Assembly: GCA_963588685.1 (NCBI GenBank)
Contig: CAVAID010000001.1
Location: 10,304 to 74,303, forward strand
Direction of reading: 5' to 3'
Source of the DNA: a bacterium
GTDB taxonomy: Bacteria > Bacteroidota > Bacteroidia > Bacteroidales > UBA932
Length of the DNA stretch: 64,000 nt
In this document: in pieces, positions 1 to 64,000 of the stretch
How positions within the stretch are numbered: the first letter of the stretch is position 1
How the letters are laid out: each line of letters starts with the position of its first letter
Made by a program: the position numbers and the translations under genes
The notes under the pieces: generated by a model
What the model saw: only the letters and a program-made list of their open reading frames with translations
Told to the model about the DNA's origin: nothing
Database searches by the model: none

Positions 1-36
1 TCTGGCACAAAACTGACAACTAATTTTACCGAAAAT

Positions 37-2118
37 ATGAAGAAGTTACCCGTACTTCTCGCGACAGTCATCCTGGCCGCTTCATGCGGGCAGAAGATTG
101 ACAGGCACGCTCTTGTAGAGCGCAACAATCCGCATCTGAGCGCCATTGACAGCCTTGCTTCCCTCTCCGTAGGCAACGGACGCTTCGCCTTCACGGTCGA
201 TGTGACCGGACTGCAGACCTTCCCGGAGCTCTATTCGGCCGGCGTGCCACTCGGTACCCAGAGCCAGTGGGGCTGGCATTCCTTCGACAACCCGGACAAG
301 CTCCGCTTCGACGAGACCCTCAAGGCCTACGACTTCGGCCGCGGGCACGAGGAACTCTATTCCTGCCAGCTCAAGGAGGGCCGCGGCAAGGCGGCTTCCG
401 ACTGGTACAGGGTCAACCCGCACCGCCTGCATCTCGGAGTTATCGGTTTTGCCGGGCTGAAGCCGGAGGACATTTCCGACATTGACCAGACCCTCGACAT
501 GTGGGACGGCGTGGTCCGCTCCTCCTTCAGGGCCCGCGGCTCCGATGTTAGCGTGCTGACTTCCTGCGACCCGGAGGCCGACAGGGTGGCCGTGTCCATA
601 AAGTCGGAGGGCCAGATCCCGGTGGAGCTGCGCTTCCCTTACCCGACTGGTGGACATTCAGATGACGCCTGTGACTGGAGCAAGGATGAGCTGCACTGCA
701 TAGATGTGGTGGGAGTGCTGGACAGCGTCGCCGTTCTCCGCCATACCATAGGCTATACTTCCTACTGCATCAAGCTCTGCTTCGACTCCGCCGAGTTCTC
801 CCGGACGGGACGCAACTCCGTGACGCTCAGCCCTACAGATGATGAGTGGAGCTTCACGGCCGAGTTCTCCGAGATGACCCCGTCCTCCGTTTACAGCGCA
901 GCCGCAAAGTCCAGGGAGGCTTCCGCCGAGTACTGGCACTCGTATTGGCAGGACGGCGGCGTGGTTGACTTCAGCCGCTGCACCGACCCGCGTGCCGCCG
1001 AGCTGGAGCGCAGGGTGGTGCTGAGCCAGTATCTGCTCGCCATACAGTGCTGCGGCGATGTGCCTCCGCAGGAGACCGGTCTGACCTACAATTCCTGGTT
1101 CGGCAAGCACCATATGGAGATGATCTGGTGGCATCAGGCGCATTTCGCGCTCTGGGGTCATGAGGACCTGCTTGCCAGGACCCTTCCGTGGTACGGCAAG
1201 GTCGAGCCTGTGGCCCGCGAGATTGCCTTCCGCCAGGGTTTCAAGGGCCTGCGCTGGATGAAGATGACCGACCCTTCCGGGCTTGAAGCCCCGTCGAATG
1301 TGGGCTCCTTCCTCATCTGGCAGCAGCCTCACCTCATCTACCTCGCGGAGCTTCTCTACAGGGCCAATCCTTCGCAGGAGGTGCTCGACAGCTACGGCGA
1401 GCTCATCGAGGGCACGGCCGAGTTTATGGCGGATTTCGTCAGCTATGACGCCGCGAACGACAGATTTATCCTGAAAGGCTGCATCCCGGCCCAGGAGACC
1501 CTGCAGGCCTCCAAGACCGTCAATCCGCCTTTCGAACTGTCCTACTGGCACTTCGGCCTCAGCACCGCACAGCTCTGGAGGGAACGCCGCGGGCTGGAGC
1601 GCAACCCGCAGTGGGACGAAATCATCTCCAAGCTCTCGCACCTCGCCTCAAAGGACGGACTTTACCTCGCCGCCGAGAGCGAGCCGGACACATACTCCGA
1701 CATAAAGATGTACTCCGACCACATGGCGGTGCTCGCCGCCGTGGGAGTGCTCCCGCAGACCGAGCAGGTGGACCCGGAACTGATGAAGAATACCTTCGAC
1801 TGGGTATATGACAATTGGAACTGGGACCAGACCTGGGGCTGGGACTTCCCGACCACCTGCATGAACGCCGTGCGGGTAGGGGAGCCGGAGAAGGCGATAA
1901 ACGCCCTGCTGATGGACCAGAGGACCAATACCTACCTGCCTAACGGGCACAATTACCAGGATTCCAGGCTGCGCATCTACCTTCCCGGCAACGGAGGCCT
2001 GCTTACCGCGGTGGCTCTGATGTGCGCCGGCTGGGACGGATGCACCGTGCAGAATCCGGGCTTCCCTAAGGACGGCCGCTGGAATGTGCGCTGGGAAGGA
2101 TTGAAACCAATGCCATAA
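37..2118 (+). CDS. Lipoprotein glycoside hydrolase, six-hairpin (GH65/GH95-like) family
   Basis: 693 aa; lipobox LAASC; Trp-rich C-terminal catalytic-type region (WNWDQTWGWDFP, YLPGNGGLL); CAZyme context. Confidence 0.65.
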   Translation: MKKLPVLLATVILAASCGQKIDRHALVERNNPHLSAIDSLASLSVGNGRFAFTVDVTGLQTFPELYSAGVPLGTQSQWGWHSFDNPDKLRFDETLKAYDFGRGHEELYSCQLKEGRGKAASDWYRVNPHRLHLGVIGFAGLKPEDISDIDQTLDMWDGVVRSSFRARGSDVSVLTSCDPEADRVAVSIKSEGQIPVELRFPYPTGGHSDDACDWSKDELHCIDVVGVLDSVAVLRHTIGYTSYCIKLCFDSAEFSRTGRNSVTLSPTDDEWSFTAEFSEMTPSSVYSAAAKSREASAEYWHSYWQDGGVVDFSRCTDPRAAELERRVVLSQYLLAIQCCGDVPPQETGLTYNSWFGKHHMEMIWWHQAHFALWGHEDLLARTLPWYGKVEPVAREIAFRQGFKGLRWMKMTDPSGLEAPSNVGSFLIWQQPHLIYLAELLYRANPSQEVLDSYGELIEGTAEFMADFVSYDAANDRFILKGCIPAQETLQASKTVNPPFELSYWHFGLSTAQLWRERRGLERNPQWDEIISKLSHLASKDGLYLAAESEPDTYSDIKMYSDHMAVLAAVGVLPQTEQVDPELMKNTFDWVYDNWNWDQTWGWDFPTTCMNAVRVGEPEKAINALLMDQRTNTYLPNGHNYQDSRLRIYLPGNGGLLTAVALMCAGWDGCTVQNPGFPKDGRWNVRWEGLKPMP

Positions 2119-2123
2119 AAGAT

Positions 2124-3014
2124 ATGAACACTAAAATTGTCATAGCGGCGGCAATCGCCGTTTCGCTCGGCTTCAGCGCCGCAGCCCAGACCGCGACCAG
2201 TCTTTTCTGGCGCTCCGACAGCCTGGAAGTGGGTGAGATAGTATCCGAGAAGGCCGTGCAGTACAGCTTCGTCGGACATCATGGCCCGGCAATCGAGAAC
2301 TCTCACTGCGCTCTGCGCATCTACTTCAATGACAGCGGCTCCATCGACGTCTATTCCAAGAGCGGCAAGCAGATGGAGCTCGCCAAATATCTCTGGTACC
2401 CGACCGAGAAGCAGCAGGCCGAAGAAGGCGCGGGCTGCGACGAGTACCTGGTGGGCCGCACCGTCGGGCTCGGGGGCATAGCCCTCTGGGACGGGGAGAA
2501 TGAAGTCAAACTCAAGGCCACCAAGGGTCGCACCGCCCGCGTGGGGCAGATCAGGGGAGGCTCCTATGCCGAGATGGTCGCTTACGGAGTGGAATATATG
2601 GGCGAAAGCGTGGATGTGCTTATCCGCATCGAGATGAGGGACGACAGCCGCGTGGCGAAAATCATCGCCAGGGAGCTGAACGGAAAGAAGGTGCAGTTCC
2701 TGACCGGAGTCAATTTCCAGAAGGACGAGACCGTCGAATACGGGCGCAACTGGATTGCCGTCTGGGGCGTGCATCCTGCCGACGTGTCCAAGGACCCTTC
2801 CCCGCTCGGCGCCGGCATGTGGTTCAGGTCGTGGAAGTTCGCCAGGATGGACAAGACCGAGAACATGGTCCGCGTGATTTCCAGGCCGACCGCCGAAATC
2901 AGCACCCAGGTGGTGGCCGCATCTACGAAAGAAGACGAACTTAACACCGAGGCCAAGTTCGTCTCCTATATGCGCAAGAACGCCAAGTCGCTGAAAATCC
3001 AGCGCGGCTTCTGA
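2124..3014 (+). CDS. DUF4861-family secreted protein
   Basis: Signal peptide; GPAIEN..LRIYF..IDVYSK and VGRTVGLGG motifs. Confidence 0.6.
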   Translation: MNTKIVIAAAIAVSLGFSAAAQTATSLFWRSDSLEVGEIVSEKAVQYSFVGHHGPAIENSHCALRIYFNDSGSIDVYSKSGKQMELAKYLWYPTEKQQAEEGAGCDEYLVGRTVGLGGIALWDGENEVKLKATKGRTARVGQIRGGSYAEMVAYGVEYMGESVDVLIRIEMRDDSRVAKIIARELNGKKVQFLTGVNFQKDETVEYGRNWIAVWGVHPADVSKDPSPLGAGMWFRSWKFARMDKTENMVRVISRPTAEISTQVVAASTKEDELNTEAKFVSYMRKNAKSLKIQRGF

Positions 3015-4949
3015 TTATTGTCTCAGGATTATTACCGCTCCGTCGTCCTTGGGGATGAGGAGCGGTTTTTTGTATTTGGCTATGCGCGCGAGTCCGCCCT
3101 TCACGGTGCCGAGCACTTCAGGGGTGCCGCCGCCGAGTTTGGCTGATACCGCATTGACATCCAGCTTGAAAGGCTCCTCGGATGCGTTGACTGCGCCCAC
3201 ATACCAGGTGCTGCCCTTGCGGCGGGCAATGACTGCATTGTAGCCCGGCTCGCCGTCTATGTACCTGGTCTCGTCCCATGTGGTAGGCACTTCGCGGAGG
3301 AAGTCCAGGGCCAGCGCAGGAGCATCGGTAAGGTTGTTCGGAGCAAGGGCGAAGTTCTGGATAGGATTCTGGAAGAGCACTGCGGTGGCGAGCTCGAAAG
3401 CGTCGCTGGTGCGCCTCTGCGTGCCGCGTACCGAGCCGTCAGGATAAGGCTTGCCGTTGTTGCGCTCCAGGCGGGTGTTGAGGAAGGTGCCGCCGAACTC
3501 CATGCAGCCCAGGGAGTTGCGGATGAACGGGTGGAAGGTGGCGTTCTGGGACTCCAGGTCACATTCGTGCTGCATGAATACCAGATTCTCGGAAGCCCTC
3601 ACAGCCTCGCTGCCCACATAGTTAGGGTACATCCTCTCCCAGCCGCGCGGGATGGTGCAGCCGTGGAAGATTACCATCAGCCCGAAGTCGTCGGCGTCGC
3701 TGAGGATGCCTTCGTAGATTCTCATGGTCTCCTGCTTGTCGCCGCCGAAGAAGTCCACCTTGATGCCCTTGACGCCGATGCTCTGCAGCCAGCGCATCTC
3801 GCGCTTGCGGGCGATAGGCTCGCACATTACATTGGTCGGGCTCTGGACGATGTCGTTCCACCAGCCGCTTGAGGAGTACCACAGGAAGAGTTCCACACCC
3901 TTGCTGCGGGCGTATTCTGCGAGCGCAGCAGTGCCTTCACGGCCGAGATTCCTGTCCCAGCCGGCGTCCACGAGGCTGTAAGGCCAGCCCATAGCCGCGG
4001 AGAGGTCGATATACTGGCGAAGGTCGCTGTCGTTGATGCTCGGGTCCTGCCATACTATCCAGCTCCAGCTGCTCTTGCCGAACTTGTATTCGTGACTGCT
4101 TTCGTAGAGCGGCTCCACCACGTCGAACGCCACGGTGGTCTCGACTATCGGGGCGAGATCCGTGCCCACGGTAATGGTCCTCCAAGGGGTGCTTCCCGGC
4201 AGGGCGAAGGCCGGCTCGACCGTGCCGTTGCCGTTGTTCTCCTCGGCCATCGGGAATTCAAGCTTGAACCCTTCGCCGCGGGTGTAGTCGCCCAGACGGG
4301 AGGCGCAGTAGCGGCTGTCCACGCCGGTCTCGCTGACCAGCACCCAGCCGTCGCCGCCTACCTTGAAGAGGCAGGGGAAGGTGAATCCGTGCCCGAACTC
4401 GGACTGCGTGCTGAGCAGGGCTCCCGGGACATAGTATTCCTCGTAGCTCGGCTTGCTGCGCTTCCAGCCCACCATCGCGTCGCTCTGCGGGCAGAGGTAG
4501 GTGGTGGTGTATTCAGGGAAATTGAACCATGTCTCCTCTTTCATTACCCTTACGCTGCCCTCGGCCGTGTCGTGCGGGATGCAGTAGCGGAACGCTATGT
4601 CGTGGCCGCTGACCCTCCACTCGATGTCGATGAGCCGGCCTTCCGGGGTCTTGAAGTGCATAAGGGAGCGGGTGGCGTCGTGGCTTACATGGCTCGCCTT
4701 GATGCGGTCGAGGGTGTAGTCCACCTTGATGACGGAAGTCTCCGCGCCGAGGAATTCGAGCCGGGTGTAGTCGGTGCTGCCTGTTACAAGTCCCAGCCTT
4801 GAAGGCGTGAGGAAGGTCGTGCCGTCGTAGCTGACGGTGTAGCTGATGCTCCGGTCTTCGGCGGCGTCAATCGACACCTTGAGCCTGGAGTCGGGGCTGC
4901 TGACCGCCGTGACGGCGGCGAGCGCCAGGGTAAGTAAGAGTGAATTCAT
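3015..4949 (-). CDS. Glycoside hydrolase family 97
   Basis: Signal peptide, SSPD N-terminus, GVKGIKVDFF, FHGCTIPRGWERMYPN..EAV. Confidence 0.9.
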   Translation of the reverse strand: MNSLLLTLALAAVTAVSSPDSRLKVSIDAAEDRSISYTVSYDGTTFLTPSRLGLVTGSTDYTRLEFLGAETSVIKVDYTLDRIKASHVSHDATRSLMHFKTPEGRLIDIEWRVSGHDIAFRYCIPHDTAEGSVRVMKEETWFNFPEYTTTYLCPQSDAMVGWKRSKPSYEEYYVPGALLSTQSEFGHGFTFPCLFKVGGDGWVLVSETGVDSRYCASRLGDYTRGEGFKLEFPMAEENNGNGTVEPAFALPGSTPWRTITVGTDLAPIVETTVAFDVVEPLYESSHEYKFGKSSWSWIVWQDPSINDSDLRQYIDLSAAMGWPYSLVDAGWDRNLGREGTAALAEYARSKGVELFLWYSSSGWWNDIVQSPTNVMCEPIARKREMRWLQSIGVKGIKVDFFGGDKQETMRIYEGILSDADDFGLMVIFHGCTIPRGWERMYPNYVGSEAVRASENLVFMQHECDLESQNATFHPFIRNSLGCMEFGGTFLNTRLERNNGKPYPDGSVRGTQRRTSDAFELATAVLFQNPIQNFALAPNNLTDAPALALDFLREVPTTWDETRYIDGEPGYNAVIARRKGSTWYVGAVNASEEPFKLDVNAVSAKLGGGTPEVLGTVKGGLARIAKYKKPLLIPKDDGAVIILRQ

Positions 4950-4952
4950 CTT

Positions 4953-6257
4953 TTATTTGAGATTGTTTAGCATCCAGTCGAGATGCCCGCGCTCCGTGGC
5001 CTCGGAAGTCCAGTGCTCGTTGACCGGGGTGATGAGGGCTTCCTTGGGGCAGTTGAGGCTGTTCCAGACCGCGTAGGAGGTGGTCGGAGGGCAGACATTG
5101 TCGTTGTAGCCCCAGGTCATGCGGACTTTGCAGCTTATGTGGCGGGCGAAGTTCACCACATCGTAATACGCCAGGTTGCGGATTATGTTGTCGGTGAAGA
5201 AGCCGGGTATGCGGTTGAAGTGAGGATATCCGCCGGTGCGGCCTTTCTCGCTGTAGCCGGCCATGTCGGAGAGGGCCGGGTGGTTGGCGATGCAGAGGGT
5301 GACGCGCCTGTCGAGCCCGGCGGCCACGAGGGACAGAGCTCCGCCCTGGCTGCCGCCCTGCACGACTACATTCTTCCCGTCCCATTCAGGGAGCGAGGTA
5401 AGCAGGTCGATTGCGCGCACAAGGCTGATATAGACCCTCCTCATATAATATCTGTCGCGGTCTTCGATGCCGTTGGAGAGGTAGCCGTTCTCCTTGCCGT
5501 TGAAGGCTGCGGTGATTTCGGAGAAGGTCTCTGAAGGGATGCGCGGGTCGAGTCCGTGGATTTCCATCTCCATCCGGATGCATCCCGCCTCGGCGTAGTA
5601 CTTGTGGCGGAGCGGCTCCTTGATGGTCTTGATGCCGGCTCCCGGAGGGCAGAGCACTGCCGGGCAGGAGCCCTTCTGCGCGTTCTTTGGGAAGAAGAGG
5701 TAGGCATATACGGACTGGGTGCGGTTGAGCATCAGCTTCACGAGCCAGCAGTCAATCTTGTCGGTGCAGTATTCCGGGGCGAGTTCGCGGGTGTAGGTGA
5801 GAGGGAACTGCTCGGCCTCCTTTATCGTATTGTCCCAGTATTCGCTGAAGTCCTTGGGCTCGCGGGTGAACGGCTCGATTTTGTCCACGGAGAAGCCGAG
5901 CTTGATGTGGTGCTCGTATTTAACCCCGTCCACCTCGGTGCTGAGCTGCAGGTCGCGGAAGCCCGGAGTCTTGCGGCTGCCCATATTGAGCTTGCCCCTG
6001 CCGCCCTTGAGGACCAGGCTGCCGCTCTTGTCGGGCTCGAGCATATCGTCGGCGAGCTTGTATTCCACGGTGCAGTCGCGCGGAATGCCGTATTTGTAGA
6101 ACTGTATCTCCACTGTGGCGTTCTCCCCGGTCCTGTAGAGCCAGTCGGCGTGGTCGGGAACGGTGACCCAGAGGTAGTCAACCCTGTCAGGGTAGTTGCC
6201 TGCATTGGCGCAAAGCGCTATCAGCGCGGCAATTAGGATGGTAAGTGCTCTTTTCAT
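4953..6257 (-). CDS. Acetylxylan esterase / cephalosporin-C deacetylase (CE7)
   Basis: GGSQGG nucleophile elbow, DNVCPP acid, C-terminal His; signal peptide. Confidence 0.85.
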   Translation of the reverse strand: MKRALTILIAALIALCANAGNYPDRVDYLWVTVPDHADWLYRTGENATVEIQFYKYGIPRDCTVEYKLADDMLEPDKSGSLVLKGGRGKLNMGSRKTPGFRDLQLSTEVDGVKYEHHIKLGFSVDKIEPFTREPKDFSEYWDNTIKEAEQFPLTYTRELAPEYCTDKIDCWLVKLMLNRTQSVYAYLFFPKNAQKGSCPAVLCPPGAGIKTIKEPLRHKYYAEAGCIRMEMEIHGLDPRIPSETFSEITAAFNGKENGYLSNGIEDRDRYYMRRVYISLVRAIDLLTSLPEWDGKNVVVQGGSQGGALSLVAAGLDRRVTLCIANHPALSDMAGYSEKGRTGGYPHFNRIPGFFTDNIIRNLAYYDVVNFARHISCKVRMTWGYNDNVCPPTTSYAVWNSLNCPKEALITPVNEHWTSEATERGHLDWMLNNLK

Positions 6258-6282
6258 GATGATGAATTGGTTTTTAGTGAGT

Positions 6283-6310
6283 CAAATTTAGTCTATTTTT
6301 AGTAATTTTG
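6283..6310. promoter_or_regulatory. Divergent Bacteroidota -7 promoter elements
   Basis: TAAATTTG on minus strand (6283-6290) and TAATTTTG on plus strand (6303-6310) between divergent genes. Confidence 0.6.
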
Positions 6311-6328
6311 CGAACACCCGCATGGATT

Positions 6329-7765
6329 ATGACACACAGCAAATCTTATTTGAAACATTTTGCGGCGGCGGCATCGCTGCTGCTGCTCTGCACCGGGCTC
6401 CTCGCGCAGCCTCTTATCCGCAGCCAGTGGGAGGGGCGAAGGGTCGCCTTCCTCGGCGACAGCATCACCGACGCGCGCCAGATCGGGAGTACCAACAACA
6501 TTTTCTGGAACGACCTCAAGGACATCCTGGGCATCGAGCCTTATGTCTATGGCATCAGCGGCCACAGGATGAACCAGATAATCGGCCAGGGCGAGAAACT
6601 CGAAGCCGAGCACGGCCAGGGAGTGGACGCGATAATAGTATTCGTCGGGACGAATGACTACAACGGCGGCATCCCTCTGGGAGAATGGTACAGTTACTCC
6701 ACCGGCAAGACATTGGAAGACAACGGGATAGAAGTGGAGCGCAGGCAGCGCCAGCTGGTCTATGCCGACTCTACCTTCCGCGGCAGGGCAAATGTGACCA
6801 TGCGCTGGCTCAAGACCCATTATCCCGACAAGCAGATCATATTCCTGACCCCTCTGCACCGCGGCTACGCCACCTTCGGGCCGCACAATGTGCAGCCGGA
6901 CGAGTCCTTTGCCAACGCCCGCGGCAGCTTTATCGAGGAGTATGTGCAGGCCGTGAAGGAGATTTCGAATGTATGGGGAGTGCCTGTGATCGATCTCAAC
7001 AGCATCAGCGGGCTCTACCCGATGCTCGACGAGCAGGCTTCCTACTACCGCAAGCCCGACACCGACCGCCTGCATCCGAATACCCCGGGCCAGCTGAGGA
7101 TGGCGTATGCGCTGGCATATCAGCTTCTCGGCTATCCTGCATATTTCCCTAAATATGTGGCTCTCAGCTTCGATGACGGCCCCAATACCACCACCACTCC
7201 AAAGCTGCTCGACCTGCTGGAGGAGAACGGCGTGAGGGCTTCGTTCTTCGTGATAGGGAACAATATCGACAAAGCTTCAGTCAAGGTGATGAAGCGCGCC
7301 CACGACCTGGGCTGCGACATCGAGAACCATTCATATACCCACTCGCACATGTCCTCCCTAGACGAGTCGCAGATCCGGGAAGAACTCTCCAAAACCAGCG
7401 CCCTCGTGGAGAAGGCGGTAGGGGAGGCCCCGCGCTTCTTCCGTCCTCCTTACATCGACCACAACGAGCTGATGCACAAGACTATAGATCTGACGTTCAT
7501 AAGCGGCCGCGGCTGCCTTGACTGGGAGGCTTCAGTCTCCGCCGAGGCCCGTGCGCAGAGCATCCTCGACAATGTGCGTGACGGAGACATACTTCTGCTG
7601 CATGACTTCAAGGGTAACGAGGCTACCATCGAGGCCCTCAGAACCGTGATTCCGGAGCTCAAGCGCCGGGGCTTCGAGTTCGTGACCGTGCCGGAGCTCT
7701 TCGACAAGGTGAGGGGAGCGGTGCCGCCGGCACACAACGGAAAGATTTACACTAATGTATATTGA
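6329..7765 (+). CDS. SGNH/GDSL esterase fused to CE4 polysaccharide deacetylase
   Basis: GDSITD, GTND and DRLHP (SGNH), followed by SFDDGP, HSYTH, FFRPPY, LLHD (NodB/CE4); ATG at 6329 chosen. Confidence 0.85.
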   Translation: MTHSKSYLKHFAAAASLLLLCTGLLAQPLIRSQWEGRRVAFLGDSITDARQIGSTNNIFWNDLKDILGIEPYVYGISGHRMNQIIGQGEKLEAEHGQGVDAIIVFVGTNDYNGGIPLGEWYSYSTGKTLEDNGIEVERRQRQLVYADSTFRGRANVTMRWLKTHYPDKQIIFLTPLHRGYATFGPHNVQPDESFANARGSFIEEYVQAVKEISNVWGVPVIDLNSISGLYPMLDEQASYYRKPDTDRLHPNTPGQLRMAYALAYQLLGYPAYFPKYVALSFDDGPNTTTTPKLLDLLEENGVRASFFVIGNNIDKASVKVMKRAHDLGCDIENHSYTHSHMSSLDESQIREELSKTSALVEKAVGEAPRFFRPPYIDHNELMHKTIDLTFISGRGCLDWEASVSAEARAQSILDNVRDGDILLLHDFKGNEATIEALRTVIPELKRRGFEFVTVPELFDKVRGAVPPAHNGKIYTNVY

Positions 7766-7766
7766 T

Positions 7767-9020
7767 ATGAAGAGACTTGCATTATTGCTTACTGCCGCTC
7801 TGCTCGCGCTGGGCACGACCCTCAGGGCTGACCCCTTCTCCGAAGGGCGCCTGCTGGAGCAGACGCTGAGGCTGGACTACATATTCTCCGGCACCGACCA
7901 TAGCTGCGACATCGCCGTGGCAGGCTTGCACAAGGCCGATTTCTGGGTGGGAAGGAGAGTCAATCTGAAGTCCCTGGCGCTGCGCGGCAATACCCAGGTG
8001 ACCATGACCGACAAGGCCAGCGGCGACACCCTCTACAGGCTGTCGTTCAACACCCTGTTCCAGGAGTGGCAGGCCACAGAAGAGGCCACCCGCGTGCGCA
8101 GGAGCTTCGAGAATACGGTGCTCCTCCCCATGCCTGCTGCCCAGGCGGAAATCTGCGTGCAGCTCTTTGATTTCCATAACAATGTAGTCGCATCCCTCAC
8201 GCATCCCGTGGACCCTTCCGACATATTGATAAAGCCTCTCGAGCGCAGCGGTTCCGGCCCTGCCTACCGCGTGCTTTACCGCAGCGGCGACTCCAGGGAC
8301 AAGATTGATGTGGTGATAGTTCCTGAAGGCTATGCCGCCCGGGATATGGAAACCTTCTGGCGCGATGCCCGGGCCGTGGTGGACAACCTCTTCTCCCACA
8401 AGGCCTTCGCCGAGATGAAGGACCGTTTCAATATCATCGCCGTGGATGCACCGTCGGAGGACAGCGGAGTCAGCGTGCCTCGCGAGGGAGTGTGGAAGAA
8501 GACGCTTGTCGATTCCAATTTCGACACCTTCTATATGGACAGGTATCTTACCACCACGCATGTTTTCCAGATGCACGACGCCCTTGCCGGGGTGCCGTAT
8601 GAGCATATAATAGTTCTCGCAAACACAGAGACTTACGGCGGTGGCGGCATCTACAACGCCTACACCCTCACTGCCTCCCACCACGCCATGTTCGGACCTG
8701 TGGTGGTGCACGAGTTCGGACACAGCTTCGCCGGCCTCGCTGACGAGTATGCCTACGACGACCAGTATGTCGAGTATTACTATCCTGACCTCGAGCCGTG
8801 GGAGAAGAACATCACCACCAAGGCGGATTTCGCTTCCAAGTGGCAGGATATGATGGGCAAGGACGGAGTCGGCCTTGTGGAGGGCGGCGGATATCAGACC
8901 AAGGGTGTCTGGAGGCCTTGCGAGAACTGCCGGATGCGCACCAACGCGGCGCCGGATTTCTGCCCGGTCTGCACCCGCGCGATAGAGGATGTGATCCGAT
9001 ATAACACGGAAGAGCTTTAA
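7767..9020 (+). CDS. M64 family (IgA peptidase-like) metallopeptidase
   Basis: HEFGHSFAGLADEY zinc motif, C-terminal C..C.M....FCPVC; signal peptide. Confidence 0.9.
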   Translation: MKRLALLLTAALLALGTTLRADPFSEGRLLEQTLRLDYIFSGTDHSCDIAVAGLHKADFWVGRRVNLKSLALRGNTQVTMTDKASGDTLYRLSFNTLFQEWQATEEATRVRRSFENTVLLPMPAAQAEICVQLFDFHNNVVASLTHPVDPSDILIKPLERSGSGPAYRVLYRSGDSRDKIDVVIVPEGYAARDMETFWRDARAVVDNLFSHKAFAEMKDRFNIIAVDAPSEDSGVSVPREGVWKKTLVDSNFDTFYMDRYLTTTHVFQMHDALAGVPYEHIIVLANTETYGGGGIYNAYTLTASHHAMFGPVVVHEFGHSFAGLADEYAYDDQYVEYYYPDLEPWEKNITTKADFASKWQDMMGKDGVGLVEGGGYQTKGVWRPCENCRMRTNAAPDFCPVCTRAIEDVIRYNTEEL

Positions 9021-9027
9021 GATTTAA

Positions 9028-9158
9028 GGGGCTGACTAAAAAGTATTTTAGCCAGCCCCTTTCGGGCTTCTTAACCCCCGCAGACGGCAGTCTGCGACCC
9101 CTATCAGGGGTATTTCGCTCCTACGTCGCGGTCCCTGCGGGACTTATTAGTCACCCTC
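9028..9158. mobile_element. MITE-like element with terminal inverted repeats, flanked by TTAA
   Basis: Left end GGGGCTGACTAAAAAGT, right end reverse complement GAGGGTGACTAATAAGT; TTAA at 9024-9027 and 9159-9162; several internal hairpins. Confidence 0.6.
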
Positions 9159-9182
9159 TTAAATTTTTGTCCCGGTTGGGAG

Positions 9183-9953
9183 CTATTTGGCCTTTACAAG
9201 CTGAATCTCGTAGAGCCGCGGCCAGTTCTTGCCGGTGAGCCAGATGCGGCCGGTGGCCGGGTCGCAGGCTATGCCGTTCAGCACATCGGTGTCCGGTTTG
9301 CGGAGCTTCCTGGGGAGCAGGCCGCTGCAGTCGATCTGGGCCTCCACATTTCCGCTCTCCGGGTTTATAATCACTATCATATCGGTAAGATAGACATTCG
9401 CCCAGATTTTCCCGTCTATCCACTCGAGCTCGTTGAGATTGCGCAGCGGGCGCCCGTTCATCTTGACATTCAGCGACTTCTGCAGTTTGAAGTCGGTGTT
9501 CAGGAAGTAGAGCTTCGATGAGCCGTCGGAGGTAATCAGAGACCTGCCGTCGGTGGTGATGCCCCAGCCCTCGCGCGGGTAGGAGTAGCTCTTCTCGTAG
9601 GCGAGGGTCTCCGCGTCATAGACGAAGGCCACCTTGTTGGTCCAGGTAAGGATGTAGATTTTGCCGTCGAGAGCCACCGAACCCTCGCCGAAATACTTGC
9701 GGGCGAAGTCCAGCTTGCGCTCAGGCTTGCCGCTCGCGATGTCCACGAGCCGGAGAGTCGATTCCCCGAACTGTCCTGTCGTCTCGACCAGTTTGCCGTC
9801 CTTGTAGAAGAGTCCCTGGGTGTAGGCCTTGGTGTCGTGCGGATACTCTTTGATTATCTTGACTTTATATTGCGTGACGCCGGCCTTGCATCCCGCGCAG
9901 GCAAGGCTTGCGAGGGCCGAAAGCAGAAAAAATGACAAAATTGAGCGTTTCAT
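9183..9953 (-). CDS. Glutaminyl-peptide cyclotransferase
   Basis: YTQGL, FGEG, EGWG, SDGS, LNELE, DVLNGIA, TGKNW motifs. Confidence 0.92.
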   Translation of the reverse strand: MKRSILSFFLLSALASLACAGCKAGVTQYKVKIIKEYPHDTKAYTQGLFYKDGKLVETTGQFGESTLRLVDIASGKPERKLDFARKYFGEGSVALDGKIYILTWTNKVAFVYDAETLAYEKSYSYPREGWGITTDGRSLITSDGSSKLYFLNTDFKLQKSLNVKMNGRPLRNLNELEWIDGKIWANVYLTDMIVIINPESGNVEAQIDCSGLLPRKLRKPDTDVLNGIACDPATGRIWLTGKNWPRLYEIQLVKAK

Positions 9954-9995
9954 AACTGCAAATTTATAAACTTATTGTTACTTTTGCATCCCGTT

Positions 9996-11609
9996 ATGAA
10001 CACGAAGTATATTTTTGTAACGGGAGGAGTGGCATCGTCACTCGGTAAAGGCATTATCGCCGCTTCGCTGGCTAAGCTCCTGCAAGCCAGAGGATTAAGA
10101 GTCACAATCCAGAAGTTTGACCCCTATATCAACATAGACCCCGGAACGCTCAATCCCTATGAGCACGGAGAGTGCTATGTCACGGAAGACGGCGCCGAGA
10201 CCGATCTCGACCTCGGACACTACGAGCGCTTCCTCGGAGTCCACACTTCCAAGGCCAACAATGTCACCACCGGCAAGATATACTACACCGTCATCACCAA
10301 GGAGAGGGAGGGCGCGTATCTGGGCAAGACAGTGCAGATAGTCCCTCACATCACCGACGAAATCAAGCGCCGCATGCTCCTGCTCGGCAAAACGGGCAAA
10401 TATGATGTGATCATCACCGAGATCGGAGGCACCGTCGGCGATATGGAGTCCCAGCCTTTCGTGGAGGCCGTGCGCCAGCTCCAGTGGGAGCTCCCGGAGG
10501 AGGACTGCATGTCCATTCACCTTACTCTGGTACCATATCTCAGCGCCGCCAAGGAGCTTAAGACCAAGCCTACGCAGCATTCAGTGCAGATGCTCCAGCA
10601 GTCCGGAGTACAGCCGGACGTGATAGTCTGCCGCACCGAGCACCCGCTTACCGCCGAGCTCCGCAAGAAGGTCGCGCTCTTCTGCAACGTCAAGCCCGGC
10701 CACGTCATCCAGTCAATCGATGCGTGGAGCATCTATCAGGTGCCGCTCAATATGCACGAGGAGCATCTCGACGAGCTGGTGGTGCGCCATCTGCAGATCG
10801 AGAACTTCACCCAGCCGGACCTCTCCGACTGGAACGCCTTCCTGAGCCGTCTCAAGCATCCTAAATCCGAGGTTGACATAGCCCTCGTGGGCAAATATGT
10901 CGAGCTCCAGGACGCCTACAAGTCCATACTTGAATCCTTCGTGCACGCCGGCGCAGCCAACGAGTGCAAGGTCAAGGTGCACACCGTCCACAGCGAGCAC
11001 ATAGACGAGAGCAACGCTGAAGAGATTCTCGGCAAGATGGACGGAATCCTCGTGGCCCCCGGCTTCGGCGAGAGGGGACTGGAGGGCAAGATAGTAGCCA
11101 TCAAATACGCCCGCGAGCACAATGTGCCGTTCTTCGGCATCTGCCTCGGAATGCAGATGTGCGTCGTGGAGTTTGCCCGCAATGTGCTGGGATTCAAGGA
11201 CGCGGCTTCCGCAGAAGTCAATCCGAAATCCACCCACGCCGTCATAGCCCTTATGGAGGACCAGAAGTCCACGACCATCAAGGGAGGCACCATGAGGCTC
11301 GGGGCCTATGACTGCGAACTCAAGGAGGGCTCGCTCGCCCACAAGATCTACGGCAGCACCCTTATCTCCGAGAGGCACCGTCACCGCTACGAGTTCAACT
11401 CCGAGTTCCTCGAGGATTTCGAGAAGGCGGGTCTCGTAGCCACCGGACGCAACCCGCAGACCGGACTCGTGGAAGTTGTGGAACTTCCTAAGCACCCGTT
11501 CTTTATCGGCGTGCAGTTCCATCCGGAATTCAAGAGCACCCCTGAGCACCCGCAGCCTATCTTCACCGCCTTCGTCAAGGCGGCGATGGAGCGCAAGGCC
11601 AAGGCATAA
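9996..11609 (+). CDS. pyrG: CTP synthase
   Basis: KYIFVTGGVASSLGKG, DPYINIDPGT, GICLGMQ, ERHRHRYE, QFHPE. Confidence 0.98.
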   Translation: MNTKYIFVTGGVASSLGKGIIAASLAKLLQARGLRVTIQKFDPYINIDPGTLNPYEHGECYVTEDGAETDLDLGHYERFLGVHTSKANNVTTGKIYYTVITKEREGAYLGKTVQIVPHITDEIKRRMLLLGKTGKYDVIITEIGGTVGDMESQPFVEAVRQLQWELPEEDCMSIHLTLVPYLSAAKELKTKPTQHSVQMLQQSGVQPDVIVCRTEHPLTAELRKKVALFCNVKPGHVIQSIDAWSIYQVPLNMHEEHLDELVVRHLQIENFTQPDLSDWNAFLSRLKHPKSEVDIALVGKYVELQDAYKSILESFVHAGAANECKVKVHTVHSEHIDESNAEEILGKMDGILVAPGFGERGLEGKIVAIKYAREHNVPFFGICLGMQMCVVEFARNVLGFKDAASAEVNPKSTHAVIALMEDQKSTTIKGGTMRLGAYDCELKEGSLAHKIYGSTLISERHRHRYEFNSEFLEDFEKAGLVATGRNPQTGLVEVVELPKHPFFIGVQFHPEFKSTPEHPQPIFTAFVKAAMERKAKA

Positions 11610-11633
11610 GCCATTACAGGACATATTTATACG

Positions 11634-11756
11634 ACAAATCCCCGCTGTCTCAGCGGGGATTTACGGTTAGTTAGTAGTGTATTACCTTATAGAAGGTTAA
11701 TTATTGTTGGTTAGATGGCTCCAGTCGAAACCGGAGCTAGAGTTGTTTCATTTCCG
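11634..11756 (-). ncRNA. Candidate sRNA 1 (C/A-rich core)
   Basis: Minus-strand ATTG-N19-TACCTTTG promoter (-7 at 11761-11768), stem GCUCCGGU-UUCG-ACUGGAGC (11718-11737), terminator; only a 4-codon ORF; ends approximate. Confidence 0.6.
11636..11662. terminator. Hairpin terminator shared by pyrG and a convergent sRNA
   Basis: AAATCCCCGCTG-TCT-CAGCGGGGATTT perfect stem; short U-tracts on both strands. Confidence 0.7.
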
Positions 11757-11884
11757 ATGACAAAGGTACGCACTATTTTTGGATATGCAATACTTTTTCA
11801 AAATTTTTTCAAAGAGTTTTGCTTTGTTATTAAAAATATTTAAAAACTCAAGTCGCGAAAAAGCAGCAAAACGGCATTACAGAG

Positions 11885-12571
11885 CTATTTGTCCGCGTTT
11901 TTGAGCAATTCCGGCCGGAGCAGTCTGGTACGTTCCAGGGCCTGTTCGTCCTGCCAGGCGCGGATCAGCTTGGGGTTGCCGCTGAGCAGCACGTCCGGCA
12001 CCTTCCATCCGTTGAACTCCGCCGGCCTCGTATAGACGGGAGGGGAGAGCAGATTGTCCTGGAAGCTGTCGGAGAGGGCGGAGGTCTCGTCGGTGAGCGC
12101 CCCCGGTATCAGCCGCACTATGGAGTCCGCGAGCAGCGCCGCAGGGATTTCACCTCCGCTCACCACATAGTCCCCGACGGAGATTTCGCGGGTGATCAGG
12201 TGCTCGCGGATGCGGTGGTCGATGCCCTTGTAATGGCCGCAGAGTATCATTATGTTCTCCTTAAGGGACAGGGAGTTGGAGATGCCCTGGTTGAGCCTCT
12301 CGCCGTCGGGCGACATATAGATTATTTCATCGTAGCTCCGCTGCGCCTTGAGCTCCTCCATCATCCTGAAGACCGGCTCGATGGTCATCACCATCCCGGC
12401 GTCCCCGCCGTAGCTGTAGTCGTCCACGTTCTTCCTCGGCCCGAGCCCGTATTTGCGCAGGTCGTGCACCTCGATTTCGACGAGTCCCTTCTTTATCGCG
12501 CGTCCCACGATGGAGTGGGAAAGGGGGCTGTCGAGGAGTTCCGGCACTACCGTAAGTATGTCAATTCTCAT
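11885..12571 (-). CDS. trmD: tRNA (guanine37-N1)-methyltransferase
   Basis: [38 protein letters not shown]. Confidence 0.97.
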
Positions 12572-12669
12572 AAATACTATATTTTCTGCAAAGTTAGTGA
12601 CTCTTTCGGGGTTTTTCCAATCAAAATTAGTATATTTGTGAGTTATAACAAACCATTAACTCTGATATT

Positions 12670-14541
12670 ATGAGCGAAAACATCATCCCTGAAAAGATCC
12701 AAGAGGTCGTTTCAGATGTAGCCGAAAAGCTTGCCGACAAGGTTGACGAACTCTCCGACAAGGCCGAAGAGCTCTCTGACAAGCTTAGCGATAAGGTCGA
12801 AGAAATCTCCGACAAACTTAGCGACAAAGCCGAAGAGCTCAGCGACAAGCTGGGTGACAAGGCCGAAGAAGTCTCCGACAAGGCCGAAGACCTGTCAGAC
12901 AAGTCGCTTGCCGAGCTTTCCGACCTCTTTGTCAAACTGAAGTCCGGCGCGGACAGCATGACGCGCTCCAAGGAGGCCGAAGCCATCAAATCGGCTTTCT
13001 ACAAGCTCCTCGCCAAACTCAAGGGGGAGAGCGGAGCCGAGTCCGAGAGCAGCATCGACAACCCGTTCGAGGCTGTGGAGCAGAACTTCAAGGCAATGTA
13101 TGCCGACTACAAGAAGGAGCGTGCCGAGTTCAACAGGCAGCAGGATGAGCAGCGCGAGGCCAACAAGCAGAAGAAGGAGGCCATCATCGAGGAGCTCAAG
13201 ACTCTTGTCGAGGGCCAGGAGGATGTCAGCGCCCGGTTCCCTCTGTTCAGAGATATCCAGAACCGTTGGAGAGAGGCAGGCCCGGTGCCTGTCAAGGACT
13301 ACCGCGATATCAACGACAGATATCAGCTCTATGTAGAGAAGTTCTACGACCTGGTCAAGATCAACCGCGACCTGCGCGACCTTGACTTCCGCAAGAACCT
13401 CGAGGCCAAGGAGGCGTTCTGCGAGGCGGCGGAGAAGCTTGCCGAGAACGAGAATGTCGTAGCCGCATTCCACGAGCTCCAGAAGCTGCACGAGCAGTGG
13501 AAGGAGTACGGTCCGGTGGCCAAGGAGAAGAGGGATGACATCTGGAACCGCTTCAAGGCGGCCACGGCCGTCATAAACAAGAAATATCAGGCTCACTTCG
13601 AAGGCCTCAAGGAGCAGCAGGAGGAGAACCTCGAGAAGAAGAAGGCCCTCTGCGAGAAGCTTGAGGAGATTGCCGCCAGGGAGGTGACTTCCTCCTCCGA
13701 GTGGAACGCCCTCTCCAAGGAGATTGAGGACCTGCAGGCCGAGTGGCGCAAGATCGGCTTCGCCACCAAGAAGGAGAACCAGAAGATATACGACCGCTTC
13801 CGTGCCGCGTGCGACGCGTTCTTCGGCAAGAAGAGGGAGTTCTATTCTTCAATAAAGGACAATATGACCGCCAACCTCGAGAAGAAGCAGGCTCTCATCG
13901 AGCAGGCCGAGGCTCTCAAGGACAGCACCGAGTGGAAGAAGACCACCGACCAGTTCATCGCCCTGCAGAAGCAGTGGAAGGAAATCGGGGCGGTGCCTCG
14001 CAAGAAGTCCGACCAGCTCTGGAAGAAGTTCCGCGCCGCCTGCGATGAGTTCTTCGCAAACCGTGACGCCAACGCCGCCCCTGAGAACGACTTCTACTCC
14101 AACCTCAAGGCGAAGAAGAAGCTTGTCGAGGAAATCCTCGCCTTTGAGCCGGGTAATGACGAGACAGCAAATGCAGAGGCTATGCGCGGCTTCAGCGAGC
14201 GCTGGCAGGGTATAGGCCATGTGCCGTTCAAGGAGAAGGACAAGCTCAACGACGAATACCGCGAGGCGATGCAGCAGAAGTTCCCTCTCTTCGCCACAAG
14301 GCAGAGGGGCTCAGGTCAGGGCCGCAGCTCAGCTCCGGCAAGCGCCAGAGATACTCTCATCAGCAAGTATCGCGCTCTGCAGCAGAACATTACTACCTAC
14401 GAGAACAATATAGGATTTTTCTCTGCTTCCAAGAACAGTGAACCGCTCATTAAGCAGATGCAGCAGAAGATAGATCAGGCGAAGGAGGAGCTTCGTGAGC
14501 TTGAGGCCAAGATTCGTAAAGCAGAGGAGGAAGAGAAATAA
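12670..14541 (+). CDS. DUF349 domain-containing protein with N-terminal tandem repeats
   Basis: Repeated W..GPV/IGxVP...W..F..A helical units; directly upstream of yidC. Confidence 0.85.
   Translation: MSENIIPEKIQEVVSDVAEKLADKVDELSDKAEELSDKLSDKVEEISDKLSDKAEELSDKLGDKAEEVSDKAEDLSDKSLAELSDLFVKLKSGADSMTRSKEAEAIKSAFYKLLAKLKGESGAESESSIDNPFEAVEQNFKAMYADYKKERAEFNRQQDEQREANKQKKEAIIEELKTLVEGQEDVSARFPLFRDIQNRWREAGPVPVKDYRDINDRYQLYVEKFYDLVKINRDLRDLDFRKNLEAKEAFCEAAEKLAENENVVAAFHELQKLHEQWKEYGPVAKEKRDDIWNRFKAATAVINKKYQAHFEGLKEQQEENLEKKKALCEKLEEIAAREVTSSSEWNALSKEIEDLQAEWRKIGFATKKENQKIYDRFRAACDAFFGKKREFYSSIKDNMTANLEKKQALIEQAEALKDSTEWKKTTDQFIALQKQWKEIGAVPRKKSDQLWKKFRAACDEFFANRDANAAPENDFYSNLKAKKKLVEEILAFEPGNDETANAEAMRGFSERWQGIGHVPFKEKDKLNDEYREAMQQKFPLFATRQRGSGQGRSSAPASARDTLISKYRALQQNITTYENNIGFFSASKNSEPLIKQMQQKIDQAKEELRELEAKIRKAEEEEK
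12724..12905 (+). repeat. Coding tandem repeat (SDKAEEL / SDKLSDK, 7- and 11-aa units)
   Basis: KLADKVDELSDKAEELSDKLSDKVEEISDKLSDKAEELSDKLGDKAEEVSDKAEDLSDK. Confidence 0.8.
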
Positions 14542-16400
14542 TGGACAAGAATTCGGTTATCGGATTTATTCTCATTGCCCTGATATTCATAGGTTTCACT
14601 GCATTCCAGTCCAACCGTGCACGCAAATATGCGGAGCTTCAGGCCCAGCAGGACTCCATAGCGCTCGCCCAGATGCCGCAGCAGATAATGGATGCTGTGG
14701 ATTCGCTGAATGCGCTTGAGGCTTCTCCGGCAACGGACGCCCTCTCCGCTTCTCAGGCAATCTACAAGGATTCGCTCCTCGAGGCGGCTTCCAAGTCAGA
14801 GGGCAGCATCGTTACCCTCGAGAACGATGTGCTCGAGTTCAAGCTCACGACCAAGGGCGCGCAGCCTTACTCCGTGAGGCTCAAGGACTACCGCAATTAC
14901 GACAGCACCGACCTCTACCTTTTCAGGCCTGGCAAGGCTGACTATTCCGTCAGCGTATATGCGGGCGAATACATCCAGACCAAGGACTTCAATTTCGAGG
15001 TCGCCTCTCTGACGGACTCATCCGTGGTGATGAGGCTTCCGTTCGCGGGCGGCGGATATATCGAGCAGAAATACACCCTTCTTGCTGACAGCTACCGCGT
15101 TGACAACCAGCTCTCCTTCGTGGGGATGCAGGGCGTCATACCGCGCAATGTCAGCTCCGTGGACATAGATTTCGGCATGACCATGCCGCGCATGGAGAAG
15201 GGCTACAAGAACGAGACCCAGTACTCCAAGCTCGACTACTATTTCGACGGCGACAAGAAGCCTGTCGAGATCGGTCGCGGCCGCAGCGCATCCAAGAGGG
15301 TGGAGTCCAAGCTCAGCTGGTTCGCTTTCCAGCAGCAGTTCTTCTCCGCGATCGTGCGCGCCCCGCAGCAGTTCTCGTCCGGCGAAGTCAGCGTCGATTT
15401 CTTCAAGCAGGATGACCCTGAGCGCAACCTCATGACCTGCAGCGCCCTGATGCGCGCCGAGCTGGGCAGGGGAGACACCGTGATTCCGCTGGAGTTCTAC
15501 TTCGGCCCGAACCACTTCCAGACGCTCAAGAGCTATGGCCAGAAATACGAGAAGATCATCCCTCTGGGAGGCTGGCTTGTGGGCTGGTTTACGAAGTATG
15601 CCATCATTCCGATGTTCAACTTCTTCAACCGCTTCATCAGCAACTTCGGCATCATCATCCTTCTGATGACCATCGTCATCAAGCTGGTTGTGTTCCCGCT
15701 GACCTACAAGTCCTACGCTTCATCGGCCAAGATGAGCGCGCTGAAGCCTGAGCTGGACAAGCTCAACGCCAAGTTCCCTCACACCGACAACCAGCAGGAG
15801 ATGCTCAAGAAGCAGCAGGCCACGATGGACCTCTACAAGAGGGCGGGAGTCAGCCCGATGGGCGGATGTCTGCCTATGCTGCTGACCTTCCCTATACTCT
15901 GGGCGATGTTCCGCTTCTTCCCTGCGTCCATCGAGCTGCGTCAGCAGTCCTTCCTCTGGTGCCATGACCTCTCCGCCTACGATTCCATCATCGACTACGG
16001 CACGAGGATTCCGATCTTCGGAGACCACCTCTCCCTCTTCGCCCTGCTGATGGCCGTGACCATGTGGATTTACTCCAAGTTCACAATGTCCACCCAGCCT
16101 AACGCCAACGACCCGAGCGCGGCTTCGATGAGGTTCATGACGCTGTGGATGATGCCTATAATGATGTTCTTCATCTGCAACAGCCTCTCCGCAGCCCTCA
16201 GCTACTACTACCTGCTCTCCCAGCTGATCTCCATACTTCAGACCTGGCTGATCCGCAAGTCCATCAACAAGGACGCCATCCTCGAGAAAGTGCGCGCCTC
16301 CGAGGGCAAGCCTCTGCCTAAGAGCAAGTGGCAGCAGCGCCTCGAGGAAGCGCAGAAGCTCCAGGAGCAGCAGATGCGTCAGCAGCAGAAGCGCCGCTAA
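14541..16400 (+). CDS. yidC: Membrane protein insertase YidC
   Basis: N-terminal TM, large periplasmic domain, FYFGP, GGCLPML, ELRQQSFLW..DLS. Confidence 0.96.
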   Translation: MDKNSVIGFILIALIFIGFTAFQSNRARKYAELQAQQDSIALAQMPQQIMDAVDSLNALEASPATDALSASQAIYKDSLLEAASKSEGSIVTLENDVLEFKLTTKGAQPYSVRLKDYRNYDSTDLYLFRPGKADYSVSVYAGEYIQTKDFNFEVASLTDSSVVMRLPFAGGGYIEQKYTLLADSYRVDNQLSFVGMQGVIPRNVSSVDIDFGMTMPRMEKGYKNETQYSKLDYYFDGDKKPVEIGRGRSASKRVESKLSWFAFQQQFFSAIVRAPQQFSSGEVSVDFFKQDDPERNLMTCSALMRAELGRGDTVIPLEFYFGPNHFQTLKSYGQKYEKIIPLGGWLVGWFTKYAIIPMFNFFNRFISNFGIIILLMTIVIKLVVFPLTYKSYASSAKMSALKPELDKLNAKFPHTDNQQEMLKKQQATMDLYKRAGVSPMGGCLPMLLTFPILWAMFRFFPASIELRQQSFLWCHDLSAYDSIIDYGTRIPIFGDHLSLFALLMAVTMWIYSKFTMSTQPNANDPSAASMRFMTLWMMPIMMFFICNSLSAALSYYYLLSQLISILQTWLIRKSINKDAILEKVRASEGKPLPKSKWQQRLEEAQKLQEQQMRQQQKRR

Positions 16401-16404
16401 CTCT

Positions 16405-17082
16405 ATGATTAAGGAGAATATAGATAAAATTTTATGCGAACTGCCACCGGAGGTAAAACTGGTGGCAGTTTCCAAATTCCACCCTCTCGACTCCATAATG
16501 GAGGCGTACCGGGGCGGGCAACGCCGCTTTGCTGAGAACAGGCCGCAGGAGTTTGCGAAGAAATTCGAGACCCTGCACGGCGAGATGGGGGTGCCGCGCT
16601 CGGAGATAGAGTGGCATTTCATCGGACATCTCCAGACCAATAAGCTTAAACTCGTCCTGCCTTATGCCGACCTTGTGCAGTCGGTTGACAGTCAGCATCT
16701 TCTGGATGCCATAAACGATTGGGGCAAGGCGAATGACAAGATTGTTAACATCCTGCTGGAGCTCCACATCGGCGCGGAGGAGACCAAGCAGGGCTTCGTG
16801 GAGGAGGAGATTCTGGACCTTCTCTTCAGGGCCGACTCCTACCGCAATGTCCGCTTCTGCGGGCTGATGGGGATGGCGACCCACACCGACAACGAGGAGG
16901 ATATCCGCGCCGATTTCGGACGTATCAAGGCTTTCTTCGATTATCTCCGCGACCTCTTCCCCGAGCTGGAGGACTTCCGCGAACTCTCCATCGGCATGTC
17001 CGAGGACTGGCGCATCGCCGTAGAATACGGCGCCACCATAGTCCGCATCGGCACCGCCATCTTCGGTCCGAGGGAGTATTAA
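16405..17082 (+). CDS. yggS: YggS-family PLP homeostasis protein
   Basis: LVAVSKF, WHFIGHLQTNK, LSIGMSEDW, VRIGTAIFG. Confidence 0.93.
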   Translation: MIKENIDKILCELPPEVKLVAVSKFHPLDSIMEAYRGGQRRFAENRPQEFAKKFETLHGEMGVPRSEIEWHFIGHLQTNKLKLVLPYADLVQSVDSQHLLDAINDWGKANDKIVNILLELHIGAEETKQGFVEEEILDLLFRADSYRNVRFCGLMGMATHTDNEEDIRADFGRIKAFFDYLRDLFPELEDFRELSIGMSEDWRIAVEYGATIVRIGTAIFGPREY

Positions 17083-18218
17083 CCCTTCATCTCTGCGATC
17101 ATAGCAGCGGCGACTTTGCGGGAGGCGCCGCTGCCGCCGAGGGACTCGCGGATGAGGGAGTAGTCGGAGAGCATCTGAGTGCGGTAGGTCTCGTCTTCGA
17201 GCAGGCGCCTCACTTCGGCGGTGAGGCCTGTAGGGTTGAAGTCGTCCTGGATCATTTCCCTGAAGGCCATCTTGCCGAGGCAGAGGTTACCGAGCGAGAT
17301 GTATGAGATATGGCTCATTACCCTGAGGATATACTTGGCCGCGAGGTAGGTGAGGCGGGAGGTGTTCCAGCCCACCACCTGAGGGGTGCCGATTAGGGCC
17401 GCTTCCAGGGAGGCGGTGCCGGAGTTGATGACGGCGGCGTCAGCGTATTTGAGTATGTCGTAGGTGCGTCCGAAGATGAGCTTCATATTGCTCCTGCCGG
17501 CTATGAAAGCACTGTAGTCGCTCTCGGAGCGGGCCGGGGCGCCTGCAATAACGAATTGATAATCTGTGTATTGCGGCAGGGCGGAGAGATTGTCCGCAAG
17601 GGCTGTAAGCACCGGCATCATCCTCGAAATCTCAGCCTTGCGCGAGCCGGCGAGCAGGGCTATGTACTTCCCCTCGACAGGGCGGCTGAACTCGTGGGCA
17701 TCGACCGCATCGACGAGAGGGTTGCCCTCATATATGAAAGGTATGCCCTTCCGGGTGAAATACGGGATTTCGAACGGGAAGACTATGAAGAGCTTGTCCA
17801 CCCAGGCCTTGAGCTTGCGGTTGCGTCCCTCGCGGGAGGCCCAGGTCTTGGGGGCGATGTAGTAGAATACCTTTATATGGTGAGTGTGGCAGAACCGGGC
17901 AATCTTCATATTGAAGCCCGGGTAGTCGATGAGAATCACAACATCAGGCTTCCACGCGAGGATGTCCTCCTTGCAGCGGCGGATATTGCCGAGCAGCCTG
18001 AAGCCCTTGGAGAGCACTTCGGTGAGGCCCATCACGGCGCCGTCGCGGTAGTCCTGCACCAGGGTGGCGGGGGAGTGCGACTCCTCTGCGGCCGCGGACA
18101 TCATCCCGCCTCCCCAAAATCGGAACTCCGCTTCCGGGTCTTCGGCGGCGAGGCCGCGCATCAGATTGCTGCCGTGCAGGTCGCCGGAGGCTTCTCCCGC
18201 TATAAGATAGTATCGCAT
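17079..18218 (-). CDS. lpxB: Lipid-A-disaccharide synthase
   Basis: IAGEASGDLHG, IDYPGFN, GNPL, SGTASLE. Confidence 0.95.
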   Translation of the reverse strand: MRYYLIAGEASGDLHGSNLMRGLAAEDPEAEFRFWGGGMMSAAAEESHSPATLVQDYRDGAVMGLTEVLSKGFRLLGNIRRCKEDILAWKPDVVILIDYPGFNMKIARFCHTHHIKVFYYIAPKTWASREGRNRKLKAWVDKLFIVFPFEIPYFTRKGIPFIYEGNPLVDAVDAHEFSRPVEGKYIALLAGSRKAEISRMMPVLTALADNLSALPQYTDYQFVIAGAPARSESDYSAFIAGRSNMKLIFGRTYDILKYADAAVINSGTASLEAALIGTPQVVGWNTSRLTYLAAKYILRVMSHISYISLGNLCLGKMAFREMIQDDFNPTGLTAEVRRLLEDETYRTQMLSDYSLIRESLGGSGASRKVAAAMIAEMKG

Positions 18219-19024
18219 AGGCTGTTGAGCGCTTGCCTGTCGGTGTTGTCGATGTTCTGCGGGGTCACGGTGATGTAGCCCTCCTCCAGCAGATGGTGGT
18301 CGGCCGGATAGACATTGTCCCCGTTGTCGGTAAAGTCGCCCGCCATTACATAGACCTCTTCTCCCGGCTGGATATTGTCAAGGTAGGCCTGAGCCTCGCT
18401 GTCGGGAGTCCTGCCTTTCTCTTCGAGGAATTCGCTGTAAACCTTGTATTCCCGCTCCCAGTGCCCGTAGCCCATATGGCAGAACTTGACGCCCTTGATT
18501 TCGCTAGCCGGGACGGCCGGGAAGTTGATGTTGTAGAAGAGCCCGTAATGCCACTCGCTGCCGAGCAATTTCTCCAGGATGCCGGGCAGCAGGGCTTCCA
18601 CTGCCGAAAAGTCGGCGTCGGGGTTGAAAGTGTCGAGGCTCACTCCGATGGACGGGATGCCGTTGACCGCGCCCTCCATCGCCGCTCCGATGGTTCCGGA
18701 ATAAACTGAAGCTGTGGCGGCGTTGCTGCCGTGGTTGACCCCGCTGACCACCAGGTCGGCCTTCTCCGGCCAGAGGATGTTGTCCACCGCATACTTGACG
18801 CAGCTGGCCGGGGTGCCGTCGAGGTACCAGCGGCTCTCTGTATCGGAGGAGGATAGTTTCTTGACCGCAATCGGCTTGTATCCCATAGTAACGGCCATCG
18901 ACATCCCGCTCTGCGGTTTCTTGGGCGCGACCACCGTCAGGGTGCCGAATCTGCGCATTACGCGCACCAGAGCCTGCAGTCCGCGGGCCTCGAAACCGTC
19001 ATCGTTGGTTATGATTATTCGCAT
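18200..19024 (-). CDS. surE: 5'/3'-nucleotidase SurE
   Basis: TNDDG, GTPASCV, VSGVNHG.N, YSGTIGAAMEG. Confidence 0.95.
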   Translation of the reverse strand: MRIIITNDDGFEARGLQALVRVMRRFGTLTVVAPKKPQSGMSMAVTMGYKPIAVKKLSSSDTESRWYLDGTPASCVKYAVDNILWPEKADLVVSGVNHGSNAATASVYSGTIGAAMEGAVNGIPSIGVSLDTFNPDADFSAVEALLPGILEKLLGSEWHYGLFYNINFPAVPASEIKGVKFCHMGYGHWEREYKVYSEFLEEKGRTPDSEAQAYLDNIQPGEEVYVMAGDFTDNGDNVYPADHHLLEEGYITVTPQNIDNTDRQALNSLCDTIL

Positions 19025-19134
19025 ATTGAAGTATCTGATTTATTTTTTACAAAGATAATTGATTTTCAAGAGAATTTTTGATAAATTTGCACCGCTTTTT
19101 GAAAGGAAGCTTACGGTTAGGAAGTTTAGAATAA

Positions 19135-20163
<1,029 letters not shown>

Positions 20164-20186
20164 TTTCCGCTTCATTGCGACAACTT

Positions 20187-20218
20187 AAAGAGCCGGCTGA
20201 TTTCAGCCGGCTCTTTTT
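20187..20218 (+). terminator. Intrinsic terminator of gap (probably bidirectional)
   Basis: AAAGAGCCGGCTGA-TT-TCAGCCGGCTCTTTTT. Confidence 0.85.
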
Positions 20219-20235
20219 GTATGTATTTTCGTGAT

Positions 20236-21426
20236 TTACAGCATCTCCTTCAGCCTCTTGAGGGCCTCGAGGAAGTAGTAGTCGGCGTAGGTAAGAGGCA
20301 CATCGACCTCGGAATTGTTCTTGAGGTAGCCGACGCTGTGCTTGAGAAGGAAACCTCCGTTGGTGCCCGGCTCTGCCATGTACTCCGGACCGGAGAGGGT
20401 TCGCAGCTGGCGGATGGCAAGAGCCTTCCAGCGCTCGGCGTCAGCGCCCGTATCATAAGTGCTCAGCTCCAGGAAGCCTGAAGCCATGATGGCGGCGGCG
20501 GAAGCGTCGCGAGGCACATTCGGAATGTCGGGGTCATCGAAATCCCAGTAAGGGACTCCGTCCTCCGGAAGCCTCGGGTGGTTCGCGATGAAGGCGGCGA
20601 TATGCTTGGCCTGCTCGAGGAACTCCTCTTTGCCTGTCATCCTGTACATCATGGTGTATCCGTAGAGGCCCCATGCCTGTCCGCGGGCCCAGGCGGAGTC
20701 ATCGGAGTAGCCCTGAAGGGTCTGGCGGTATTCCACCTCTCCGGTCTCGGGATTGTAGGATACAACATGGTAGGTGCTGTAGTCCGGGCGGAAATGGTTG
20801 CGGATCGTGGTCTCGGCATGGCTGAGGGCGATATTGATGAGGCTGCTGTCGGCGGTCTCCTTGCCCGCCCACATCAGCATCTCGAGATTCATCATATTGT
20901 CGATGATGACAGGGTACTTCCAGTTGTCGCGCGGGTTCCAGGACATTATCGTGCCGGTCTTCCCGTTGAAGCGGGTGGCGAGGGAGTGCGCGGCATTTAC
21001 GACCATGGTCTTGTATTTCTCGTCTCCGGTGAGCCTGTAGGCGTTGCCGGCGCTGCAGAACACCATGAATCCGAGGTCGTGGGTGCTGGTGAGCCACTGG
21101 GCCGGGGCGACCCTTTCGGTGAACTGCTCCGCGTAGCTGCGGATTTCCTGATCTTCAGGATAATATTCGCTGAGCTCCCAGAGCGTGCCCGGGAAGAATC
21201 CGCATATCCAGGAGCCGTAGCCGGCGGTCTTGAGCTCTCCGTTCTCGTAGGTGCGCGGAAGCTTGCCCTCCACCGGGAGAGCGTCCTTGGCAAGGATCAT
21301 GTATTGTCCGCGGGCCCTCTCGAAAGAGCTGTCAATCATTTGATTGAGTTCGGCTGTTTCGCTTTTGCAGGCGGACAGGGCAGCCAGTGCGGCTGCAAAC
21401 AGGATGGTAAGTTTGCTTGGTTTCAT
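20236..21426 (-). CDS. GH88 unsaturated glucuronyl hydrolase, lipoprotein
   Basis: LSAC lipobox; HDLGF, IIDNMMNL, WARGQAW, DASAAAI, YADYYFLEAL. Confidence 0.9.
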   Translation of the reverse strand: MKPSKLTILFAAALAALSACKSETAELNQMIDSSFERARGQYMILAKDALPVEGKLPRTYENGELKTAGYGSWICGFFPGTLWELSEYYPEDQEIRSYAEQFTERVAPAQWLTSTHDLGFMVFCSAGNAYRLTGDEKYKTMVVNAAHSLATRFNGKTGTIMSWNPRDNWKYPVIIDNMMNLEMLMWAGKETADSSLINIALSHAETTIRNHFRPDYSTYHVVSYNPETGEVEYRQTLQGYSDDSAWARGQAWGLYGYTMMYRMTGKEEFLEQAKHIAAFIANHPRLPEDGVPYWDFDDPDIPNVPRDASAAAIMASGFLELSTYDTGADAERWKALAIRQLRTLSGPEYMAEPGTNGGFLLKHSVGYLKNNSEVDVPLTYADYYFLEALKRLKEML

Positions 21427-21878
21427 TATTGATTAAGTATATTTTTCACGATGCCCGAGATGACGCGGCCCTCGGCAAGACCTGCGAGCTCCCTGGTCGC
21501 CACGCCCATCACCTTGCCCATATCGGACGGCTTGGACGCGCCCACGCGGGCGATGATTTCACGGACCTTGTCTTCGACTTCGGCCTCGCTGAGCTGCTTT
21601 GGCAGATAGGTGTCGAGCACTGCGGCCTCGTTCAGCTCATTGTCCGCAAGCTCCTGCCTGCCCGCCGCCACATACTGTTCGGCGGCTTCCTTGCGCTGCT
21701 TGGCGAGTTTCTGGATGAGCTTCACTATATCGCTGTCGGTGAGTTCCTTGCTCCCGCCTTCGGAGGTCTTGGCCAGCAGAATAGCTGACTTGATGGAACG
21801 GACCGCGTTCAGACGGACGGTGTCCTTGGCCTTCATAGCGGCCATGATGTCTTTTTGAATCTGTGCTTCAAGTGCCAT
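21426..21878 (-). CDS. GatB/YqeY domain protein
   Basis: AMKAKD..RL, YLPKQLSE, DMGKVMG; ATG at 21878. Confidence 0.9.
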   Translation of the reverse strand: MALEAQIQKDIMAAMKAKDTVRLNAVRSIKSAILLAKTSEGGSKELTDSDIVKLIQKLAKQRKEAAEQYVAAGRQELADNELNEAAVLDTYLPKQLSEAEVEDKVREIIARVGASKPSDMGKVMGVATRELAGLAEGRVISGIVKNILNQ

Positions 21879-22003
21879 GGTAAAGAGATTTTTGAGAAAC
21901 ACAAATATACGAGAAAAATGACGATTGTTAAAGACTAAATCACTATATTTGTAACTGCGGCCCGAGCGGGCCGTGCCGTTATTTGTCAGATAAAGTACTA
22001 TAT

Positions 22004-23188
22004 ATGAAGAAAATCATCATCGCGGCGGCAATACTTTGCGCCAGCCTGAGCGCCTTCGCTCAGATGAAGTCCCCGGTAGCGGACCTCGACTACACCTTCA
22101 CCACCGTCAAGGCCAACCCTATCACCTCGGTCAAGAACCAGGCTTCCAGCGGCACCTGCTGGGCCTTCTCGACCATCAGTTTCTTCGAGTCTGAGGCCAT
22201 CCGTCTCGGAAACATCAAGGACACCCTCAAATATCCTGATTTCTCCGAATTCTTCGTGGTTTCCCACTCCTATATGGACAGGGCGGTGAAATATGTGCAG
22301 CTAGACGGCAACCTCACCTTCAGCGCAGGCTCTGAGGCCGATGACGTGCTGGACGTGATCAGGGACTACGGCATCGTGCCGAACGAGGAGATGACCGGCA
22401 TGAACTACGGCACTCCGCTCCCTAGGCAGAGCGAGCTCGACGCAGTGCTTCTCGGATACATCTCAGCCGTTGCGAAGAACCCTAACAGGACTCTCACCAC
22501 CGCGTGGAAGCCGGGCTTCAAGGCCATCCTCGACACCTATCTCGGAGCATGGCCGGAGAAGTTTACCGTTGACGGAAAGGAATATACCCCTGAGAGCTAC
22601 CGTGACGCGATGAAGATTGTGCCTGAGGACTATGTGACCCTCACTTCATTCACCCACCATCCGTTCTACACCTGGTTCCCTATCGAAGTCTGCGACAACT
22701 GGCGCTGGGATCAGGTATTCAACGTGCCTATAGACGAATTCATGTCAATCCTTGACAAAGCCATAATGGACGGTTATACCGTAGCCTGGGGCGCTGATGT
22801 AAGCCACGCCGGATTTACCCGTAACGGCCTCGGCATCCTCGTGGACGTAAAGGCCAGCACAGCCGGTTCCGACCAGGAGCACTGGGTAGGCAAGGAGGAG
22901 GGCAAACCTGCTCCTGTCACCATCGTTGAGAGCGTGCCGACCCAGGAGAGCCGTCAGGCAGAGTTCGACAACAAGACCATCACCGATGACCACGGAATGC
23001 AGATTTTCGGTATCGCCAGGGACCAGGACGGCAAGAAATATTATATGGTGAAGAACTCCTGGGGCGAGACCGGCAAATACAAGGGCATCTGGTATGTAAC
23101 CGAGGCCTTCGTCAAGAACCAGAGCATGGACTATATGATTCACAAGTCCGCGCTGCCTAAGGATCTCCGCAAGAAACTCGGCAAGTAA
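22004..23188 (+). CDS. C1-family cysteine aminopeptidase
   Basis: NQASSGTCW, DDHGM, VKNSWG; signal peptide. Confidence 0.9.
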   Translation: MKKIIIAAAILCASLSAFAQMKSPVADLDYTFTTVKANPITSVKNQASSGTCWAFSTISFFESEAIRLGNIKDTLKYPDFSEFFVVSHSYMDRAVKYVQLDGNLTFSAGSEADDVLDVIRDYGIVPNEEMTGMNYGTPLPRQSELDAVLLGYISAVAKNPNRTLTTAWKPGFKAILDTYLGAWPEKFTVDGKEYTPESYRDAMKIVPEDYVTLTSFTHHPFYTWFPIEVCDNWRWDQVFNVPIDEFMSILDKAIMDGYTVAWGADVSHAGFTRNGLGILVDVKASTAGSDQEHWVGKEEGKPAPVTIVESVPTQESRQAEFDNKTITDDHGMQIFGIARDQDGKKYYMVKNSWGETGKYKGIWYVTEAFVKNQSMDYMIHKSALPKDLRKKLGK

Positions 23189-23907
23189 TGGCCATAAGGA
23201 AATACATTCCCGACTTTATCACCTCGTTGAATATCGTCTGCGGTATCATCGGGGTGGTATTCGCGTTCAAGGGCAGGCTGGAGCCGGCCTTCCGGATGAT
23301 GATCGCCGCGGCCGTCTTCGACTTCCTCGACGGGCTCTGCGCCAGGGCGCTGGGCGCCTATTCGGACTTCGGCAAGGAGCTCGATTCGCTCTGCGATCTC
23401 GTCAGCTTCGGGGTGCTCCCGTCCGTGATGTGCTACACCCTGATGAAGACTCTCGCCTTCGGGGAAAGCATCGTATGCTGGATTCCGCTGGTGATGACGC
23501 TCGCAGCCGCTCTGCGGCTCGCCAAATTCAATGTGGATACTGCCCAGGCGGATTCGTTCCTCGGACTGCCCGTGCCTGCAAGCGCCCTGCTCTGCGGCTC
23601 GCTCTGCTGCTATGTCTGCCACGACCCGGCCTGCTTCCTTGCTACCTGGGCTGCCGGCCCGATCTTCATCCCGATTCTTGCTCTCTGCCTCAGTGCGCTG
23701 ATGCTCAGTAGGATACCGATGTTCTCATTCAAGTTCCACAAGGATGACGCACAGACGCTCCGCAGCAAGCGGCTCGCTTTCGTGTTCATCATTATCGCTG
23801 CCGTGCTCGTCTGCGTCCTCTGCCGTCTGCACTGGTCGCTCGCTGTGCTGCTGAGCTTCATCTGCTACATACTCAAGAATATAGTTTACGCAATAGCAAG
23901 GATATGA
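23188..23907 (+). CDS. CDP-alcohol phosphatidyltransferase (PssA-like)
   Basis: DFLDG..AR......GKELDSLCDLVSFG, RLAKFN, FLGLPVP. Confidence 0.88.
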   Translation: MAIRKYIPDFITSLNIVCGIIGVVFAFKGRLEPAFRMMIAAAVFDFLDGLCARALGAYSDFGKELDSLCDLVSFGVLPSVMCYTLMKTLAFGESIVCWIPLVMTLAAALRLAKFNVDTAQADSFLGLPVPASALLCGSLCCYVCHDPACFLATWAAGPIFIPILALCLSALMLSRIPMFSFKFHKDDAQTLRSKRLAFVFIIIAAVLVCVLCRLHWSLAVLLSFICYILKNIVYAIARI

Positions 23908-25013
23908 GGGCTGCGCATCTGAGTCTGACGCTTGTATGTATGGGAGCGGCGCTGCTGCTGGTTTCCTGCCGCAGGACGGCAGTGGAGCGCAGGCCGACCA
24001 TCCCTTATGTGCGCACGATACTCGCTTCCAAGAACGGCCCCGAGCTGGCCGTGCTGAAGCGCTGCGCCGCGCCTCGCGTCACAGATGACATCTCCATAAT
24101 AGGCCCTGTGGGGGTCTGCGAGCGCTTCTCCGAGAGGTTCGCCCTCTACGACCGCAGGGACAATGTTGACGGCAGGTACAGCTCCGACGGACTGCCGGAC
24201 TTCGCGGGGGAGAGCCTCGTCTGCATAGAGGACGATGTGCTCGCGGCCGTCCCATCCGACAGCGCCGGCATCGCCAATCTCCGCGAGAAGACGGTCCGGG
24301 AGGTGCTCTGCGCCCTTGATACAGCCCTGCACATCAGCCCGTATGACCTGGAGGGGCTTAGCTCCAAGAAGTCATCCAAGATGATAGTGCTCGCAGGAGC
24401 CAACATCAGCCGCTACGGCCTCTTCGACGCGGATACGCTTTTCAGAAGCAGCGGCTGCGGCATCACACTTTTCTCGCCGCTTAACCTTGCTCTCGACAAG
24501 GTCCTCGCTTCGGAGCGCAGGCTCCTCAATGTGGGCATAATCTACGACAGTTCAGTGTCTTCCGGAGAGATTTATCAGGAGATTTTCGCGCTCAGGGCGG
24601 CAGAGACCGGCCACGCCGGCTCGCTCTGCTATGCTATGCCGTCTGAAGGCTGCGACAGCCTTATGCACTCTCTTGTCCGCTCCTACCTCGAGACGGGGCA
24701 CGGCAGCGCACTCGATGCAGTCATCGTGGATGACCTCTCCGTGGATGTCGAGTCCCTGAAGAACGAGCTTGCCGGGATGGTCTCCATAATGAACGAAAGC
24801 TCAATGACCTACGGCCGTCTTATCTCCAAGGACTTCACGGTAGTGGACTCCTTCGACGAGACTGCTGTGGCGCTTTACGAAATGCTCAGAAAGCACAACC
24901 TTTTCACTCACAATATAGCAAAACCTCAGGTCGTGACCTGCAAACCGGTGGCGAAGCCGGAAGCGGGGGACGCTTCAATCATCCTGATACCAGGTTCTTA
25001 TGTTCAAAATTAG
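23904..25013 (+). CDS. Lipoprotein, possible Asp/Glu-racemase-like fold lacking catalytic Cys
   Basis: LVSC lipobox; DGLPDFAGE and KMIVLA segments resemble Bacteroidales racemase-like proteins (from recollection). Confidence 0.45.
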   Translation: MRAAHLSLTLVCMGAALLLVSCRRTAVERRPTIPYVRTILASKNGPELAVLKRCAAPRVTDDISIIGPVGVCERFSERFALYDRRDNVDGRYSSDGLPDFAGESLVCIEDDVLAAVPSDSAGIANLREKTVREVLCALDTALHISPYDLEGLSSKKSSKMIVLAGANISRYGLFDADTLFRSSGCGITLFSPLNLALDKVLASERRLLNVGIIYDSSVSSGEIYQEIFALRAAETGHAGSLCYAMPSEGCDSLMHSLVRSYLETGHGSALDAVIVDDLSVDVESLKNELAGMVSIMNESSMTYGRLISKDFTVVDSFDETAVALYEMLRKHNLFTHNIAKPQVVTCKPVAKPEAGDASIILIPGSYVQN

Positions 25014-25665
25014 CATACTTCCGGAAGAAATAGAGAAATTGCCTGCAGGGTCTTTCCCGGGCGAAATACATATAATAGAAAAGACAGGGCTGGAATATGC
25101 CAAGGCGATAGCCTACCTTATGACCCAGAAGGTCATCGGTTTCGATACCGAGACCCGGCCGGTCTTCTCGGCCAATATGCCGCACCACCATGTGGCGCTG
25201 CTTCAGCTCTCTGGCGCGGACAAGGCTTACCTCTTCAGAGTCAATAAATTGGGTATGCGCCGCCTGATGTGCGCCGTGCTCTCCAACCCGAATATAATCA
25301 AGGTCGGAGCAGCCGTCAAGGACGATGTGCGCGGACTCCAGCACTACGCCAGGTTCGAGGGCCGCAACTTCGTCGATCTCCAGAAGATAGGCTGCGAGTG
25401 GGGCATACGCGACAAGAGCGTCAAGAAGATGTCGGCCATCATACTCGGCTGCCGCATCTCCAAGACCCAGCAGCTCTCCAACTGGGAAGCCGCCGAGCTC
25501 TCCGCAGCGCAGCAGATGTACGCCGCCACCGATGCGTGGATATGCCGCGAGATGTATCTCAAGCTCCTCAAGTCGGAGAAGAATCCTCTGACCCCTGAGC
25601 AGATGAACCCTAACCCTGTCCAAAACCCTCCGAAAAATGATAAGAGTAATACTGAAAAGAGGTAG
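25000..25665 (+). CDS. DEDDy 3'-5' exonuclease (RNase D/WRN-like)
   Basis: IGFDTET, LLQL, SNWE..LS..Q..YAATDAW. Confidence 0.9.
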   Translation: MFKISILPEEIEKLPAGSFPGEIHIIEKTGLEYAKAIAYLMTQKVIGFDTETRPVFSANMPHHHVALLQLSGADKAYLFRVNKLGMRRLMCAVLSNPNIIKVGAAVKDDVRGLQHYARFEGRNFVDLQKIGCEWGIRDKSVKKMSAIILGCRISKTQQLSNWEAAELSAAQQMYAATDAWICREMYLKLLKSEKNPLTPEQMNPNPVQNPPKNDKSNTEKR

Positions 25666-26836
25666 GGACGAGTCGCTCCGCCGCTTCCATCCCTGGGTAT
25701 TCAGCGGCGCAGTCGCCACCATCCAGGGTAGTCCCGCCGAAGGGGATGTTGTGGCTGTGTATAGCGCTGAGGGACAATATCTTGCCGCCGGTCACTACCA
25801 GATTGGCTCCATTGCTGTGAGGATACTTTCCTTTGACGAGGACCCTACGGCTCCGGATTTCTGGAAAAATTCTCTCGCCAAGGCCGTGGAGATGCGCCGC
25901 GCAGTGGGTCTGGACTGCTTCGCTGAGTCCGATACCAACTGCTTCCGACTCGTGCACGGGGAGGGGGACGGACTGCCGGGCCTCATAATCGACTGGTACG
26001 ACGGAGTCTGCGTGCTTCAGGCACATTCGGTCGGGATGTTCCGCTCCAAGGCTCAGATATGCTCCGCCCTCAAGGAAGTGCTTGGAGATGCTCTCAAGGC
26101 AGTATATGACAAGAGTTCAGGTACGGCTCCGTTCAAGGCAGGGCTCGAACTGGTGGACGGTTACCTCTACCGCCGGGAGGGCTTTGAAGCGTCCGAGACT
26201 GCCGTCTGCGAGAACGGAAGGAAATTCATAGTCAACTGGGAGGAGGGGCAGAAGACCGGCTTCTTCCTCGACCAGAGGGACAACCGCGCGCTCGTGGGCA
26301 AATATGCCGCAGGGCGCAGCGTACTCAATCTTTTCTGCTATACCGGTGGCTTTAGCGTCTATGCCCTGACGGGCGGGGCGAAGAGCGTGGATTCGGTGGA
26401 TTCCTCCGCCAAGGCCATCGCCCTCGCCGACAGGAACCTAGCTCTCAACGGCTGCGACAGCGCCCTTTGGCACAACCACTGCACCGACGCCATAGAGTTC
26501 CTCGGCAAATGCGATGAGGGGAAGTATGACCTTATGATAGTGGATCCGCCTGCATTCGCGAAGCACCGTGATGCTCTGCGCAACGCTCTCCGAGCCTACC
26601 AGAGGCTCAACGCCGCCGCCATCTCCAAGGTGGCTCCCGGCGGGCTCGTGTTCACTTTCAGCTGCTCGCAGGTGGTGGACAAGATTACCTTCGCCAACAC
26701 CGTATTCTCCGCCGCCGCCCAGAGCGGACGCCGTGTGCGGATAATAGACCGCTTCTGCCAGGGCTCGGATCACCCTGTCAGCATCTATCATCCTGAAGGA
26801 GAATATCTTAAAGGACTTCTGCTCTACGTGGAGTAG
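25637..26836 (+). CDS. rlmI: RlmI-family rRNA m5C methyltransferase
   Basis: HPWVFSG, GEGDGLPGL, GQKTGFFLDQR, DPPAF, FSCS. Confidence 0.85.
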   Translation: MIRVILKRGRDESLRRFHPWVFSGAVATIQGSPAEGDVVAVYSAEGQYLAAGHYQIGSIAVRILSFDEDPTAPDFWKNSLAKAVEMRRAVGLDCFAESDTNCFRLVHGEGDGLPGLIIDWYDGVCVLQAHSVGMFRSKAQICSALKEVLGDALKAVYDKSSGTAPFKAGLELVDGYLYRREGFEASETAVCENGRKFIVNWEEGQKTGFFLDQRDNRALVGKYAAGRSVLNLFCYTGGFSVYALTGGAKSVDSVDSSAKAIALADRNLALNGCDSALWHNHCTDAIEFLGKCDEGKYDLMIVDPPAFAKHRDALRNALRAYQRLNAAAISKVAPGGLVFTFSCSQVVDKITFANTVFSAAAQSGRRVRIIDRFCQGSDHPVSIYHPEGEYLKGLLLYVE

Positions 26837-26838
26837 GG

Positions 26839-28062
26839 TTACTGCTCCGCGTTTATAAGCTCCAGCAGGCGGTCAATCGCCTCGCTGTCGGGCACATGCC
26901 TGAGCACCGGTTCTCCCTTTCTGTAGATGGAGACCCTGCCTCCGCCTTCGCCCACATAGCCCCAGTCGGCATCGGCCATCTCGCCGGGGCCGTTGACTAT
27001 GCATCCCATCACGGCTATGACCATTCCCTTGAGGTGGGAGGTGCGCGCCTTGACTTCCTCGAATGTCTTCTGGAGGTCGTACATCGTGCGCCCGCAGCCC
27101 GGGCAGGCGATGTATTCCGGCTTGTAGAAGCGGCGTCGCGCGGCCTGCATTATCTCGTCCTTTAGGTATTCGGAGAGTCCGGCGCTGTCGGGGATGGAGT
27201 CTATCTCCCTGCGGAGAAGTTTCGGACCCCACTGCACCGCTGCCTTGAGGGTTTCGTCTCCGCCCTCGCCGGTAGCGAGGAAGCGTGCCACAGGAAGTTC
27301 GGCCACGGGCGGCTCGGTAAGGGATACGCGTATGGTGTCGCCGATGCCCTCCTGGAGCAGCGCGGCAATCCCGACGCAGGACTTGATGCGCCCGCTGTCG
27401 CCGTTGCCGGCTTCCGTAACTCCCAGGTGCAGAGGGAATACCGTACCGGCGCTCTGCATCATCGCCACGAGCTCCCGGTATGCCTCGGTCATCACTATGG
27501 TATTGCTCGCCTTGAGTGAAACCACCACATTGTAGAACTTGGCATCGGTGCACATCTTCACCCATTCCATAGCGGCCTGCGCCATCGCGTGCGGGGTGTT
27601 GCCGTAGAGGTTGGTGATGTAGGAGCCGAGCGAGCCGTGGTTAAGGCCTATGCGGATTGCAGTGCCGTGGGCACGGCATACTTCTATGAAGCGGGCGAAT
27701 TCCTCGCGGGCCTTGGCGTGGTCAGGATGAAAGTTGCCCGGGTTGATGCGGACCTTCTCCACAACTTCTGCCGCGGCAATCGCGGTTTGGGAGGAGAAAT
27801 GTATGTCGGCGACCAGGGGAGTGCTGCACCCTGCTGCGCGCAGCCTGGCCTTGATCTCCTTGAGATGGGGGATGTCCTGCAGGCCCGGCACCGTGATGCG
27901 TATCAGTTGCGAGCCCGCCGCGGCGAGTTCGAGGCACTGAGCCACCGTCGCCTCCACATCGGAGGTGTGGGTATTGCACATCGTCTGTATAACGATAGGG
28001 TTGTCGCCCCCGATGACGAGGGAATCACCTACTTTTACCGGAATCGTCCTGAGCCTTTCCAT
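26839..28062 (-). CDS. ispG: 4-hydroxy-3-methylbut-2-en-1-yl diphosphate synthase (short form)
   Basis: PLVADIHF, RINPGN, HLGVTEAG, GDTIRVSLT, CPGCGR..GCIVNGPGE. Confidence 0.95.
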   Translation of the reverse strand: MERLRTIPVKVGDSLVIGGDNPIVIQTMCNTHTSDVEATVAQCLELAAAGSQLIRITVPGLQDIPHLKEIKARLRAAGCSTPLVADIHFSSQTAIAAAEVVEKVRINPGNFHPDHAKAREEFARFIEVCRAHGTAIRIGLNHGSLGSYITNLYGNTPHAMAQAAMEWVKMCTDAKFYNVVVSLKASNTIVMTEAYRELVAMMQSAGTVFPLHLGVTEAGNGDSGRIKSCVGIAALLQEGIGDTIRVSLTEPPVAELPVARFLATGEGGDETLKAAVQWGPKLLRREIDSIPDSAGLSEYLKDEIMQAARRRFYKPEYIACPGCGRTMYDLQKTFEEVKARTSHLKGMVIAVMGCIVNGPGEMADADWGYVGEGGGRVSIYRKGEPVLRHVPDSEAIDRLLELINAEQ

Positions 28063-28867
28063 ATACTATATTGTATGCTTCCTGTTTGATTTCTTTGCGG
28101 GTCTTGCCGTTGCGTTTGGAGAGCTGGAAATGCAGCCCCACCGTGGCGATGATGTCCAGAGGGTAGGCGTAGCGGTAGTAGTAGCTGCTGTTGTAGTCCG
28201 GGTCATACAGATTGGACCAGGACCAGCGCAGCAGGCAGTTGAAGTGTATCTCCACCGGGTCGAACATCAGCGCGAAGCCCACTCCGCCCTGGAATCCGTA
28301 GTCGAGCTGGTGCTCGTAGGTGCGGAATTTGTCGGTCCATTCCGGGTTGAGATTCGGGCCGGAACGCTTGATGCTGCGCCTGTAACCTCCATATACTCCG
28401 GCGTTTGCCATTATTTTGCCGGGGTCGAAGTCCGCGTGGATCTGCATCATGGCGGGGACTTCCACCACCTGCATAGAGCACCAGGTCGCCCCATCCACAT
28501 CCGCTGAATTGCCGGTCTCCTTGTCGGCGCGGAAGGTGTATCCCTCGTTGCCCATTGCGGCACCCAGCACCAGAGCGAAGTACGGCAGGTTGTCGAAGAG
28601 CTTGCTGAATTTGGTGTAGGTCACGGAGATATAATTCGGCGCGAAGACATAGCTGCGGTTGTGCTTGCTCGGGCTGAAGTAGGTGTTGGAGAAGGTCACG
28701 CCGTAGTTGACCCCGATCAGGGAGTAGTCGTTGATGAGGCGCTTCTTGACCACGACCGTAGTGTCGAGGGTGAGCGCCGGGTCAGCGGTGGCGCTGTCCT
28801 GTGCCGATGCCGCAAGAACTGTGGCCAGGAGGCCGAAAATCAGTATGCAGAGTCTTTTCGCTTTCAT
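28025..28867 (-). CDS. Outer-membrane beta-barrel (porin-family) protein
   Basis: Signal peptide; alternating aromatic/Gly strands (DYGFQGGVGF, TVGLHFQL). Confidence 0.6.
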   Translation of the reverse strand: MKAKRLCILIFGLLATVLAASAQDSATADPALTLDTTVVVKKRLINDYSLIGVNYGVTFSNTYFSPSKHNRSYVFAPNYISVTYTKFSKLFDNLPYFALVLGAAMGNEGYTFRADKETGNSADVDGATWCSMQVVEVPAMMQIHADFDPGKIMANAGVYGGYRRSIKRSGPNLNPEWTDKFRTYEHQLDYGFQGGVGFALMFDPVEIHFNCLLRWSWSNLYDPDYNSSYYYRYAYPLDIIATVGLHFQLSKRNGKTRKEIKQEAYNIVYGKAQDDSGKSR

Positions 28868-30651
28868 TTGAAGAGTTCGCTGAGGTTGATGGTCTGGCTG
28901 AGTTCGGCTCCGGACGGGATGTCGAGGAACTTGTTTCCGTCCTGCTCGTAGAAGCGCACCTTCTCCGGCTGCTTATGGCCCAGTATCGAGCCCGAATCCA
29001 CTATGGAGTTGCGGTTGCTGTCCTCCGTGATGCGGATGCAGTATTTGCCTTCGCTAAGGTAAGGGAAGGACAGAGTCCTGTCTGAATCAATCACATAGGA
29101 GCGGAGCACCTTGTCCCGCTTCTCGCCCATAAGGTCCACGATGTACTTCCCGTCCACGCCGGTCATCACCGCCTCGAGGGTGCTGAGCTTCTCGTCGGTA
29201 GGGAGCTTGCACTTGACTTCCAGGCTGTCGGACCAGAATCCGTTGATGTCGCGGAAGGCCCGGTAAGGCAGCTTGACTATGTATTCGTATCCCGGGAGGA
29301 GCTTGTCCTTCTGGCGGATTACATATTTTCGGAGATTGGTGCTGTCCCTTTCCACGCTGAACTCCATCTCCTGCTCGGTCTGGCGAGGGGTGATGGCGGT
29401 GAACTTGACGGAGTCGAATTCCTCCCGGATTATCGGGTTGCGGAATTCCAGCTCGAAGCCGTTCTGCTCCACTGTCTTAGGGTCGGCCTTGAGAGTGAGC
29501 ACGCAGGTGGTGTCCTCCTGCTTGATGGACTTGCGGGAGCGCTTGGAATAGGTGCGCTTTTCGTTGGCGAGGGCCAGCTTGACCTGCTCGGTTTCGGGCC
29601 TGAGCACGCCGAGGGAGTCGGTCTTGAGATAGGTGACGGCTATCTTCATCGTGTCCGGCGCGGCGCGGCGGGAGTTGATCCAGAGCTCAAGGCTGTCCCG
29701 CTCGATGTTGAACTGGCTGATTATCTGTGACTGGCGGTAGTCATTGATGGTGATGGAGTCGATGACCGCGTCATGGGCCATGAAGGTGAGGTAGGCGGAG
29801 CGCTCGGAAGTGCGCTCCTTATTGACCATATACTGCTTGGACGGCTTCTCCCTGAAGAGGTTGAGCTCGTGCTCGCTGCGCCTCGCAAGGCAGGCCAGGG
29901 TGTCCTTCATGTCGTAGCGGAGGATTTCCTTGACGCTGTCGTTGGCAGTCAGCACCGGCTTTATCAGTGAATCTATGAATCCCACCAGCTCGGTCTCGGG
30001 GTTGAAGATATTGTCGTTGTCCTTGTCGGTGATGGCGTAGAGGCGGTAGGTCGTGTCCTTGATGAACGGCAGGGCGAAGAAGCCCCAGTCGTCGGTCTTG
30101 ACGGCTGCGTAAGGGCGGCTGCGGTAGATGGCGGAGTCCGCGAGGTCGGTGTGCAGCAGCACCGTGGCCCCCTTGACCGGGGCGAGGGTGTTGCAGTCCT
30201 GCACCGTGCCCGTAATCATCATTGAGTCAATGCTTTCCCCGGTAGAGAACACATAGGTGTAGCCGGCGAACATATTGCCTTCGTTGGCGTCGGCGATGGC
30301 GTCGGTGAAGCTGATGGTGTAGGTGGTGTTCGGCTCAAGAGGCTCTTCGGCACTGACTATCAGGTTCTTGCCTCTAAGCCTGGACTTGAGCGGCTTCTGC
30401 TGCGGAGGGGAGAGGAAGATGTTGTTGCTCTGCTTGATGGTGACGTATTCGTTGAATTTGAACACGAACTTCGCCCCCTCCAGCGGCACTCCCACGGCGC
30501 CCGGAAGCGGATTGATGTCCACTATGTAAGGGGGAATGGTGTCCTTGTCGCCGCCGGTAGGGGACTGGGTGGTGTTGGCGCAGGAATGCGTGAACATCAT
30601 CGGGACGAATACGGCGAGCACGGCCAGGCAGAGCGGTATAAATCTTTTCAT
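28864..30651 (-). CDS. Lipoprotein with Ig-like (Big_5-type) domain
   Basis: Start at MKRFIPL (30651); HSCA...PTGGDKDTIPP, FNEY, LEPNTTYTI.F..AIAD.NEGN. Confidence 0.8.
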   Translation of the reverse strand: MKRFIPLCLAVLAVFVPMMFTHSCANTTQSPTGGDKDTIPPYIVDINPLPGAVGVPLEGAKFVFKFNEYVTIKQSNNIFLSPPQQKPLKSRLRGKNLIVSAEEPLEPNTTYTISFTDAIADANEGNMFAGYTYVFSTGESIDSMMITGTVQDCNTLAPVKGATVLLHTDLADSAIYRSRPYAAVKTDDWGFFALPFIKDTTYRLYAITDKDNDNIFNPETELVGFIDSLIKPVLTANDSVKEILRYDMKDTLACLARRSEHELNLFREKPSKQYMVNKERTSERSAYLTFMAHDAVIDSITINDYRQSQIISQFNIERDSLELWINSRRAAPDTMKIAVTYLKTDSLGVLRPETEQVKLALANEKRTYSKRSRKSIKQEDTTCVLTLKADPKTVEQNGFELEFRNPIIREEFDSVKFTAITPRQTEQEMEFSVERDSTNLRKYVIRQKDKLLPGYEYIVKLPYRAFRDINGFWSDSLEVKCKLPTDEKLSTLEAVMTGVDGKYIVDLMGEKRDKVLRSYVIDSDRTLSFPYLSEGKYCIRITEDSNRNSIVDSGSILGHKQPEKVRFYEQDGNKFLDIPSGAELSQTINLSELFK

Positions 30652-30655
30652 CGCG

Positions 30656-32851
30656 TCAAATGTCTGTGCGGACGACATCCTGGATGCCGTCGATTTTCTT
30701 GAGTCCCCCGACCATGTCTTCCAGGATCTTCTTGTCCTTGACCAGCAGCTCGATGGTGCCTTCGAAGAGCCCGCCGTCCACATTGAGCACCAGCTTGCGC
30801 ATATTGATGCCCAGGGTCTTGGAGATGAAGCCTGAGATGTCGTTGAGCAGACCTATGCGGTCCAGCCCCTTGAGGGAGATGCGTATAGGGTATTCCTGCT
30901 CGTTGGAAGTCCACTGCGGGGCGACGAGCCTGTTGCCGTAGCGGCTGGCGAGCCTCTGGGCCTCCTCGCAGGACTTCTTGTGCACGATGACGGTGTTGTC
31001 GTCGGTGAGGAAGCCTACCACAGGGTCGCCCGGGATAGGGTTGCAGCATTCCGCCATCCTGTAGCGGACATTGTCGCCGCCGGACTTGATGACGAATTCC
31101 TTTTTACGCTTGCCCTCGCCGGAAGAGAGGCTGTTCTCGTCGATGACGGCCTTGAACTGCTCCGGCCCCAGGATGCCAAGACCCACTCTGAACCAGAGCT
31201 CCTCGACATCGCGTATCTGGTTGAAGTCCAGGAACTTCTTGAGCAGGGCATGGGTGTTCTTGAATCCCATCATGTGGATGCGCTCCTCATAGAGCTTCTT
31301 GCCCTCGGCGGCGATGGCCTCCTTGTCGGAGCGGAAATACTCGATTACCTTGCTGCGGGCGGAGCGGGTCTGGAGGAACTGCAGCCACTCCTTCTTGGGC
31401 GATGCGCTGGCGGCGGTGATGATCTCGACCTGGTCTCCGGACTTGAGCGTCTGGGAGAGCGGGACGAGCTTCATGTTGACCTTGGCAGCAATCGCGGAGT
31501 TGCCGATGTGGGTGTGGATCATGTAGGCGAAGTCGAGGGCGGTGGCACCGTTGAGTATTGAGCGCTGCTCGCCCTTTGGGGTAAACACGACTATCACGGA
31601 GCTGACGAGGTCCTTGTGTATTATGTCGAGCAGCTCCAGCGCGCTCACATCGTCGCTCAGCAGGATGTCCTGCACCTGCTTGAGCCATTTGTCCATCTCG
31701 GAGTCATTCTCGGAGATGTATCCGTCCTTTTTGTAGGCCCAGTGGGCTGCGATGCCCTTCTCGGCTATGTCGTCCATCCTGCGGGAGCGGATCTGCACCT
31801 CCACCCAGAAGCCTGCGTGGCTCATAAGGGTGCAGTGCAGGGCCTCGTAGCCGTTGTTCTTGGGCTGGGATATCCAGTCACGGCGGCGGCTGACGTTCTC
31901 GCGGTAGAGGTTGGTGATGGCTGAGAATATGAGGTAGGCCTGGTCGCGCTCGCTCTGGGGCCCGTCAAGTTTAGGGGTGAATATTATGCGCACTGCGTAG
32001 AGGTCGAATATCTGCTCGAAGCCTACATGCTTGTTGTGCATCTTGTACCAGATCGAGTACGGGGTCTTGATGCGCTTCTTGATTGAGAAGTTGTATCCGG
32101 CGTCCCGGAGCGCCTTGTCAATCGGGGCTATGAACTCGTCTATGTCCTTTTCGCGGGCGGCGGCGTTGCTGTTGATTTTCTCTGTAATGCTCTGGTAGTC
32201 TTCGGGTTCCTTGTACTTGAGCCAGATGTTCTCCATCTCGGACTTGACGGCGTAGAGGCCGAGCCTGTGGGCGAGAGGGATGAATATGAACATGGTCTCG
32301 GAGAGAATCTTGTCCCGCTTGTGCTCCGGCATATATTCTATGGTGCGGCAGTTGTGCAGGCGGTCGGCGAGCTTGATGAGCACCACGCGCACATCGTCGT
32401 TGAGAGTCAGAAGGATGCGCTTGAAGTTCTCCGCCTGGAGGCTCTCAGTGCTGATGGCTTCGCCCTTGCGGTCCTCGTTGTCGAGCACCGTCTTGATCTT
32501 GGTCAGACCGTCCACGATCGAGGCTATCTTGTCGCCGAAGAGGTTGCGTATGTCTTCCACGGTGTAGCTGGTGTCCTCCACGACATCGTGAAGCAGCGCC
32601 GCGCAGATGGACTTGCATCCCAGGCCGATTTCCGACACCACTATCTTCGCCACCTCAATCGGGTGGATAATGTACGGCTCGCCGGAGCGGCGGCGCACGT
32701 TCTTGTGGGCCTGGTTGGCGAACTCAAACGCCTTCTGCACCGTCTCCACCTGCTCCTCGTTGCGGCAGCGCGAGCGCGCCACCTCCATCAGGGAAGCGTG
32801 TTCCTTCTCAATCAGCCTGTAATCGTCCTTTGTGAATTCTGAAAAACTCAT
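30656..32851 (-). CDS. relA: Bifunctional (p)ppGpp synthetase/hydrolase (long RSH)
   Basis: RRSGEPYIIHP, LHDVVED, KLADRLHN, EVQIR, TGS domain, CCNPIPGD, ACT domain. Confidence 0.95.
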   Translation of the reverse strand: MSFSEFTKDDYRLIEKEHASLMEVARSRCRNEEQVETVQKAFEFANQAHKNVRRRSGEPYIIHPIEVAKIVVSEIGLGCKSICAALLHDVVEDTSYTVEDIRNLFGDKIASIVDGLTKIKTVLDNEDRKGEAISTESLQAENFKRILLTLNDDVRVVLIKLADRLHNCRTIEYMPEHKRDKILSETMFIFIPLAHRLGLYAVKSEMENIWLKYKEPEDYQSITEKINSNAAAREKDIDEFIAPIDKALRDAGYNFSIKKRIKTPYSIWYKMHNKHVGFEQIFDLYAVRIIFTPKLDGPQSERDQAYLIFSAITNLYRENVSRRRDWISQPKNNGYEALHCTLMSHAGFWVEVQIRSRRMDDIAEKGIAAHWAYKKDGYISENDSEMDKWLKQVQDILLSDDVSALELLDIIHKDLVSSVIVVFTPKGEQRSILNGATALDFAYMIHTHIGNSAIAAKVNMKLVPLSQTLKSGDQVEIITAASASPKKEWLQFLQTRSARSKVIEYFRSDKEAIAAEGKKLYEERIHMMGFKNTHALLKKFLDFNQIRDVEELWFRVGLGILGPEQFKAVIDENSLSSGEGKRKKEFVIKSGGDNVRYRMAECCNPIPGDPVVGFLTDDNTVIVHKKSCEEAQRLASRYGNRLVAPQWTSNEQEYPIRISLKGLDRIGLLNDISGFISKTLGINMRKLVLNVDGGLFEGTIELLVKDKKILEDMVGGLKKIDGIQDVVRTDI

Positions 32852-32880
32852 TCTTTATATTATTGTCTCCGCCATCCTTG

Positions 32881-34995
<2,115 letters not shown>

Positions 34996-35203
34996 CTAAT
35001 AAACTACAAATTTAGTCAATCTTTTGGATATTTCCTTGCCTGCGGGGGGCGAGTTGCCGGGTCACGGGAAGGGAAGGCACGAACAGCGGCAAAAACCCGG
35101 CAAAAAGCATCGTTGCAGTTGTGAATTTGGCGGATAATCAGTAAATTTGCGAGATTTGTTTTGGAAGAAACTGTTTACTTTAGAAAGTAGTTATTATAAA
35201 AAT

Positions 35204-36436
35204 ATGAAAGATTCAATTATTATTCTCTGCGGCGGCGGCCCTGCTCCGGGAATGAACACTGTCGTTTGTTCTGTCGCCAAGACCTTTTTGAGCAACGGTT
35301 ACAGGGTAATCGGCCTCCACGGCGGCTACAGCGGCCTTTTCTCCAAGAACCCGCGCACTGAGGACATCGACTTCCTCAAGGCGGACTACTATTTCAAGCG
35401 CGGCGGCTCCCATCTCCAGATGAGCCGTTTCAAGCCTACCGACGAGGATTTCGAGAAGAACTTCAACCTCGACCTCTTCAAGGACAACAACATCAAGCTG
35501 CTCGTTACCGTCGGCGGAGATGACACCGCTTCCACGGCCAACCGCATCGCCCTCTTCCTCGAGAGGAAGAAATATCCTATCCGCAACATCCATGTCCCTA
35601 AGACCATCGACAACGACCTTCCTCTGCCGGACAACGCTCCGACCTTCGGCTTCAATTCCGCCAAGAACGAGGGTGCGCACATCGCTTCCACCGTCTATGA
35701 GGACGCCCGCACTTCCGGCAACTGGCTGCTGATCTCCGCAATGGGACGCTCTGCAGGCCACCTTGCGCTCGGCATCGGCGAGGCTACCCACTGCCCGATG
35801 ACCATCATCCCGGAGATGTTCAACAAGACCGACATCACCATCGACAAGATCATCCGCCTCTCCCTTTCCACCATCATCAGGCGCAAGATTCTCGGCATCG
35901 ACTACGGTACCATCGTGGTCGCAGAGGGCGTGTTCCATGACCTCTCCGACGAGGACATCAAGTCGGCCGGCGTGCATATGACCTATGACGAGCACGGACA
36001 CCCGGAGCTCGGCAAGATCTCAAAGTCAGTGCTCTTCGACGAGCTTCTCGAGAAGGCCATGAAGCAGACCCGTCTCAAGGTCAAGACCCGTCCGGTCGAG
36101 ATCGGCTACGACGTGCGTTGCCAGGACCCTGTGGCATTCGACCTTACATACTGCACCGAACTCGCCATGGGAGTCTATGAGCTCTACGCCAAGGGCGAGA
36201 CCGGCTGCATGGTGTATGTGGACAACTACGGCGAGGCCAAGCCTCTCTACCTGCACAACCTGCAGAATGAGGAGGGCAAGATTCCGCCGCGCCGCGTCGA
36301 TATCAACTGCGGTACCGCGAAGAACTACTACGAGCACATCTGCCACTTCATCTCTCCGTCCGACTACGAGGCCGCCAAGGCTTATGTGGACAATCCGGAG
36401 TACTACGATTTCAAGAAAATCCTCGGCTGGGAGTAG
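35204..36436 (+). CDS. Phosphofructokinase, probably PPi-dependent
   Basis: GGGPAPGMN, GGDDT, PKTIDNDL, MGR; ATG at 35204. Confidence 0.9.
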   Translation: MKDSIIILCGGGPAPGMNTVVCSVAKTFLSNGYRVIGLHGGYSGLFSKNPRTEDIDFLKADYYFKRGGSHLQMSRFKPTDEDFEKNFNLDLFKDNNIKLLVTVGGDDTASTANRIALFLERKKYPIRNIHVPKTIDNDLPLPDNAPTFGFNSAKNEGAHIASTVYEDARTSGNWLLISAMGRSAGHLALGIGEATHCPMTIIPEMFNKTDITIDKIIRLSLSTIIRRKILGIDYGTIVVAEGVFHDLSDEDIKSAGVHMTYDEHGHPELGKISKSVLFDELLEKAMKQTRLKVKTRPVEIGYDVRCQDPVAFDLTYCTELAMGVYELYAKGETGCMVYVDNYGEAKPLYLHNLQNEEGKIPPRRVDINCGTAKNYYEHICHFISPSDYEAAKAYVDNPEYYDFKKILGWE

Positions 36437-36461
36437 AATTCTCCCCATGGAATCATATTGG

Positions 36462-36495
36462 GAGGCCGCCCTCAAAAAGGGGCGGTCTCTTTTTT
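36462..36495 (+). terminator. Intrinsic terminator of pfk
   Basis: GAGGCCGCCC...GGGCGGTCTC followed by a T-run. Confidence 0.85.
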
Positions 36496-36640
36496 GGTAC
36501 AATATTTGTCTGAAGACCCAAACGAATGTTGATGCGGCGGCCTTCCGGCCTTGCCGGATACGATCTGTAAAAATTTTGCTTAATTCTAAAGTCCTGATTT
36601 GCAGGGCCTACAAAAATTATTAAAAATTTTTCAAAAAAAA

Positions 36641-36671
36641 TTTGCAGAATTAATTTTTTGTAGTACCTTTG
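36641..36671 (+). promoter_or_regulatory. Consensus Bacteroidota sigma-A promoter with no downstream CDS
   Basis: TTTG-N19-TACCTTTG with A/T tracts upstream. Confidence 0.75.
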
Positions 36672-36674
36672 CAT

Positions 36675-36791
36675 CCGGGTTGAGCAAGTGACCGTTCTGG
36701 CCCATCAACCTATTGGTTATTAGTTTTAGTGTTATTAATTATGTGGTTAGTATGAGTTGTTGCCGAGATGGTCACAACTCATTTCTTTTTT
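36675..36791 (+). ncRNA. Candidate sRNA 2 (G/U-rich core)
   Basis: Promoter above; 5' stem GGTTGA..TCAACC; G/U-rich single strand at 36711-36751; terminator ATGAGTTGT..ACAACTCAT-TTCTTTTTT; ends approximate. Confidence 0.68.
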
Positions 36792-38062
36792 GTGTCTGCC
36801 CTGAAGCTTACCCTCTCACCTGTGCCCGGATGCCGGAAGGCTATGCTCTCCGCGTGAAGCCACAGCCGTCCATGGTCCGGACTGCCGTAGAGGCTGTCGC
36901 CCTTTATGGGGCGGCCCAGTCCGGCAGGATGGGCTGAATGTACGCGCAGCTGATGCGTGCGCCCGGTTTTAGGACGGAATAGCACTTCGATTTCTCCGTT
37001 CGGCAGTTCCTCAATGACTTCATATTCGGTGATGGCGAGCTTTCCGTGCTCATGGTCCACCATCTGCCTCGGCCGGTCGTACCAGTCGAGAGCGAGGGGG
37101 AGGGCGATGGTGCCCCTGCGGGCGTGGCGGAAGGGCCCTGCACCCACCACTAGCCTTGCGGTGTAGCTTTTCTCGACTTCTCCGGCGGCGAACTGCGCCT
37201 CCAGCGCCACCTTGGCGGCGAGGTCCCGCGCGAAGACCATCACTCCGGAGGTGTCCATGTCGAGCCGGTGGCAGGAATGTACCTCTCCGTAGCGCTCCTG
37301 CAGCCACTCGAGCAGCGAACGCTTGCGCGTCCTGCCGGGCACTGAGAGCATCCCGGAAGGCTTGTCCGCCACTATCAGGCGCTCGTCGATATATATAATA
37401 TATGGTTCGCGGTGGATGAATTCGTCGTCGAGTGGATTCGGCTCCACTTCGAGGCCCTCCATCATGAAGCTGAGCAGCGGCCCGCACTTGCCGGTGCAGG
37501 AGGGGTAGAAGCGGCCCTGCTCACGGACTTCGGCGCGCGGGGAAGCACCGTACCAGAATTCTCCCATAGCCAGGGGCTTCATACCGTGGGAGTAGGCGTA
37601 CTGCAGCAGTTTCGGTGCCGCGCAGTCGCCGGTGCCGCCCGGGGGAGTGAGTCCGCGCAGAGCGAATACCTCCTTGATGCTCAGGGTTTTGCCGCGGGCG
37701 TTGGAAACTTTGTACTGGGAGAACAGCCAGTTCTGGAGCTCGGCGGAGGCACGGCTCCGCTCCTGACCCGAAGGCATCGCTGAAATCTCGGCTTCGCGGC
37801 GCCTGAAATAGCCGTCCGGGGGAGTGAGGTCGAATATCGGGGGCACAAAGCCTTCCACATTGGCAAGGCCTCCCGCGAGGCCGCTGAAGGCGTAGAGAAA
37901 GCCGCGGTCGGTCTCCAGCACGCCCATCATCTTGCCTTCGCGGAAGAGGGAGTCCAGAGCGGGCTCGCCCGCGATGCGGGCAATCAATTCTCGGGAAGCC
38001 TGAACTATCTGTGGCTCAGGTACATAACGGAAAGGGTAGGTGAAGGGTCGGCCGGCGCTCAT
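36779..38062 (-). CDS. RluA-family pseudouridine synthase with N-terminal extension
   Basis: KPSGMLSVPG, HRLDMDTSG, TGRTHQLRVH. Confidence 0.9.
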   Translation of the reverse strand: MSAGRPFTYPFRYVPEPQIVQASRELIARIAGEPALDSLFREGKMMGVLETDRGFLYAFSGLAGGLANVEGFVPPIFDLTPPDGYFRRREAEISAMPSGQERSRASAELQNWLFSQYKVSNARGKTLSIKEVFALRGLTPPGGTGDCAAPKLLQYAYSHGMKPLAMGEFWYGASPRAEVREQGRFYPSCTGKCGPLLSFMMEGLEVEPNPLDDEFIHREPYIIYIDERLIVADKPSGMLSVPGRTRKRSLLEWLQERYGEVHSCHRLDMDTSGVMVFARDLAAKVALEAQFAAGEVEKSYTARLVVGAGPFRHARRGTIALPLALDWYDRPRQMVDHEHGKLAITEYEVIEELPNGEIEVLFRPKTGRTHQLRVHSAHPAGLGRPIKGDSLYGSPDHGRLWLHAESIAFRHPGTGERVSFRADTKKK

Positions 38063-38069
38063 AGGGGGG

Positions 38070-38636
38070 CTAGAGGAATTTTTCCAGCTCCTGCGCCACC
38101 CTGTGAACCGGGAAGCCCATCACATTGTAGAACGATCCCTTGATGGAAGAAATCCCCACGTAGCCGATCCACTCCTGCACTCCGTAGGAGCCGGCCTTGT
38201 CGTAAGGCTTGTAGGTGTCGATGTAATAGTCTATCTGCGAGTCCTTCAGAGGCAGGAATTCCACCTCGGTGGAGTCGCTGAAGCTGACTTCGCGCTCAGA
38301 GTCGCGGATGGTCACCGCGGTGACGACTTCGTGGCTGCGGCCTGAGAGCAGGTGCAGCATATCAGCCGCCTCCTGCCTGGAGTGCGGTTTGCCGAGCACC
38401 TTGCCGTCGATTATCACCACCGTGTCGGCGGTGATGAGCACCTCGTCCTCCTCAAGCGGGCGGTGGAAGCCGTGGGACTTGCCCTGACACATGTCCATCG
38501 GCACCCTGTGCGGCTCCACGCCCGGTTCGCCGCTCTCGCAGAAGAGATTTTCCTTGTCAACGGTGAATTCCACATCCAGTCCGGCGAGGAGCTCCTTTCT
38601 GCGGGGCGAGCCGCTTCCGAGAATAATGCGCTTCAT
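38070..38636 (-). CDS. maf: Maf-family nucleotide pyrophosphatase
   Basis: ILGSGSPRRKELL, ADTVV, GKP, DKAGSYGVQ. Confidence 0.92.
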   Translation of the reverse strand: MKRIILGSGSPRRKELLAGLDVEFTVDKENLFCESGEPGVEPHRVPMDMCQGKSHGFHRPLEEDEVLITADTVVIIDGKVLGKPHSRQEAADMLHLLSGRSHEVVTAVTIRDSEREVSFSDSTEVEFLPLKDSQIDYYIDTYKPYDKAGSYGVQEWIGYVGISSIKGSFYNVMGFPVHRVAQELEKFL

Positions 38637-38637
38637 T

Positions 38638-39171
38638 CTAGTAAATCTGGTCGAATTTGTCCTCGTCGAACTTCCACTTGTCCTGTGCCTTGAGTATCAT
38701 CTCGATGCCCTCGCGCAGGCAGCCGTGTCCCCCTGGACGCGTCGTGACGAAATCCGCTGCTTCGCGGGCTTCGGGCGCGGCGTCTGCCGGGGCGAAACCG
38801 GCTCCGCAGGCCCTCAGGACCTGGATGTCCGGGATGTCATCGCCGAAATATGCCACTTCTTCAGGCTTCAGTGAGTTGTCGCTGCAGAAGTTCTCGAATA
38901 CCTTGAGCTTGCCTCTCACGCCGAGGTGCAGGTTCTCCGGCCTCGCCCCCATATGGCGGCAGCGGCTCTCCAGCGCGGCGGTTTCGCCTCCCGAGATTAT
39001 TCCTATCGTGAATCCCTTTGCCGCGGCTACCCTCGATGCGAAGGAGTCCTTGGCGTCAACTATTCTCACGAGGTCTTCCGGCCTCGGCCCCATCGGGATG
39101 ATGCACCCGTCGGTGAGCACGCCGTCTATGTCATAGACGATTGCGCGGATCTGCTTAAGATTTGGCACCAT
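38638..39171 (-). CDS. kdsC: KDO-8-phosphate phosphatase (HAD)
   Basis: DIDGVLTDG, YFGDDIPD, GGHGCLRE. Confidence 0.85.
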   Translation of the reverse strand: MVPNLKQIRAIVYDIDGVLTDGCIIPMGPRPEDLVRIVDAKDSFASRVAAAKGFTIGIISGGETAALESRCRHMGARPENLHLGVRGKLKVFENFCSDNSLKPEEVAYFGDDIPDIQVLRACGAGFAPADAAPEAREAADFVTTRPGGHGCLREGIEMILKAQDKWKFDEDKFDQIY

Positions 39172-39475
39172 TCGGGTTGAAGTCTGCTATGTTGAAGGTG
39201 TCGCCCTGAGACCTGCGGGCTTCTGTCTGTATCTCTCCGTACTGTGCCTCGTACTTGCCTATGTTGTCGAGCAGCGCGTTGAGCAGCCTCTTGCAGTGCT
39301 CCGGAGCCATCACGATGCGGCTCTGCACGTCCGGCTTGGGGAGTCCCGGCAGGATGGTGGCGAAGTCGAGTATGAATTCGCTTCTGGAGTGGGTTATGAT
39401 GGCGAGATTGGAGTACAGCCCCTTGGCTACTTCCGGTTTCAGCTCGATGTTGATCTGCTTTTCGTCTTTATCCAT
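39155..39475 (-). CDS. DUF3467 domain protein
   Basis: [29 protein letters not shown]. Confidence 0.85.
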
Positions 39476-39533
39476 AATTAAAGGTATTTGTCAGTCTGCA
39501 AAGTTAGCAAAAAAATACCTACCTTTGTACGAT

Positions 39534-42173
39534 ATGGAAATTGAAGCGAAATACAATCCCTCCTCAGTGGAGGACAAATGGTACTCATACTGGATTGAGC
39601 ACAGGTGCTTCCATTCGGAGCCGGACAGCCGTGAACCTTATACTGTAGTGATTCCGCCGCCTAACGTGACGGGCATCCTGCATATGGGCCACGTGCTCAA
39701 CAATACTATAAACGATGTCCTGGTGCGCAAGGCCCGCATGGACGGCAAGAACGCATGCTGGGTGCCGGGAACGGACCACGCCAGCATAGCCACCGAGTCC
39801 AAGGTGGTCGCCCGTCTCAAGGAGAAGGGCATCTCCAAGGAGGACATCGGGCGCGAGGAGTTCCTGAAATACGCCTGGGAGTGGAAGGAGGAGCACGGAG
39901 GAATAATACTCCAGCAGCTCCGCAAACTCGGCGCTTCCTGCGACTGGGACCGCACCCGCTTCACTATGGAACCAGCTCTCTCAGAGGCGGTCATAGCGAC
40001 ATTCTGCTACTTCTACAAGAAGGGGATGATCTACCGCGGGGTGCGCATGGTCAACTGGGACCCTGTCGCCCTTACCGCCATCAGCGATGACGAGGTTATC
40101 CACCGCGACACCAAGAGCCATTTCTATCACCTTAAATATTATATCTCCGACGGCGCCGGTCACCCGACCGACAAGTATCTCGTGATTGCGACCACCCGTC
40201 CGGAGACCATCATGGCGGATGCCGCAATCTGCGTCAACCCTGCCGACGAGAGGCACCATTGGCTGAAGGGCAAGAAGGTGCTTATCCCGCTCATCAACAG
40301 GGAGATACCTGTCATCGAAGACAGCTATGTGGAGATGGATTTCGGTACGGGCTGCCTCAAGGTGACCCCGGCGCACGACGCGCACGACTACGAGATCGGT
40401 CTGCGTCACAATCTGCCGGTGCTCGACATAATCGACGACCACGGCCGTCTCAACGAGAAGTCCCAGATCCTCGTGGGCGAGGACCGCTTCGACGCCAGGA
40501 AGAAGATTGTGGAGATGCTCCGCGAGTCCGGCAACCTCGAGAAGGTGGAGGAATACACCTCTCCGGTGGGCTATTCCGAGCGCACCAACGCGGTCATCGA
40601 GCCTAAGCTCTCCGCGCAGTGGTTCCTCAAGATGGAATCCCTTGCGGCTATGGCGCTCGACAGCGTGGAGTCCGGCAAGATCAAGTTCATACCTGACAAA
40701 TACCGCAACACCTACCGCCACTGGATGGAGAACGCGCACGACTGGTGCATCTCCCGCCAGCTCTGGTGGGGACAGCGCATACCTGCATATTATCTGCCTG
40801 ACGGACAGATAGTTGTGGAGGAGACTGCAGAGAAGGCCCTTGCCGCAGCGCGGAAAATAAATCCTGCTCTCACTGCAGCTGACCTCAAGCAGGACGAGGA
40901 TGTGCTCGACACCTGGTTCTCCAGCTGGCTCTGGCCTATCTCCGTCTTCGATCCTGAGATGCCGGGCCATCCGGACCACAAGCCGAACCGCGACCTGAGC
41001 TACTACTATCCGACCAACGACCTCGTGACCGGTCCGGACATCATATTCTTCTGGGTTGCCAGGATGATTATGGCGGGCGACGAGTTTATGAAGGATATTC
41101 CGTTCCACAATGTATATTTCACCGGCATCGTCCGCGACAAGCTGGGCCGCAAGATGAGCAAGACTCTCGGCAACAGCCCTAACCCGCTGGACCTCATCGA
41201 GAAATACGGTGCCGACGCAGTCCGTCTCGGAATGCTTCTCTGCTCATCTGCCGGCAACGACATCCTCTATGACGAATCCCAGGTAGAACAGGGACGCAAC
41301 TTCTGCGGCAAGATCTGGAATTCATGGAGGCTCGTTAGCGGCTGGAACGTGGATGAGAAGGCCGCGCAGAGCGAGGAGGCGAGGGTGGCCGTCAAGTGGT
41401 TTGACAACCTGCTCTCCCGCACCATCGAGACAGTCGAGGACCACTACCGCAAGTTCCGTATCAGCGACGCCCTGATGGCAGTTTACAAGCTCTTCTGGGA
41501 CGACTACTGCAGCTGGTACCTGGAGCTGGTGAAGCCGGCCTATGGCGCTGCAATAGACGGGATTACCTATAGCGCGACGCTTACCTTCTTCGAGAAGCTG
41601 CTCAAACTCATACACCCTGTGATGCCGTTCATCACCGAGGAGCTCTGGCAGGCCATGGAGCAGCGCGGCGACGGAGAAACCATTATGTATCAGCGCACTC
41701 CTGTGGCCGGACCGTACGACGCCGACTTCCTTGCAAGCTTCGACCTTGTCAGGGACGCAGTCGTGTCCATCCGCGGCATCCGCGCGCAGAAGCAGATTTC
41801 TCCCAAGCAGAGCCTCGAGGTCTATGCCGACGGCGCTCTCTCAGCGGAGCTGATACCTATACTCCGCAAGGCCGCCAATGTCTCCGAGGTCAAGTCCGGC
41901 AAGGCTGAAGGCGCTGCCGTATCGTTCATCAGCGGTACTGTCGGCTTCAGCGTGCCTCTCGACGGCTTCATCAATGCCGATGACGAGAGGGCCAAGCTGA
42001 CCTCCGAGCTGGAGCACCAGCGCAAGTTCCTCGCCGGGGTGAGGGCCAAGCTCTCCAACGGGAAGTTCACCGCTCACGCACCTCAGGCCGTAATCGACGT
42101 CGAGCGCAAGAAGGAGGCTGACAGCCTCGCCCGCATCGAGGCCATCGAAGCATCGTTGAATTCACTTAAATAG
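39534..42173 (+). CDS. valS: Valine--tRNA ligase
   Basis: [29 protein letters not shown]; start at MEIEAKY (39534) after TACCTTTG. Confidence 0.97.
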
Positions 42174-42180
42174 TCCGCTT

Positions 42181-42390
42181 ATGTTAACTTATCCTTTGGT
42201 TATAGGCATGTGGGAGGTGATAGTCATCGCCCTGGTAGTGCTTCTCCTCTTCGGAGGCAAGAAAGTCCCCGAACTTATGAAAGGTCTCGGCAAAGGTGTC
42301 CGGAGCTTCAAGGACGGTCTCAACGGGACCGATGACGAGGATAAGGGCGATACCAAGAAGCTGGACAGCGGTTCTTCAAAGCCTGAATAG
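42181..42390 (+). CDS. tatA: Twin-arginine translocase TatA/E
   Basis: LLLFGGKKVPELMKGLGKGVRSFK. Confidence 0.93.
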   Translation: MLTYPLVIGMWEVIVIALVVLLLFGGKKVPELMKGLGKGVRSFKDGLNGTDDEDKGDTKKLDSGSSKPE

Positions 42391-42393
42391 CCG

Positions 42394-43155
42394 GTGGCGA
42401 AGGGCGGGGAAATGTCCTTCTGGGATCATCTTGAAGAGCTGAGGGGTAGCATTATCCGCTCGGCTCTTTATCTGTGTGCATTCTCCTGTCTGGGACTCTG
42501 TTTCAAGCACTTGCTCTTCGAGGGGATAATCCTCGCGCCGACCCGTCCCGACTTCTGCATCTACCGCCTGCTGGGCTGGGATTTCGGGGTCAATCTAATC
42601 AATATAGACCTGAGCGCCCAGTTTTTCGTGCATCTCAGGGCCTCTTTGGCGGCTGGTCTGATACTTTCTTTCCCGCTGATAGTGTGGGAGATATGGAAGT
42701 TCGTAGTCCCTGCGCTCTACGCTTCCGAGAAGAAGGCTCTGCGTTCCGCGTTCATGCTCTCCGGAGTGCTCTTCTATGTCGGCGTTGCAGTGGGCTATTT
42801 CCTTATACTCCCGCTCTGCCTGCAGTTCTTTATGAACTACACAGTCTCAGACGCGGTAGTCAACACAATCAGCCTCAATTCCTATATGGGCATGTTCACC
42901 TCGCTCGTCCTGCTGGACGGGGTGGTGTTCGAGTTCCCGACTGTGGTGCTGGCACTCTCACGCCTGGGGATTCTGGACAAGGCGATGCTCCGCAAGGGCA
43001 GGAGATACGCCTTCGTGATAATACTCATTTTCGCCGCCATCATCACGCCGGCCGATCCGGTGTCGATGTTTGTGCTGGCCATACCTCTTTTCCTGCTTTA
43101 CGAATTTTCAATCCTGCTATGCTCATCTCGCAAACTCCCAGCTCCTACAGAATAG
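42394..43155 (+). CDS. tatC: Twin-arginine translocase TatC
   Basis: MSFWDHLEELR, PALY..EK, FEFP, AAIITP.D. Confidence 0.95.
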   Translation: MAKGGEMSFWDHLEELRGSIIRSALYLCAFSCLGLCFKHLLFEGIILAPTRPDFCIYRLLGWDFGVNLINIDLSAQFFVHLRASLAAGLILSFPLIVWEIWKFVVPALYASEKKALRSAFMLSGVLFYVGVAVGYFLILPLCLQFFMNYTVSDAVVNTISLNSYMGMFTSLVLLDGVVFEFPTVVLALSRLGILDKAMLRKGRRYAFVIILIFAAIITPADPVSMFVLAIPLFLLYEFSILLCSSRKLPAPTE

Positions 43156-43709
43156 ATTGCCTCAATTGGCCTGAAGCTTACCCGTACCGACCTGAAGTCT
43201 CGCTTGAGGTCTGGCACTCCTGCACGGAGCTGCACCTTCACTACCGTGTCCGGGAGGATGCGGTGATTGCCGCCAGTGCGGAGGACAGGGGACCGGTGTG
43301 GAAGGATTCCTGCGTGGAGTTTTTCTTCGCCCCGGGGGATGACGGACTGTATTACAATGTGGAGTGCAGCTGCATCGGCAAGCTGTATTTCTGCTGCGGC
43401 GCGGACAGGCACGAGCGGGAATTCATGCCGGAGGAGGCTTATGCGGCCATCCGCAGGCAGGGGAGTCTTGGCGGCGAGCCTTTTGCCCTGAGGGAAGGGC
43501 CGGTGGAATGGGAGATGAGGCTAGATATCCCAGCGTCCTGCTTTACCCGCCACAATATCAAGGATTTCCGTGGCCTCGAGGCACGGGGCAATTTCTACAA
43601 ATGCGGGGATGCGCTCCCTACGAGGCACTACCTGAGCCTTTTCCCGATAGGGACGGAAAAGCCTGATTTTCACCGCCCTGAGTATTTTGACAAGATAGTA
43701 TTTGATTAA
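43119..43709 (+). CDS. CBM9-like carbohydrate-binding protein
   Basis: VWKDSCVEFF, YYNVE, GNFYKCGD, PDFHRPEYF; start approximate. Confidence 0.8.
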   Translation: MLISQTPSSYRIDCLNWPEAYPYRPEVSLEVWHSCTELHLHYRVREDAVIAASAEDRGPVWKDSCVEFFFAPGDDGLYYNVECSCIGKLYFCCGADRHEREFMPEEAYAAIRRQGSLGGEPFALREGPVEWEMRLDIPASCFTRHNIKDFRGLEARGNFYKCGDALPTRHYLSLFPIGTEKPDFHRPEYFDKIVFD

Positions 43710-43738
43710 TTCAAGTTTCGCGTAAGTCTATTTAATAA

Positions 43739-45643
<1,905 letters not shown>

Positions 45644-45645
45644 CA

Positions 45646-46578
45646 ATGGTATTTTTGAATTTTCGCAGGGCGTTGTTGCCCTTGATTTTAATTTTCTCCG
45701 CCCTTGGAGCGGCGGCTCAGACCGCACATCAGGAAGTCTCTCCGGGACCTTTCACCGGGGTCTCCGTGTCCGGGGACTTCGAGCTCAGTCTGGTCTCCGG
45801 CGAGGACTACGGTCTCGTGATGGAGATCAGCGACGAGTTCGCCGAATTCGTCAGCACTGAGGTTGTGGACAGCGTGCTGGTAATCAAGGTGGAGGACAAA
45901 AAGGAGCTGAGCGACATCTGGAAGTCGTTCCGCGGCAAGAACGCCCCTTCTCCTGTATTCATGGCAAGGGTAAGCTCTCCTGCCGTGCTTAAGTCCATAT
46001 CCATCTCCGGCGGCAGCTCCATCAAGGCTCTGGAAGCCGTCTGCGATACGGCGTCTGTGGCTTTCAACGTCAAAGACAACGCTTCCGTCGGGACGGTCAG
46101 CGTGGCTTCTTCGAGGGTGGAGCTCAACCTGAGCAAAAAGAGCAGCGGCGAATTCCGCCTGGACTGCGATACGCTCAAGGTCATCGCCGGCGGCAGCTCG
46201 GAATGTACGCTCCGCTGCAGCGCGGCCTCGCAGGTGGAGATGGAGCTGAGTTCCAACGCCTCCGTGGTATTCGCAGGGGAGAGCGAGCACATCTCCGTGG
46301 CCGCCAAGGGCACTTCCAAAGCTATATTCAACGGTACCGCTCCCTACGCGGTGTATAACCTTTCCGGTTCGGCCGATGTCAATGCGCTGAATATCAAGGT
46401 AAAGGAAGCCAATATAAGCATGAGCGGCATCTGCTCGCTTATGCAGGGCGCAAGCGACTGGATTTTCCTCAATCTCAGCAACGGCGCGACCCTTACCTAC
46501 AGCGGCACGCCTCAGATCCATATTGGAAATATCAAGAATTCAAGCGTACAGCGCTACGAAGCCGGCAAAAGGAAATGA
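45646..46578 (+). CDS. DUF2807 / GIN-domain-like secreted protein
   Basis: Signal peptide; repeated xSGxSx beta-strand units. Confidence 0.65.
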   Translation: MVFLNFRRALLPLILIFSALGAAAQTAHQEVSPGPFTGVSVSGDFELSLVSGEDYGLVMEISDEFAEFVSTEVVDSVLVIKVEDKKELSDIWKSFRGKNAPSPVFMARVSSPAVLKSISISGGSSIKALEAVCDTASVAFNVKDNASVGTVSVASSRVELNLSKKSSGEFRLDCDTLKVIAGGSSECTLRCSAASQVEMELSSNASVVFAGESEHISVAAKGTSKAIFNGTAPYAVYNLSGSADVNALNIKVKEANISMSGICSLMQGASDWIFLNLSNGATLTYSGTPQIHIGNIKNSSVQRYEAGKRK

Positions 46579-47663
46579 TGACAGTATTCGATGCGCATTG
46601 TGACGCTCCGTCGCAGATGCTGCGGCTGAGGAATTTCGGGCTGGACAATGCCCGCGGGCAGGTGGATTTCCCCAAGATGCTTCGCGGCGGCGTCCGTGCC
46701 TCGTTCTTTGCCGCCTATGTGCCCGCCTCTCTCTCCGGCAATGCGGCTACGGATTATGCCGGCAGGCTGCTTGACGAGACCCGCAGGCAGGTCCTTGCCA
46801 ACCCTGACAAGGCGGCTCTGGCCACTTCCGCCAGCGGTGTGCAGGACATAGTTCGGAGCGGCAGGGTCGCAGTGATGCAGGGCATAGAGAATGCCTCCGC
46901 GCTGGACGGGGGAGACCCCGTCGAACTGCTGGGCTCTTTTTTCAGGAGGGGAGTCCGCTACATTACCCTCACCCACAGCGCCGACAACGCCTATGCCGAC
47001 AGCTGCACCGGAAGCGGACGCTGGGGCGGCCTAAGCCCGCTCGGGGAGCGGCTGGTGGGGGAGATGAACCGTATCGGAATGATGATTGACCTTGCCCACG
47101 CCTCCGACGGGACGATGAGGGATGTCATAAAGCGAACTTCGGCTCCGGTGGCATATACCCACGGCTGCTGCCGGGCGCTGGCATCGCACAGGCGCAATAT
47201 TTCGGATGAACTGATGAAGGGTATAGCCGGGACCGGCGGGGTAGTCTGCATGAGCATCTATCCCTGCTTCCTCGACGACGGATTCGTGAAGATTCTGGGG
47301 GAGTCCGGTCTCGAAGAGAAATCCTATATCGAGGATGAATTCATACGCGACCCGTCCGACCCGGCGAAGCGCGAAGCCTGGTATGCGGTGACCGATGAAC
47401 TCGCCGCGCTGCCCCGTCCTTCGGTCTCCAGGGTGGTGGACCATATCGAGCATGCCGTCTCCGTTGTCGGCGTGGAGCATGTGGGAATCGGCACCGATTA
47501 TGACGGTATAGAAGTCACCGCCGATGGGCTTGAAGATGTCTCAAGATTCGGTCTCGTGACGGACGAAATGAGGCGCCGCGGCTTCAGCCGGAGAGACATT
47601 TCCATGATTGCCGGAGGGAATCTTCTGAGGGTGCTGAAAGAGGTCCGGAAAGCCTCAAAATAG
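46575..47663 (+). CDS. Membrane dipeptidase (M19)
   Basis: DAHCD, GIEN, IDLAHAS, HVGIGTDYDG. Confidence 0.9.
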   Translation: MMTVFDAHCDAPSQMLRLRNFGLDNARGQVDFPKMLRGGVRASFFAAYVPASLSGNAATDYAGRLLDETRRQVLANPDKAALATSASGVQDIVRSGRVAVMQGIENASALDGGDPVELLGSFFRRGVRYITLTHSADNAYADSCTGSGRWGGLSPLGERLVGEMNRIGMMIDLAHASDGTMRDVIKRTSAPVAYTHGCCRALASHRRNISDELMKGIAGTGGVVCMSIYPCFLDDGFVKILGESGLEEKSYIEDEFIRDPSDPAKREAWYAVTDELAALPRPSVSRVVDHIEHAVSVVGVEHVGIGTDYDGIEVTADGLEDVSRFGLVTDEMRRRGFSRRDISMIAGGNLLRVLKEVRKASK

Positions 47664-47747
47664 GGCTATAAATTCCGATTATTGGTTACAAATGTGGCTT
47701 AACATTTTTGTTATAGTATAAAACTTTAATGTTATAAATACTATAAA

Positions 47748-48230
47748 TCAAATAGTTAAGTCTTTACTTATGTAATCTTTCAAAGTTTCCAAAGCAATAC
47801 GCGCAAAACGGCGGATATTGCCTTTTCTCCCCAGATTGCACTGGTAAATCCGGGTGATTGTGCCGCTCGGACCGCTCACTCCGATCCATACAGTGCCCTC
47901 CGGATAGCGCTCGTCTCCGCCTTCGGCAAGGCCTGTCGTGGCGACGGAATAGGTGCTGCCGCTAAGGGCTCTGACACCCTCTGCCATGGCCGCCGCAACC
48001 TGGCTGCTGACGACCCCGTTGCCCTCAATTACGGAGGCCGGGACTGAGAGAACTTTCTCCTTTATGCTGATTGCGTAGGAAGTCACGGAGCCGAGATAGT
48101 ATTCCGATGAGCCGGAGACCATCGTAACCATATGTGAGATGTATCCGCCGGTGCAGGACTCGGCTACGCTGAGCGTCTTGCCGCTTCCCTTGAGGAGGGC
48201 GGCGATTCTATTTTGAACCGGTGCTTTCAT
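47748..48230 (-). CDS. CinA C-terminal / NMN deamidase (PncC-like)
   Basis: SVAESCTGG, GSSEYY.G, VVS..VA.AMAEG, TTGLA. Confidence 0.9.
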   Translation of the reverse strand: MKAPVQNRIAALLKGSGKTLSVAESCTGGYISHMVTMVSGSSEYYLGSVTSYAISIKEKVLSVPASVIEGNGVVSSQVAAAMAEGVRALSGSTYSVATTGLAEGGDERYPEGTVWIGVSGPSGTITRIYQCNLGRKGNIRRFARIALETLKDYISKDLTI

Positions 48231-49017
48231 TGTCCTTGAGAAGATGTTTGAGTGTCTTTCTTACTATGCCAGGGCCCTCCCTCAGCAGGCCGGTGCGCAG
48301 CTCCACCAGGGAGGCTCCGCAGCGGAGCGCCTCGGCAGCCTGCTCCGGGGTGTCGATGTGGCAGTTTGCTATGATAGGGAGCCGTCCGGAGGTGTGTTCC
48401 CGGACATGGCTTACCTGGGCGTTGGAGCGGAGTTCTATGCCATCTATGCTGTTCATAAGGCAGAAATCCGCAATTGTGTCGAGCTCGCCGTCGTTGATGT
48501 AGTCCGGGAGCTTGATGACTATAGGCTTGTATTCCTGCTCCGTGAGCCTGGATTCGAGCAGGGGATTGAGCTCTTCCGTGCTCGGGTCATCGGTAAGGTC
48601 AATCACGAAAAAGTCGCAGAAGTCGTAGGCCAGGGTAAATGAGGTCAGGTAGTCTTTGGATATGCAGAGGGCGAGGATATCATCCTGAGGGTCGGCCTGG
48701 AGGTGGTTTATGGCCCTGCGGACCCCTTCGGCGTCCATCGGACCGATTTCTACGAAGCTGAATCCGAGGTTATTGAGGTCGTTGTATAGCTCGCCGTGGA
48801 TGTCGAGGCCGGCGCCAAGGCCCAGGGGATTGTAGAAATTGAGGCCGAAAACCTCCCGTTGGAGCCCTTCCGGACGGTTGTCGTGCAGCCAGCGGTTGAT
48901 TTCCCTGCCAAACGGAATCTTGCCGATGAGCTGGAAATATCTCAAGCCGACCTTGGAGGCCCGCTCAAGGTCCATCTTGCGGGCAATCGGCTTTACTATT
49001 ATATCATATAAGCTCAT
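48208..49017 (-). CDS. Degenerate class-2 dihydroorotate dehydrogenase-like protein
   Basis: FGLNFYNPLGLGAGLD, LGFSFVEIG, GASLVEL.TGL..EGP present; catalytic loops absent. Confidence 0.7.
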   Translation of the reverse strand: MSLYDIIVKPIARKMDLERASKVGLRYFQLIGKIPFGREINRWLHDNRPEGLQREVFGLNFYNPLGLGAGLDIHGELYNDLNNLGFSFVEIGPMDAEGVRRAINHLQADPQDDILALCISKDYLTSFTLAYDFCDFFVIDLTDDPSTEELNPLLESRLTEQEYKPIVIKLPDYINDGELDTIADFCLMNSIDGIELRSNAQVSHVREHTSGRLPIIANCHIDTPEQAAEALRCGASLVELRTGLLREGPGIVRKTLKHLLKDNESTGSK

Positions 49018-49046
49018 ACTCCGCAAAAGTAGTCATAATTTCCGAA

Positions 49047-49511
49047 TCAGAGCCCCTTTTGGTACTCCTGGAAGGTGTTGTCGTCGTAAAAAACCACAAT
49101 TTTGGAGATATTCCGTTTGCTTTCAGTGTGTTGCACATGGTTAGCTGAAGCAATCGCTTTAGATGCGGGCGCTGCCTGGGCGGATTTGGCGCCTTCGTCG
49201 AGGGTCGCGAAAATGCCCGTGGGCACGGTTTCGCGCGTCTGCAGGCCATTCTCGGGGGCGGTGTCCTCCTCGGTCTCGAAGAGCGTGGAAGGGGCCTTTC
49301 CGGCGCTGTACATCCGTCCTTTGCCGGTGATCAGCCATTCCAGATTGAGGGTGGGGTAGGCTTTGGCCATGTTGAGCAGGAAATCGAAGCCCGGCCTGTT
49401 GCGTCCCGCGAGAATGTGGGAGACGCTGGCCCTGGCAACTCCGATGCTGTCGGCAAACTGCGACTGGCTGATGTTTTCAGCCTTCAAAAACTGTTCTAGA
49501 CGCCTGTTCAT
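49047..49511 (-). CDS. XRE-family HTH transcriptional regulator
   Basis: SQSQFADSIGVARASVSHILAGRNRP, WLITGKG.M, C-terminal KIVVFYDDNTF. Confidence 0.85.
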   Translation of the reverse strand: MNRRLEQFLKAENISQSQFADSIGVARASVSHILAGRNRPGFDFLLNMAKAYPTLNLEWLITGKGRMYSAGKAPSTLFETEEDTAPENGLQTRETVPTGIFATLDEGAKSAQAAPASKAIASANHVQHTESKRNISKIVVFYDDNTFQEYQKGL

Positions 49512-49935
49512 TTTGTAACTTCGGTTTTTACAAAAATACACAAGATTTGTCAGTTATGCAAGTTTTACACTTGTTAACAAAAGGGGGCTGTTGGTAAATT
49601 GTTAATAAGTTTCGCTGAAGTTTCAATTAAGATAGTTTGGTTATAATTGCTGAACTTTAAGCATTTATTATTTATGGAAAGGCTAATTTGCCGACGTGTA
49701 GGGCCGGATAGGGGAGAAATCCGGAAACGGAGCACAACTACGGCTAAAGGTAATATCATATAAAGTATTGGGTTTCAGTTAGGTTGACCTTAAACGAAAC
49801 TTATTATAAGTTTGGCTTATTTTACAAAAATTCATCCGGTTACAATTATGGTGTCAACAATTCAAAATTAACAAATCTTTGCAGTTGGATTTACAAAAGT
49901 TAACAAAACAAGCTCGATTATATTTCGTATCTTTG
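49512..49935. promoter_or_regulatory. AT-rich intergenic region with repeated TTACA/TAACA half-sites and queA promoter
   Basis: Half-sites near 49513, 49527, 49565, 49821, 49840, 49869, 49890, 49900; TATCTTTG at 49928. Confidence 0.5.
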
Positions 49936-49943
49936 CACTCGAA

Positions 49944-51158
49944 ATGATACCGGAAATTAGAATAGAAGATTTCAATTATCCCCTCCCGGACGAGAGGATT
50001 GCGAAGTATCCGCTCGCTGAGAGGGATTCTTCGAAGCTGCTTATATATAAAGGTGGAGAAATCCGCGAGAGAGTGTTCAGGGATATTACCGAAGAGATAC
50101 CTTCAGATGCGGTTATGGTGTTCAACGACACCAAGGTCGTGCCTGCCAGGCTCTTTTTCAGGCGCGATTCCGGTGCTCACATCGAGGTTTTCTGCCTTGA
50201 ACCGCACTTCCCTGCGGACTACAATGTCAATTTCGCCTGCACCGAGTCCTGCAGCTGGACCTGCGTAATCGGCAATGCGAAGCGCTGGAAGGACGATATT
50301 CTCAGTCTTGATGTGCATGAAGGCGAGCTCGCCGACATAGAGCTCAAGGCGCGACTCGAGTCTCGGGACGGTCAGACCGGAGTGGTTTCTTTCAGCTGGA
50401 AGGGCGGGATTCCGTTCTCCAGGGTGCTCGAACTCTGCGGCCAGATTCCTATCCCTCCGTATCTTAACCGAGCCACGGAAGATATTGATATCGAGCGCTA
50501 TCAGACGCTTTATGCAAGGGTACGCGGCTCTGTCGCGGCGCCTACAGCAGGACTTCATTTCACCCAGAGGGTTCTAGACGGTCTGGCCGCGAAAGGCGTT
50601 GATATAGAGAAAGTTTGCCTCCATGTGGGGGCCGGTACCTTCCTCCCGGTAAAGAGTTCGCTGATTTCCGGGCATACGATGCACAGGGAGCCGTTCTCGG
50701 TTAGTCTGGATTTCCTCAAGGACCTGAGGGATTCCGGCAAGAAGGTGGTTGCGGTTGGCACGACATCCGTGCGTACGCTCGAATCGCTTTATTATGTGGG
50801 CGTTTCCTGCATCGAGAAGGGTGCTCCCGAGGATGTCGCGCAGTGGGATCCGTACACGAGAGAGTATCCATATACTTCAAGGGAAGCTTTAGATGCCATT
50901 ATCAATTATCTCGAAGCCAATTCTTTGACTGAATTGAAAGTTGGCACAAGGATCATCATTGTCCCGGGCTTCCGCTTTAGGGCCGTGGATATGATGGTTA
51001 CGAATTTCCACCAGCCTCAGAGTACTCTGCTGCTGCTTATTTCCGCTTTCGTGGGAGGCGACTGGCACAGCATCTATGATTATGCGCTCGGGCACGGTTT
51101 CCGCTTCCTGAGCTATGGCGACAGTTCTCTGCTTTACCGTGCTCAATGCGATGAGTGA
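49944..51158 (+). CDS. queA: S-adenosylmethionine:tRNA ribosyltransferase-isomerase
   Basis: VFNDTKV, IPPYL.R, SVAAPTAGLHF, TNFHQP.ST, FLSYGD. Confidence 0.95.
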   Translation: MIPEIRIEDFNYPLPDERIAKYPLAERDSSKLLIYKGGEIRERVFRDITEEIPSDAVMVFNDTKVVPARLFFRRDSGAHIEVFCLEPHFPADYNVNFACTESCSWTCVIGNAKRWKDDILSLDVHEGELADIELKARLESRDGQTGVVSFSWKGGIPFSRVLELCGQIPIPPYLNRATEDIDIERYQTLYARVRGSVAAPTAGLHFTQRVLDGLAAKGVDIEKVCLHVGAGTFLPVKSSLISGHTMHREPFSVSLDFLKDLRDSGKKVVAVGTTSVRTLESLYYVGVSCIEKGAPEDVAQWDPYTREYPYTSREALDAIINYLEANSLTELKVGTRIIIVPGFRFRAVDMMVTNFHQPQSTLLLLISAFVGGDWHSIYDYALGHGFRFLSYGDSSLLYRAQCDE

Positions 51159-52290
51159 CAATAAGTTCGACAGCATAAGGCCGTATTCGGACGAGGAGGC
51201 AGTAAAGGCTCTTCGCCGTCTTTCGCACAATCCGTTTGTGCCGATAGCATCCAAATTCCTCTTTCCTGACGAGCCGTTCTACCGCCTCTCCAGGATGTTC
51301 CGCAAGGTCACTTCGATTGATGATTTTCAGCGTAATGTGGTCTCCAAGGTTGTGGAAGGGGTGCTGAAGCGCACTTCCAGCGGTTTCAGCTGCGACGGGC
51401 TGGAAAATCTAAAGCCCGGCAAGACTTTCGTCGCCATTTCCAACCACCGCGACATTTCCCTTGATGCCGCGCTCACGCAATGGGCGCTGTACAGCCACGG
51501 CTTGCCGATGATGGAGGTCTGCATTGGCAGCAATCTGATGGACGACAACCGCACGGCCTCGGCTCTGCTGCGCTCCGTGCGTATGGTCAGGGTCGTGCGC
51601 GGTCTGCCGGCCCGGGAGATGTATGAGTCTTCGAAGCTGCTGTCGGAATATATACGCGACGCGGTCTCGACTTCGCGCAGCTCTATATGGGTCGCGCAGA
51701 AGGAGGGCAGGGCTAAAAACGGCCTCGACAAGACGGCTCACGGGCTCGTCAAGATGCTGGATATGAGCGGGATGAAGGGCTTTTACGACAATTTCTCGGA
51801 GCTGAACATCACGCCTATGAGCATTTCGTACGAGTACGAGCCCTGCGATATCCTGAAGGCGCGCGAGCTGCTTATCGCATCCGGCGGCAAATATGTCAAG
51901 AAGCGCGGCGAGGATACGCGCAGCATCCTGGACGGAATACGCCTCTGGAAGGGCGGTATCCATCTCTCCGTCTGCCGTCCGCTGTCGGAGAACGAGCTCA
52001 GGATGGCCTCCGTCTGCGAGCGCGCCGAGAGGTACCAAACAGTGCGCACCCTGATTGACGGGCGGATTGTGGATGCCTATAAGCTTTGGAATACCAATTA
52101 TATAGGCTATGACCTCATGACCGGCGGCGACATGTACGCGAGCCTTTATTCCGATGCCGAAAGGATGGCGTTCATCGAGTACGCCGAGAAACGCCTCGAC
52201 AGCGTCGAGCACGATCTCGACCGCGACGCTCTCCGCAAAATCTTCTACCAGATTTACGGCAATCCCGTGCTCGCACGGGAACAGCTGTAA
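51151..52290 (+). CDS. Glycerolipid acyltransferase family protein
   Basis: SNHRDISLD (HX4D), WVAQKEGRAKNG.D, SYEYEPCD. Confidence 0.85.
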   Translation: MSDNKFDSIRPYSDEEAVKALRRLSHNPFVPIASKFLFPDEPFYRLSRMFRKVTSIDDFQRNVVSKVVEGVLKRTSSGFSCDGLENLKPGKTFVAISNHRDISLDAALTQWALYSHGLPMMEVCIGSNLMDDNRTASALLRSVRMVRVVRGLPAREMYESSKLLSEYIRDAVSTSRSSIWVAQKEGRAKNGLDKTAHGLVKMLDMSGMKGFYDNFSELNITPMSISYEYEPCDILKARELLIASGGKYVKKRGEDTRSILDGIRLWKGGIHLSVCRPLSENELRMASVCERAERYQTVRTLIDGRIVDAYKLWNTNYIGYDLMTGGDMYASLYSDAERMAFIEYAEKRLDSVEHDLDRDALRKIFYQIYGNPVLAREQL

Positions 52291-52293
52291 ATT

Positions 52294-52638
52294 CTATAAA
52301 ATATCAGCGTTCTCGAGATCGTCAATGATGTCAATGAGTTTTTCCCCGTCAATCGAAAAGTTCTTTACCATAACATTCGCATTTTCAAAGACTTCCAGAT
52401 CCTGCTGAAAATTTTTGTCACACCTTGCCACATAATTTTCAGCCGATAGAAAGTAATATGTAACCCCTTTGTAATCAAACTTGAGGTCGTAGCCCATAAC
52501 CGCAAAGTAGTACAAAACAGCTTCTTGGCTATTGTTCTTATAGCCATGATATCTGTCACCGTTTTTCGCGAAATCTGGCTTAAATTCGGAATTATACAGG
52601 TAACCTTCCGAATCTTCTAGAATGTAGTCTTTTGCCAT
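52294..52638 (-). CDS. Hypothetical acidic protein, putative immunity protein
   Basis: 114 aa, Asp/Glu- and Tyr/Phe-rich; starts 3 nt after the stop of the putative toxin gene. Confidence 0.5.
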   Translation of the reverse strand: MAKDYILEDSEGYLYNSEFKPDFAKNGDRYHGYKNNSQEAVLYYFAVMGYDLKFDYKGVTYYFLSAENYVARCDKNFQQDLEVFENANVMVKNFSIDGEKLIDIIDDLENADIL

Positions 52639-52641
52639 AAC

Positions 52642-53013
52642 TTAATTAATATAGTTCCTTACTTTAGCTAAAATGTCTTTCATTTCCTTTGTGAGCGGTT
52701 TCGGATCGCCTACCGGATGCCCATTCTTCCATTCATGATAGTGGTCTTTCAATTCATGGTGAGGGGTGGTATGGATTTCCCATATTTTTTTGCCGTCGGG
52801 GCCATATTTGGCAATTTTCCCGACATCTTTTCCATCAGAACGGATTTCTGCATAAACTCTCCCTGGTGTATGACTTTCTTCAGGAAGGCTATGAGATGCT
52901 TTAGGATTCTTTTTCTCCAAAATCTGAATATCACCGATTGTACCTACAGTCTTGTAGGCCCTTCCGGCTTCACTGTTAGTGGAGCCGGAAGCATAACTGC
53001 CATTACCGCCCAT
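52642..53013 (-). CDS. Small protein with MGGNGS leader and His-rich C-terminus; putative nuclease toxin
   Basis: KYGPDGKKIWEIHTTPHHELKDHYHEW resembles Ntox24-type toxin tips; overlaps the DUF4417 stop. Confidence 0.5.
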   Translation of the reverse strand: MGGNGSYASGSTNSEAGRAYKTVGTIGDIQILEKKNPKASHSLPEESHTPGRVYAEIRSDGKDVGKIAKYGPDGKKIWEIHTTPHHELKDHYHEWKNGHPVGDPKPLTKEMKDILAKVRNYIN

Positions 53014-53731
53014 TTCTCAACATCTTTAAACGTTCATTCTCAAAGTAACAACTGATATCCTCCCGTTCGCCCGGCATCTTTGTCCCATACCTGATTATAC
53101 ATTTGGGCTCAAGACGGTTTAGGGCCTCATGATACCCCTTGTACCACAGAGATTTTGAAAAGTTATTTCCAATGATTGAGGTACAATTGATTGCAATAGT
53201 GCTGTGAGCAGGTATTCCGTCAAAGCAATAGTCAAAACTGTCAGGCAATGACCAAGTGACATTGGGAACAATTTTTACTCCCTTGTTTTGCAAGTACGCA
53301 GAAACGACCTTGTTTCTGAAGCAATTCCATATCCTCATTGGATATGACATGTCTCCAAACTGAGAAAAATCCGGACCTATTACGCAACCATATTGCCTCA
53401 GTTTGTCGTAGTATCTGTCGATATTCCGCCATATCCGTTCAAACTGGTAGTCATCGATATAGAAATGAACACCAACCTCATAGGAGGTTGTGCTCATAGC
53501 AGCATTGAAAGGTATGAACTGCCTGGGAACGTCCCCATTGAAAGGGGCAAGTACAGGCATTTCATACTTCCCGGTTGTTGATATCATCTTGCAGATATCC
53601 AGGTTGTTACAATGCATCTTGCGATGTTTGTGATTACCGTCCTTCTTTTGGACGACAGGGTCTGTGCTTATGCCGGGCACAAGATAGTCGTCAATAGGGA
53701 AAAGGACCCCTTCTTTGTAAAGATCTTCCAT
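53003..53731 (-). CDS. DUF4417 domain protein
   Basis: HFYIDDYQFERIW, PDFS..GDM, IWNCFRN, PNVTW....FDYCFDGIP; start at MEDLY (53731). Confidence 0.85.
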   Translation of the reverse strand: MEDLYKEGVLFPIDDYLVPGISTDPVVQKKDGNHKHRKMHCNNLDICKMISTTGKYEMPVLAPFNGDVPRQFIPFNAAMSTTSYEVGVHFYIDDYQFERIWRNIDRYYDKLRQYGCVIGPDFSQFGDMSYPMRIWNCFRNKVVSAYLQNKGVKIVPNVTWSLPDSFDYCFDGIPAHSTIAINCTSIIGNNFSKSLWYKGYHEALNRLEPKCIIRYGTKMPGEREDISCYFENERLKMLRNGR

Positions 53732-53861
53732 TGTATAACTTATTAGAAGACCCCCCGCCATTTCTTGTCGGAGCCTTTTGGCCGGGGATGCCTGGAGGAC
53801 GACTCGGGTACAAAGCGATGGCCGAATTTGCATTTTGGGTAAATAATTCCTAAAATTGCAG

Positions 53862-53945
53862 AACTAAATGAATTGAGTGGGGAGGTCAACCCCTCCATCG
53901 CTTATTCCCTAGAGCCCGTCTTGTCGCATAAGATGGGCTCCTTTT
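53862..53945 (+). ncRNA. Candidate small RNA inside the islet
   Basis: TTTG-N20-TAAAATTG promoter-like element (53827-53858), hairpin near 53878-53897, terminator GAGCCCGTCTT..AAGATGGGCTC-CTTTT (53912-53945); opposite strand to both neighbours. Confidence 0.4.
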
Positions 53946-53988
53946 GGAAGATAACCTCTTAAATGTCAATCATATATCTTTATTTTTG

Positions 53989-55080
53989 TTATTGAATCTT
54001 CCTGGTGGCATCGCTCTTGAACTTGTACATGCCTGTCTCATGTGAGATGCGTCCCAAGACAATCCATTTGTTCATATTATTGTCTTCCGCCCACTTAGTA
54101 TACCGATTCTGTATAGTATATTGATTCATAGGGACTTCAGGAGCTGAATTCCATATGTTTGACGGTATTAGGGCTTCTGCCGCAAAATTGTTCGCTTCAT
54201 CTTCGCAATAGTCTTCTGCATCGTCTGAAAGAGATAAAATAGGGAAATCCTCGATATTATGCAGTGCCAGATGCCCGACCTCGTGGAGTATGGCGAAAGC
54301 GAAGTTATCGATCCTTGGAATACGCTTTGTCACCACAATTGCAGGTATTCCATCCTCTCCGTAAAATGTGTAACCGTCTATTGATGCTCGCTCTACTTTA
54401 GGAACGACCTTAAACTTTATACCATACTTTGACAGAGTCTTGGCAACATTGGCTTCAGTGTCCACATTTCTGTGCAAAATAATACACAATTCTTTAGCCA
54501 ATGACATCGACTGATTCTTGTCGAATAGGCCGTCAACAATTATGTCCTTTACCTCATATTTGGCCAAGATTGACCAAGTATTAATCATTCTCTTGTCCAG
54601 CCCCGTTTTCTCAGACTTATGGTATCTTCCAAATGTGCAATTTGTATATTGGAACTGCATCTCAGCTGGAGTAGTAAATCCCATTTCTGTCAAGCAAAAG
54701 TCCAATCGCTCCTTGCATGAATGGAATGTTCCGGCAACCCGTCTGAAAATGGTTTTCATGTCACAAAACTTATCATATTCAGAATATAATCTTTCAGCAT
54801 TTTGTTCTTCAGCTGAAAGCGTCTCAAGCTCTTTGAGTGAACATTCATACCTTGACTGCTCCTTAAGCCAGAACATCTTGGGTATACCGAGCTTTTCTTC
54901 AAGCTTCTCTGCCATTTGCGTATTGATGGCGCGTGTTCCTTTGATAATCTCAGACAAATGAGATGCTTGCATCCCTAGTTGGAATGCAAAATCTTTTTGG
55001 CGTATTCCCCTGGCTTTGAGCTCTTCCTTGATTGTGTATCCTGGCGGCAATACGAGTATTGTTGTTTGATTCTCATTCAT
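53989..55080 (-). CDS. higA: HigA-family antitoxin (XRE-HTH) fused to ImmA/IrrE-like metallopeptidase domain
   Basis: PPGYTIKEEL..RGI.QKDFA, FWLKEQ..Y; RIDNFAFAILHEVGH, EDEANNFA. Confidence 0.85.
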   Translation of the reverse strand: MNENQTTILVLPPGYTIKEELKARGIRQKDFAFQLGMQASHLSEIIKGTRAINTQMAEKLEEKLGIPKMFWLKEQSRYECSLKELETLSAEEQNAERLYSEYDKFCDMKTIFRRVAGTFHSCKERLDFCLTEMGFTTPAEMQFQYTNCTFGRYHKSEKTGLDKRMINTWSILAKYEVKDIIVDGLFDKNQSMSLAKELCIILHRNVDTEANVAKTLSKYGIKFKVVPKVERASIDGYTFYGEDGIPAIVVTKRIPRIDNFAFAILHEVGHLALHNIEDFPILSLSDDAEDYCEDEANNFAAEALIPSNIWNSAPEVPMNQYTIQNRYTKWAEDNNMNKWIVLGRISHETGMYKFKSDATRKIQ

Positions 55081-55378
55081 TGTTAGTTCCTGAAATTTTA
55101 AGTGAGAGTATGTCTATAACGTCTCCTTGGAGCAGAAATACCATCTTGATATTATCAGATCCGTCAAGCGGGATGTGGTAAATTCCCGAACTCTCTTCTT
55201 TGATTGTAATTGATTTGAAGTGTGTAAGGTCTTCAAACCCATTTATGTCTTGTAAAATGTTATATATGTATATAAGTTTGTTTCTGACTGCCGTTTTCCT
55301 CTGGATACAACTGTAAGTTCTGCTTTTTCCAGTCTCAAGCAGAAGTTTTACTTCTATGTCGGAAAAATTAATCTCCAT
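55073..55378 (-). CDS. HigB/RelE-like toxin, apparently degenerate
   Basis: 101 aa upstream of and overlapping higA; MEINF...LLETGK N-terminus. Confidence 0.55.
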   Translation of the reverse strand: MEINFSDIEVKLLLETGKSRTYSCIQRKTAVRNKLIYIYNILQDINGFEDLTHFKSITIKEESSGIYHIPLDGSDNIKMVFLLQGDVIDILSLKISGTNNE

Positions 55379-55382
55379 ACAG

Positions 55383-55424
55383 CAAAAGTACTATTATTTT
55401 TCTAATTCCCAAAAAATGGGAATT
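55383..55424 (-). promoter_or_regulatory. higBA promoter and palindromic operator
   Basis: TACTTTTG on minus strand (55383-55390); AATTCCCA-AAAAA-TGGGAATT at 55404-55424. Confidence 0.6.
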
Positions 55425-55488
55425 TATTTTGATGATTTTAGCGCATTTTTGTAATTGAAGTTAGAAGGGGAGACGCTTCATATAGTCA

Positions 55489-55516
55489 ACTTAACATAAT
55501 ATAAATTGTGTAACTA
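55489..55516 (-). other. dif: XerCD dif-type recombination site
   Basis: Minus strand TAGTTACACAA-TTTATA-TTATGTTAAGT (11-6-11); XerD arm differs by 1 nt from E. coli TTATGTTAAAT. Confidence 0.8.
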
Positions 55517-55544
55517 AAGCGTCAGCGCAAAAGCAGTCAAATTG

Positions 55545-55838
55545 CTACAAATGCCTCGGGAAGTCCATCTTCTCGTGCAGAATGCGTACTATGCGGACTT
55601 TGTTTTGCGAAATCACTCTGTAGAATATGACGTGTTTGCCGCAGGTATAACCTCTCAATCCGGGACGCCACTGACTGTATGAACGGCCGGCCAACGCATG
55701 ACGAGGCAGTTCGCGGCATTCAGCTATAAGCATTCTTATATATCGCTCCGCCTGTTGTCCGGACCATTTCTCCGCCGTATAATCGCCAATTTCTCTAAGG
55801 TCTTGGCGGGCGCGCTCGGATAATACGAAATCAGCCAT
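55545..55838 (-). CDS. parE: ParE/RelE-family toxin
   Basis: LSERARQDLREI.DYT..W...QA..Y, HVIFYR, IVRILHEKMD. Confidence 0.88.
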   Translation of the reverse strand: MADFVLSERARQDLREIGDYTAEKWSGQQAERYIRMLIAECRELPRHALAGRSYSQWRPGLRGYTCGKHVIFYRVISQNKVRIVRILHEKMDFPRHL

Positions 55839-56085
55839 TCTTCTTCCTCCAGCCCTCTTTCATCCCACTGATGAAACTTTCTTCATCAAAATCCTCCACA
55901 TCCGGGCTGGCATCCCCTTCGTCAATCGCTGCGCAGAATGCGTTCAGTTTCGCTTCGTCTTCTTCCAGATGACGAAGTGCCGCGCGTACCATCTCGCTCA
56001 CATTGTTGTATTTGCCGCTCTCGATGCCGTTTTTTACAAAGGCATCGTAGTGGGCGCCTAATGTTACTGTAACCGTTCGGGCCAT
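55831..56085 (-). CDS. parD: ParD-family (RHH) antitoxin
   Basis: SGKYNNVSEMVRAALR.LE, AIDEG..S; overlaps parE. Confidence 0.88.
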   Translation of the reverse strand: MARTVTVTLGAHYDAFVKNGIESGKYNNVSEMVRAALRHLEEDEAKLNAFCAAIDEGDASPDVEDFDEESFISGMKEGWRKKNG

Positions 56086-56102
56086 TTTGTTATATCTTTA
56101 CC

Positions 56103-56132
56103 GCAAATGTAAGAATAAGTCTTACAATTTGC
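56103..56132. promoter_or_regulatory. Imperfect inverted repeat over the parDE promoter
   Basis: GCAAATGTAAGA-ATAAG-TCTTACAATTTGC; TACATTTG on minus strand at 56104-56111. Confidence 0.5.
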
Positions 56133-56187
56133 AAGTCCTATGTCGCTGAAAAATGGTAAATTTGCAGGATTTAAATCGAGCGGAATT

Positions 56188-56742
56188 ATGAGCAATTACG
56201 GAAAAATGCTTGCCGGAGAGGTTTACGATGCCAATGCTCCGGAGCTGGTGGCGGCGAGGGACAGAATAGCTGACCTGTGCTGGGAGTACAACAATATACG
56301 GCCTACCGCACTCGAAGAGAGAGCTTCCAAACTGCGCGAAATCCTCGGAGCCTGCGGTCCGGAAAGCGTTGTCGTACAGCCTTTTCACTGCGATTACGGA
56401 CAGCAGATCAGGCTAGGAAAGAACTTTTTTTCGAACTTCGGCCTGACCGTTCTCGACGAGGCCGAGGTGACTTTCGGCGACAACTGCTTCATCGGCCCGA
56501 ATGTCAGCATCTACACCGCCTGTCACAGCACCGACCCCGCTGAGCGCAACAGCGGCCGCGAATGGGCGCGCCCGGTGCATATCGGAAATGATTGCTGGAT
56601 AGGCGGAAGCGTGACCATACTGCCGGGCGTCAGCATAGGCGACGGCAGCACGATAGGCGCAGGCAGCGTCGTCACGAAGGACATCCCTCCCCTCTCCGTT
56701 GCCGTCGGCAACCCCGCCAGAGTGGTAAAGACGCTGGGTTAG
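56188..56742 (+). CDS. Sugar (maltose/galactoside) O-acetyltransferase
   Basis: KMLAGEVY, PFHCDYG, hexapeptide repeats, VGNPARV. Confidence 0.9.
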   Translation: MSNYGKMLAGEVYDANAPELVAARDRIADLCWEYNNIRPTALEERASKLREILGACGPESVVVQPFHCDYGQQIRLGKNFFSNFGLTVLDEAEVTFGDNCFIGPNVSIYTACHSTDPAERNSGREWARPVHIGNDCWIGGSVTILPGVSIGDGSTIGAGSVVTKDIPPLSVAVGNPARVVKTLG

Positions 56743-56837
56743 TATTGCAATTCCGGATTCTTTTGCATACATTTGCAATGCAACAGATACCGAGACCATA
56801 TTTTTCCTGAGAAAGTAACACACATTAATTAATTTAA

Positions 56838-57980
<1,143 letters not shown>

Positions 57981-57987
57981 GATTGAT

Positions 57988-58018
57988 AAACGGTCGGCTT
58001 TCAAGCCGGCCGTTTTTT
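57988..58018 (+). terminator. Intrinsic terminator
   Basis: AAACGGTCGGCTT-TC-AAGCCGGCCGTTTTTT. Confidence 0.85.
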
Positions 58019-58079
58019 ACATGGCAGCGCGCTTGCCGATATAGAAATATCCGAAAACTATGACTAACTTTGCCCTGAT

Positions 58080-59501
58080 ATGGCGAAAAGAAACAGAGAA
58101 GAGCAGATTCTCGAGAATCTGAAGATAGAAAGCATTGCCGCAGAGGGCAAGTGCATAGCGCATGTGGACGGGATGGTGGTGTTCGTGGAGTATGCCGTGC
58201 CCGGCGATGTGGTCAATGCGCGCGTGATGCGCAAGAAGAAGAATTTTGCGGAGGCCCGCATAATAGAGATAGTAAAGCCTTCCGAATACAGGCAGAAGCC
58301 GTTTTGCGGGCATTTCGGAATATGCGGAGGCTGCCGCTGGCAGCTGATTCCCTATCAGATGCAGCTCGATTCGAAGCGCCAGCAGGTTGCCGACCAGTTC
58401 AAGCACATAGGGCACCTGAGCTTCCCGGAGGTCTCCCCCACCATCGGCTCCGACAAGACCGAATTTTACCGCAACAAGCTGGAATTCACCGCCTCCGACA
58501 AGAGGTGGATACTCCCTGACGAAGACCCTGAAGGGCTGCCTGAGGACAGCCGGCAGGGACTGGGCTTCCATGTGGGCAAGTTCTTCGACAAGGTGCTGGA
58601 CATCCGCAAGTGCTACCTGCAGCCCGAGCCGTCCAACGCTATCCGTCTCTATATCAAGCAGTACGCCATAGAGCACGGCATTCCGTTCTACAATATAAGG
58701 GAGAATACCGGCATCTTCCGCAACATGTTCGTCCGCACCACGGACGACGGGCAGGTGATGCTGATAGTATGCTTCGCCGCGGATTTCGAGGGACGCGAGG
58801 CGATGCTCGACGCGATTGCCGAGGAGTTCCCTCAGATTACTTCGCTCTACTACATCATCAACAGCAAACTCAACGACAGCATAGGCGACCAGGAGTGCAT
58901 ACTCTACCGCGGCGACGAAGCCATCTACGAGACGATGGAAGGCCTGCGCTTCCGCATCGGGCCAAAGTCATTCTACCAGACCAACAACGGCCAGGCCCTG
59001 AAGCTCTACAGCGTGGCGCGCGAGTTTGCGGCGCTCAGCGGCAGCGAGGTCGTCTATGACCTTTACACCGGCACTGGCACCATCGCCCAGTTTGTCAGCC
59101 GCCGCGCCTCCAAGGTAATAGGCATCGAATATGTGCCCGAGGCGATCGAGGACGCCAAGATCAACGCCCGCGGCAACGGTATCGACAACTGCGAGTTCTT
59201 CGCCGGCGACATGAAGGACATCCTCACGGACGAATTCATCGCCGAACACGGGCATCCGGATGTGATAATCGCCGATCCGCCGCGTGCCGGGATGCACCCG
59301 GACGTGATTGCAACCATTCTCAATGCCGCCCCGGAGCGCATTGTCTATGTCAGCTGCAACCCTGCCTCCCAAGCCAGGGATCTCGAGGCGCTGTGCGCGA
59401 AATATGAAATCACGGCAGTGCAGCCGGTGGACATGTTCCCTCACACCACCCATGTGGAGAATGTCTGCCGCCTCGTGCTCAAAACCCCTACGAACGCGTA
59501 A
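58080..59501 (+). CDS. rlmD: 23S rRNA (uracil1939-C5)-methyltransferase
   Basis: TRAM domain, C.HFGICGGC, SFYQTN, DPPRAG, YVSCNP, DMFPHT.HVE. Confidence 0.93.
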   Translation: MAKRNREEQILENLKIESIAAEGKCIAHVDGMVVFVEYAVPGDVVNARVMRKKKNFAEARIIEIVKPSEYRQKPFCGHFGICGGCRWQLIPYQMQLDSKRQQVADQFKHIGHLSFPEVSPTIGSDKTEFYRNKLEFTASDKRWILPDEDPEGLPEDSRQGLGFHVGKFFDKVLDIRKCYLQPEPSNAIRLYIKQYAIEHGIPFYNIRENTGIFRNMFVRTTDDGQVMLIVCFAADFEGREAMLDAIAEEFPQITSLYYIINSKLNDSIGDQECILYRGDEAIYETMEGLRFRIGPKSFYQTNNGQALKLYSVAREFAALSGSEVVYDLYTGTGTIAQFVSRRASKVIGIEYVPEAIEDAKINARGNGIDNCEFFAGDMKDILTDEFIAEHGHPDVIIADPPRAGMHPDVIATILNAAPERIVYVSCNPASQARDLEALCAKYEITAVQPVDMFPHTTHVENVCRLVLKTPTNA

Positions 59502-59513
59502 ATCATACATTTT

Positions 59514-60446
59514 ATGGCAATTGATATTCTTCTCGTATTGGTAGGTCTGGCTCTGGTGGTATTCGGCGCGGACTGGCTGGTGGACGGCGCTTCCGCAGTG
59601 GCGCGCAAGGCCGGCATCAGCGAATTCGTAATCGGACTTACCATAGTCGGATTCGGAACCAGCTGCCCTGAACTCGTGGTCAGCCTTACCGGCGCCATCC
59701 AGGGCAACGCCGACATTTCCATAGGCAATGTGGTCGGCTCCAACATCTTCAATACCCTGCTCATACTCGGCCTCACGGCGGCTCTCATACCGGTTGCGGT
59801 GTCGAAGGAGAACACGAAGAGGGACATCCCGATCACTCTGCTGGTGACCCTCATATTCATCGGAGCAGCTCTTACAAATGGTGGTATCAGCAGAATAGAA
59901 GGTATTGTATTTCTGCTGATATTTGCCGCTTACCTCTACTACTGCTTCAAGTTTGACTCCGGCAATGACGGCGGTGAAGAGGAACACAAGGCAATGAATG
60001 TCTGGGTTGCAGTCCTGCTTATCGCTGCCGGTCTTGCCGGACTAATATTCGGCGGCCAGCTCTTTGTCAACCACGCCACCTCCATCGCCCACTCCATCGG
60101 AGTCTCCGACAAGGTGATAGCGCTCACCCTGCTCGCAGGCGGCACTTCCCTGCCGGAACTTGCGACCAGCATCGTTGCCGCGACCAAGCACAAGGCCCAG
60201 CTCGCCCTCGGCAATATCCTGGGTTCCAATGTGTTCAATATACTTCTCATTCTTGGCTGCTCCTCCATCATCACCCCGCTCTCAACGGCTTCGATGACTG
60301 CCTTCGACTACGGCGTGCTCGCGCTAAGTGCCGCGATGCTGCTGCTTTGGTCCTTAGTGGGCGGGAAGAACAAGATTGACCGCTGGGAAGGCATCGTGAT
60401 GCTGCTGACCTACGCCGCCTATATGGTGGTCCTTTTCCTTAACTAA
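59514..60446 (+). CDS. Calcium/sodium antiporter (YrbG family)
   Basis: Two alpha repeats: GTSCPEL..GNVVGSN and GTSLPEL..GNILGSN. Confidence 0.93.
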   Translation: MAIDILLVLVGLALVVFGADWLVDGASAVARKAGISEFVIGLTIVGFGTSCPELVVSLTGAIQGNADISIGNVVGSNIFNTLLILGLTAALIPVAVSKENTKRDIPITLLVTLIFIGAALTNGGISRIEGIVFLLIFAAYLYYCFKFDSGNDGGEEEHKAMNVWVAVLLIAAGLAGLIFGGQLFVNHATSIAHSIGVSDKVIALTLLAGGTSLPELATSIVAATKHKAQLALGNILGSNVFNILLILGCSSIITPLSTASMTAFDYGVLALSAAMLLLWSLVGGKNKIDRWEGIVMLLTYAAYMVVLFLN

Positions 60447-61283
60447 ATGAGCAGAAGACTCTTCCTCTTCGCCGCCTACACCCCCTCCGGCTCTGTCGGG
60501 GACGCGCTCCTTTATTATCTGCGCGCCCTTGCCGCCCTTGGGGATGTGGTATTCTGTGACGATGCCCCGCTTGGTCCGGGCGAGGAAGAGCGCCTGAAAC
60601 CCTTTGTCCTGCACTGCGAAGCGCTGAAACACGGGGAATACGACTTCGGCTCCTACAAGCGGGATTTCGTCTGGGCCTCGGCCAATCTGAAGCTGGAATG
60701 GTACGACTTCGTCTATCTGGTCAACGACTCGGTATTCGGCCCCCTCTCCGACCTCAAACCTCTGCTGGAGGGGCTGGAAGCAGGCCCCCACGGCGCATTC
60801 GGGCTTGTCTATAAGCCCGGAAGACACGGCTCCCATATCCAGTCATGGTTCGTGGGGCTGGGTCGGGAAGTATTCCTTAGCGCTTATTTCAGGGAATTTA
60901 TCCTCGGCGTCGGCGCTGCCGGCGACAAGGGCGCCGTCTGTGAACTATACGAGACCGGCTTGAGCAGGCTGCTCGTCTCGCACGGGGTTGAACTGGGCTA
61001 TGCATTCACGGCCCCTCACAAGACCATATACAACAATCCCCGCCGCCTGGTGCGCAGTGGCCTGCCATTCATCAAGAAATCGGCCTTCACGAGGCACAAC
61101 GGCTGCCTTGGCAGGGAGATAGCACGAATCCTCCGCGACTGTCCTTTCGAAGCCTCTGAGGCCATACTCTCGGAAGCTGCGGCGCTTTGGGGCGAGGACT
61201 TCACCCATAGGCTCACGACAATGTCCTGGCTCCAGTCCAAGAGCCTCTATCTCAAGTATTTGCTCGGCAAGCTCAGAAGCTGA
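60447..61283 (+). CDS. Rhamnan synthesis F (RgpF)-like protein
   Basis: LFLFAAY, YDFGSYKR, LVNDSVFGP, HIQSWF, YETGLS, PFIKK. Confidence 0.7.
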   Translation: MSRRLFLFAAYTPSGSVGDALLYYLRALAALGDVVFCDDAPLGPGEEERLKPFVLHCEALKHGEYDFGSYKRDFVWASANLKLEWYDFVYLVNDSVFGPLSDLKPLLEGLEAGPHGAFGLVYKPGRHGSHIQSWFVGLGREVFLSAYFREFILGVGAAGDKGAVCELYETGLSRLLVSHGVELGYAFTAPHKTIYNNPRRLVRSGLPFIKKSAFTRHNGCLGREIARILRDCPFEASEAILSEAAALWGEDFTHRLTTMSWLQSKSLYLKYLLGKLRS

Positions 61284-61899
61284 GAGCAATTGAGAAATTG
61301 AGGGAATAATATTCAGCCACATTGCTGCGGATATTCTCCGGCAGCACATAACCCTCCCCTTCCGGATTGTCTATGGCCGGCCGGTCATAAACCGCGCGGA
61401 TGCTGACCATCAGGTCGAGGCTGCTGTAGGGCATCAGGCAGATGCGGTAACCCAGACCCAAGTCCCCCATTACCACCGCTGTCCAGTCATATTCGGCGGG
61501 CTTTGTCCTGAATCCGGGACCCGCGTCGAGGAAGGTAAAGATACCCTCGCTATATTGCCCCTTAGGGGCGAAACTTATCCGCAGCAGCGCCGGATAGACT
61601 CTCGTGCCCTCTGAAATCCCTGCGTAGCCCAAATGCACGGAACCGCGGAATTGTTCGCTGAAATCGTATCCGACTCCCGCCATGATGGTGCCGCCGGAGA
61701 GCGCGCTGAAACCGGAGAAATTCTCGTTGATGCGCGAGCCCTCCTGACTTATTATGTTGATATGGCGGAACTTGTAGAAATTCTGGCAATAGCCCCATTC
61801 CAGGCCGAAACTGACTCTGCCCCGGAATGTCTCCTGCCCCCCGCAGACCAGTGCGGGCAGCAGCAGAGAGATGAGCGTGATGACAATTGACTTCTTCAT
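61273..61899 (-). CDS. Hypothetical outer-membrane beta-barrel protein
   Basis: Signal peptide, amphipathic strands, C-terminal Phe. Confidence 0.55.
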   Translation of the reverse strand: MKKSIVITLISLLLPALVCGGQETFRGRVSFGLEWGYCQNFYKFRHINIISQEGSRINENFSGFSALSGGTIMAGVGYDFSEQFRGSVHLGYAGISEGTRVYPALLRISFAPKGQYSEGIFTFLDAGPGFRTKPAEYDWTAVVMGDLGLGYRICLMPYSSLDLMVSIRAVYDRPAIDNPEGEGYVLPENIRSNVAEYYSLNFSIALSF

Positions 61900-61903
61900 A
61901 GGC

Positions 61904-62479
61904 TCAGAAACGGTAATATATGCACAGCTGCGGGCAAAGGCTGTAGTAGATTCCGCGCTTGTAGAGCGACAGGAGCACCGCTCCGTCGCCGCTGTCGCGC
62001 CTTATGTGCATGCCAGGGTCGATGCGGAAGACGATGTCGATGCTGATGCGGTGGCTGTAGAAGTCGGTAAGAAGTCCGATATTCCCGGACAGCGCAGCCA
62101 CAAAGCCCATATTCTTGTCTGTACTGCCCTCCGAGGTGAAATAGTGGCGCTCGTAGTCGTGGACATAGCCAGTGAGGAAGCCCGGCCCGCCGTGGAGGGT
62201 GACCGAGCAGAACTCGTAGTCTTCCGAGATTATAACATAATCCCTCGAATAGCTCAGGACCGCCCCGACATCCCTCGTCCTGCCGGAAAATACCCCGAAC
62301 ATGTCGGCGTACAAGTTGATGACATTGAAGCAGTTGTCGGACGATGAGCCGAACAGCAGCGACGCTCCCAGACCCTTGGGGGATTGGAAGCTGCCGAGGT
62401 AGCGCTCCCCCGCCGACGCGCTGCTGCAGAAGGCGAGCGTCGCGGCGAGCAGAAGGGATATGTGTCTGAGGCCTCTCAT
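61904..62479 (-). CDS. Hypothetical outer-membrane beta-barrel protein
   Basis: Signal peptide; C-terminal IYYRF (BAM-type motif). Confidence 0.55.
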   Translation of the reverse strand: MRGLRHISLLLAATLAFCSSASAGERYLGSFQSPKGLGASLLFGSSSDNCFNVINLYADMFGVFSGRTRDVGAVLSYSRDYVIISEDYEFCSVTLHGGPGFLTGYVHDYERHYFTSEGSTDKNMGFVAALSGNIGLLTDFYSHRISIDIVFRIDPGMHIRRDSGDGAVLLSLYKRGIYYSLCPQLCIYYRF

Positions 62480-62553
62480 CGTGAGGGCTAAGTTAGGCAA
62501 TTATTTGCTTATTTATCCTCTATGAGGTATCTTTGTTAGAAATCACTTGCAAA

Positions 62554-63453
62554 ATGAACTACAGGCTGGAACTGGAAATAGCGCTCTTCGGGCATCTGCT
62601 CAATCCCCTTTGGAAATCCCGTATTGAGCGCAGGCGTAGGCGTGGCGAAGTGACAGCCAGAGCCGTCAGCAGGCATCTTGACGCCTACACGGATTTCATC
62701 AGGGACTTGAAACCCGAGACGCAGCAATCCTCTGCCGGGCCGGAGCGGATATTCAGCATCTGGCTTCAGGGCGAGCAGGCCGCGCCGGAGCTCGTCAAGG
62801 CCTGTTGGCGCAGCGTCAGGGCCCACTGCCCTCAGGAACTGGTGGTTCTCGACTCTGAGAGCATCTTCCAATGGATTGACCTTCCGGAACATATAGTCCG
62901 CAAATGGCGCGAGGGCAAGATGCGCCCGGCGCACTTCTCCGACATCTGCCGCCTTGCGCTCCTTTCCCGCTACGGAGGTCTCTGGCTCGACGCCACCGAC
63001 TACATTCCCTCTCCCCTGCCGGAGTGGCTGTGGCAGAGCGACTTCTTCGTATATATGAGCGGCAGCGAGCAGACCGGCGGATGGTATGCGTTCATCCAGA
63101 ACTGCTTCATCCGTGCCAAGGCCGGCAATTTCCTTGCAAGTGCCTGGTTCAGACTTATATGCGAATACTGGAGGCGCGAAGACAAGCAGGTGGATTACCT
63201 TATCCATCAGCTGCTCTTCAAAAAACTTGTGGAGAATAATGCCCTCGCCTCAGAGCTCTTCAGCGCAATGCCCAAAATCAGTCAGGAGCCTACTCACGAA
63301 CTCTGGTTCGGCTCAGGCGACCGGGAATACCGCAAGGAAGAGTGGGATGCGATATGCGCAGGAGCGATGTTCCAGAAGACCGAATACAAGTCCTCCAGAG
63401 CCCTCTCGCCTATTCCGGGAAGCAATGCTTATCACTTGATACACAACGAATAA
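62554..63453 (+). CDS. Capsular polysaccharide synthesis protein (DXD glycosyltransferase)
   Basis: WLQGE..APELVKAC, HFSDICRL.LL..YGGLWLDAT. Confidence 0.85.
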   Translation: MNYRLELEIALFGHLLNPLWKSRIERRRRRGEVTARAVSRHLDAYTDFIRDLKPETQQSSAGPERIFSIWLQGEQAAPELVKACWRSVRAHCPQELVVLDSESIFQWIDLPEHIVRKWREGKMRPAHFSDICRLALLSRYGGLWLDATDYIPSPLPEWLWQSDFFVYMSGSEQTGGWYAFIQNCFIRAKAGNFLASAWFRLICEYWRREDKQVDYLIHQLLFKKLVENNALASELFSAMPKISQEPTHELWFGSGDREYRKEEWDAICAGAMFQKTEYKSSRALSPIPGSNAYHLIHNE

Positions 63454-63465
63454 CACAATATTCCA

Positions 63466-64000
63466 ATGCCTACGATATCAGTAATTGTGCCAGTATATAA
63501 GGTCGAAAAATATCTTCGCCGCTGCCTTGACTGCCTCGCCGGTCAGACCTTCCCCGACTGGGAGGCCGTATGCGTCAATGACGGCAGTCCCGACGGCAGC
63601 CGGGCGATAATAGAAGAATATGCCTCGCACGACTCCCGCTTCCGCCTTCTGGACAAGGAGAACGGAGGCCTGTCCGATGCCCGCAATGCCGGGCTCGCAG
63701 CCGCCAGAGGGGAGTTCGTCGTCTATCTCGACTCGGACGATTTCATTCATCCTCAGACACTTGAACTCGCCCTTGGTCTCGCCCGCCGGCACGGCACCGA
63801 CATAGTCTCCTGGTACAAGGACCCCAATTACCGCAACCTGACCATACTCCGCCACAAGCTGGGGCTCGACACCATAGACTACCGGCCGCGCGGCTTCAGA
63901 CGGCGCTACAGTCTGGACAAGGTGAAATGCTGCGTCACTGACGACATCTTCTCCCATGTCACCGAACGCTCCCATCCCAAGGGCATGGACTGGCCGCTCA
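63466..64000 (+). CDS. GT2 glycosyltransferase (partial, runs off the window)
   Basis: Own translation: MPTISVIVPVYKVEKYLRRCL..VNDGSPD..NGGLSDARNAGL..YLDSDD. Confidence 0.92.
   Translation, partial: MPTISVIVPVYKVEKYLRRCLDCLAGQTFPDWEAVCVNDGSPDGSRAIIEEYASHDSRFRLLDKENGGLSDARNAGLAAARGEFVVYLDSDDFIHPQTLELALGLARRHGTDIVSWYKDPNYRNLTILRHKLGLDTIDYRPRGFRRRYSLDKVKCCVTDDIFSHVTERSHPKGMDWPL

What the first reader, a model, noticed from the sequence alone, without database searches (positions are those of the whole stretch)
11634..36791. Two unlinked candidate sRNAs with mutually complementary cores (possible sRNA-sponge pair)
Seen: the plus strand at 11665-11717 reads GGTTAG-TTAG-TAGTGT-ATT-[ACCTT ATAG AAGGT]-TAATTAT-TGT-TGGTTAG-ATG. 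The plus strand at 36715-36754 reads GGTTA-TTAG-TTT-TAGTGT-TAT-TAATTAT-G-TGGTTAG-TATG. The same blocks occur in the same order, and the main extra segment in locus 1 is itself a small hairpin that could loop out. The promoters, however, lie on opposite strands (locus 1 minus, locus 2 plus; both TACCTTTG with a 19-nt spacer), so the RNAs would be antisense to each other over about 35 nt. In both, this core is single-stranded and sits between a 5' stem and a terminator, and the flanking stems are unrelated. Inference: a G/U-rich regulator plus a dedicated C/A-rich sponge encoded in trans, by functional analogy with GcvB and its sponge SroC.
Basis: partly seen in the sequence, partly recalled or inferred. 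Interest (0 to 1): 0.85.

Follow-up and report, generated by a model that had tools for sequence, protein, structure and literature searches.

The report
Gut bacterium sRNA and its sponge
Two separate small RNA genes of a common gut and rumen bacterial genus are predicted to pair with each other and have changed in step during evolution, which suggests that one is a decoy that switches off the other, a likely repressor of sugar-uptake genes.

Summary
RNA-A (11628-11758, minus) and RNA-B (36674-36792, plus) are stand-alone candidate sRNA genes with Bacteroidota promoters in opposite senses. Both are conserved across the genus (relatives are named Cryptobacteroides): B in 135 of 141 genomes with a near-invariant, C-free 36-nt core, A in 122 of 141. 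Neither was found in other genera searched. In this genome alone the duplex is only moderately better than shuffles. The decisive evidence is comparative: A also complements the 5' arm of B's terminator, and that segment co-varies between the two genes. Cognate pairs bind better than swapped pairs (-12.8 vs -9.7 kcal/mol, 110 genomes; 18 of 25 independent pairs for, 4 against); a reversed-sequence control shows no such effect once relatives are grouped. B's core complements susC translation-initiation regions, as FopS/GibS do, but B is not a FopS member by Rfam score. Best reading: B represses carbohydrate-uptake mRNAs and A is its dedicated sponge, like CrfA/SisA or QrrX/Qrr. Transcription, binding and direction of control are not shown. 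No Bacteroidota RNA sponge was found in the papers searched.

The parts
11761..11791 (-). Bacteroidota-type promoter of RNA-A (-33 ATTG 11791-11788, 19-nt spacer, -7 TACCTTTG 11768-11761)
   Evidence: consensus from PMC7366714; sense conserved in 57 of 57 homologous loci
11628..11758 (-). RNA-A, candidate sponge, about 130 nt, A/C-rich, between convergent pyrG and trmD; ends inferred
   Evidence: strong model hit in 122 of 141 genus genomes, single copy; no conserved ORF
11748..11755 (-). A 5' end, can pair with the 3' arm and U tail of B's terminator (possible, not established)
   Evidence: paired in the full cofold; cognate excess at genome level but not at group level, 994 of 10000
11740..11747 (-). 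A segment complementary to the 5' arm of B's terminator (36755-36762); co-varies with B
11718..11737 (-). A hairpin 1, variable or absent in homologues; loops out of the duplex
11697..11717 (-). A block 1, pairs with the 3' half of B's core (36736-36754)
11684..11697 (-). A hairpin 2 (ACCTT/AAGGT); loops out
   Evidence: a hairpin of 3 or more pairs in 113 of 119 distinct spacers
11665..11680 (-). A block 2, the most conserved 16 nt; pairs with the 5' half of B's core
   Evidence: identical in 104 of 129 homologues
11636..11662 (-). A 3' hairpin, probable bidirectional terminator shared with pyrG; U tail weak in this genome
   Evidence: 10 of 13 pairs with two-sided changes in 23 sequences; not called by the simple terminator scan
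36641..36671 (+). Bacteroidota-type promoter of RNA-B (TTTG, 19 nt, TACCTTTG)
36674..36792 (+). RNA-B, candidate G/U-rich regulator, about 118 nt, after the pfk terminator and convergent with rluA; ends inferred
   Evidence: core in 135 of 141 genus genomes, 1-4 copies
36677..36711 (+). B 5' stem-loop (36677-36682 with 36706-36711); missing in some paralogues
   Evidence: two-sided changes
36715..36750 (+). B near-invariant 36-nt core without any C; predicted seed region
   Evidence: invariant in 22 of 22 aligned; identical in 112 of 121 collection hits found with its first 20 nt; susC leader complementarity
36752..36792 (+). B terminator hairpin and U tail; its 5' arm is the segment that co-varies with A
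   Evidence: not called by the simple scan

Best explanation
RNA-B is a trans-acting sRNA that uses its G/U-rich core to cover the A/C-rich translation-initiation regions of susC and other carbohydrate-uptake mRNAs and repress them (inferred). RNA-A is a dedicated sponge with its own promoter. It mimics such a leader, pairs along most of B's core with two hairpins looped out, and continues into the base of B's terminator (pairing supported by covariation). This would sequester B and probably destabilise it, releasing the targets (inferred). Shown by sequence: anatomy, conserved opposite senses, co-occurrence, co-variation. Not shown: transcripts, binding, targets, direction, decay.
For: Cognate A-5'/B-junction cofold gain -12.8 vs -9.7 kcal/mol for non-cognate, 110 genomes, 0 of 20000 permutations. 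Grouped by B type: 0 of 20000 for 39, 17 and 14 groups, 25 of 20000 for 9 groups; reversed control 1922-6412 of 20000. Independent pairs on a tree from untested RNA parts: 18 favour cognates, 4 oppose, 3 tie (sign p 0.002); control 13, 10, 2. Full-length RNAs, 18 representatives: 2 of 20000. Matching changes recur in different clades, e.g. B GAGUUGUU with A AACAACUC, GAGUGU with ACACUC, AGCGU with ACGCU, AGAGUG with CACUCU. Insertions in A fold as hairpins. Both genes have variable neighbours: B 47 families among 67 upstream and 69 downstream genes; A 36 families among 58 downstream. 17 susC initiation regions complement B's core better than other genes (17.3 vs 11.8; vs 13.2 for 728 AT-rich leaders) and than shuffled cores (25 of 2000). 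FopS represses susC mRNAs this way (PMC11697453).
Against: No strand-specific RNA data; the contigs laid are from relatives and cannot show transcription. Single-genome duplex statistics are modest. B's core is predicted to be partly self-paired. Several lineages pair weakly at the junction (G030, G343, G415, G494: -3 to -5 kcal/mol; G455, G451: -6.5, -7.2). The ungrouped reversed control is slightly non-zero (-0.54, 18 of 20000). In the full-length fold of this genome the arm-binding segment is unpaired and A's 5' end pairs with B's 3' arm instead. No strong A hit in 19 of 141 genomes, 17 of which have B. The genome-wide number of high-scoring leaders does not exceed shuffles (97 vs 79 +/- 19; 36 of 200). 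Start codons came from a crude caller of my own.
Confidence: 0.68

Rival explanations
1. A and B pair, but A is not an inhibitor: it stabilises or matures B, or the two act as one bipartite RNA complex.
For: Covariation shows pairing, not its outcome. About 38 intermolecular pairs are predicted. No RRM-1 (RbpB-like) protein was found in this genome, so an RNA partner could fill a chaperone role.
Against: The predicted pairing covers most of the core that also matches susC leaders, which would block targeting. B has 1-4 copies and A one.
Confidence: 0.14
2. Roles reversed or mutual: A is the mRNA-regulating sRNA and B titrates it.
For: A's 16-nt block is highly conserved. Sponge pairs can destabilise each other (PMC9732341).
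Against: A resembles mRNA leaders rather than complementing them: the runners-up to A as complements of B include 5' UTRs. B, not A, has the long near-invariant core.
Confidence: 0.06
3. A is an inverted relic of B, or both carry a shared DNA or protein-binding motif, with no RNA-RNA pairing.
For: The same blocks read in the same order on the plus strand. The G-U over A-C mismatch excess (59 vs 21) is not specific to cognates and is confounded by base composition.
Against: A's terminator is homologous across the genus, so one origin, yet A tracks clade-specific changes in B. Spacing between blocks varies from 14 to 36 nt and the inserts fold. Senses stay opposite.
Confidence: 0.07
4. Type I toxin-antitoxin pair, or cis-acting leader/3' UTR elements of the flanking genes.
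For: trmD lies upstream of A in 32 of 58 loci, so A could also arise from trmD read-through.
Against: No conserved ORF in A (longest ATG ORF under 5 aa in 46 of 122). Both RNAs end facing convergent genes here and have variable neighbours in all orientations. B ORFs were not tallied.
Confidence: 0.05

Closest known systems
CrfA sponge and SisA-D sRNAs (Caulobacter; PMC12559287, passages read)
   Same: Sponge from its own gene; pairs with the conserved single-stranded core of an sRNA family; the sRNA represses a TonB-dependent receptor mRNA; carbon-use context.
   Different: Hfq-assisted, 10-nt core, another phylum. Here about 38 pairs over a 36-nt core, looped-out hairpins and extension into the partner's terminator. 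No sequence comparison was made.
QrrX sponge and Qrr1-4 (Vibrio; PMC9732341, passages read)
   Same: Dedicated trans-encoded sponge with extensive pairing to the seed of multicopy sRNAs; both pairing regions conserved.
   Different: Hfq/RNase E system, quorum sensing; shown by RIL-seq and compensatory mutants, whereas here only by natural covariation.
FopS / GibS (Bacteroides; RF04319; PMC11697453 and PMC7366714, passages and supplement rows read)
   Same: G/U-rich long seed before a terminator, multicopy, phage-borne copies, susC start regions as targets; short shared words (GUGUU, GGUUA).
   Different: B scores 19.8 bits against a cut-off of 56 and has a 5' stem-loop in most copies. A better FopS-like gene lies elsewhere in this genome. 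FopS is antagonised by the protein RbpB; no RRM-1 gene was found here.
SroC and AgvB sponges of GcvB (as described in PMC12559287)
   Same: RNA that titrates a global regulator; the G/U-rich seed of GcvB is recalled, not from a call.
   Different: SroC is processed from an mRNA and AgvB is phage-encoded; A has its own chromosomal promoter.

Membership tests
FopS (RF04319) | Score at or above Rfam gathering cut-off (56 bits) | tested here: not met
   19.8 bits, E 0.62 at 36729-36791; B loci are not among the listed genus hits
FopS (RF04319) | GibS R1 seed at the 5' end | tested here: not met
   Only short words shared with the Rfam consensus and the GibS 5' oligo; B's core starts about 40 nt in
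FopS (RF04319) | Single-stranded seed followed by an intrinsic terminator | tested here: inconclusive
   Terminator covaries; core partly self-paired in single-sequence folds
FopS (RF04319) | Represses susC translation by pairing near the start codon | tested here: inconclusive
   Complementarity enriched at 17 susC leaders; repression not testable
FopS (RF04319) | Bound by RRM-1 protein RbpB | tested here: not met
   No PF00076 match in this 97% complete genome
Bacterial RNA sponges (CrfA, QrrX type) | Independent non-coding gene with promoter and terminator | tested here: met
   By sequence only:
Bacterial RNA sponges (CrfA, QrrX type) | Conserved complementarity to the partner's seed | tested here: met
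Bacterial RNA sponges (CrfA, QrrX type) | Expressed and bound to the partner in cells | tested here: inconclusive
   Only unstranded contigs of relatives
Bacterial RNA sponges (CrfA, QrrX type) | Lowers partner level or activity and de-represses its targets | not testable with these tools
   needs genetics
Any Rfam family | Gathering-score match | tested here: not met
   0 matches in the window; only weak hits at either locus
Type I toxin-antitoxin | Conserved small toxin ORF in one partner | tested here: not met
   No conserved ATG ORF in A; B not tallied

The most novel reading that the evidence does not exclude
A is the first RNA sponge of the Bacteroidota. It works without Hfq or RbpB by clamping its partner's whole seed and prying open its terminator stem, and it gates polysaccharide uptake across a large gut and rumen genus. 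It may also titrate a second, FopS-like sRNA, while phage-borne copies of B with other terminators escape the terminator grip. The pair would also show that sRNA-sponge partners can be found from covariation between genes alone.
Probability: 0.35. Interest if true: 0.85.

Novelty: new variant of a known kind. Interest (0 to 1): 0.72.

Why it matters
Only a handful of Bacteroidota sRNAs are characterised, and the 2026 review's main text never mentions a sponge. A genus-wide regulator-sponge pair acting on susC leaders would add an RNA-RNA switch to polysaccharide utilisation in abundant, mostly uncultured gut and rumen bacteria. It would show an RNA doing what the protein RbpB does for FopS. 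Natural compensatory changes between two unlinked ncRNA genes give ready-made swap experiments, and both RNAs can be tested in vitro or in B. thetaiotaomicron without culturing the host.

Tried and rejected
Rfam: no gathering-level match. Phage records: no match to B. Genome scan by duplex energy does not single out A, because the G/U core pairs promiscuously. G-U versus A-C mismatch test: 59 vs 21, but the non-cognate control has the same ratio and mutation bias confounds it; not used as support. Pairing of A's 5' end with B's U tail: not significant at group level. A with the FopS-like RNA: 495 of 3000 shuffles do as well. Public RNA runs share 5-7% of words; four were laid, three cover the A core with contigs of relatives, no strand or ends. 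Homologues outside the genus: B 0 of 132 family and 0 of 149 order genomes by model, 3 of 248 three-mismatch pattern hits that lack the anatomy; A weak hits (27-38 bits) in 8 of 132 and 4 of 149, of which the 9 loci inspected of 13 were terminator-driven. The 9 viral hits to A's 16-nt block lack its anatomy. Sigma-70 scans are uninformative for this promoter type. Earlier findings: four look-ups, nothing shown. MasB and SrcF papers gave no link; their sequences were not compared.

Full report
Observation. Both quoted strings lie where stated. Locus 1 is between convergent pyrG and trmD, locus 2 between pfk and convergent rluA. Each has a TAnnTTTG box 19 nt from a -33 box, the Bacteroidota consensus given in PMC7366714. 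They define RNA-A (about 11758 to 11628, minus) and RNA-B (about 36674 to 36792, plus). Neither matches Rfam at gathering score.

Chance in one genome. The cofold gains 20.2 kcal/mol; 3 of 578 full shuffles, 11 of 531 core shuffles and 112 of 5000 core-only shuffles do as well. A is the best Watson-Crick complement of B's core among 73,678 windows by one point, and second when the terminator arm is added; by duplex energy it is 19th of the non-self windows listed. One genome alone is therefore suggestive only.

Distribution. B's core is in 135 of 141 genus genomes in 1-4 copies. It is invariant in 22 of 22 aligned sequences and identical in 112 of 121 collection hits. A model of A hits 123 of 141 at E 0.01, 122 strongly and once each. 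B was not found in 132 genomes of 28 other genera of the family or in 149 other genomes of the order; A gave only weak hits there, and the 9 of 13 inspected were terminators. Promoters keep the opposite senses (57 of 57 and 164 of 178 in sense; 3 and 6 pointing back). Terminators and B's 5' stem show two-sided changes. Neighbours vary in identity and orientation, though trmD precedes A in 32 of 58 loci; A has no conserved ORF.

Covariation between the genes. Reading homologues showed that A's 5' part also complements the variable 5' arm of B's terminator. I extracted A from 129 and B from 143 genomes, both from 119, and dropped 9 (5 with no anchor, 2 short A, 2 short B), leaving 110; 15 B matches were not listed, so some paralogues are missing. 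Cognate junction pairs gain 12.8 kcal/mol and non-cognate 9.7 (0 of 20000 permutations); with B's variable bases reversed the excess falls from 3.07 to 0.54 (18 of 20000). Among the 97 genomes with one junction type, grouping gave 0 of 20000 for 39, 17 and 14 groups and 25 of 20000 for 9; the control was not significant. On a rough tree built from untested parts of the RNAs (89 single-B genomes), 18 of 25 independent pairs favoured cognates, 4 opposed and 3 tied; control 13, 10, 2. Full-length RNAs of 18 representatives agree (2 of 20000). Some lineages pair weakly at the junction (G030, G343, G415, G494, G455, G451). Across 108 distinct pairs most of B's core is predicted paired, with gaps at about five positions. 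Inserts in A fold as hairpins in 113 of 119 spacers. These are model energies, and the tree is not from marker genes.

What B may do. The 17 full-length susC genes have initiation regions that complement B's core better than other genes (17.3 vs 11.8), AT-rich leaders (13.2) and shuffled cores (2 of 200; 25 of 2000). Of the 23 top-scoring leaders, 3 are susC and 7 more encode GH10, GH2, GH16, an arabinofuranosidase, a pectinesterase, a sugar MFS transporter and an FGGY kinase; no background rate was computed, and the genome-wide count of high scorers does not exceed shuffles. Starts came from my own crude gene caller.

Mechanism. Most likely B represses carbohydrate-uptake mRNAs at the start region, and A, which looks like such a leader, sequesters B along its seed and opens the base of its terminator. 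Pairing is supported by covariation (about 0.85). The sponge role and the targets are inferred (about 0.68 together). Public RNA contigs did not show transcription.

Known systems. It works like CrfA/SisA-D and QrrX/Qrr. B works like FopS/GibS but fails membership: 19.8 vs 56 bits, with a separate, better FopS-like gene elsewhere in the genome and no RRM-1 protein.

Literature. Eight searches: Bacteroides+sRNA+sponge (47 papers, 25 listed), MasB, Bacteroidota/sRNA/sponge/RNA-RNA (142, 20 listed), SrcF, Cryptobacteroides+sRNA (0), sponge+terminator+base-pair+covariation (0), Bacteroides sRNA comparative genomics (143, 15 listed), Bacteroides+RIL-seq+sRNA-sRNA (0). None of the listed titles or passages describes a Bacteroidota RNA sponge or this pair. 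I saw passages only of PMC7366714, PMC10994844, PMC11697453 (plus supplement rows), PMC13750123, PMC13370968, PMC12559287, PMC9732341 and 10.1101/2024.04.05.588293. PMC13370968 uses 'sponge' for the protein RbpB. Subscription papers and bioRxiv supplements with sRNA catalogues were not available and could hold either RNA.

Verdict. Real feature; a new variant of a known kind; interest 0.72.

Noticed in passing
G000:C15:28968-29041 (+), locus L454, outside the window: A third, FopS-like candidate sRNA (36.6 bits, below the 56 cut-off) with promoter and terminator, conserved in the genus in at least two sequence types. It ends in the same GGUUA word as B, and A's block 1 could pair with it, but the duplex is not better than shuffles.
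   Followed up: partly
L204, L217, L220, L221, L303, L433: Some B paralogues lack a promoter and start a few bases after a tRNA-Cys gene (6 of 6 loci picked by eye and tested), suggesting a tRNA-trailer-derived form.
   Followed up: partly
L539-L544: Six IMG/VR contigs (four distinct contexts) carry B's core with different 3' hairpins, so they would escape A's terminator-binding segment; whether the flanks are truly viral was not checked.
   Followed up: partly
L057, L206, L207, L218 and others: Short B paralogues begin about 3 nt before the core with no 5' stem, giving a FopS-like layout.
   Followed up: no
window 36779-36792: B's terminator 3' arm and U tail overlap the rluA stop codon on the other strand; rluA follows B in only 4 of 69 loci.
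   Followed up: partly
G000 whole genome: No RRM-1 (RbpB-like) gene found in this 97% complete genome.
   Followed up: no
L563 (G000:C30:4421-6538) and L554 (G000:C9:155-2365): An EF-G family gene and the H+-pyrophosphatase gene are among the best-matching leaders for B's core; whether the former is the alternative EF-G2 was not tested.
   Followed up: no
L035 (G028:C17 contig end): B appears as an inverted duplicate folded back at its terminator, probably an assembly artefact.
   Followed up: no

Follow-up and report, generated by a model that had tools for sequence, protein, structure and literature searches.

Several described systems resemble in part the locus presented here, and likenesses to published systems are given as the accessible portions of the cited papers describe them. 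Type IV CBASS (Cap10, Cap9 and CdnD, with N-terminal deazaguanylation) and QatBC (PMC13279940) combine a TGT-fold protein with a partner whose N-terminus is flexible and Gly-rich; the CBASS tag reads M(G/S)G(G/S)GG, and the TGT-fold Cap10 accommodates the CdnD leader, GGSGGSFGSG, in its active site (10.1101/2025.04.06.647259). Concerning toxins, Ntox24 (PF15529; PMC3482391), known from polymorphic toxins and type II toxin-antitoxin pairs, has the signature 'all-beta; Y, H, H' and a small acidic partner, PT7-PIM7, a DNase (PDB 8owu; 10.1101/2021.10.19.465003), and TumE (PMC10584680) are likewise small beta-sheet toxins with a partner, and the MuF phage toxins (PMC5576092, PMC9503650, PMC7302621) lie by the terminase and have exchangeable toxin domains. 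DUF4417 itself is known from ParB-DUF4417 fusions in prophages (10.1101/2025.10.10.680097), the only item in the open-access literature that contained PF14386 and the PHROG numbers; the other open-access papers listed mention the domain in passing in their main text. Neither there nor in the accessible portions on the fusions is a fold or function assigned to DUF4417, and the latter name no partner for it. For VIP2 of mycobacteriophages, that literature gave no clear role. For MGGRG, titles and abstracts of that literature gave nothing on phage or bacterial leaders, and nothing was found that joins TGT, phage, N-terminal glycine and toxin.

The locus lies in a window of 64,000 nucleotides from the genome of a gut bacterium of the Bacteroidales and encodes a DUF4417 protein, a 123-aa basic protein beginning MGGNGS and a 114-aa acidic protein (Table 1). 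Compared with type IV CBASS, it has neither QueC/Cap9 nor a CD-NTase, the tag is placed on a toxin-like nuclease (on many bodies in phages, where a ParB fusion is added), and the DUF4417 barrel is shorter than Cap10 and has an apparent Asn where Cap10, in the accessible part of the preprint, keeps D248. With TGT and DpdA (PDB 1iq8, 7ui4, 7nq4) the barrel fold is common (Z about 9-11), whereas identity is 6-11%, no profile match exists, the protein ends before the zinc/C-terminal part and the nucleophilic Asp is apparently an Asn. In contrast to Ntox24 toxins, the 123-aa protein falls under Pfam detection, and in place of a secretion domain there are a Gly tag and the neighbouring DUF4417 gene. 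Its fold matches a minor capsid protein, a likeness to MuF, but a tag of about five residues and a separate enzyme replace the MuF domain and the window copy lies outside a prophage. The cassette shares the DUF4417 domain with the prophage fusions and has no ParB. As for polymorphic toxins in general, a constant N-terminus with exchangeable tips is seen in phages, whereas the chromosomal form is mostly one family.

Gene layout and genomic context

As the sequence-only reading had claimed, three coupled ORFs lie on the minus strand at 52294-53731 in AT-rich DNA (GC of 41.7% for the cassette against 56.2% for the window); the 123-aa ORF overlaps the DUF4417 ORF by 11 nt and is separated by 3 nt from the 114-aa ORF, and an upstream ATG at 53833 would extend the DUF4417 ORF to 276 aa. 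With a length of 1.4 kb, comprising the enzyme, one cargo and one probable antidote, this is the smallest form in our survey. The third protein is acidic and aromatic-rich as described (pI 4.3, 22 D/E and 20 F/W/Y). For the 123-aa protein, the start MGGNGSYASG and the Lys-rich composition (15 K, 4 R, 8 H, pI 9.0) hold, but HYHEW is not its end: the YGPDG...HYHEW motif covers residues 70-95 and 28 residues come after it. The opposite charges extend to the homologues, with a median pI of 9.3 in the 123-aa family versus 4.5 in the third-gene family. The pattern M[GS][GSA][RN]G occurs at only one of the 16,369 Met positions of the host genome followed by at least 100 open codons, namely the 123-aa gene, and this uniqueness together with the conservation of the trio among loci places the three-gene layout beyond chance.

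Table 1. Features of the cassette and of the surrounding islet, in window coordinates.
Feature	Position	Strand	Assignment
DUF4417 gene	53003..53731	minus	242 aa, predicted TGT-fold barrel, no ParB domain
123-aa basic Gly-leader protein	52642..53013	minus	Ntox24-like probable nuclease toxin (phrog_9479)
Gly leader MGGNGSYASGSTN, residues 1-13 of the 123-aa protein	52975..53013	minus	proposed tag for DUF4417
114-aa acidic aromatic protein	52294..52638	minus	probable cognate antitoxin/immunity protein
HTH-Peptidase_M78 (HigA/IrrE-like) gene	53989..55080	minus	Pfam; PADLOC PD-Lambda-2_B, E 2e-35
101-aa ORF, overlaps HigA-like gene	55073..55378	minus	HigB-like by position only
dif-like site	55487..55516	minus	single genome copy; islet adjoins it
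ParD-ParE toxin-antitoxin pair	55545..56085	minus	PF05016, PF03693; across dif-like site, same AT-rich islet

The HTH-M78 gene was present near 10 of 80 related genome loci, collected with the 123-aa protein as query, and is a frequent but not obligate neighbour. Of the PD-lambda-2 components (HigB-like A, HTH-peptidase B and P4-antitoxin-like C; PMC9519451), only B was matched at the locus, A and C being without a PADLOC match. The 101-aa ORF had no family match in Pfam, PHROGs and PADLOC scans. The nearby site, which we take to be dif from the XerCD consensus, is present in nine of nine relatives, and in none of them does the cassette occupy the stretch from the acyltransferase gene to the site; neither flanking repeats nor a second dif-like site marking integration was found. 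The promoter scan, made with the sigma-70 consensus, was uninformative here. Consistent with the claim that phage structural genes are absent, 52 of the 97 window ORFs of at least 150 aa, picked by eye as likely genes, gave no PHROGs match to head or packaging families (E 1e-15), and the lone tail-fibre family match (6308-7762) lies 45 kb from the cassette. A prophage remnant in this genome was considered, and the lack of head genes among these 52 ORFs and of Terminase_3 in the 97% complete host genome argues against it. The best QueC candidate in the same genome reached 19.9 bits for a cut-off of 150.3, no QueC-like gene was found in the islet or among recurrent neighbours (clusters in at least two loci), and Pfam and PADLOC gave no CD-NTase match in the islet; the genome encodes QueD-like genes and a TGT.

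DUF4417 is predicted to have a TGT fold

The DUF4417 protein was matched by PF14386 at E 4e-53 (180 bits, Pfam cut-off 28.9) and its structure was modelled with a pLDDT of 88. Among 48,161 chains, the four best structural matches to the model are all of the TGT family, namely ArcTGT (Z 10.7, rmsd 2.9 over 171 aligned residues), QTRT2 (10.3), DpdA (10.1) and TGT (8.8), the best match outside this family reaching Z 7.9, and in a second structural listing the top 12 rows are TGTs. By its model, DUF4417 is thus a TGT-fold protein, the likeness being one of fold only: hhalign against 26 bacterial TGTs gave nothing (0.1%), and a Foldseek search of the PDB was without matches at E 0.001. D94, S123 and W160 are invariant in 186 of 186 distinct DUF4417 domains and D121 is kept in 184; all four are intact in the window protein, as is the near-invariant N232. 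The strict conservation of D94, D121, S123 and W160 is reminiscent of an active site, and D94, D121 and S123 are candidates for the guanine-reading Asp/Ser residues of TGTs. The column of N232 holds Asn in 60 of 63 DUF4417 sequences, apparently where TGTs have their nucleophilic Asp (QTRT1 D279 and Cap10 D248), a mapping made from the ends of the alignment range with the last ten residues assumed gap-free and with three rows off by 1-2.

In the complex prediction, DUF4417 scored 0.45 with the 123-aa and third proteins, against 0.01 for the best control; runs agreed in at least 76% of contacts with a partner pLDDT of at least 84. The score mark was met by 116 of 157 solved pairs and by 2 of 215 mismatched pairs, with only 18 of the solved pairs but both mismatches at 0.60 or below; the job had three chains and thus differed from the calibration, and the score comes without an interface and does not locate the contact at the leader. 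These values give weak support to a predicted complex between DUF4417 and the toxin/third-protein pair.

The glycine leader in genomes and phages

Residues 1-13 have a pLDDT below 50 in the model of the 123-aa protein, a low confidence from which the leader is probably flexible. Residues G2, N4 and G5 are present in 54 of the 55 rows of the 123-aa alignment, and variants such as MGANG, MGSNG, MGGQ, MGSA and MGNG occur. The proposed association of DUF4417 with the leader is upheld by the neighbourhood survey, whereas a strict MGGxG is not: the constant part is Gly2 with small residues. In 35 of 77 genome loci, the leader codons contain the stop codon of the DUF4417 gene. Twelve of the 77 loci and 80 of 83 viral cases keep the leader although the genes do not overlap, with more than 60 nt between it and the DUF4417 gene in 39 of these viral cases; on this persistence, a gene-overlap artefact is rejected.

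In phages, the ParB-DUF4417 gene precedes the terminase, with MGGRG-led proteins after it. The 80 viral DUF4417 loci contain 83 leaders downstream of the gene, one upstream and none on the opposite strand, and in the loci without a Met-start leader GG[RN]G follows a GTG start or a pro-sequence in 23 of 24; five of six cultured phages examined have the pairing. These MGGRG-type leaders sit on 11 unrelated bodies, as expected from the claim of variable bodies behind the leader, with papain-fold, ADP-ribosyltransferase-like and metallopeptidase domains, toxin domains among them. On this sequence evidence, the Gly tag with DUF4417 is a pairing that many phages use with varied cargo. Phage records with DUF4417 number 491, of which 385 are from mycobacteriophages. 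The interchangeable tips of the sequence-only reading are therefore found in phages, whereas Bacteroidales chromosomes mostly keep one toxin family, which diversifies and whose partner is swapped. In a second clade, the toxin is homologous to the 123-aa family (hhalign 97%, E 5e-11) and the acidic partner is unrelated to the third gene (0.7%).

The 123-aa protein and its acidic partner

The family of the 123-aa protein has invariant Y, H and H columns (Y54, H85 and H91), and the model shows an all-beta core with these residues as in Ntox24, plus an extra C-terminal helix. Pfam gave no match for the window protein; Ntox24 was matched by one of 55 close homologues (E 0.005) and by 11 of 78 further proteins scanned, one of them above the cut-off. 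There is also a fold match to a phage minor capsid protein of 406 aa (E 3e-5); no MuF match was found in Pfam or PHROGs. These data are in agreement with the toxin-like identity proposed from the sequence, and the 123-aa protein is a probable Ntox24-like nuclease toxin. Structural matches are less informative: the best in the PDB has a Z of 4.5, which is not solid, PT7 DNase (8owu) at Z 3.8 is a weak lead only, Foldseek of the model against the PDB gave nothing at E 0.001, and alignments of all three proteins gave no sequence match to solved structures (best E 0.03). TumE appeared for one homologue at E 0.0045, a weak profile hint; the PT7 and TumE hints are too weak for an assignment as DNase or RNase. 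No trafficking domain accompanies the 13-residue leader, no profile match showed the domain as the tip of a longer, secreted toxin protein, and a search of 8000 scored candidates for long fusions of the toxin body was negative, which counts as weak evidence.

The third gene is present in 78 of the 80 genome loci and DUF4417 in 74, all three genes being intact in 65. Toxin and third gene are intact with DUF4417 broken, partial or absent in 13 loci, whereas the third gene is missing in one, at a contig end, and the toxin is truncated in one; this count is biased, since loci were picked by the toxin, DUF4417 offers more sequence to be hit, part of the loci are related to each other and the majority come from MAG contigs. 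The third gene is thus kept wherever the toxin is intact, unlike DUF4417, and behaves like a probable antitoxin, as had been suggested. Extra copies occur in 11 of the 80 loci. The longer forms seen for the third gene comprise two proteins of tandem or toxin-fused type and likely frameshift joins. The third protein matched neither Imm50 nor Imm53 in Pfam and falls in unnamed clusters only in the ESM Atlas; its C-terminal half matches phrog_3711 (E 5e-7), which in turn weakly matches a small phage protein adjoining DUF4417 (E 0.0014). By eye, a domain resembling phrog_3711 is fused ahead of GGRG in 12 viral loci. No third-gene homologue was found in the 80 viral loci, and no acidic gene follows the phage homologues of the 123-aa protein (0 of 24), so the toxicity of the latter is not assured; this absence is unexpected if the toxin acts in the cytoplasm. 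In IMG/VR, no relative was confirmed with the alignments of the toxin and of the third gene, in searches that rely on conserved words and missed distant phage homologues detected by HMM.

The setting is phage-free and stand-alone as claimed: terminase, portal and ParB are absent from all 80 genome loci, and none of 90 genome copies of DUF4417 has a ParB domain. Recurrent neighbours are HTH-M78, HipA, AbiEii-like, restriction and methyltransferase genes, and no delivery or secretion-type gene recurs (clusters seen in at least two loci). Read by eye, some genus members have the cassette in prophage-like settings.

Proposed mechanism and alternative explanations

We propose, with about even confidence, that the locus is a mobile toxin-antitoxin-plus-enzyme cassette, kin to and probably derived, by domestication, from the phage glycine-tag-and-cargo system. 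By the standard rule, the initiator Met would be removed ahead of Gly, leaving the 123-aa protein with an unblocked Gly at the tip of its flexible leader. Its Ntox24-like nuclease body would quite likely be toxic to the cell from within and be restrained by the 114-aa protein, and it is reasonably probable that the DUF4417 barrel takes in the leader as Cap10 takes the CdnD N-terminus. A last step is doubtful: the leader alpha-amine would be the nucleophile, as the apparent Asn in place of Asp and the lack of an available QueC make likely, and DUF4417 would couple the N-terminus to a guanine nucleotide or to a guanine position of DNA or RNA. The fused ParB clamp of phages would direct the coupling onto phage DNA, and tagged effectors would enter the capsid and the next host together with the genome. 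On Bacteroidales chromosomes, with no ParB or packaging genes, the cassette would work inside the cell, in addiction or abortive infection, with DUF4417 as a conditional activator or anchor and the antidote role left to the 114-aa protein. In its boldest form, which we hold unlikely, DUF4417 would be a protein-to-nucleic-acid ligase, a TGT barrel with the free N-terminal Gly of the tagged protein as nucleophile, joining any protein with a tag of about five residues (MG-G-R/N-G) to DNA guanine. Phages would use it with the ParB clamp to tether exchangeable effectors to their genome for packaging and injection, and it would be turned to defence in Bacteroidales, where DUF4417 or its counterpart from an infecting phage would arm or anchor the tagged nuclease otherwise held by the antitoxin.

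The toxin-antitoxin pair could instead be accompanied by a non-catalytic DUF4417, a reader or chaperone of the leader that sequesters or releases the toxin without forming any bond; in a variant, an enzyme of the host would first modify the leader and DUF4417 would recognise the product, much as Cap10 does with NDG. The Asn at the apparent nucleophile position fits this, as do QTRT2, a non-catalytic TGT, among the top fold matches, the inactive complex in which Cap10 keeps CdnD, and the QueD-like genes and TGT of the host. It is nevertheless an unlikely reading, given the active-site-like conservation of four residues, the phage fusion to a ParB clamp, which suggests action on DNA, and a host without QueC above the cut-off or a recurrent QueC-like neighbour. 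That DUF4417 acts on its own as a DpdA-like base-exchange enzyme on DNA or tRNA, the leader being a by-product of overlap or linkage, agrees with DpdA and TGTs as best fold matches and with the stop codons within the leader; since the leader persists without overlap and recurs on unrelated bodies, and no 7-deazaguanine pathway gene is recurrent nearby, we rate this as very unlikely.

Two further readings concern the 123-aa protein. It may be a basic nucleic-acid-binding or anti-defence cargo left by a phage, with the third gene as an accessory or pro-domain-like protein, as phage homologues without a partner gene and the phrog_3711 link to a small phage protein by DUF4417 and to pre-GGRG fusions would allow; retention of the third gene with intact toxins, its duplication, its replacement elsewhere by an unrelated acidic protein, the opposite charges, the Ntox24 matches and 80 genome loci devoid of terminase, portal or ParB make this quite improbable. 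An exported polymorphic toxin for cell competition, its leader serving as export or loading signal (into vesicles or the heads of infecting phages with the same system), recalls the listing of Ntox24 with MuF and secretion systems in the accessible part of PMC3482391, the extra immunity-like copies resembling poly-immunity arrays, and the prophage-like settings seen by eye, but with no recurrent delivery gene and no ParB in the genome copies it is very unlikely.

Significance

The sequence-only reading saw a module that may be stand-alone and of undescribed type, and did not include the TGT fold, the parallel to Cap10 and CdnD or the islet beside the dif-like site. The toxin-antitoxin layer of the cassette is of a known kind, whereas for the tag-reading layer no description was found in the open-access literature. 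The phage pairing and the cassette point to a mode of marking or anchoring toxins via their first amino acid that has so far not been described. If DUF4417 couples proteins via their N-terminal Gly, the chemistry would be new among post-translational modifications, phages would have a novel route by which effectors are loaded into their heads, and a short-tag protein-DNA ligation tool might follow. The question is relevant to what a TGT-fold protein such as Cap10 transfers the tagged N-terminus onto, and toxicity in the minimal cassette would offer a direct genetic read-out.

A gene trio in an AT-rich islet

The three coupled minus-strand genes described by the sequence-only reading are present with that overlap and spacing (see table). 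They lie in a 3.8-kb islet with a GC content of 42%, against 56% for the window. Also in the islet are a ParDE pair, a dif-like site and, preceded by a small gene, an HTH-M78 gene that resembles PD-Lambda-2_B. The dif-like site, so labelled by the XerCD consensus, has one copy in the genome, near a turn in the cumulative GC skew. It was found in all nine relatives taken, with varying orientation relative to the acyltransferase gene, and between the acyltransferase gene and a point beyond the dif-like site, the part retrieved from these nine, none of the islet genes was found. Within the genus, the toxin profile matches 7 of 301 genomes and that of DUF4417 22 of 401, so the cassette is a patchily distributed, acquired element. 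Elsewhere in the window, 6308-7762 in a GC-rich housekeeping region gives a lone match to a PHROG tail-fibre family (E 3e-30, residues 37-273).

Features of the cassette, its islet and the second cassette of the host genome
Feature	Position	Strand	Remarks
DUF4417 gene	53731-53003	minus	PF14386 match, E 4e-53
123-aa basic protein gene	53013-52642	minus	ORF; 11-nt overlap with DUF4417 gene
114-aa acidic protein gene	52638-52294	minus	ORF; starts after 3-nt gap behind 123-aa gene
HTH-M78 gene and gene in HigB position	53989-55378		HTH-M78: PD-Lambda-2_B match, E 2e-35; HigB-position gene: no family match
dif-like site	55487-55516		middle of AT-rich islet; toxin-antitoxin-type genes on either side
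Second cassette, host genome	L254:1012-2522 (G000 C22)		unnamed gene for 130 aa; DUF4417, decayed; acidic partner from the other family; toxin homolog, intact and MGGQ-led

DUF4417 and the TGT fold

In a structural comparison of the DUF4417 model (pLDDT 88), tRNA-guanine transglycosylases (TGTs) were the four best of 48,161 chains (archaeosine TGT, Z 10.7; QTRT2, 10.3; DpdA, 10.1; bacterial TGT, 8.8; rmsd 2.9-3.4), the next-best chain reaching Z 7.9. In a second structural comparison the first 12 rows are all TGTs; the relation is invisible to sequence profile comparison. As modelled, DUF4417 has a TGT fold. Among 186 distinct domains, D94, S123 and W160 never vary and D121 is kept in 184. The aligned ranges end at model residue 242 and QTRT1 residue 289, which, if gap-free, would put N232 on D279, catalytic in QTRT1 according to the accessible text of 10.1101/2025.04.06.647259. 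Asn occupies position 232 in 60 of the 63 aligned rows. Of the structural rows, three shift the placement by 1-2 positions, and those of Zymomonas and the archaeal enzyme support it through their D280 and D249. On the model, the enzyme looks intact but altered at its nucleophile, N232 being the putative counterpart.

The 123-aa protein

The His motif, which had been placed at the C-terminal end, lies at residues 70-95. The model (pLDDT 82) consists of a beta-sheet and a C-terminal helix, with residues 1-13 at low confidence, and only M1, G2, G5, Y54, H85 and H91 are invariant in 18 phage and bacterial members. Ntox24 was defined by Zhang et al. as 'all-beta; Y, H, H' and, in the part of that paper available, occurs with MuF (a phage polymorphic-toxin domain), secretion systems and type II toxin-antitoxin pairs (PMC3482391). 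It was matched by 11 of the 78 proteins scanned (72 toxin homologs and 6 partners; one exceeds the cut-off) and by 1 of 55 close homologs; an Atlas cluster gives Ntox24 at 0.90 (22% of members), and Pfam gave no Ntox24 match for the window's own protein. Its fold matches a minor capsid protein from a phage, 406 aa long (E 3e-5, TM 0.49). PDB matches are weak, the sole toxin of similar size being PT7 (Z 3.8), a DNase according to the available portion of its description. The protein is Ntox24-like and likely a nuclease toxin, either DNase or RNase.

The leader as a tag

The earlier statement that phage DUF4417 genes often precede MGGRG ORFs with variable C-termini was borne out in the best 80 of 180 viral DUF4417 loci, many from closely related gut phages: the start M[GS][GSA][RN]G occurs on 83 downstream ORFs, on one upstream and on none of the opposite strand. 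One to three such ORFs occur in 56 loci, in arrays between ParB-DUF4417 and terminase, and their bodies form 11 unrelated clusters, including papain-fold toxin 1 (three representatives over cut-off), a weak ADP-ribosyltransferase match and a zinc protease. Small acidic-looking genes come next after the papain-fold toxin genes. Read by eye, 23 of the 24 loci lacking an M-start leader contain GG[RN]G by another route: in three it follows a GTG start, in seven a pro-sequence of 6 residues, in twelve a pro-domain of 70-80 residues and in one an LQFF word, presumably a Prp protease site. Different routes thus seem to yield a free glycine. Of six cultured phages inspected, Centaur, SWU1, ReMo, MM1 and Javan174 have the leader behind DUF4417 and LeBron is without; in two of the five, the leader precedes the annotated start and shares its reading frame. 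Public annotation misses the MGGRG starts in SWU1, ReMo, MM1 and Javan174 (L226:1073-2077, L228:1098-1985, L225:4388, L229:3944).

Of 16,369 Met positions examined in the host genome, a single one matches the leader pattern. Its pairing with DUF4417 stands, while the MGGxG form proposed earlier loosens to MGGQ, MGSA, MGNG and MGTA in the genus, Gly2 being the fixed point. A by-product of gene overlap was rejected as an origin, the leader being independent of overlap. Judging by these sequence patterns, the leader is a real tag.

Two likenesses may be mentioned here. In phrog_5057 phage proteins the N-terminal domain, possibly a removable pro-domain, stops exactly before GG[RN]G (L023:4646-5428, L049:3001-3762, L054:4599-5408, L225:3623-4369); its end resembles by eye that of the window's third protein, and its stand-alone form weakly matches phrog_3711. 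The GGRGS word of the terminase large subunit (L001:6168-7442 and related loci), its P-loop, nearly equals the cargo leader; this may be chance or mimicry, or the leader may serve to bind phosphate.

Conservation of the trio in the absence of prophage genes

Relatives of the 123-aa protein occur at 96 genome loci, of which the best 80, mostly titled Bacteroidales, were taken; by tblastn, 78 of these carry the third gene and 74 carry DUF4417. Terminase, portal and ParB queries matched none of the 80 (median locus 11.9 kb), in agreement with the stand-alone setting suggested earlier; the same queries matched 77, 46 and 80 of the 80 viral loci. A long N-terminal extension of DUF4417 is present in 76/80 viral copies versus 0/90 genome copies. 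The three genes are conserved as a unit outside prophages. Their company consists of defence and toxin-antitoxin genes, with housekeeping flanks that differ between loci: two types of HTH-M78 gene (15 and 10 of 80 loci), an unnamed 137-aa protein (13), GmrSD-HNH (12), an EcoRI-type methyltransferase (11), an AbiEii-like ATPase (5) and HipA (2).

In related loci the HTH-M78 genes sit before the cassette, and control may be shared through an IrrE-type protease. A 130-140-aa protein without Pfam match, possibly a regulator, is often directly upstream of DUF4417 in Bacteroidales (L166:689-1099 and 12 more; L231, L233, L238, L239). Same-genus cassettes also occur in prophage-like settings with ParB absent (L234-L237, L251-L253), one genome having two in tandem, and at L249:952-3319 a ParB-type fusion precedes three basic ORFs with an MGRN leader, a further leader dialect.

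The third gene as antitoxin-like partner

By profile coverage, all three genes are intact in 65/80 genome loci, and in 13 the toxin and third gene are intact while DUF4417 is broken, partial or absent. The third gene is missing once, at a contig end, the toxin is truncated once, and extra copies of the third-gene domain occur in 11 loci. These counts describe a pattern, not a statistic, since the loci come from a toxin search and include kin, and DUF4417 is the longer target. The decay of DUF4417 beside a surviving toxin and third gene says that DUF4417 is not the antidote, as far as gene content indicates. Median pI is 9.3 for toxins and 4.5 for partners. In a second clade of the genus the order, read by eye, is DUF4417, acidic protein, toxin; this toxin is homologous to that of the window (hhalign 97%, E 5e-11, with three intermediate variants in the alignment). 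The acidic partner of that clade showed no homology to the window's third protein (hhalign 0.7%). The host genome carries another cassette of that type, its DUF4417 decayed (see table). The proposed layout of toxin and small acidic immunity gene holds in the genome loci and not in the phage homologs of the 123-aa protein (phrog_9479), where an acidic gene follows in 0/24, which counts against the antitoxin reading. The genomic pattern is nevertheless that of a third gene behaving as an antitoxin would. In P0256 and P0258, toxin and third gene share a single frame, as true fusions or frameshift artefacts.

Relation to known systems and proposed mechanism

The closest chemistry that has been studied by experiment is that of type IV CBASS. 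There, according to the accessible text of 10.1101/2025.04.06.647259, the Met-cleaved, Gly-rich N-terminus of CdnD is modified by QueC-like Cap9 and binds the active site of TGT-fold Cap10; part of PMC13279940 describes a similar essential glycine in QatB. The cassette shares with type IV CBASS a TGT-fold protein and a partner with a Gly-rich N-terminus. QueC is absent from the cassette, from the recurrent neighbours in the 80 genome loci and, above cut-off, from the host genome, so that membership fails and a likeness in working stands. Two tandem QueD-like genes occur in the host genome (L223:1447-2132, G000 C7), which has no recognisable QueC.

The complex prediction suggested earlier gave weak support: a three-chain model, scoring DUF4417 against the toxin (from Gly2) and third protein without an interface, reached 0.45 versus 0.01 for the best control, in which the toxin was replaced. 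The mark is reached by 116/157 solved and 2/215 mismatched pairs, but of the solved pairs only 18 reach it at 0.60 or under, where the two mismatches also lie. Runs agree in at least 76% of contacts, with partner pLDDT of at least 84. We consider it probable that the third protein holds the toxin and, slightly less so, that DUF4417 engages the leader.

The toxin-antitoxin layer is of a known kind. DUF4417 (PF14386), its PHROGs, MGGRG and a TGT with an N-terminal glycine and toxin have only passing mentions in the literature outside subscription papers and supplements, and no described counterpart was found for the predicted tag-reading TGT-fold enzyme with exchangeable cargo, which also fails membership of the MuF toxins (accessible parts of PMC5576092, PMC9503650, PMC7302621). 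DUF4417 would take in the toxin's Gly leader and, in a rather unlikely further step, the leader's amine would be covalently joined to a guanine position of a nucleic acid or nucleotide. In phages such coupling would tether cargo to DNA for packaging, replacing a MuF domain; on the chromosome, where ParB is absent, it would serve to arm or anchor a toxin within the cell.
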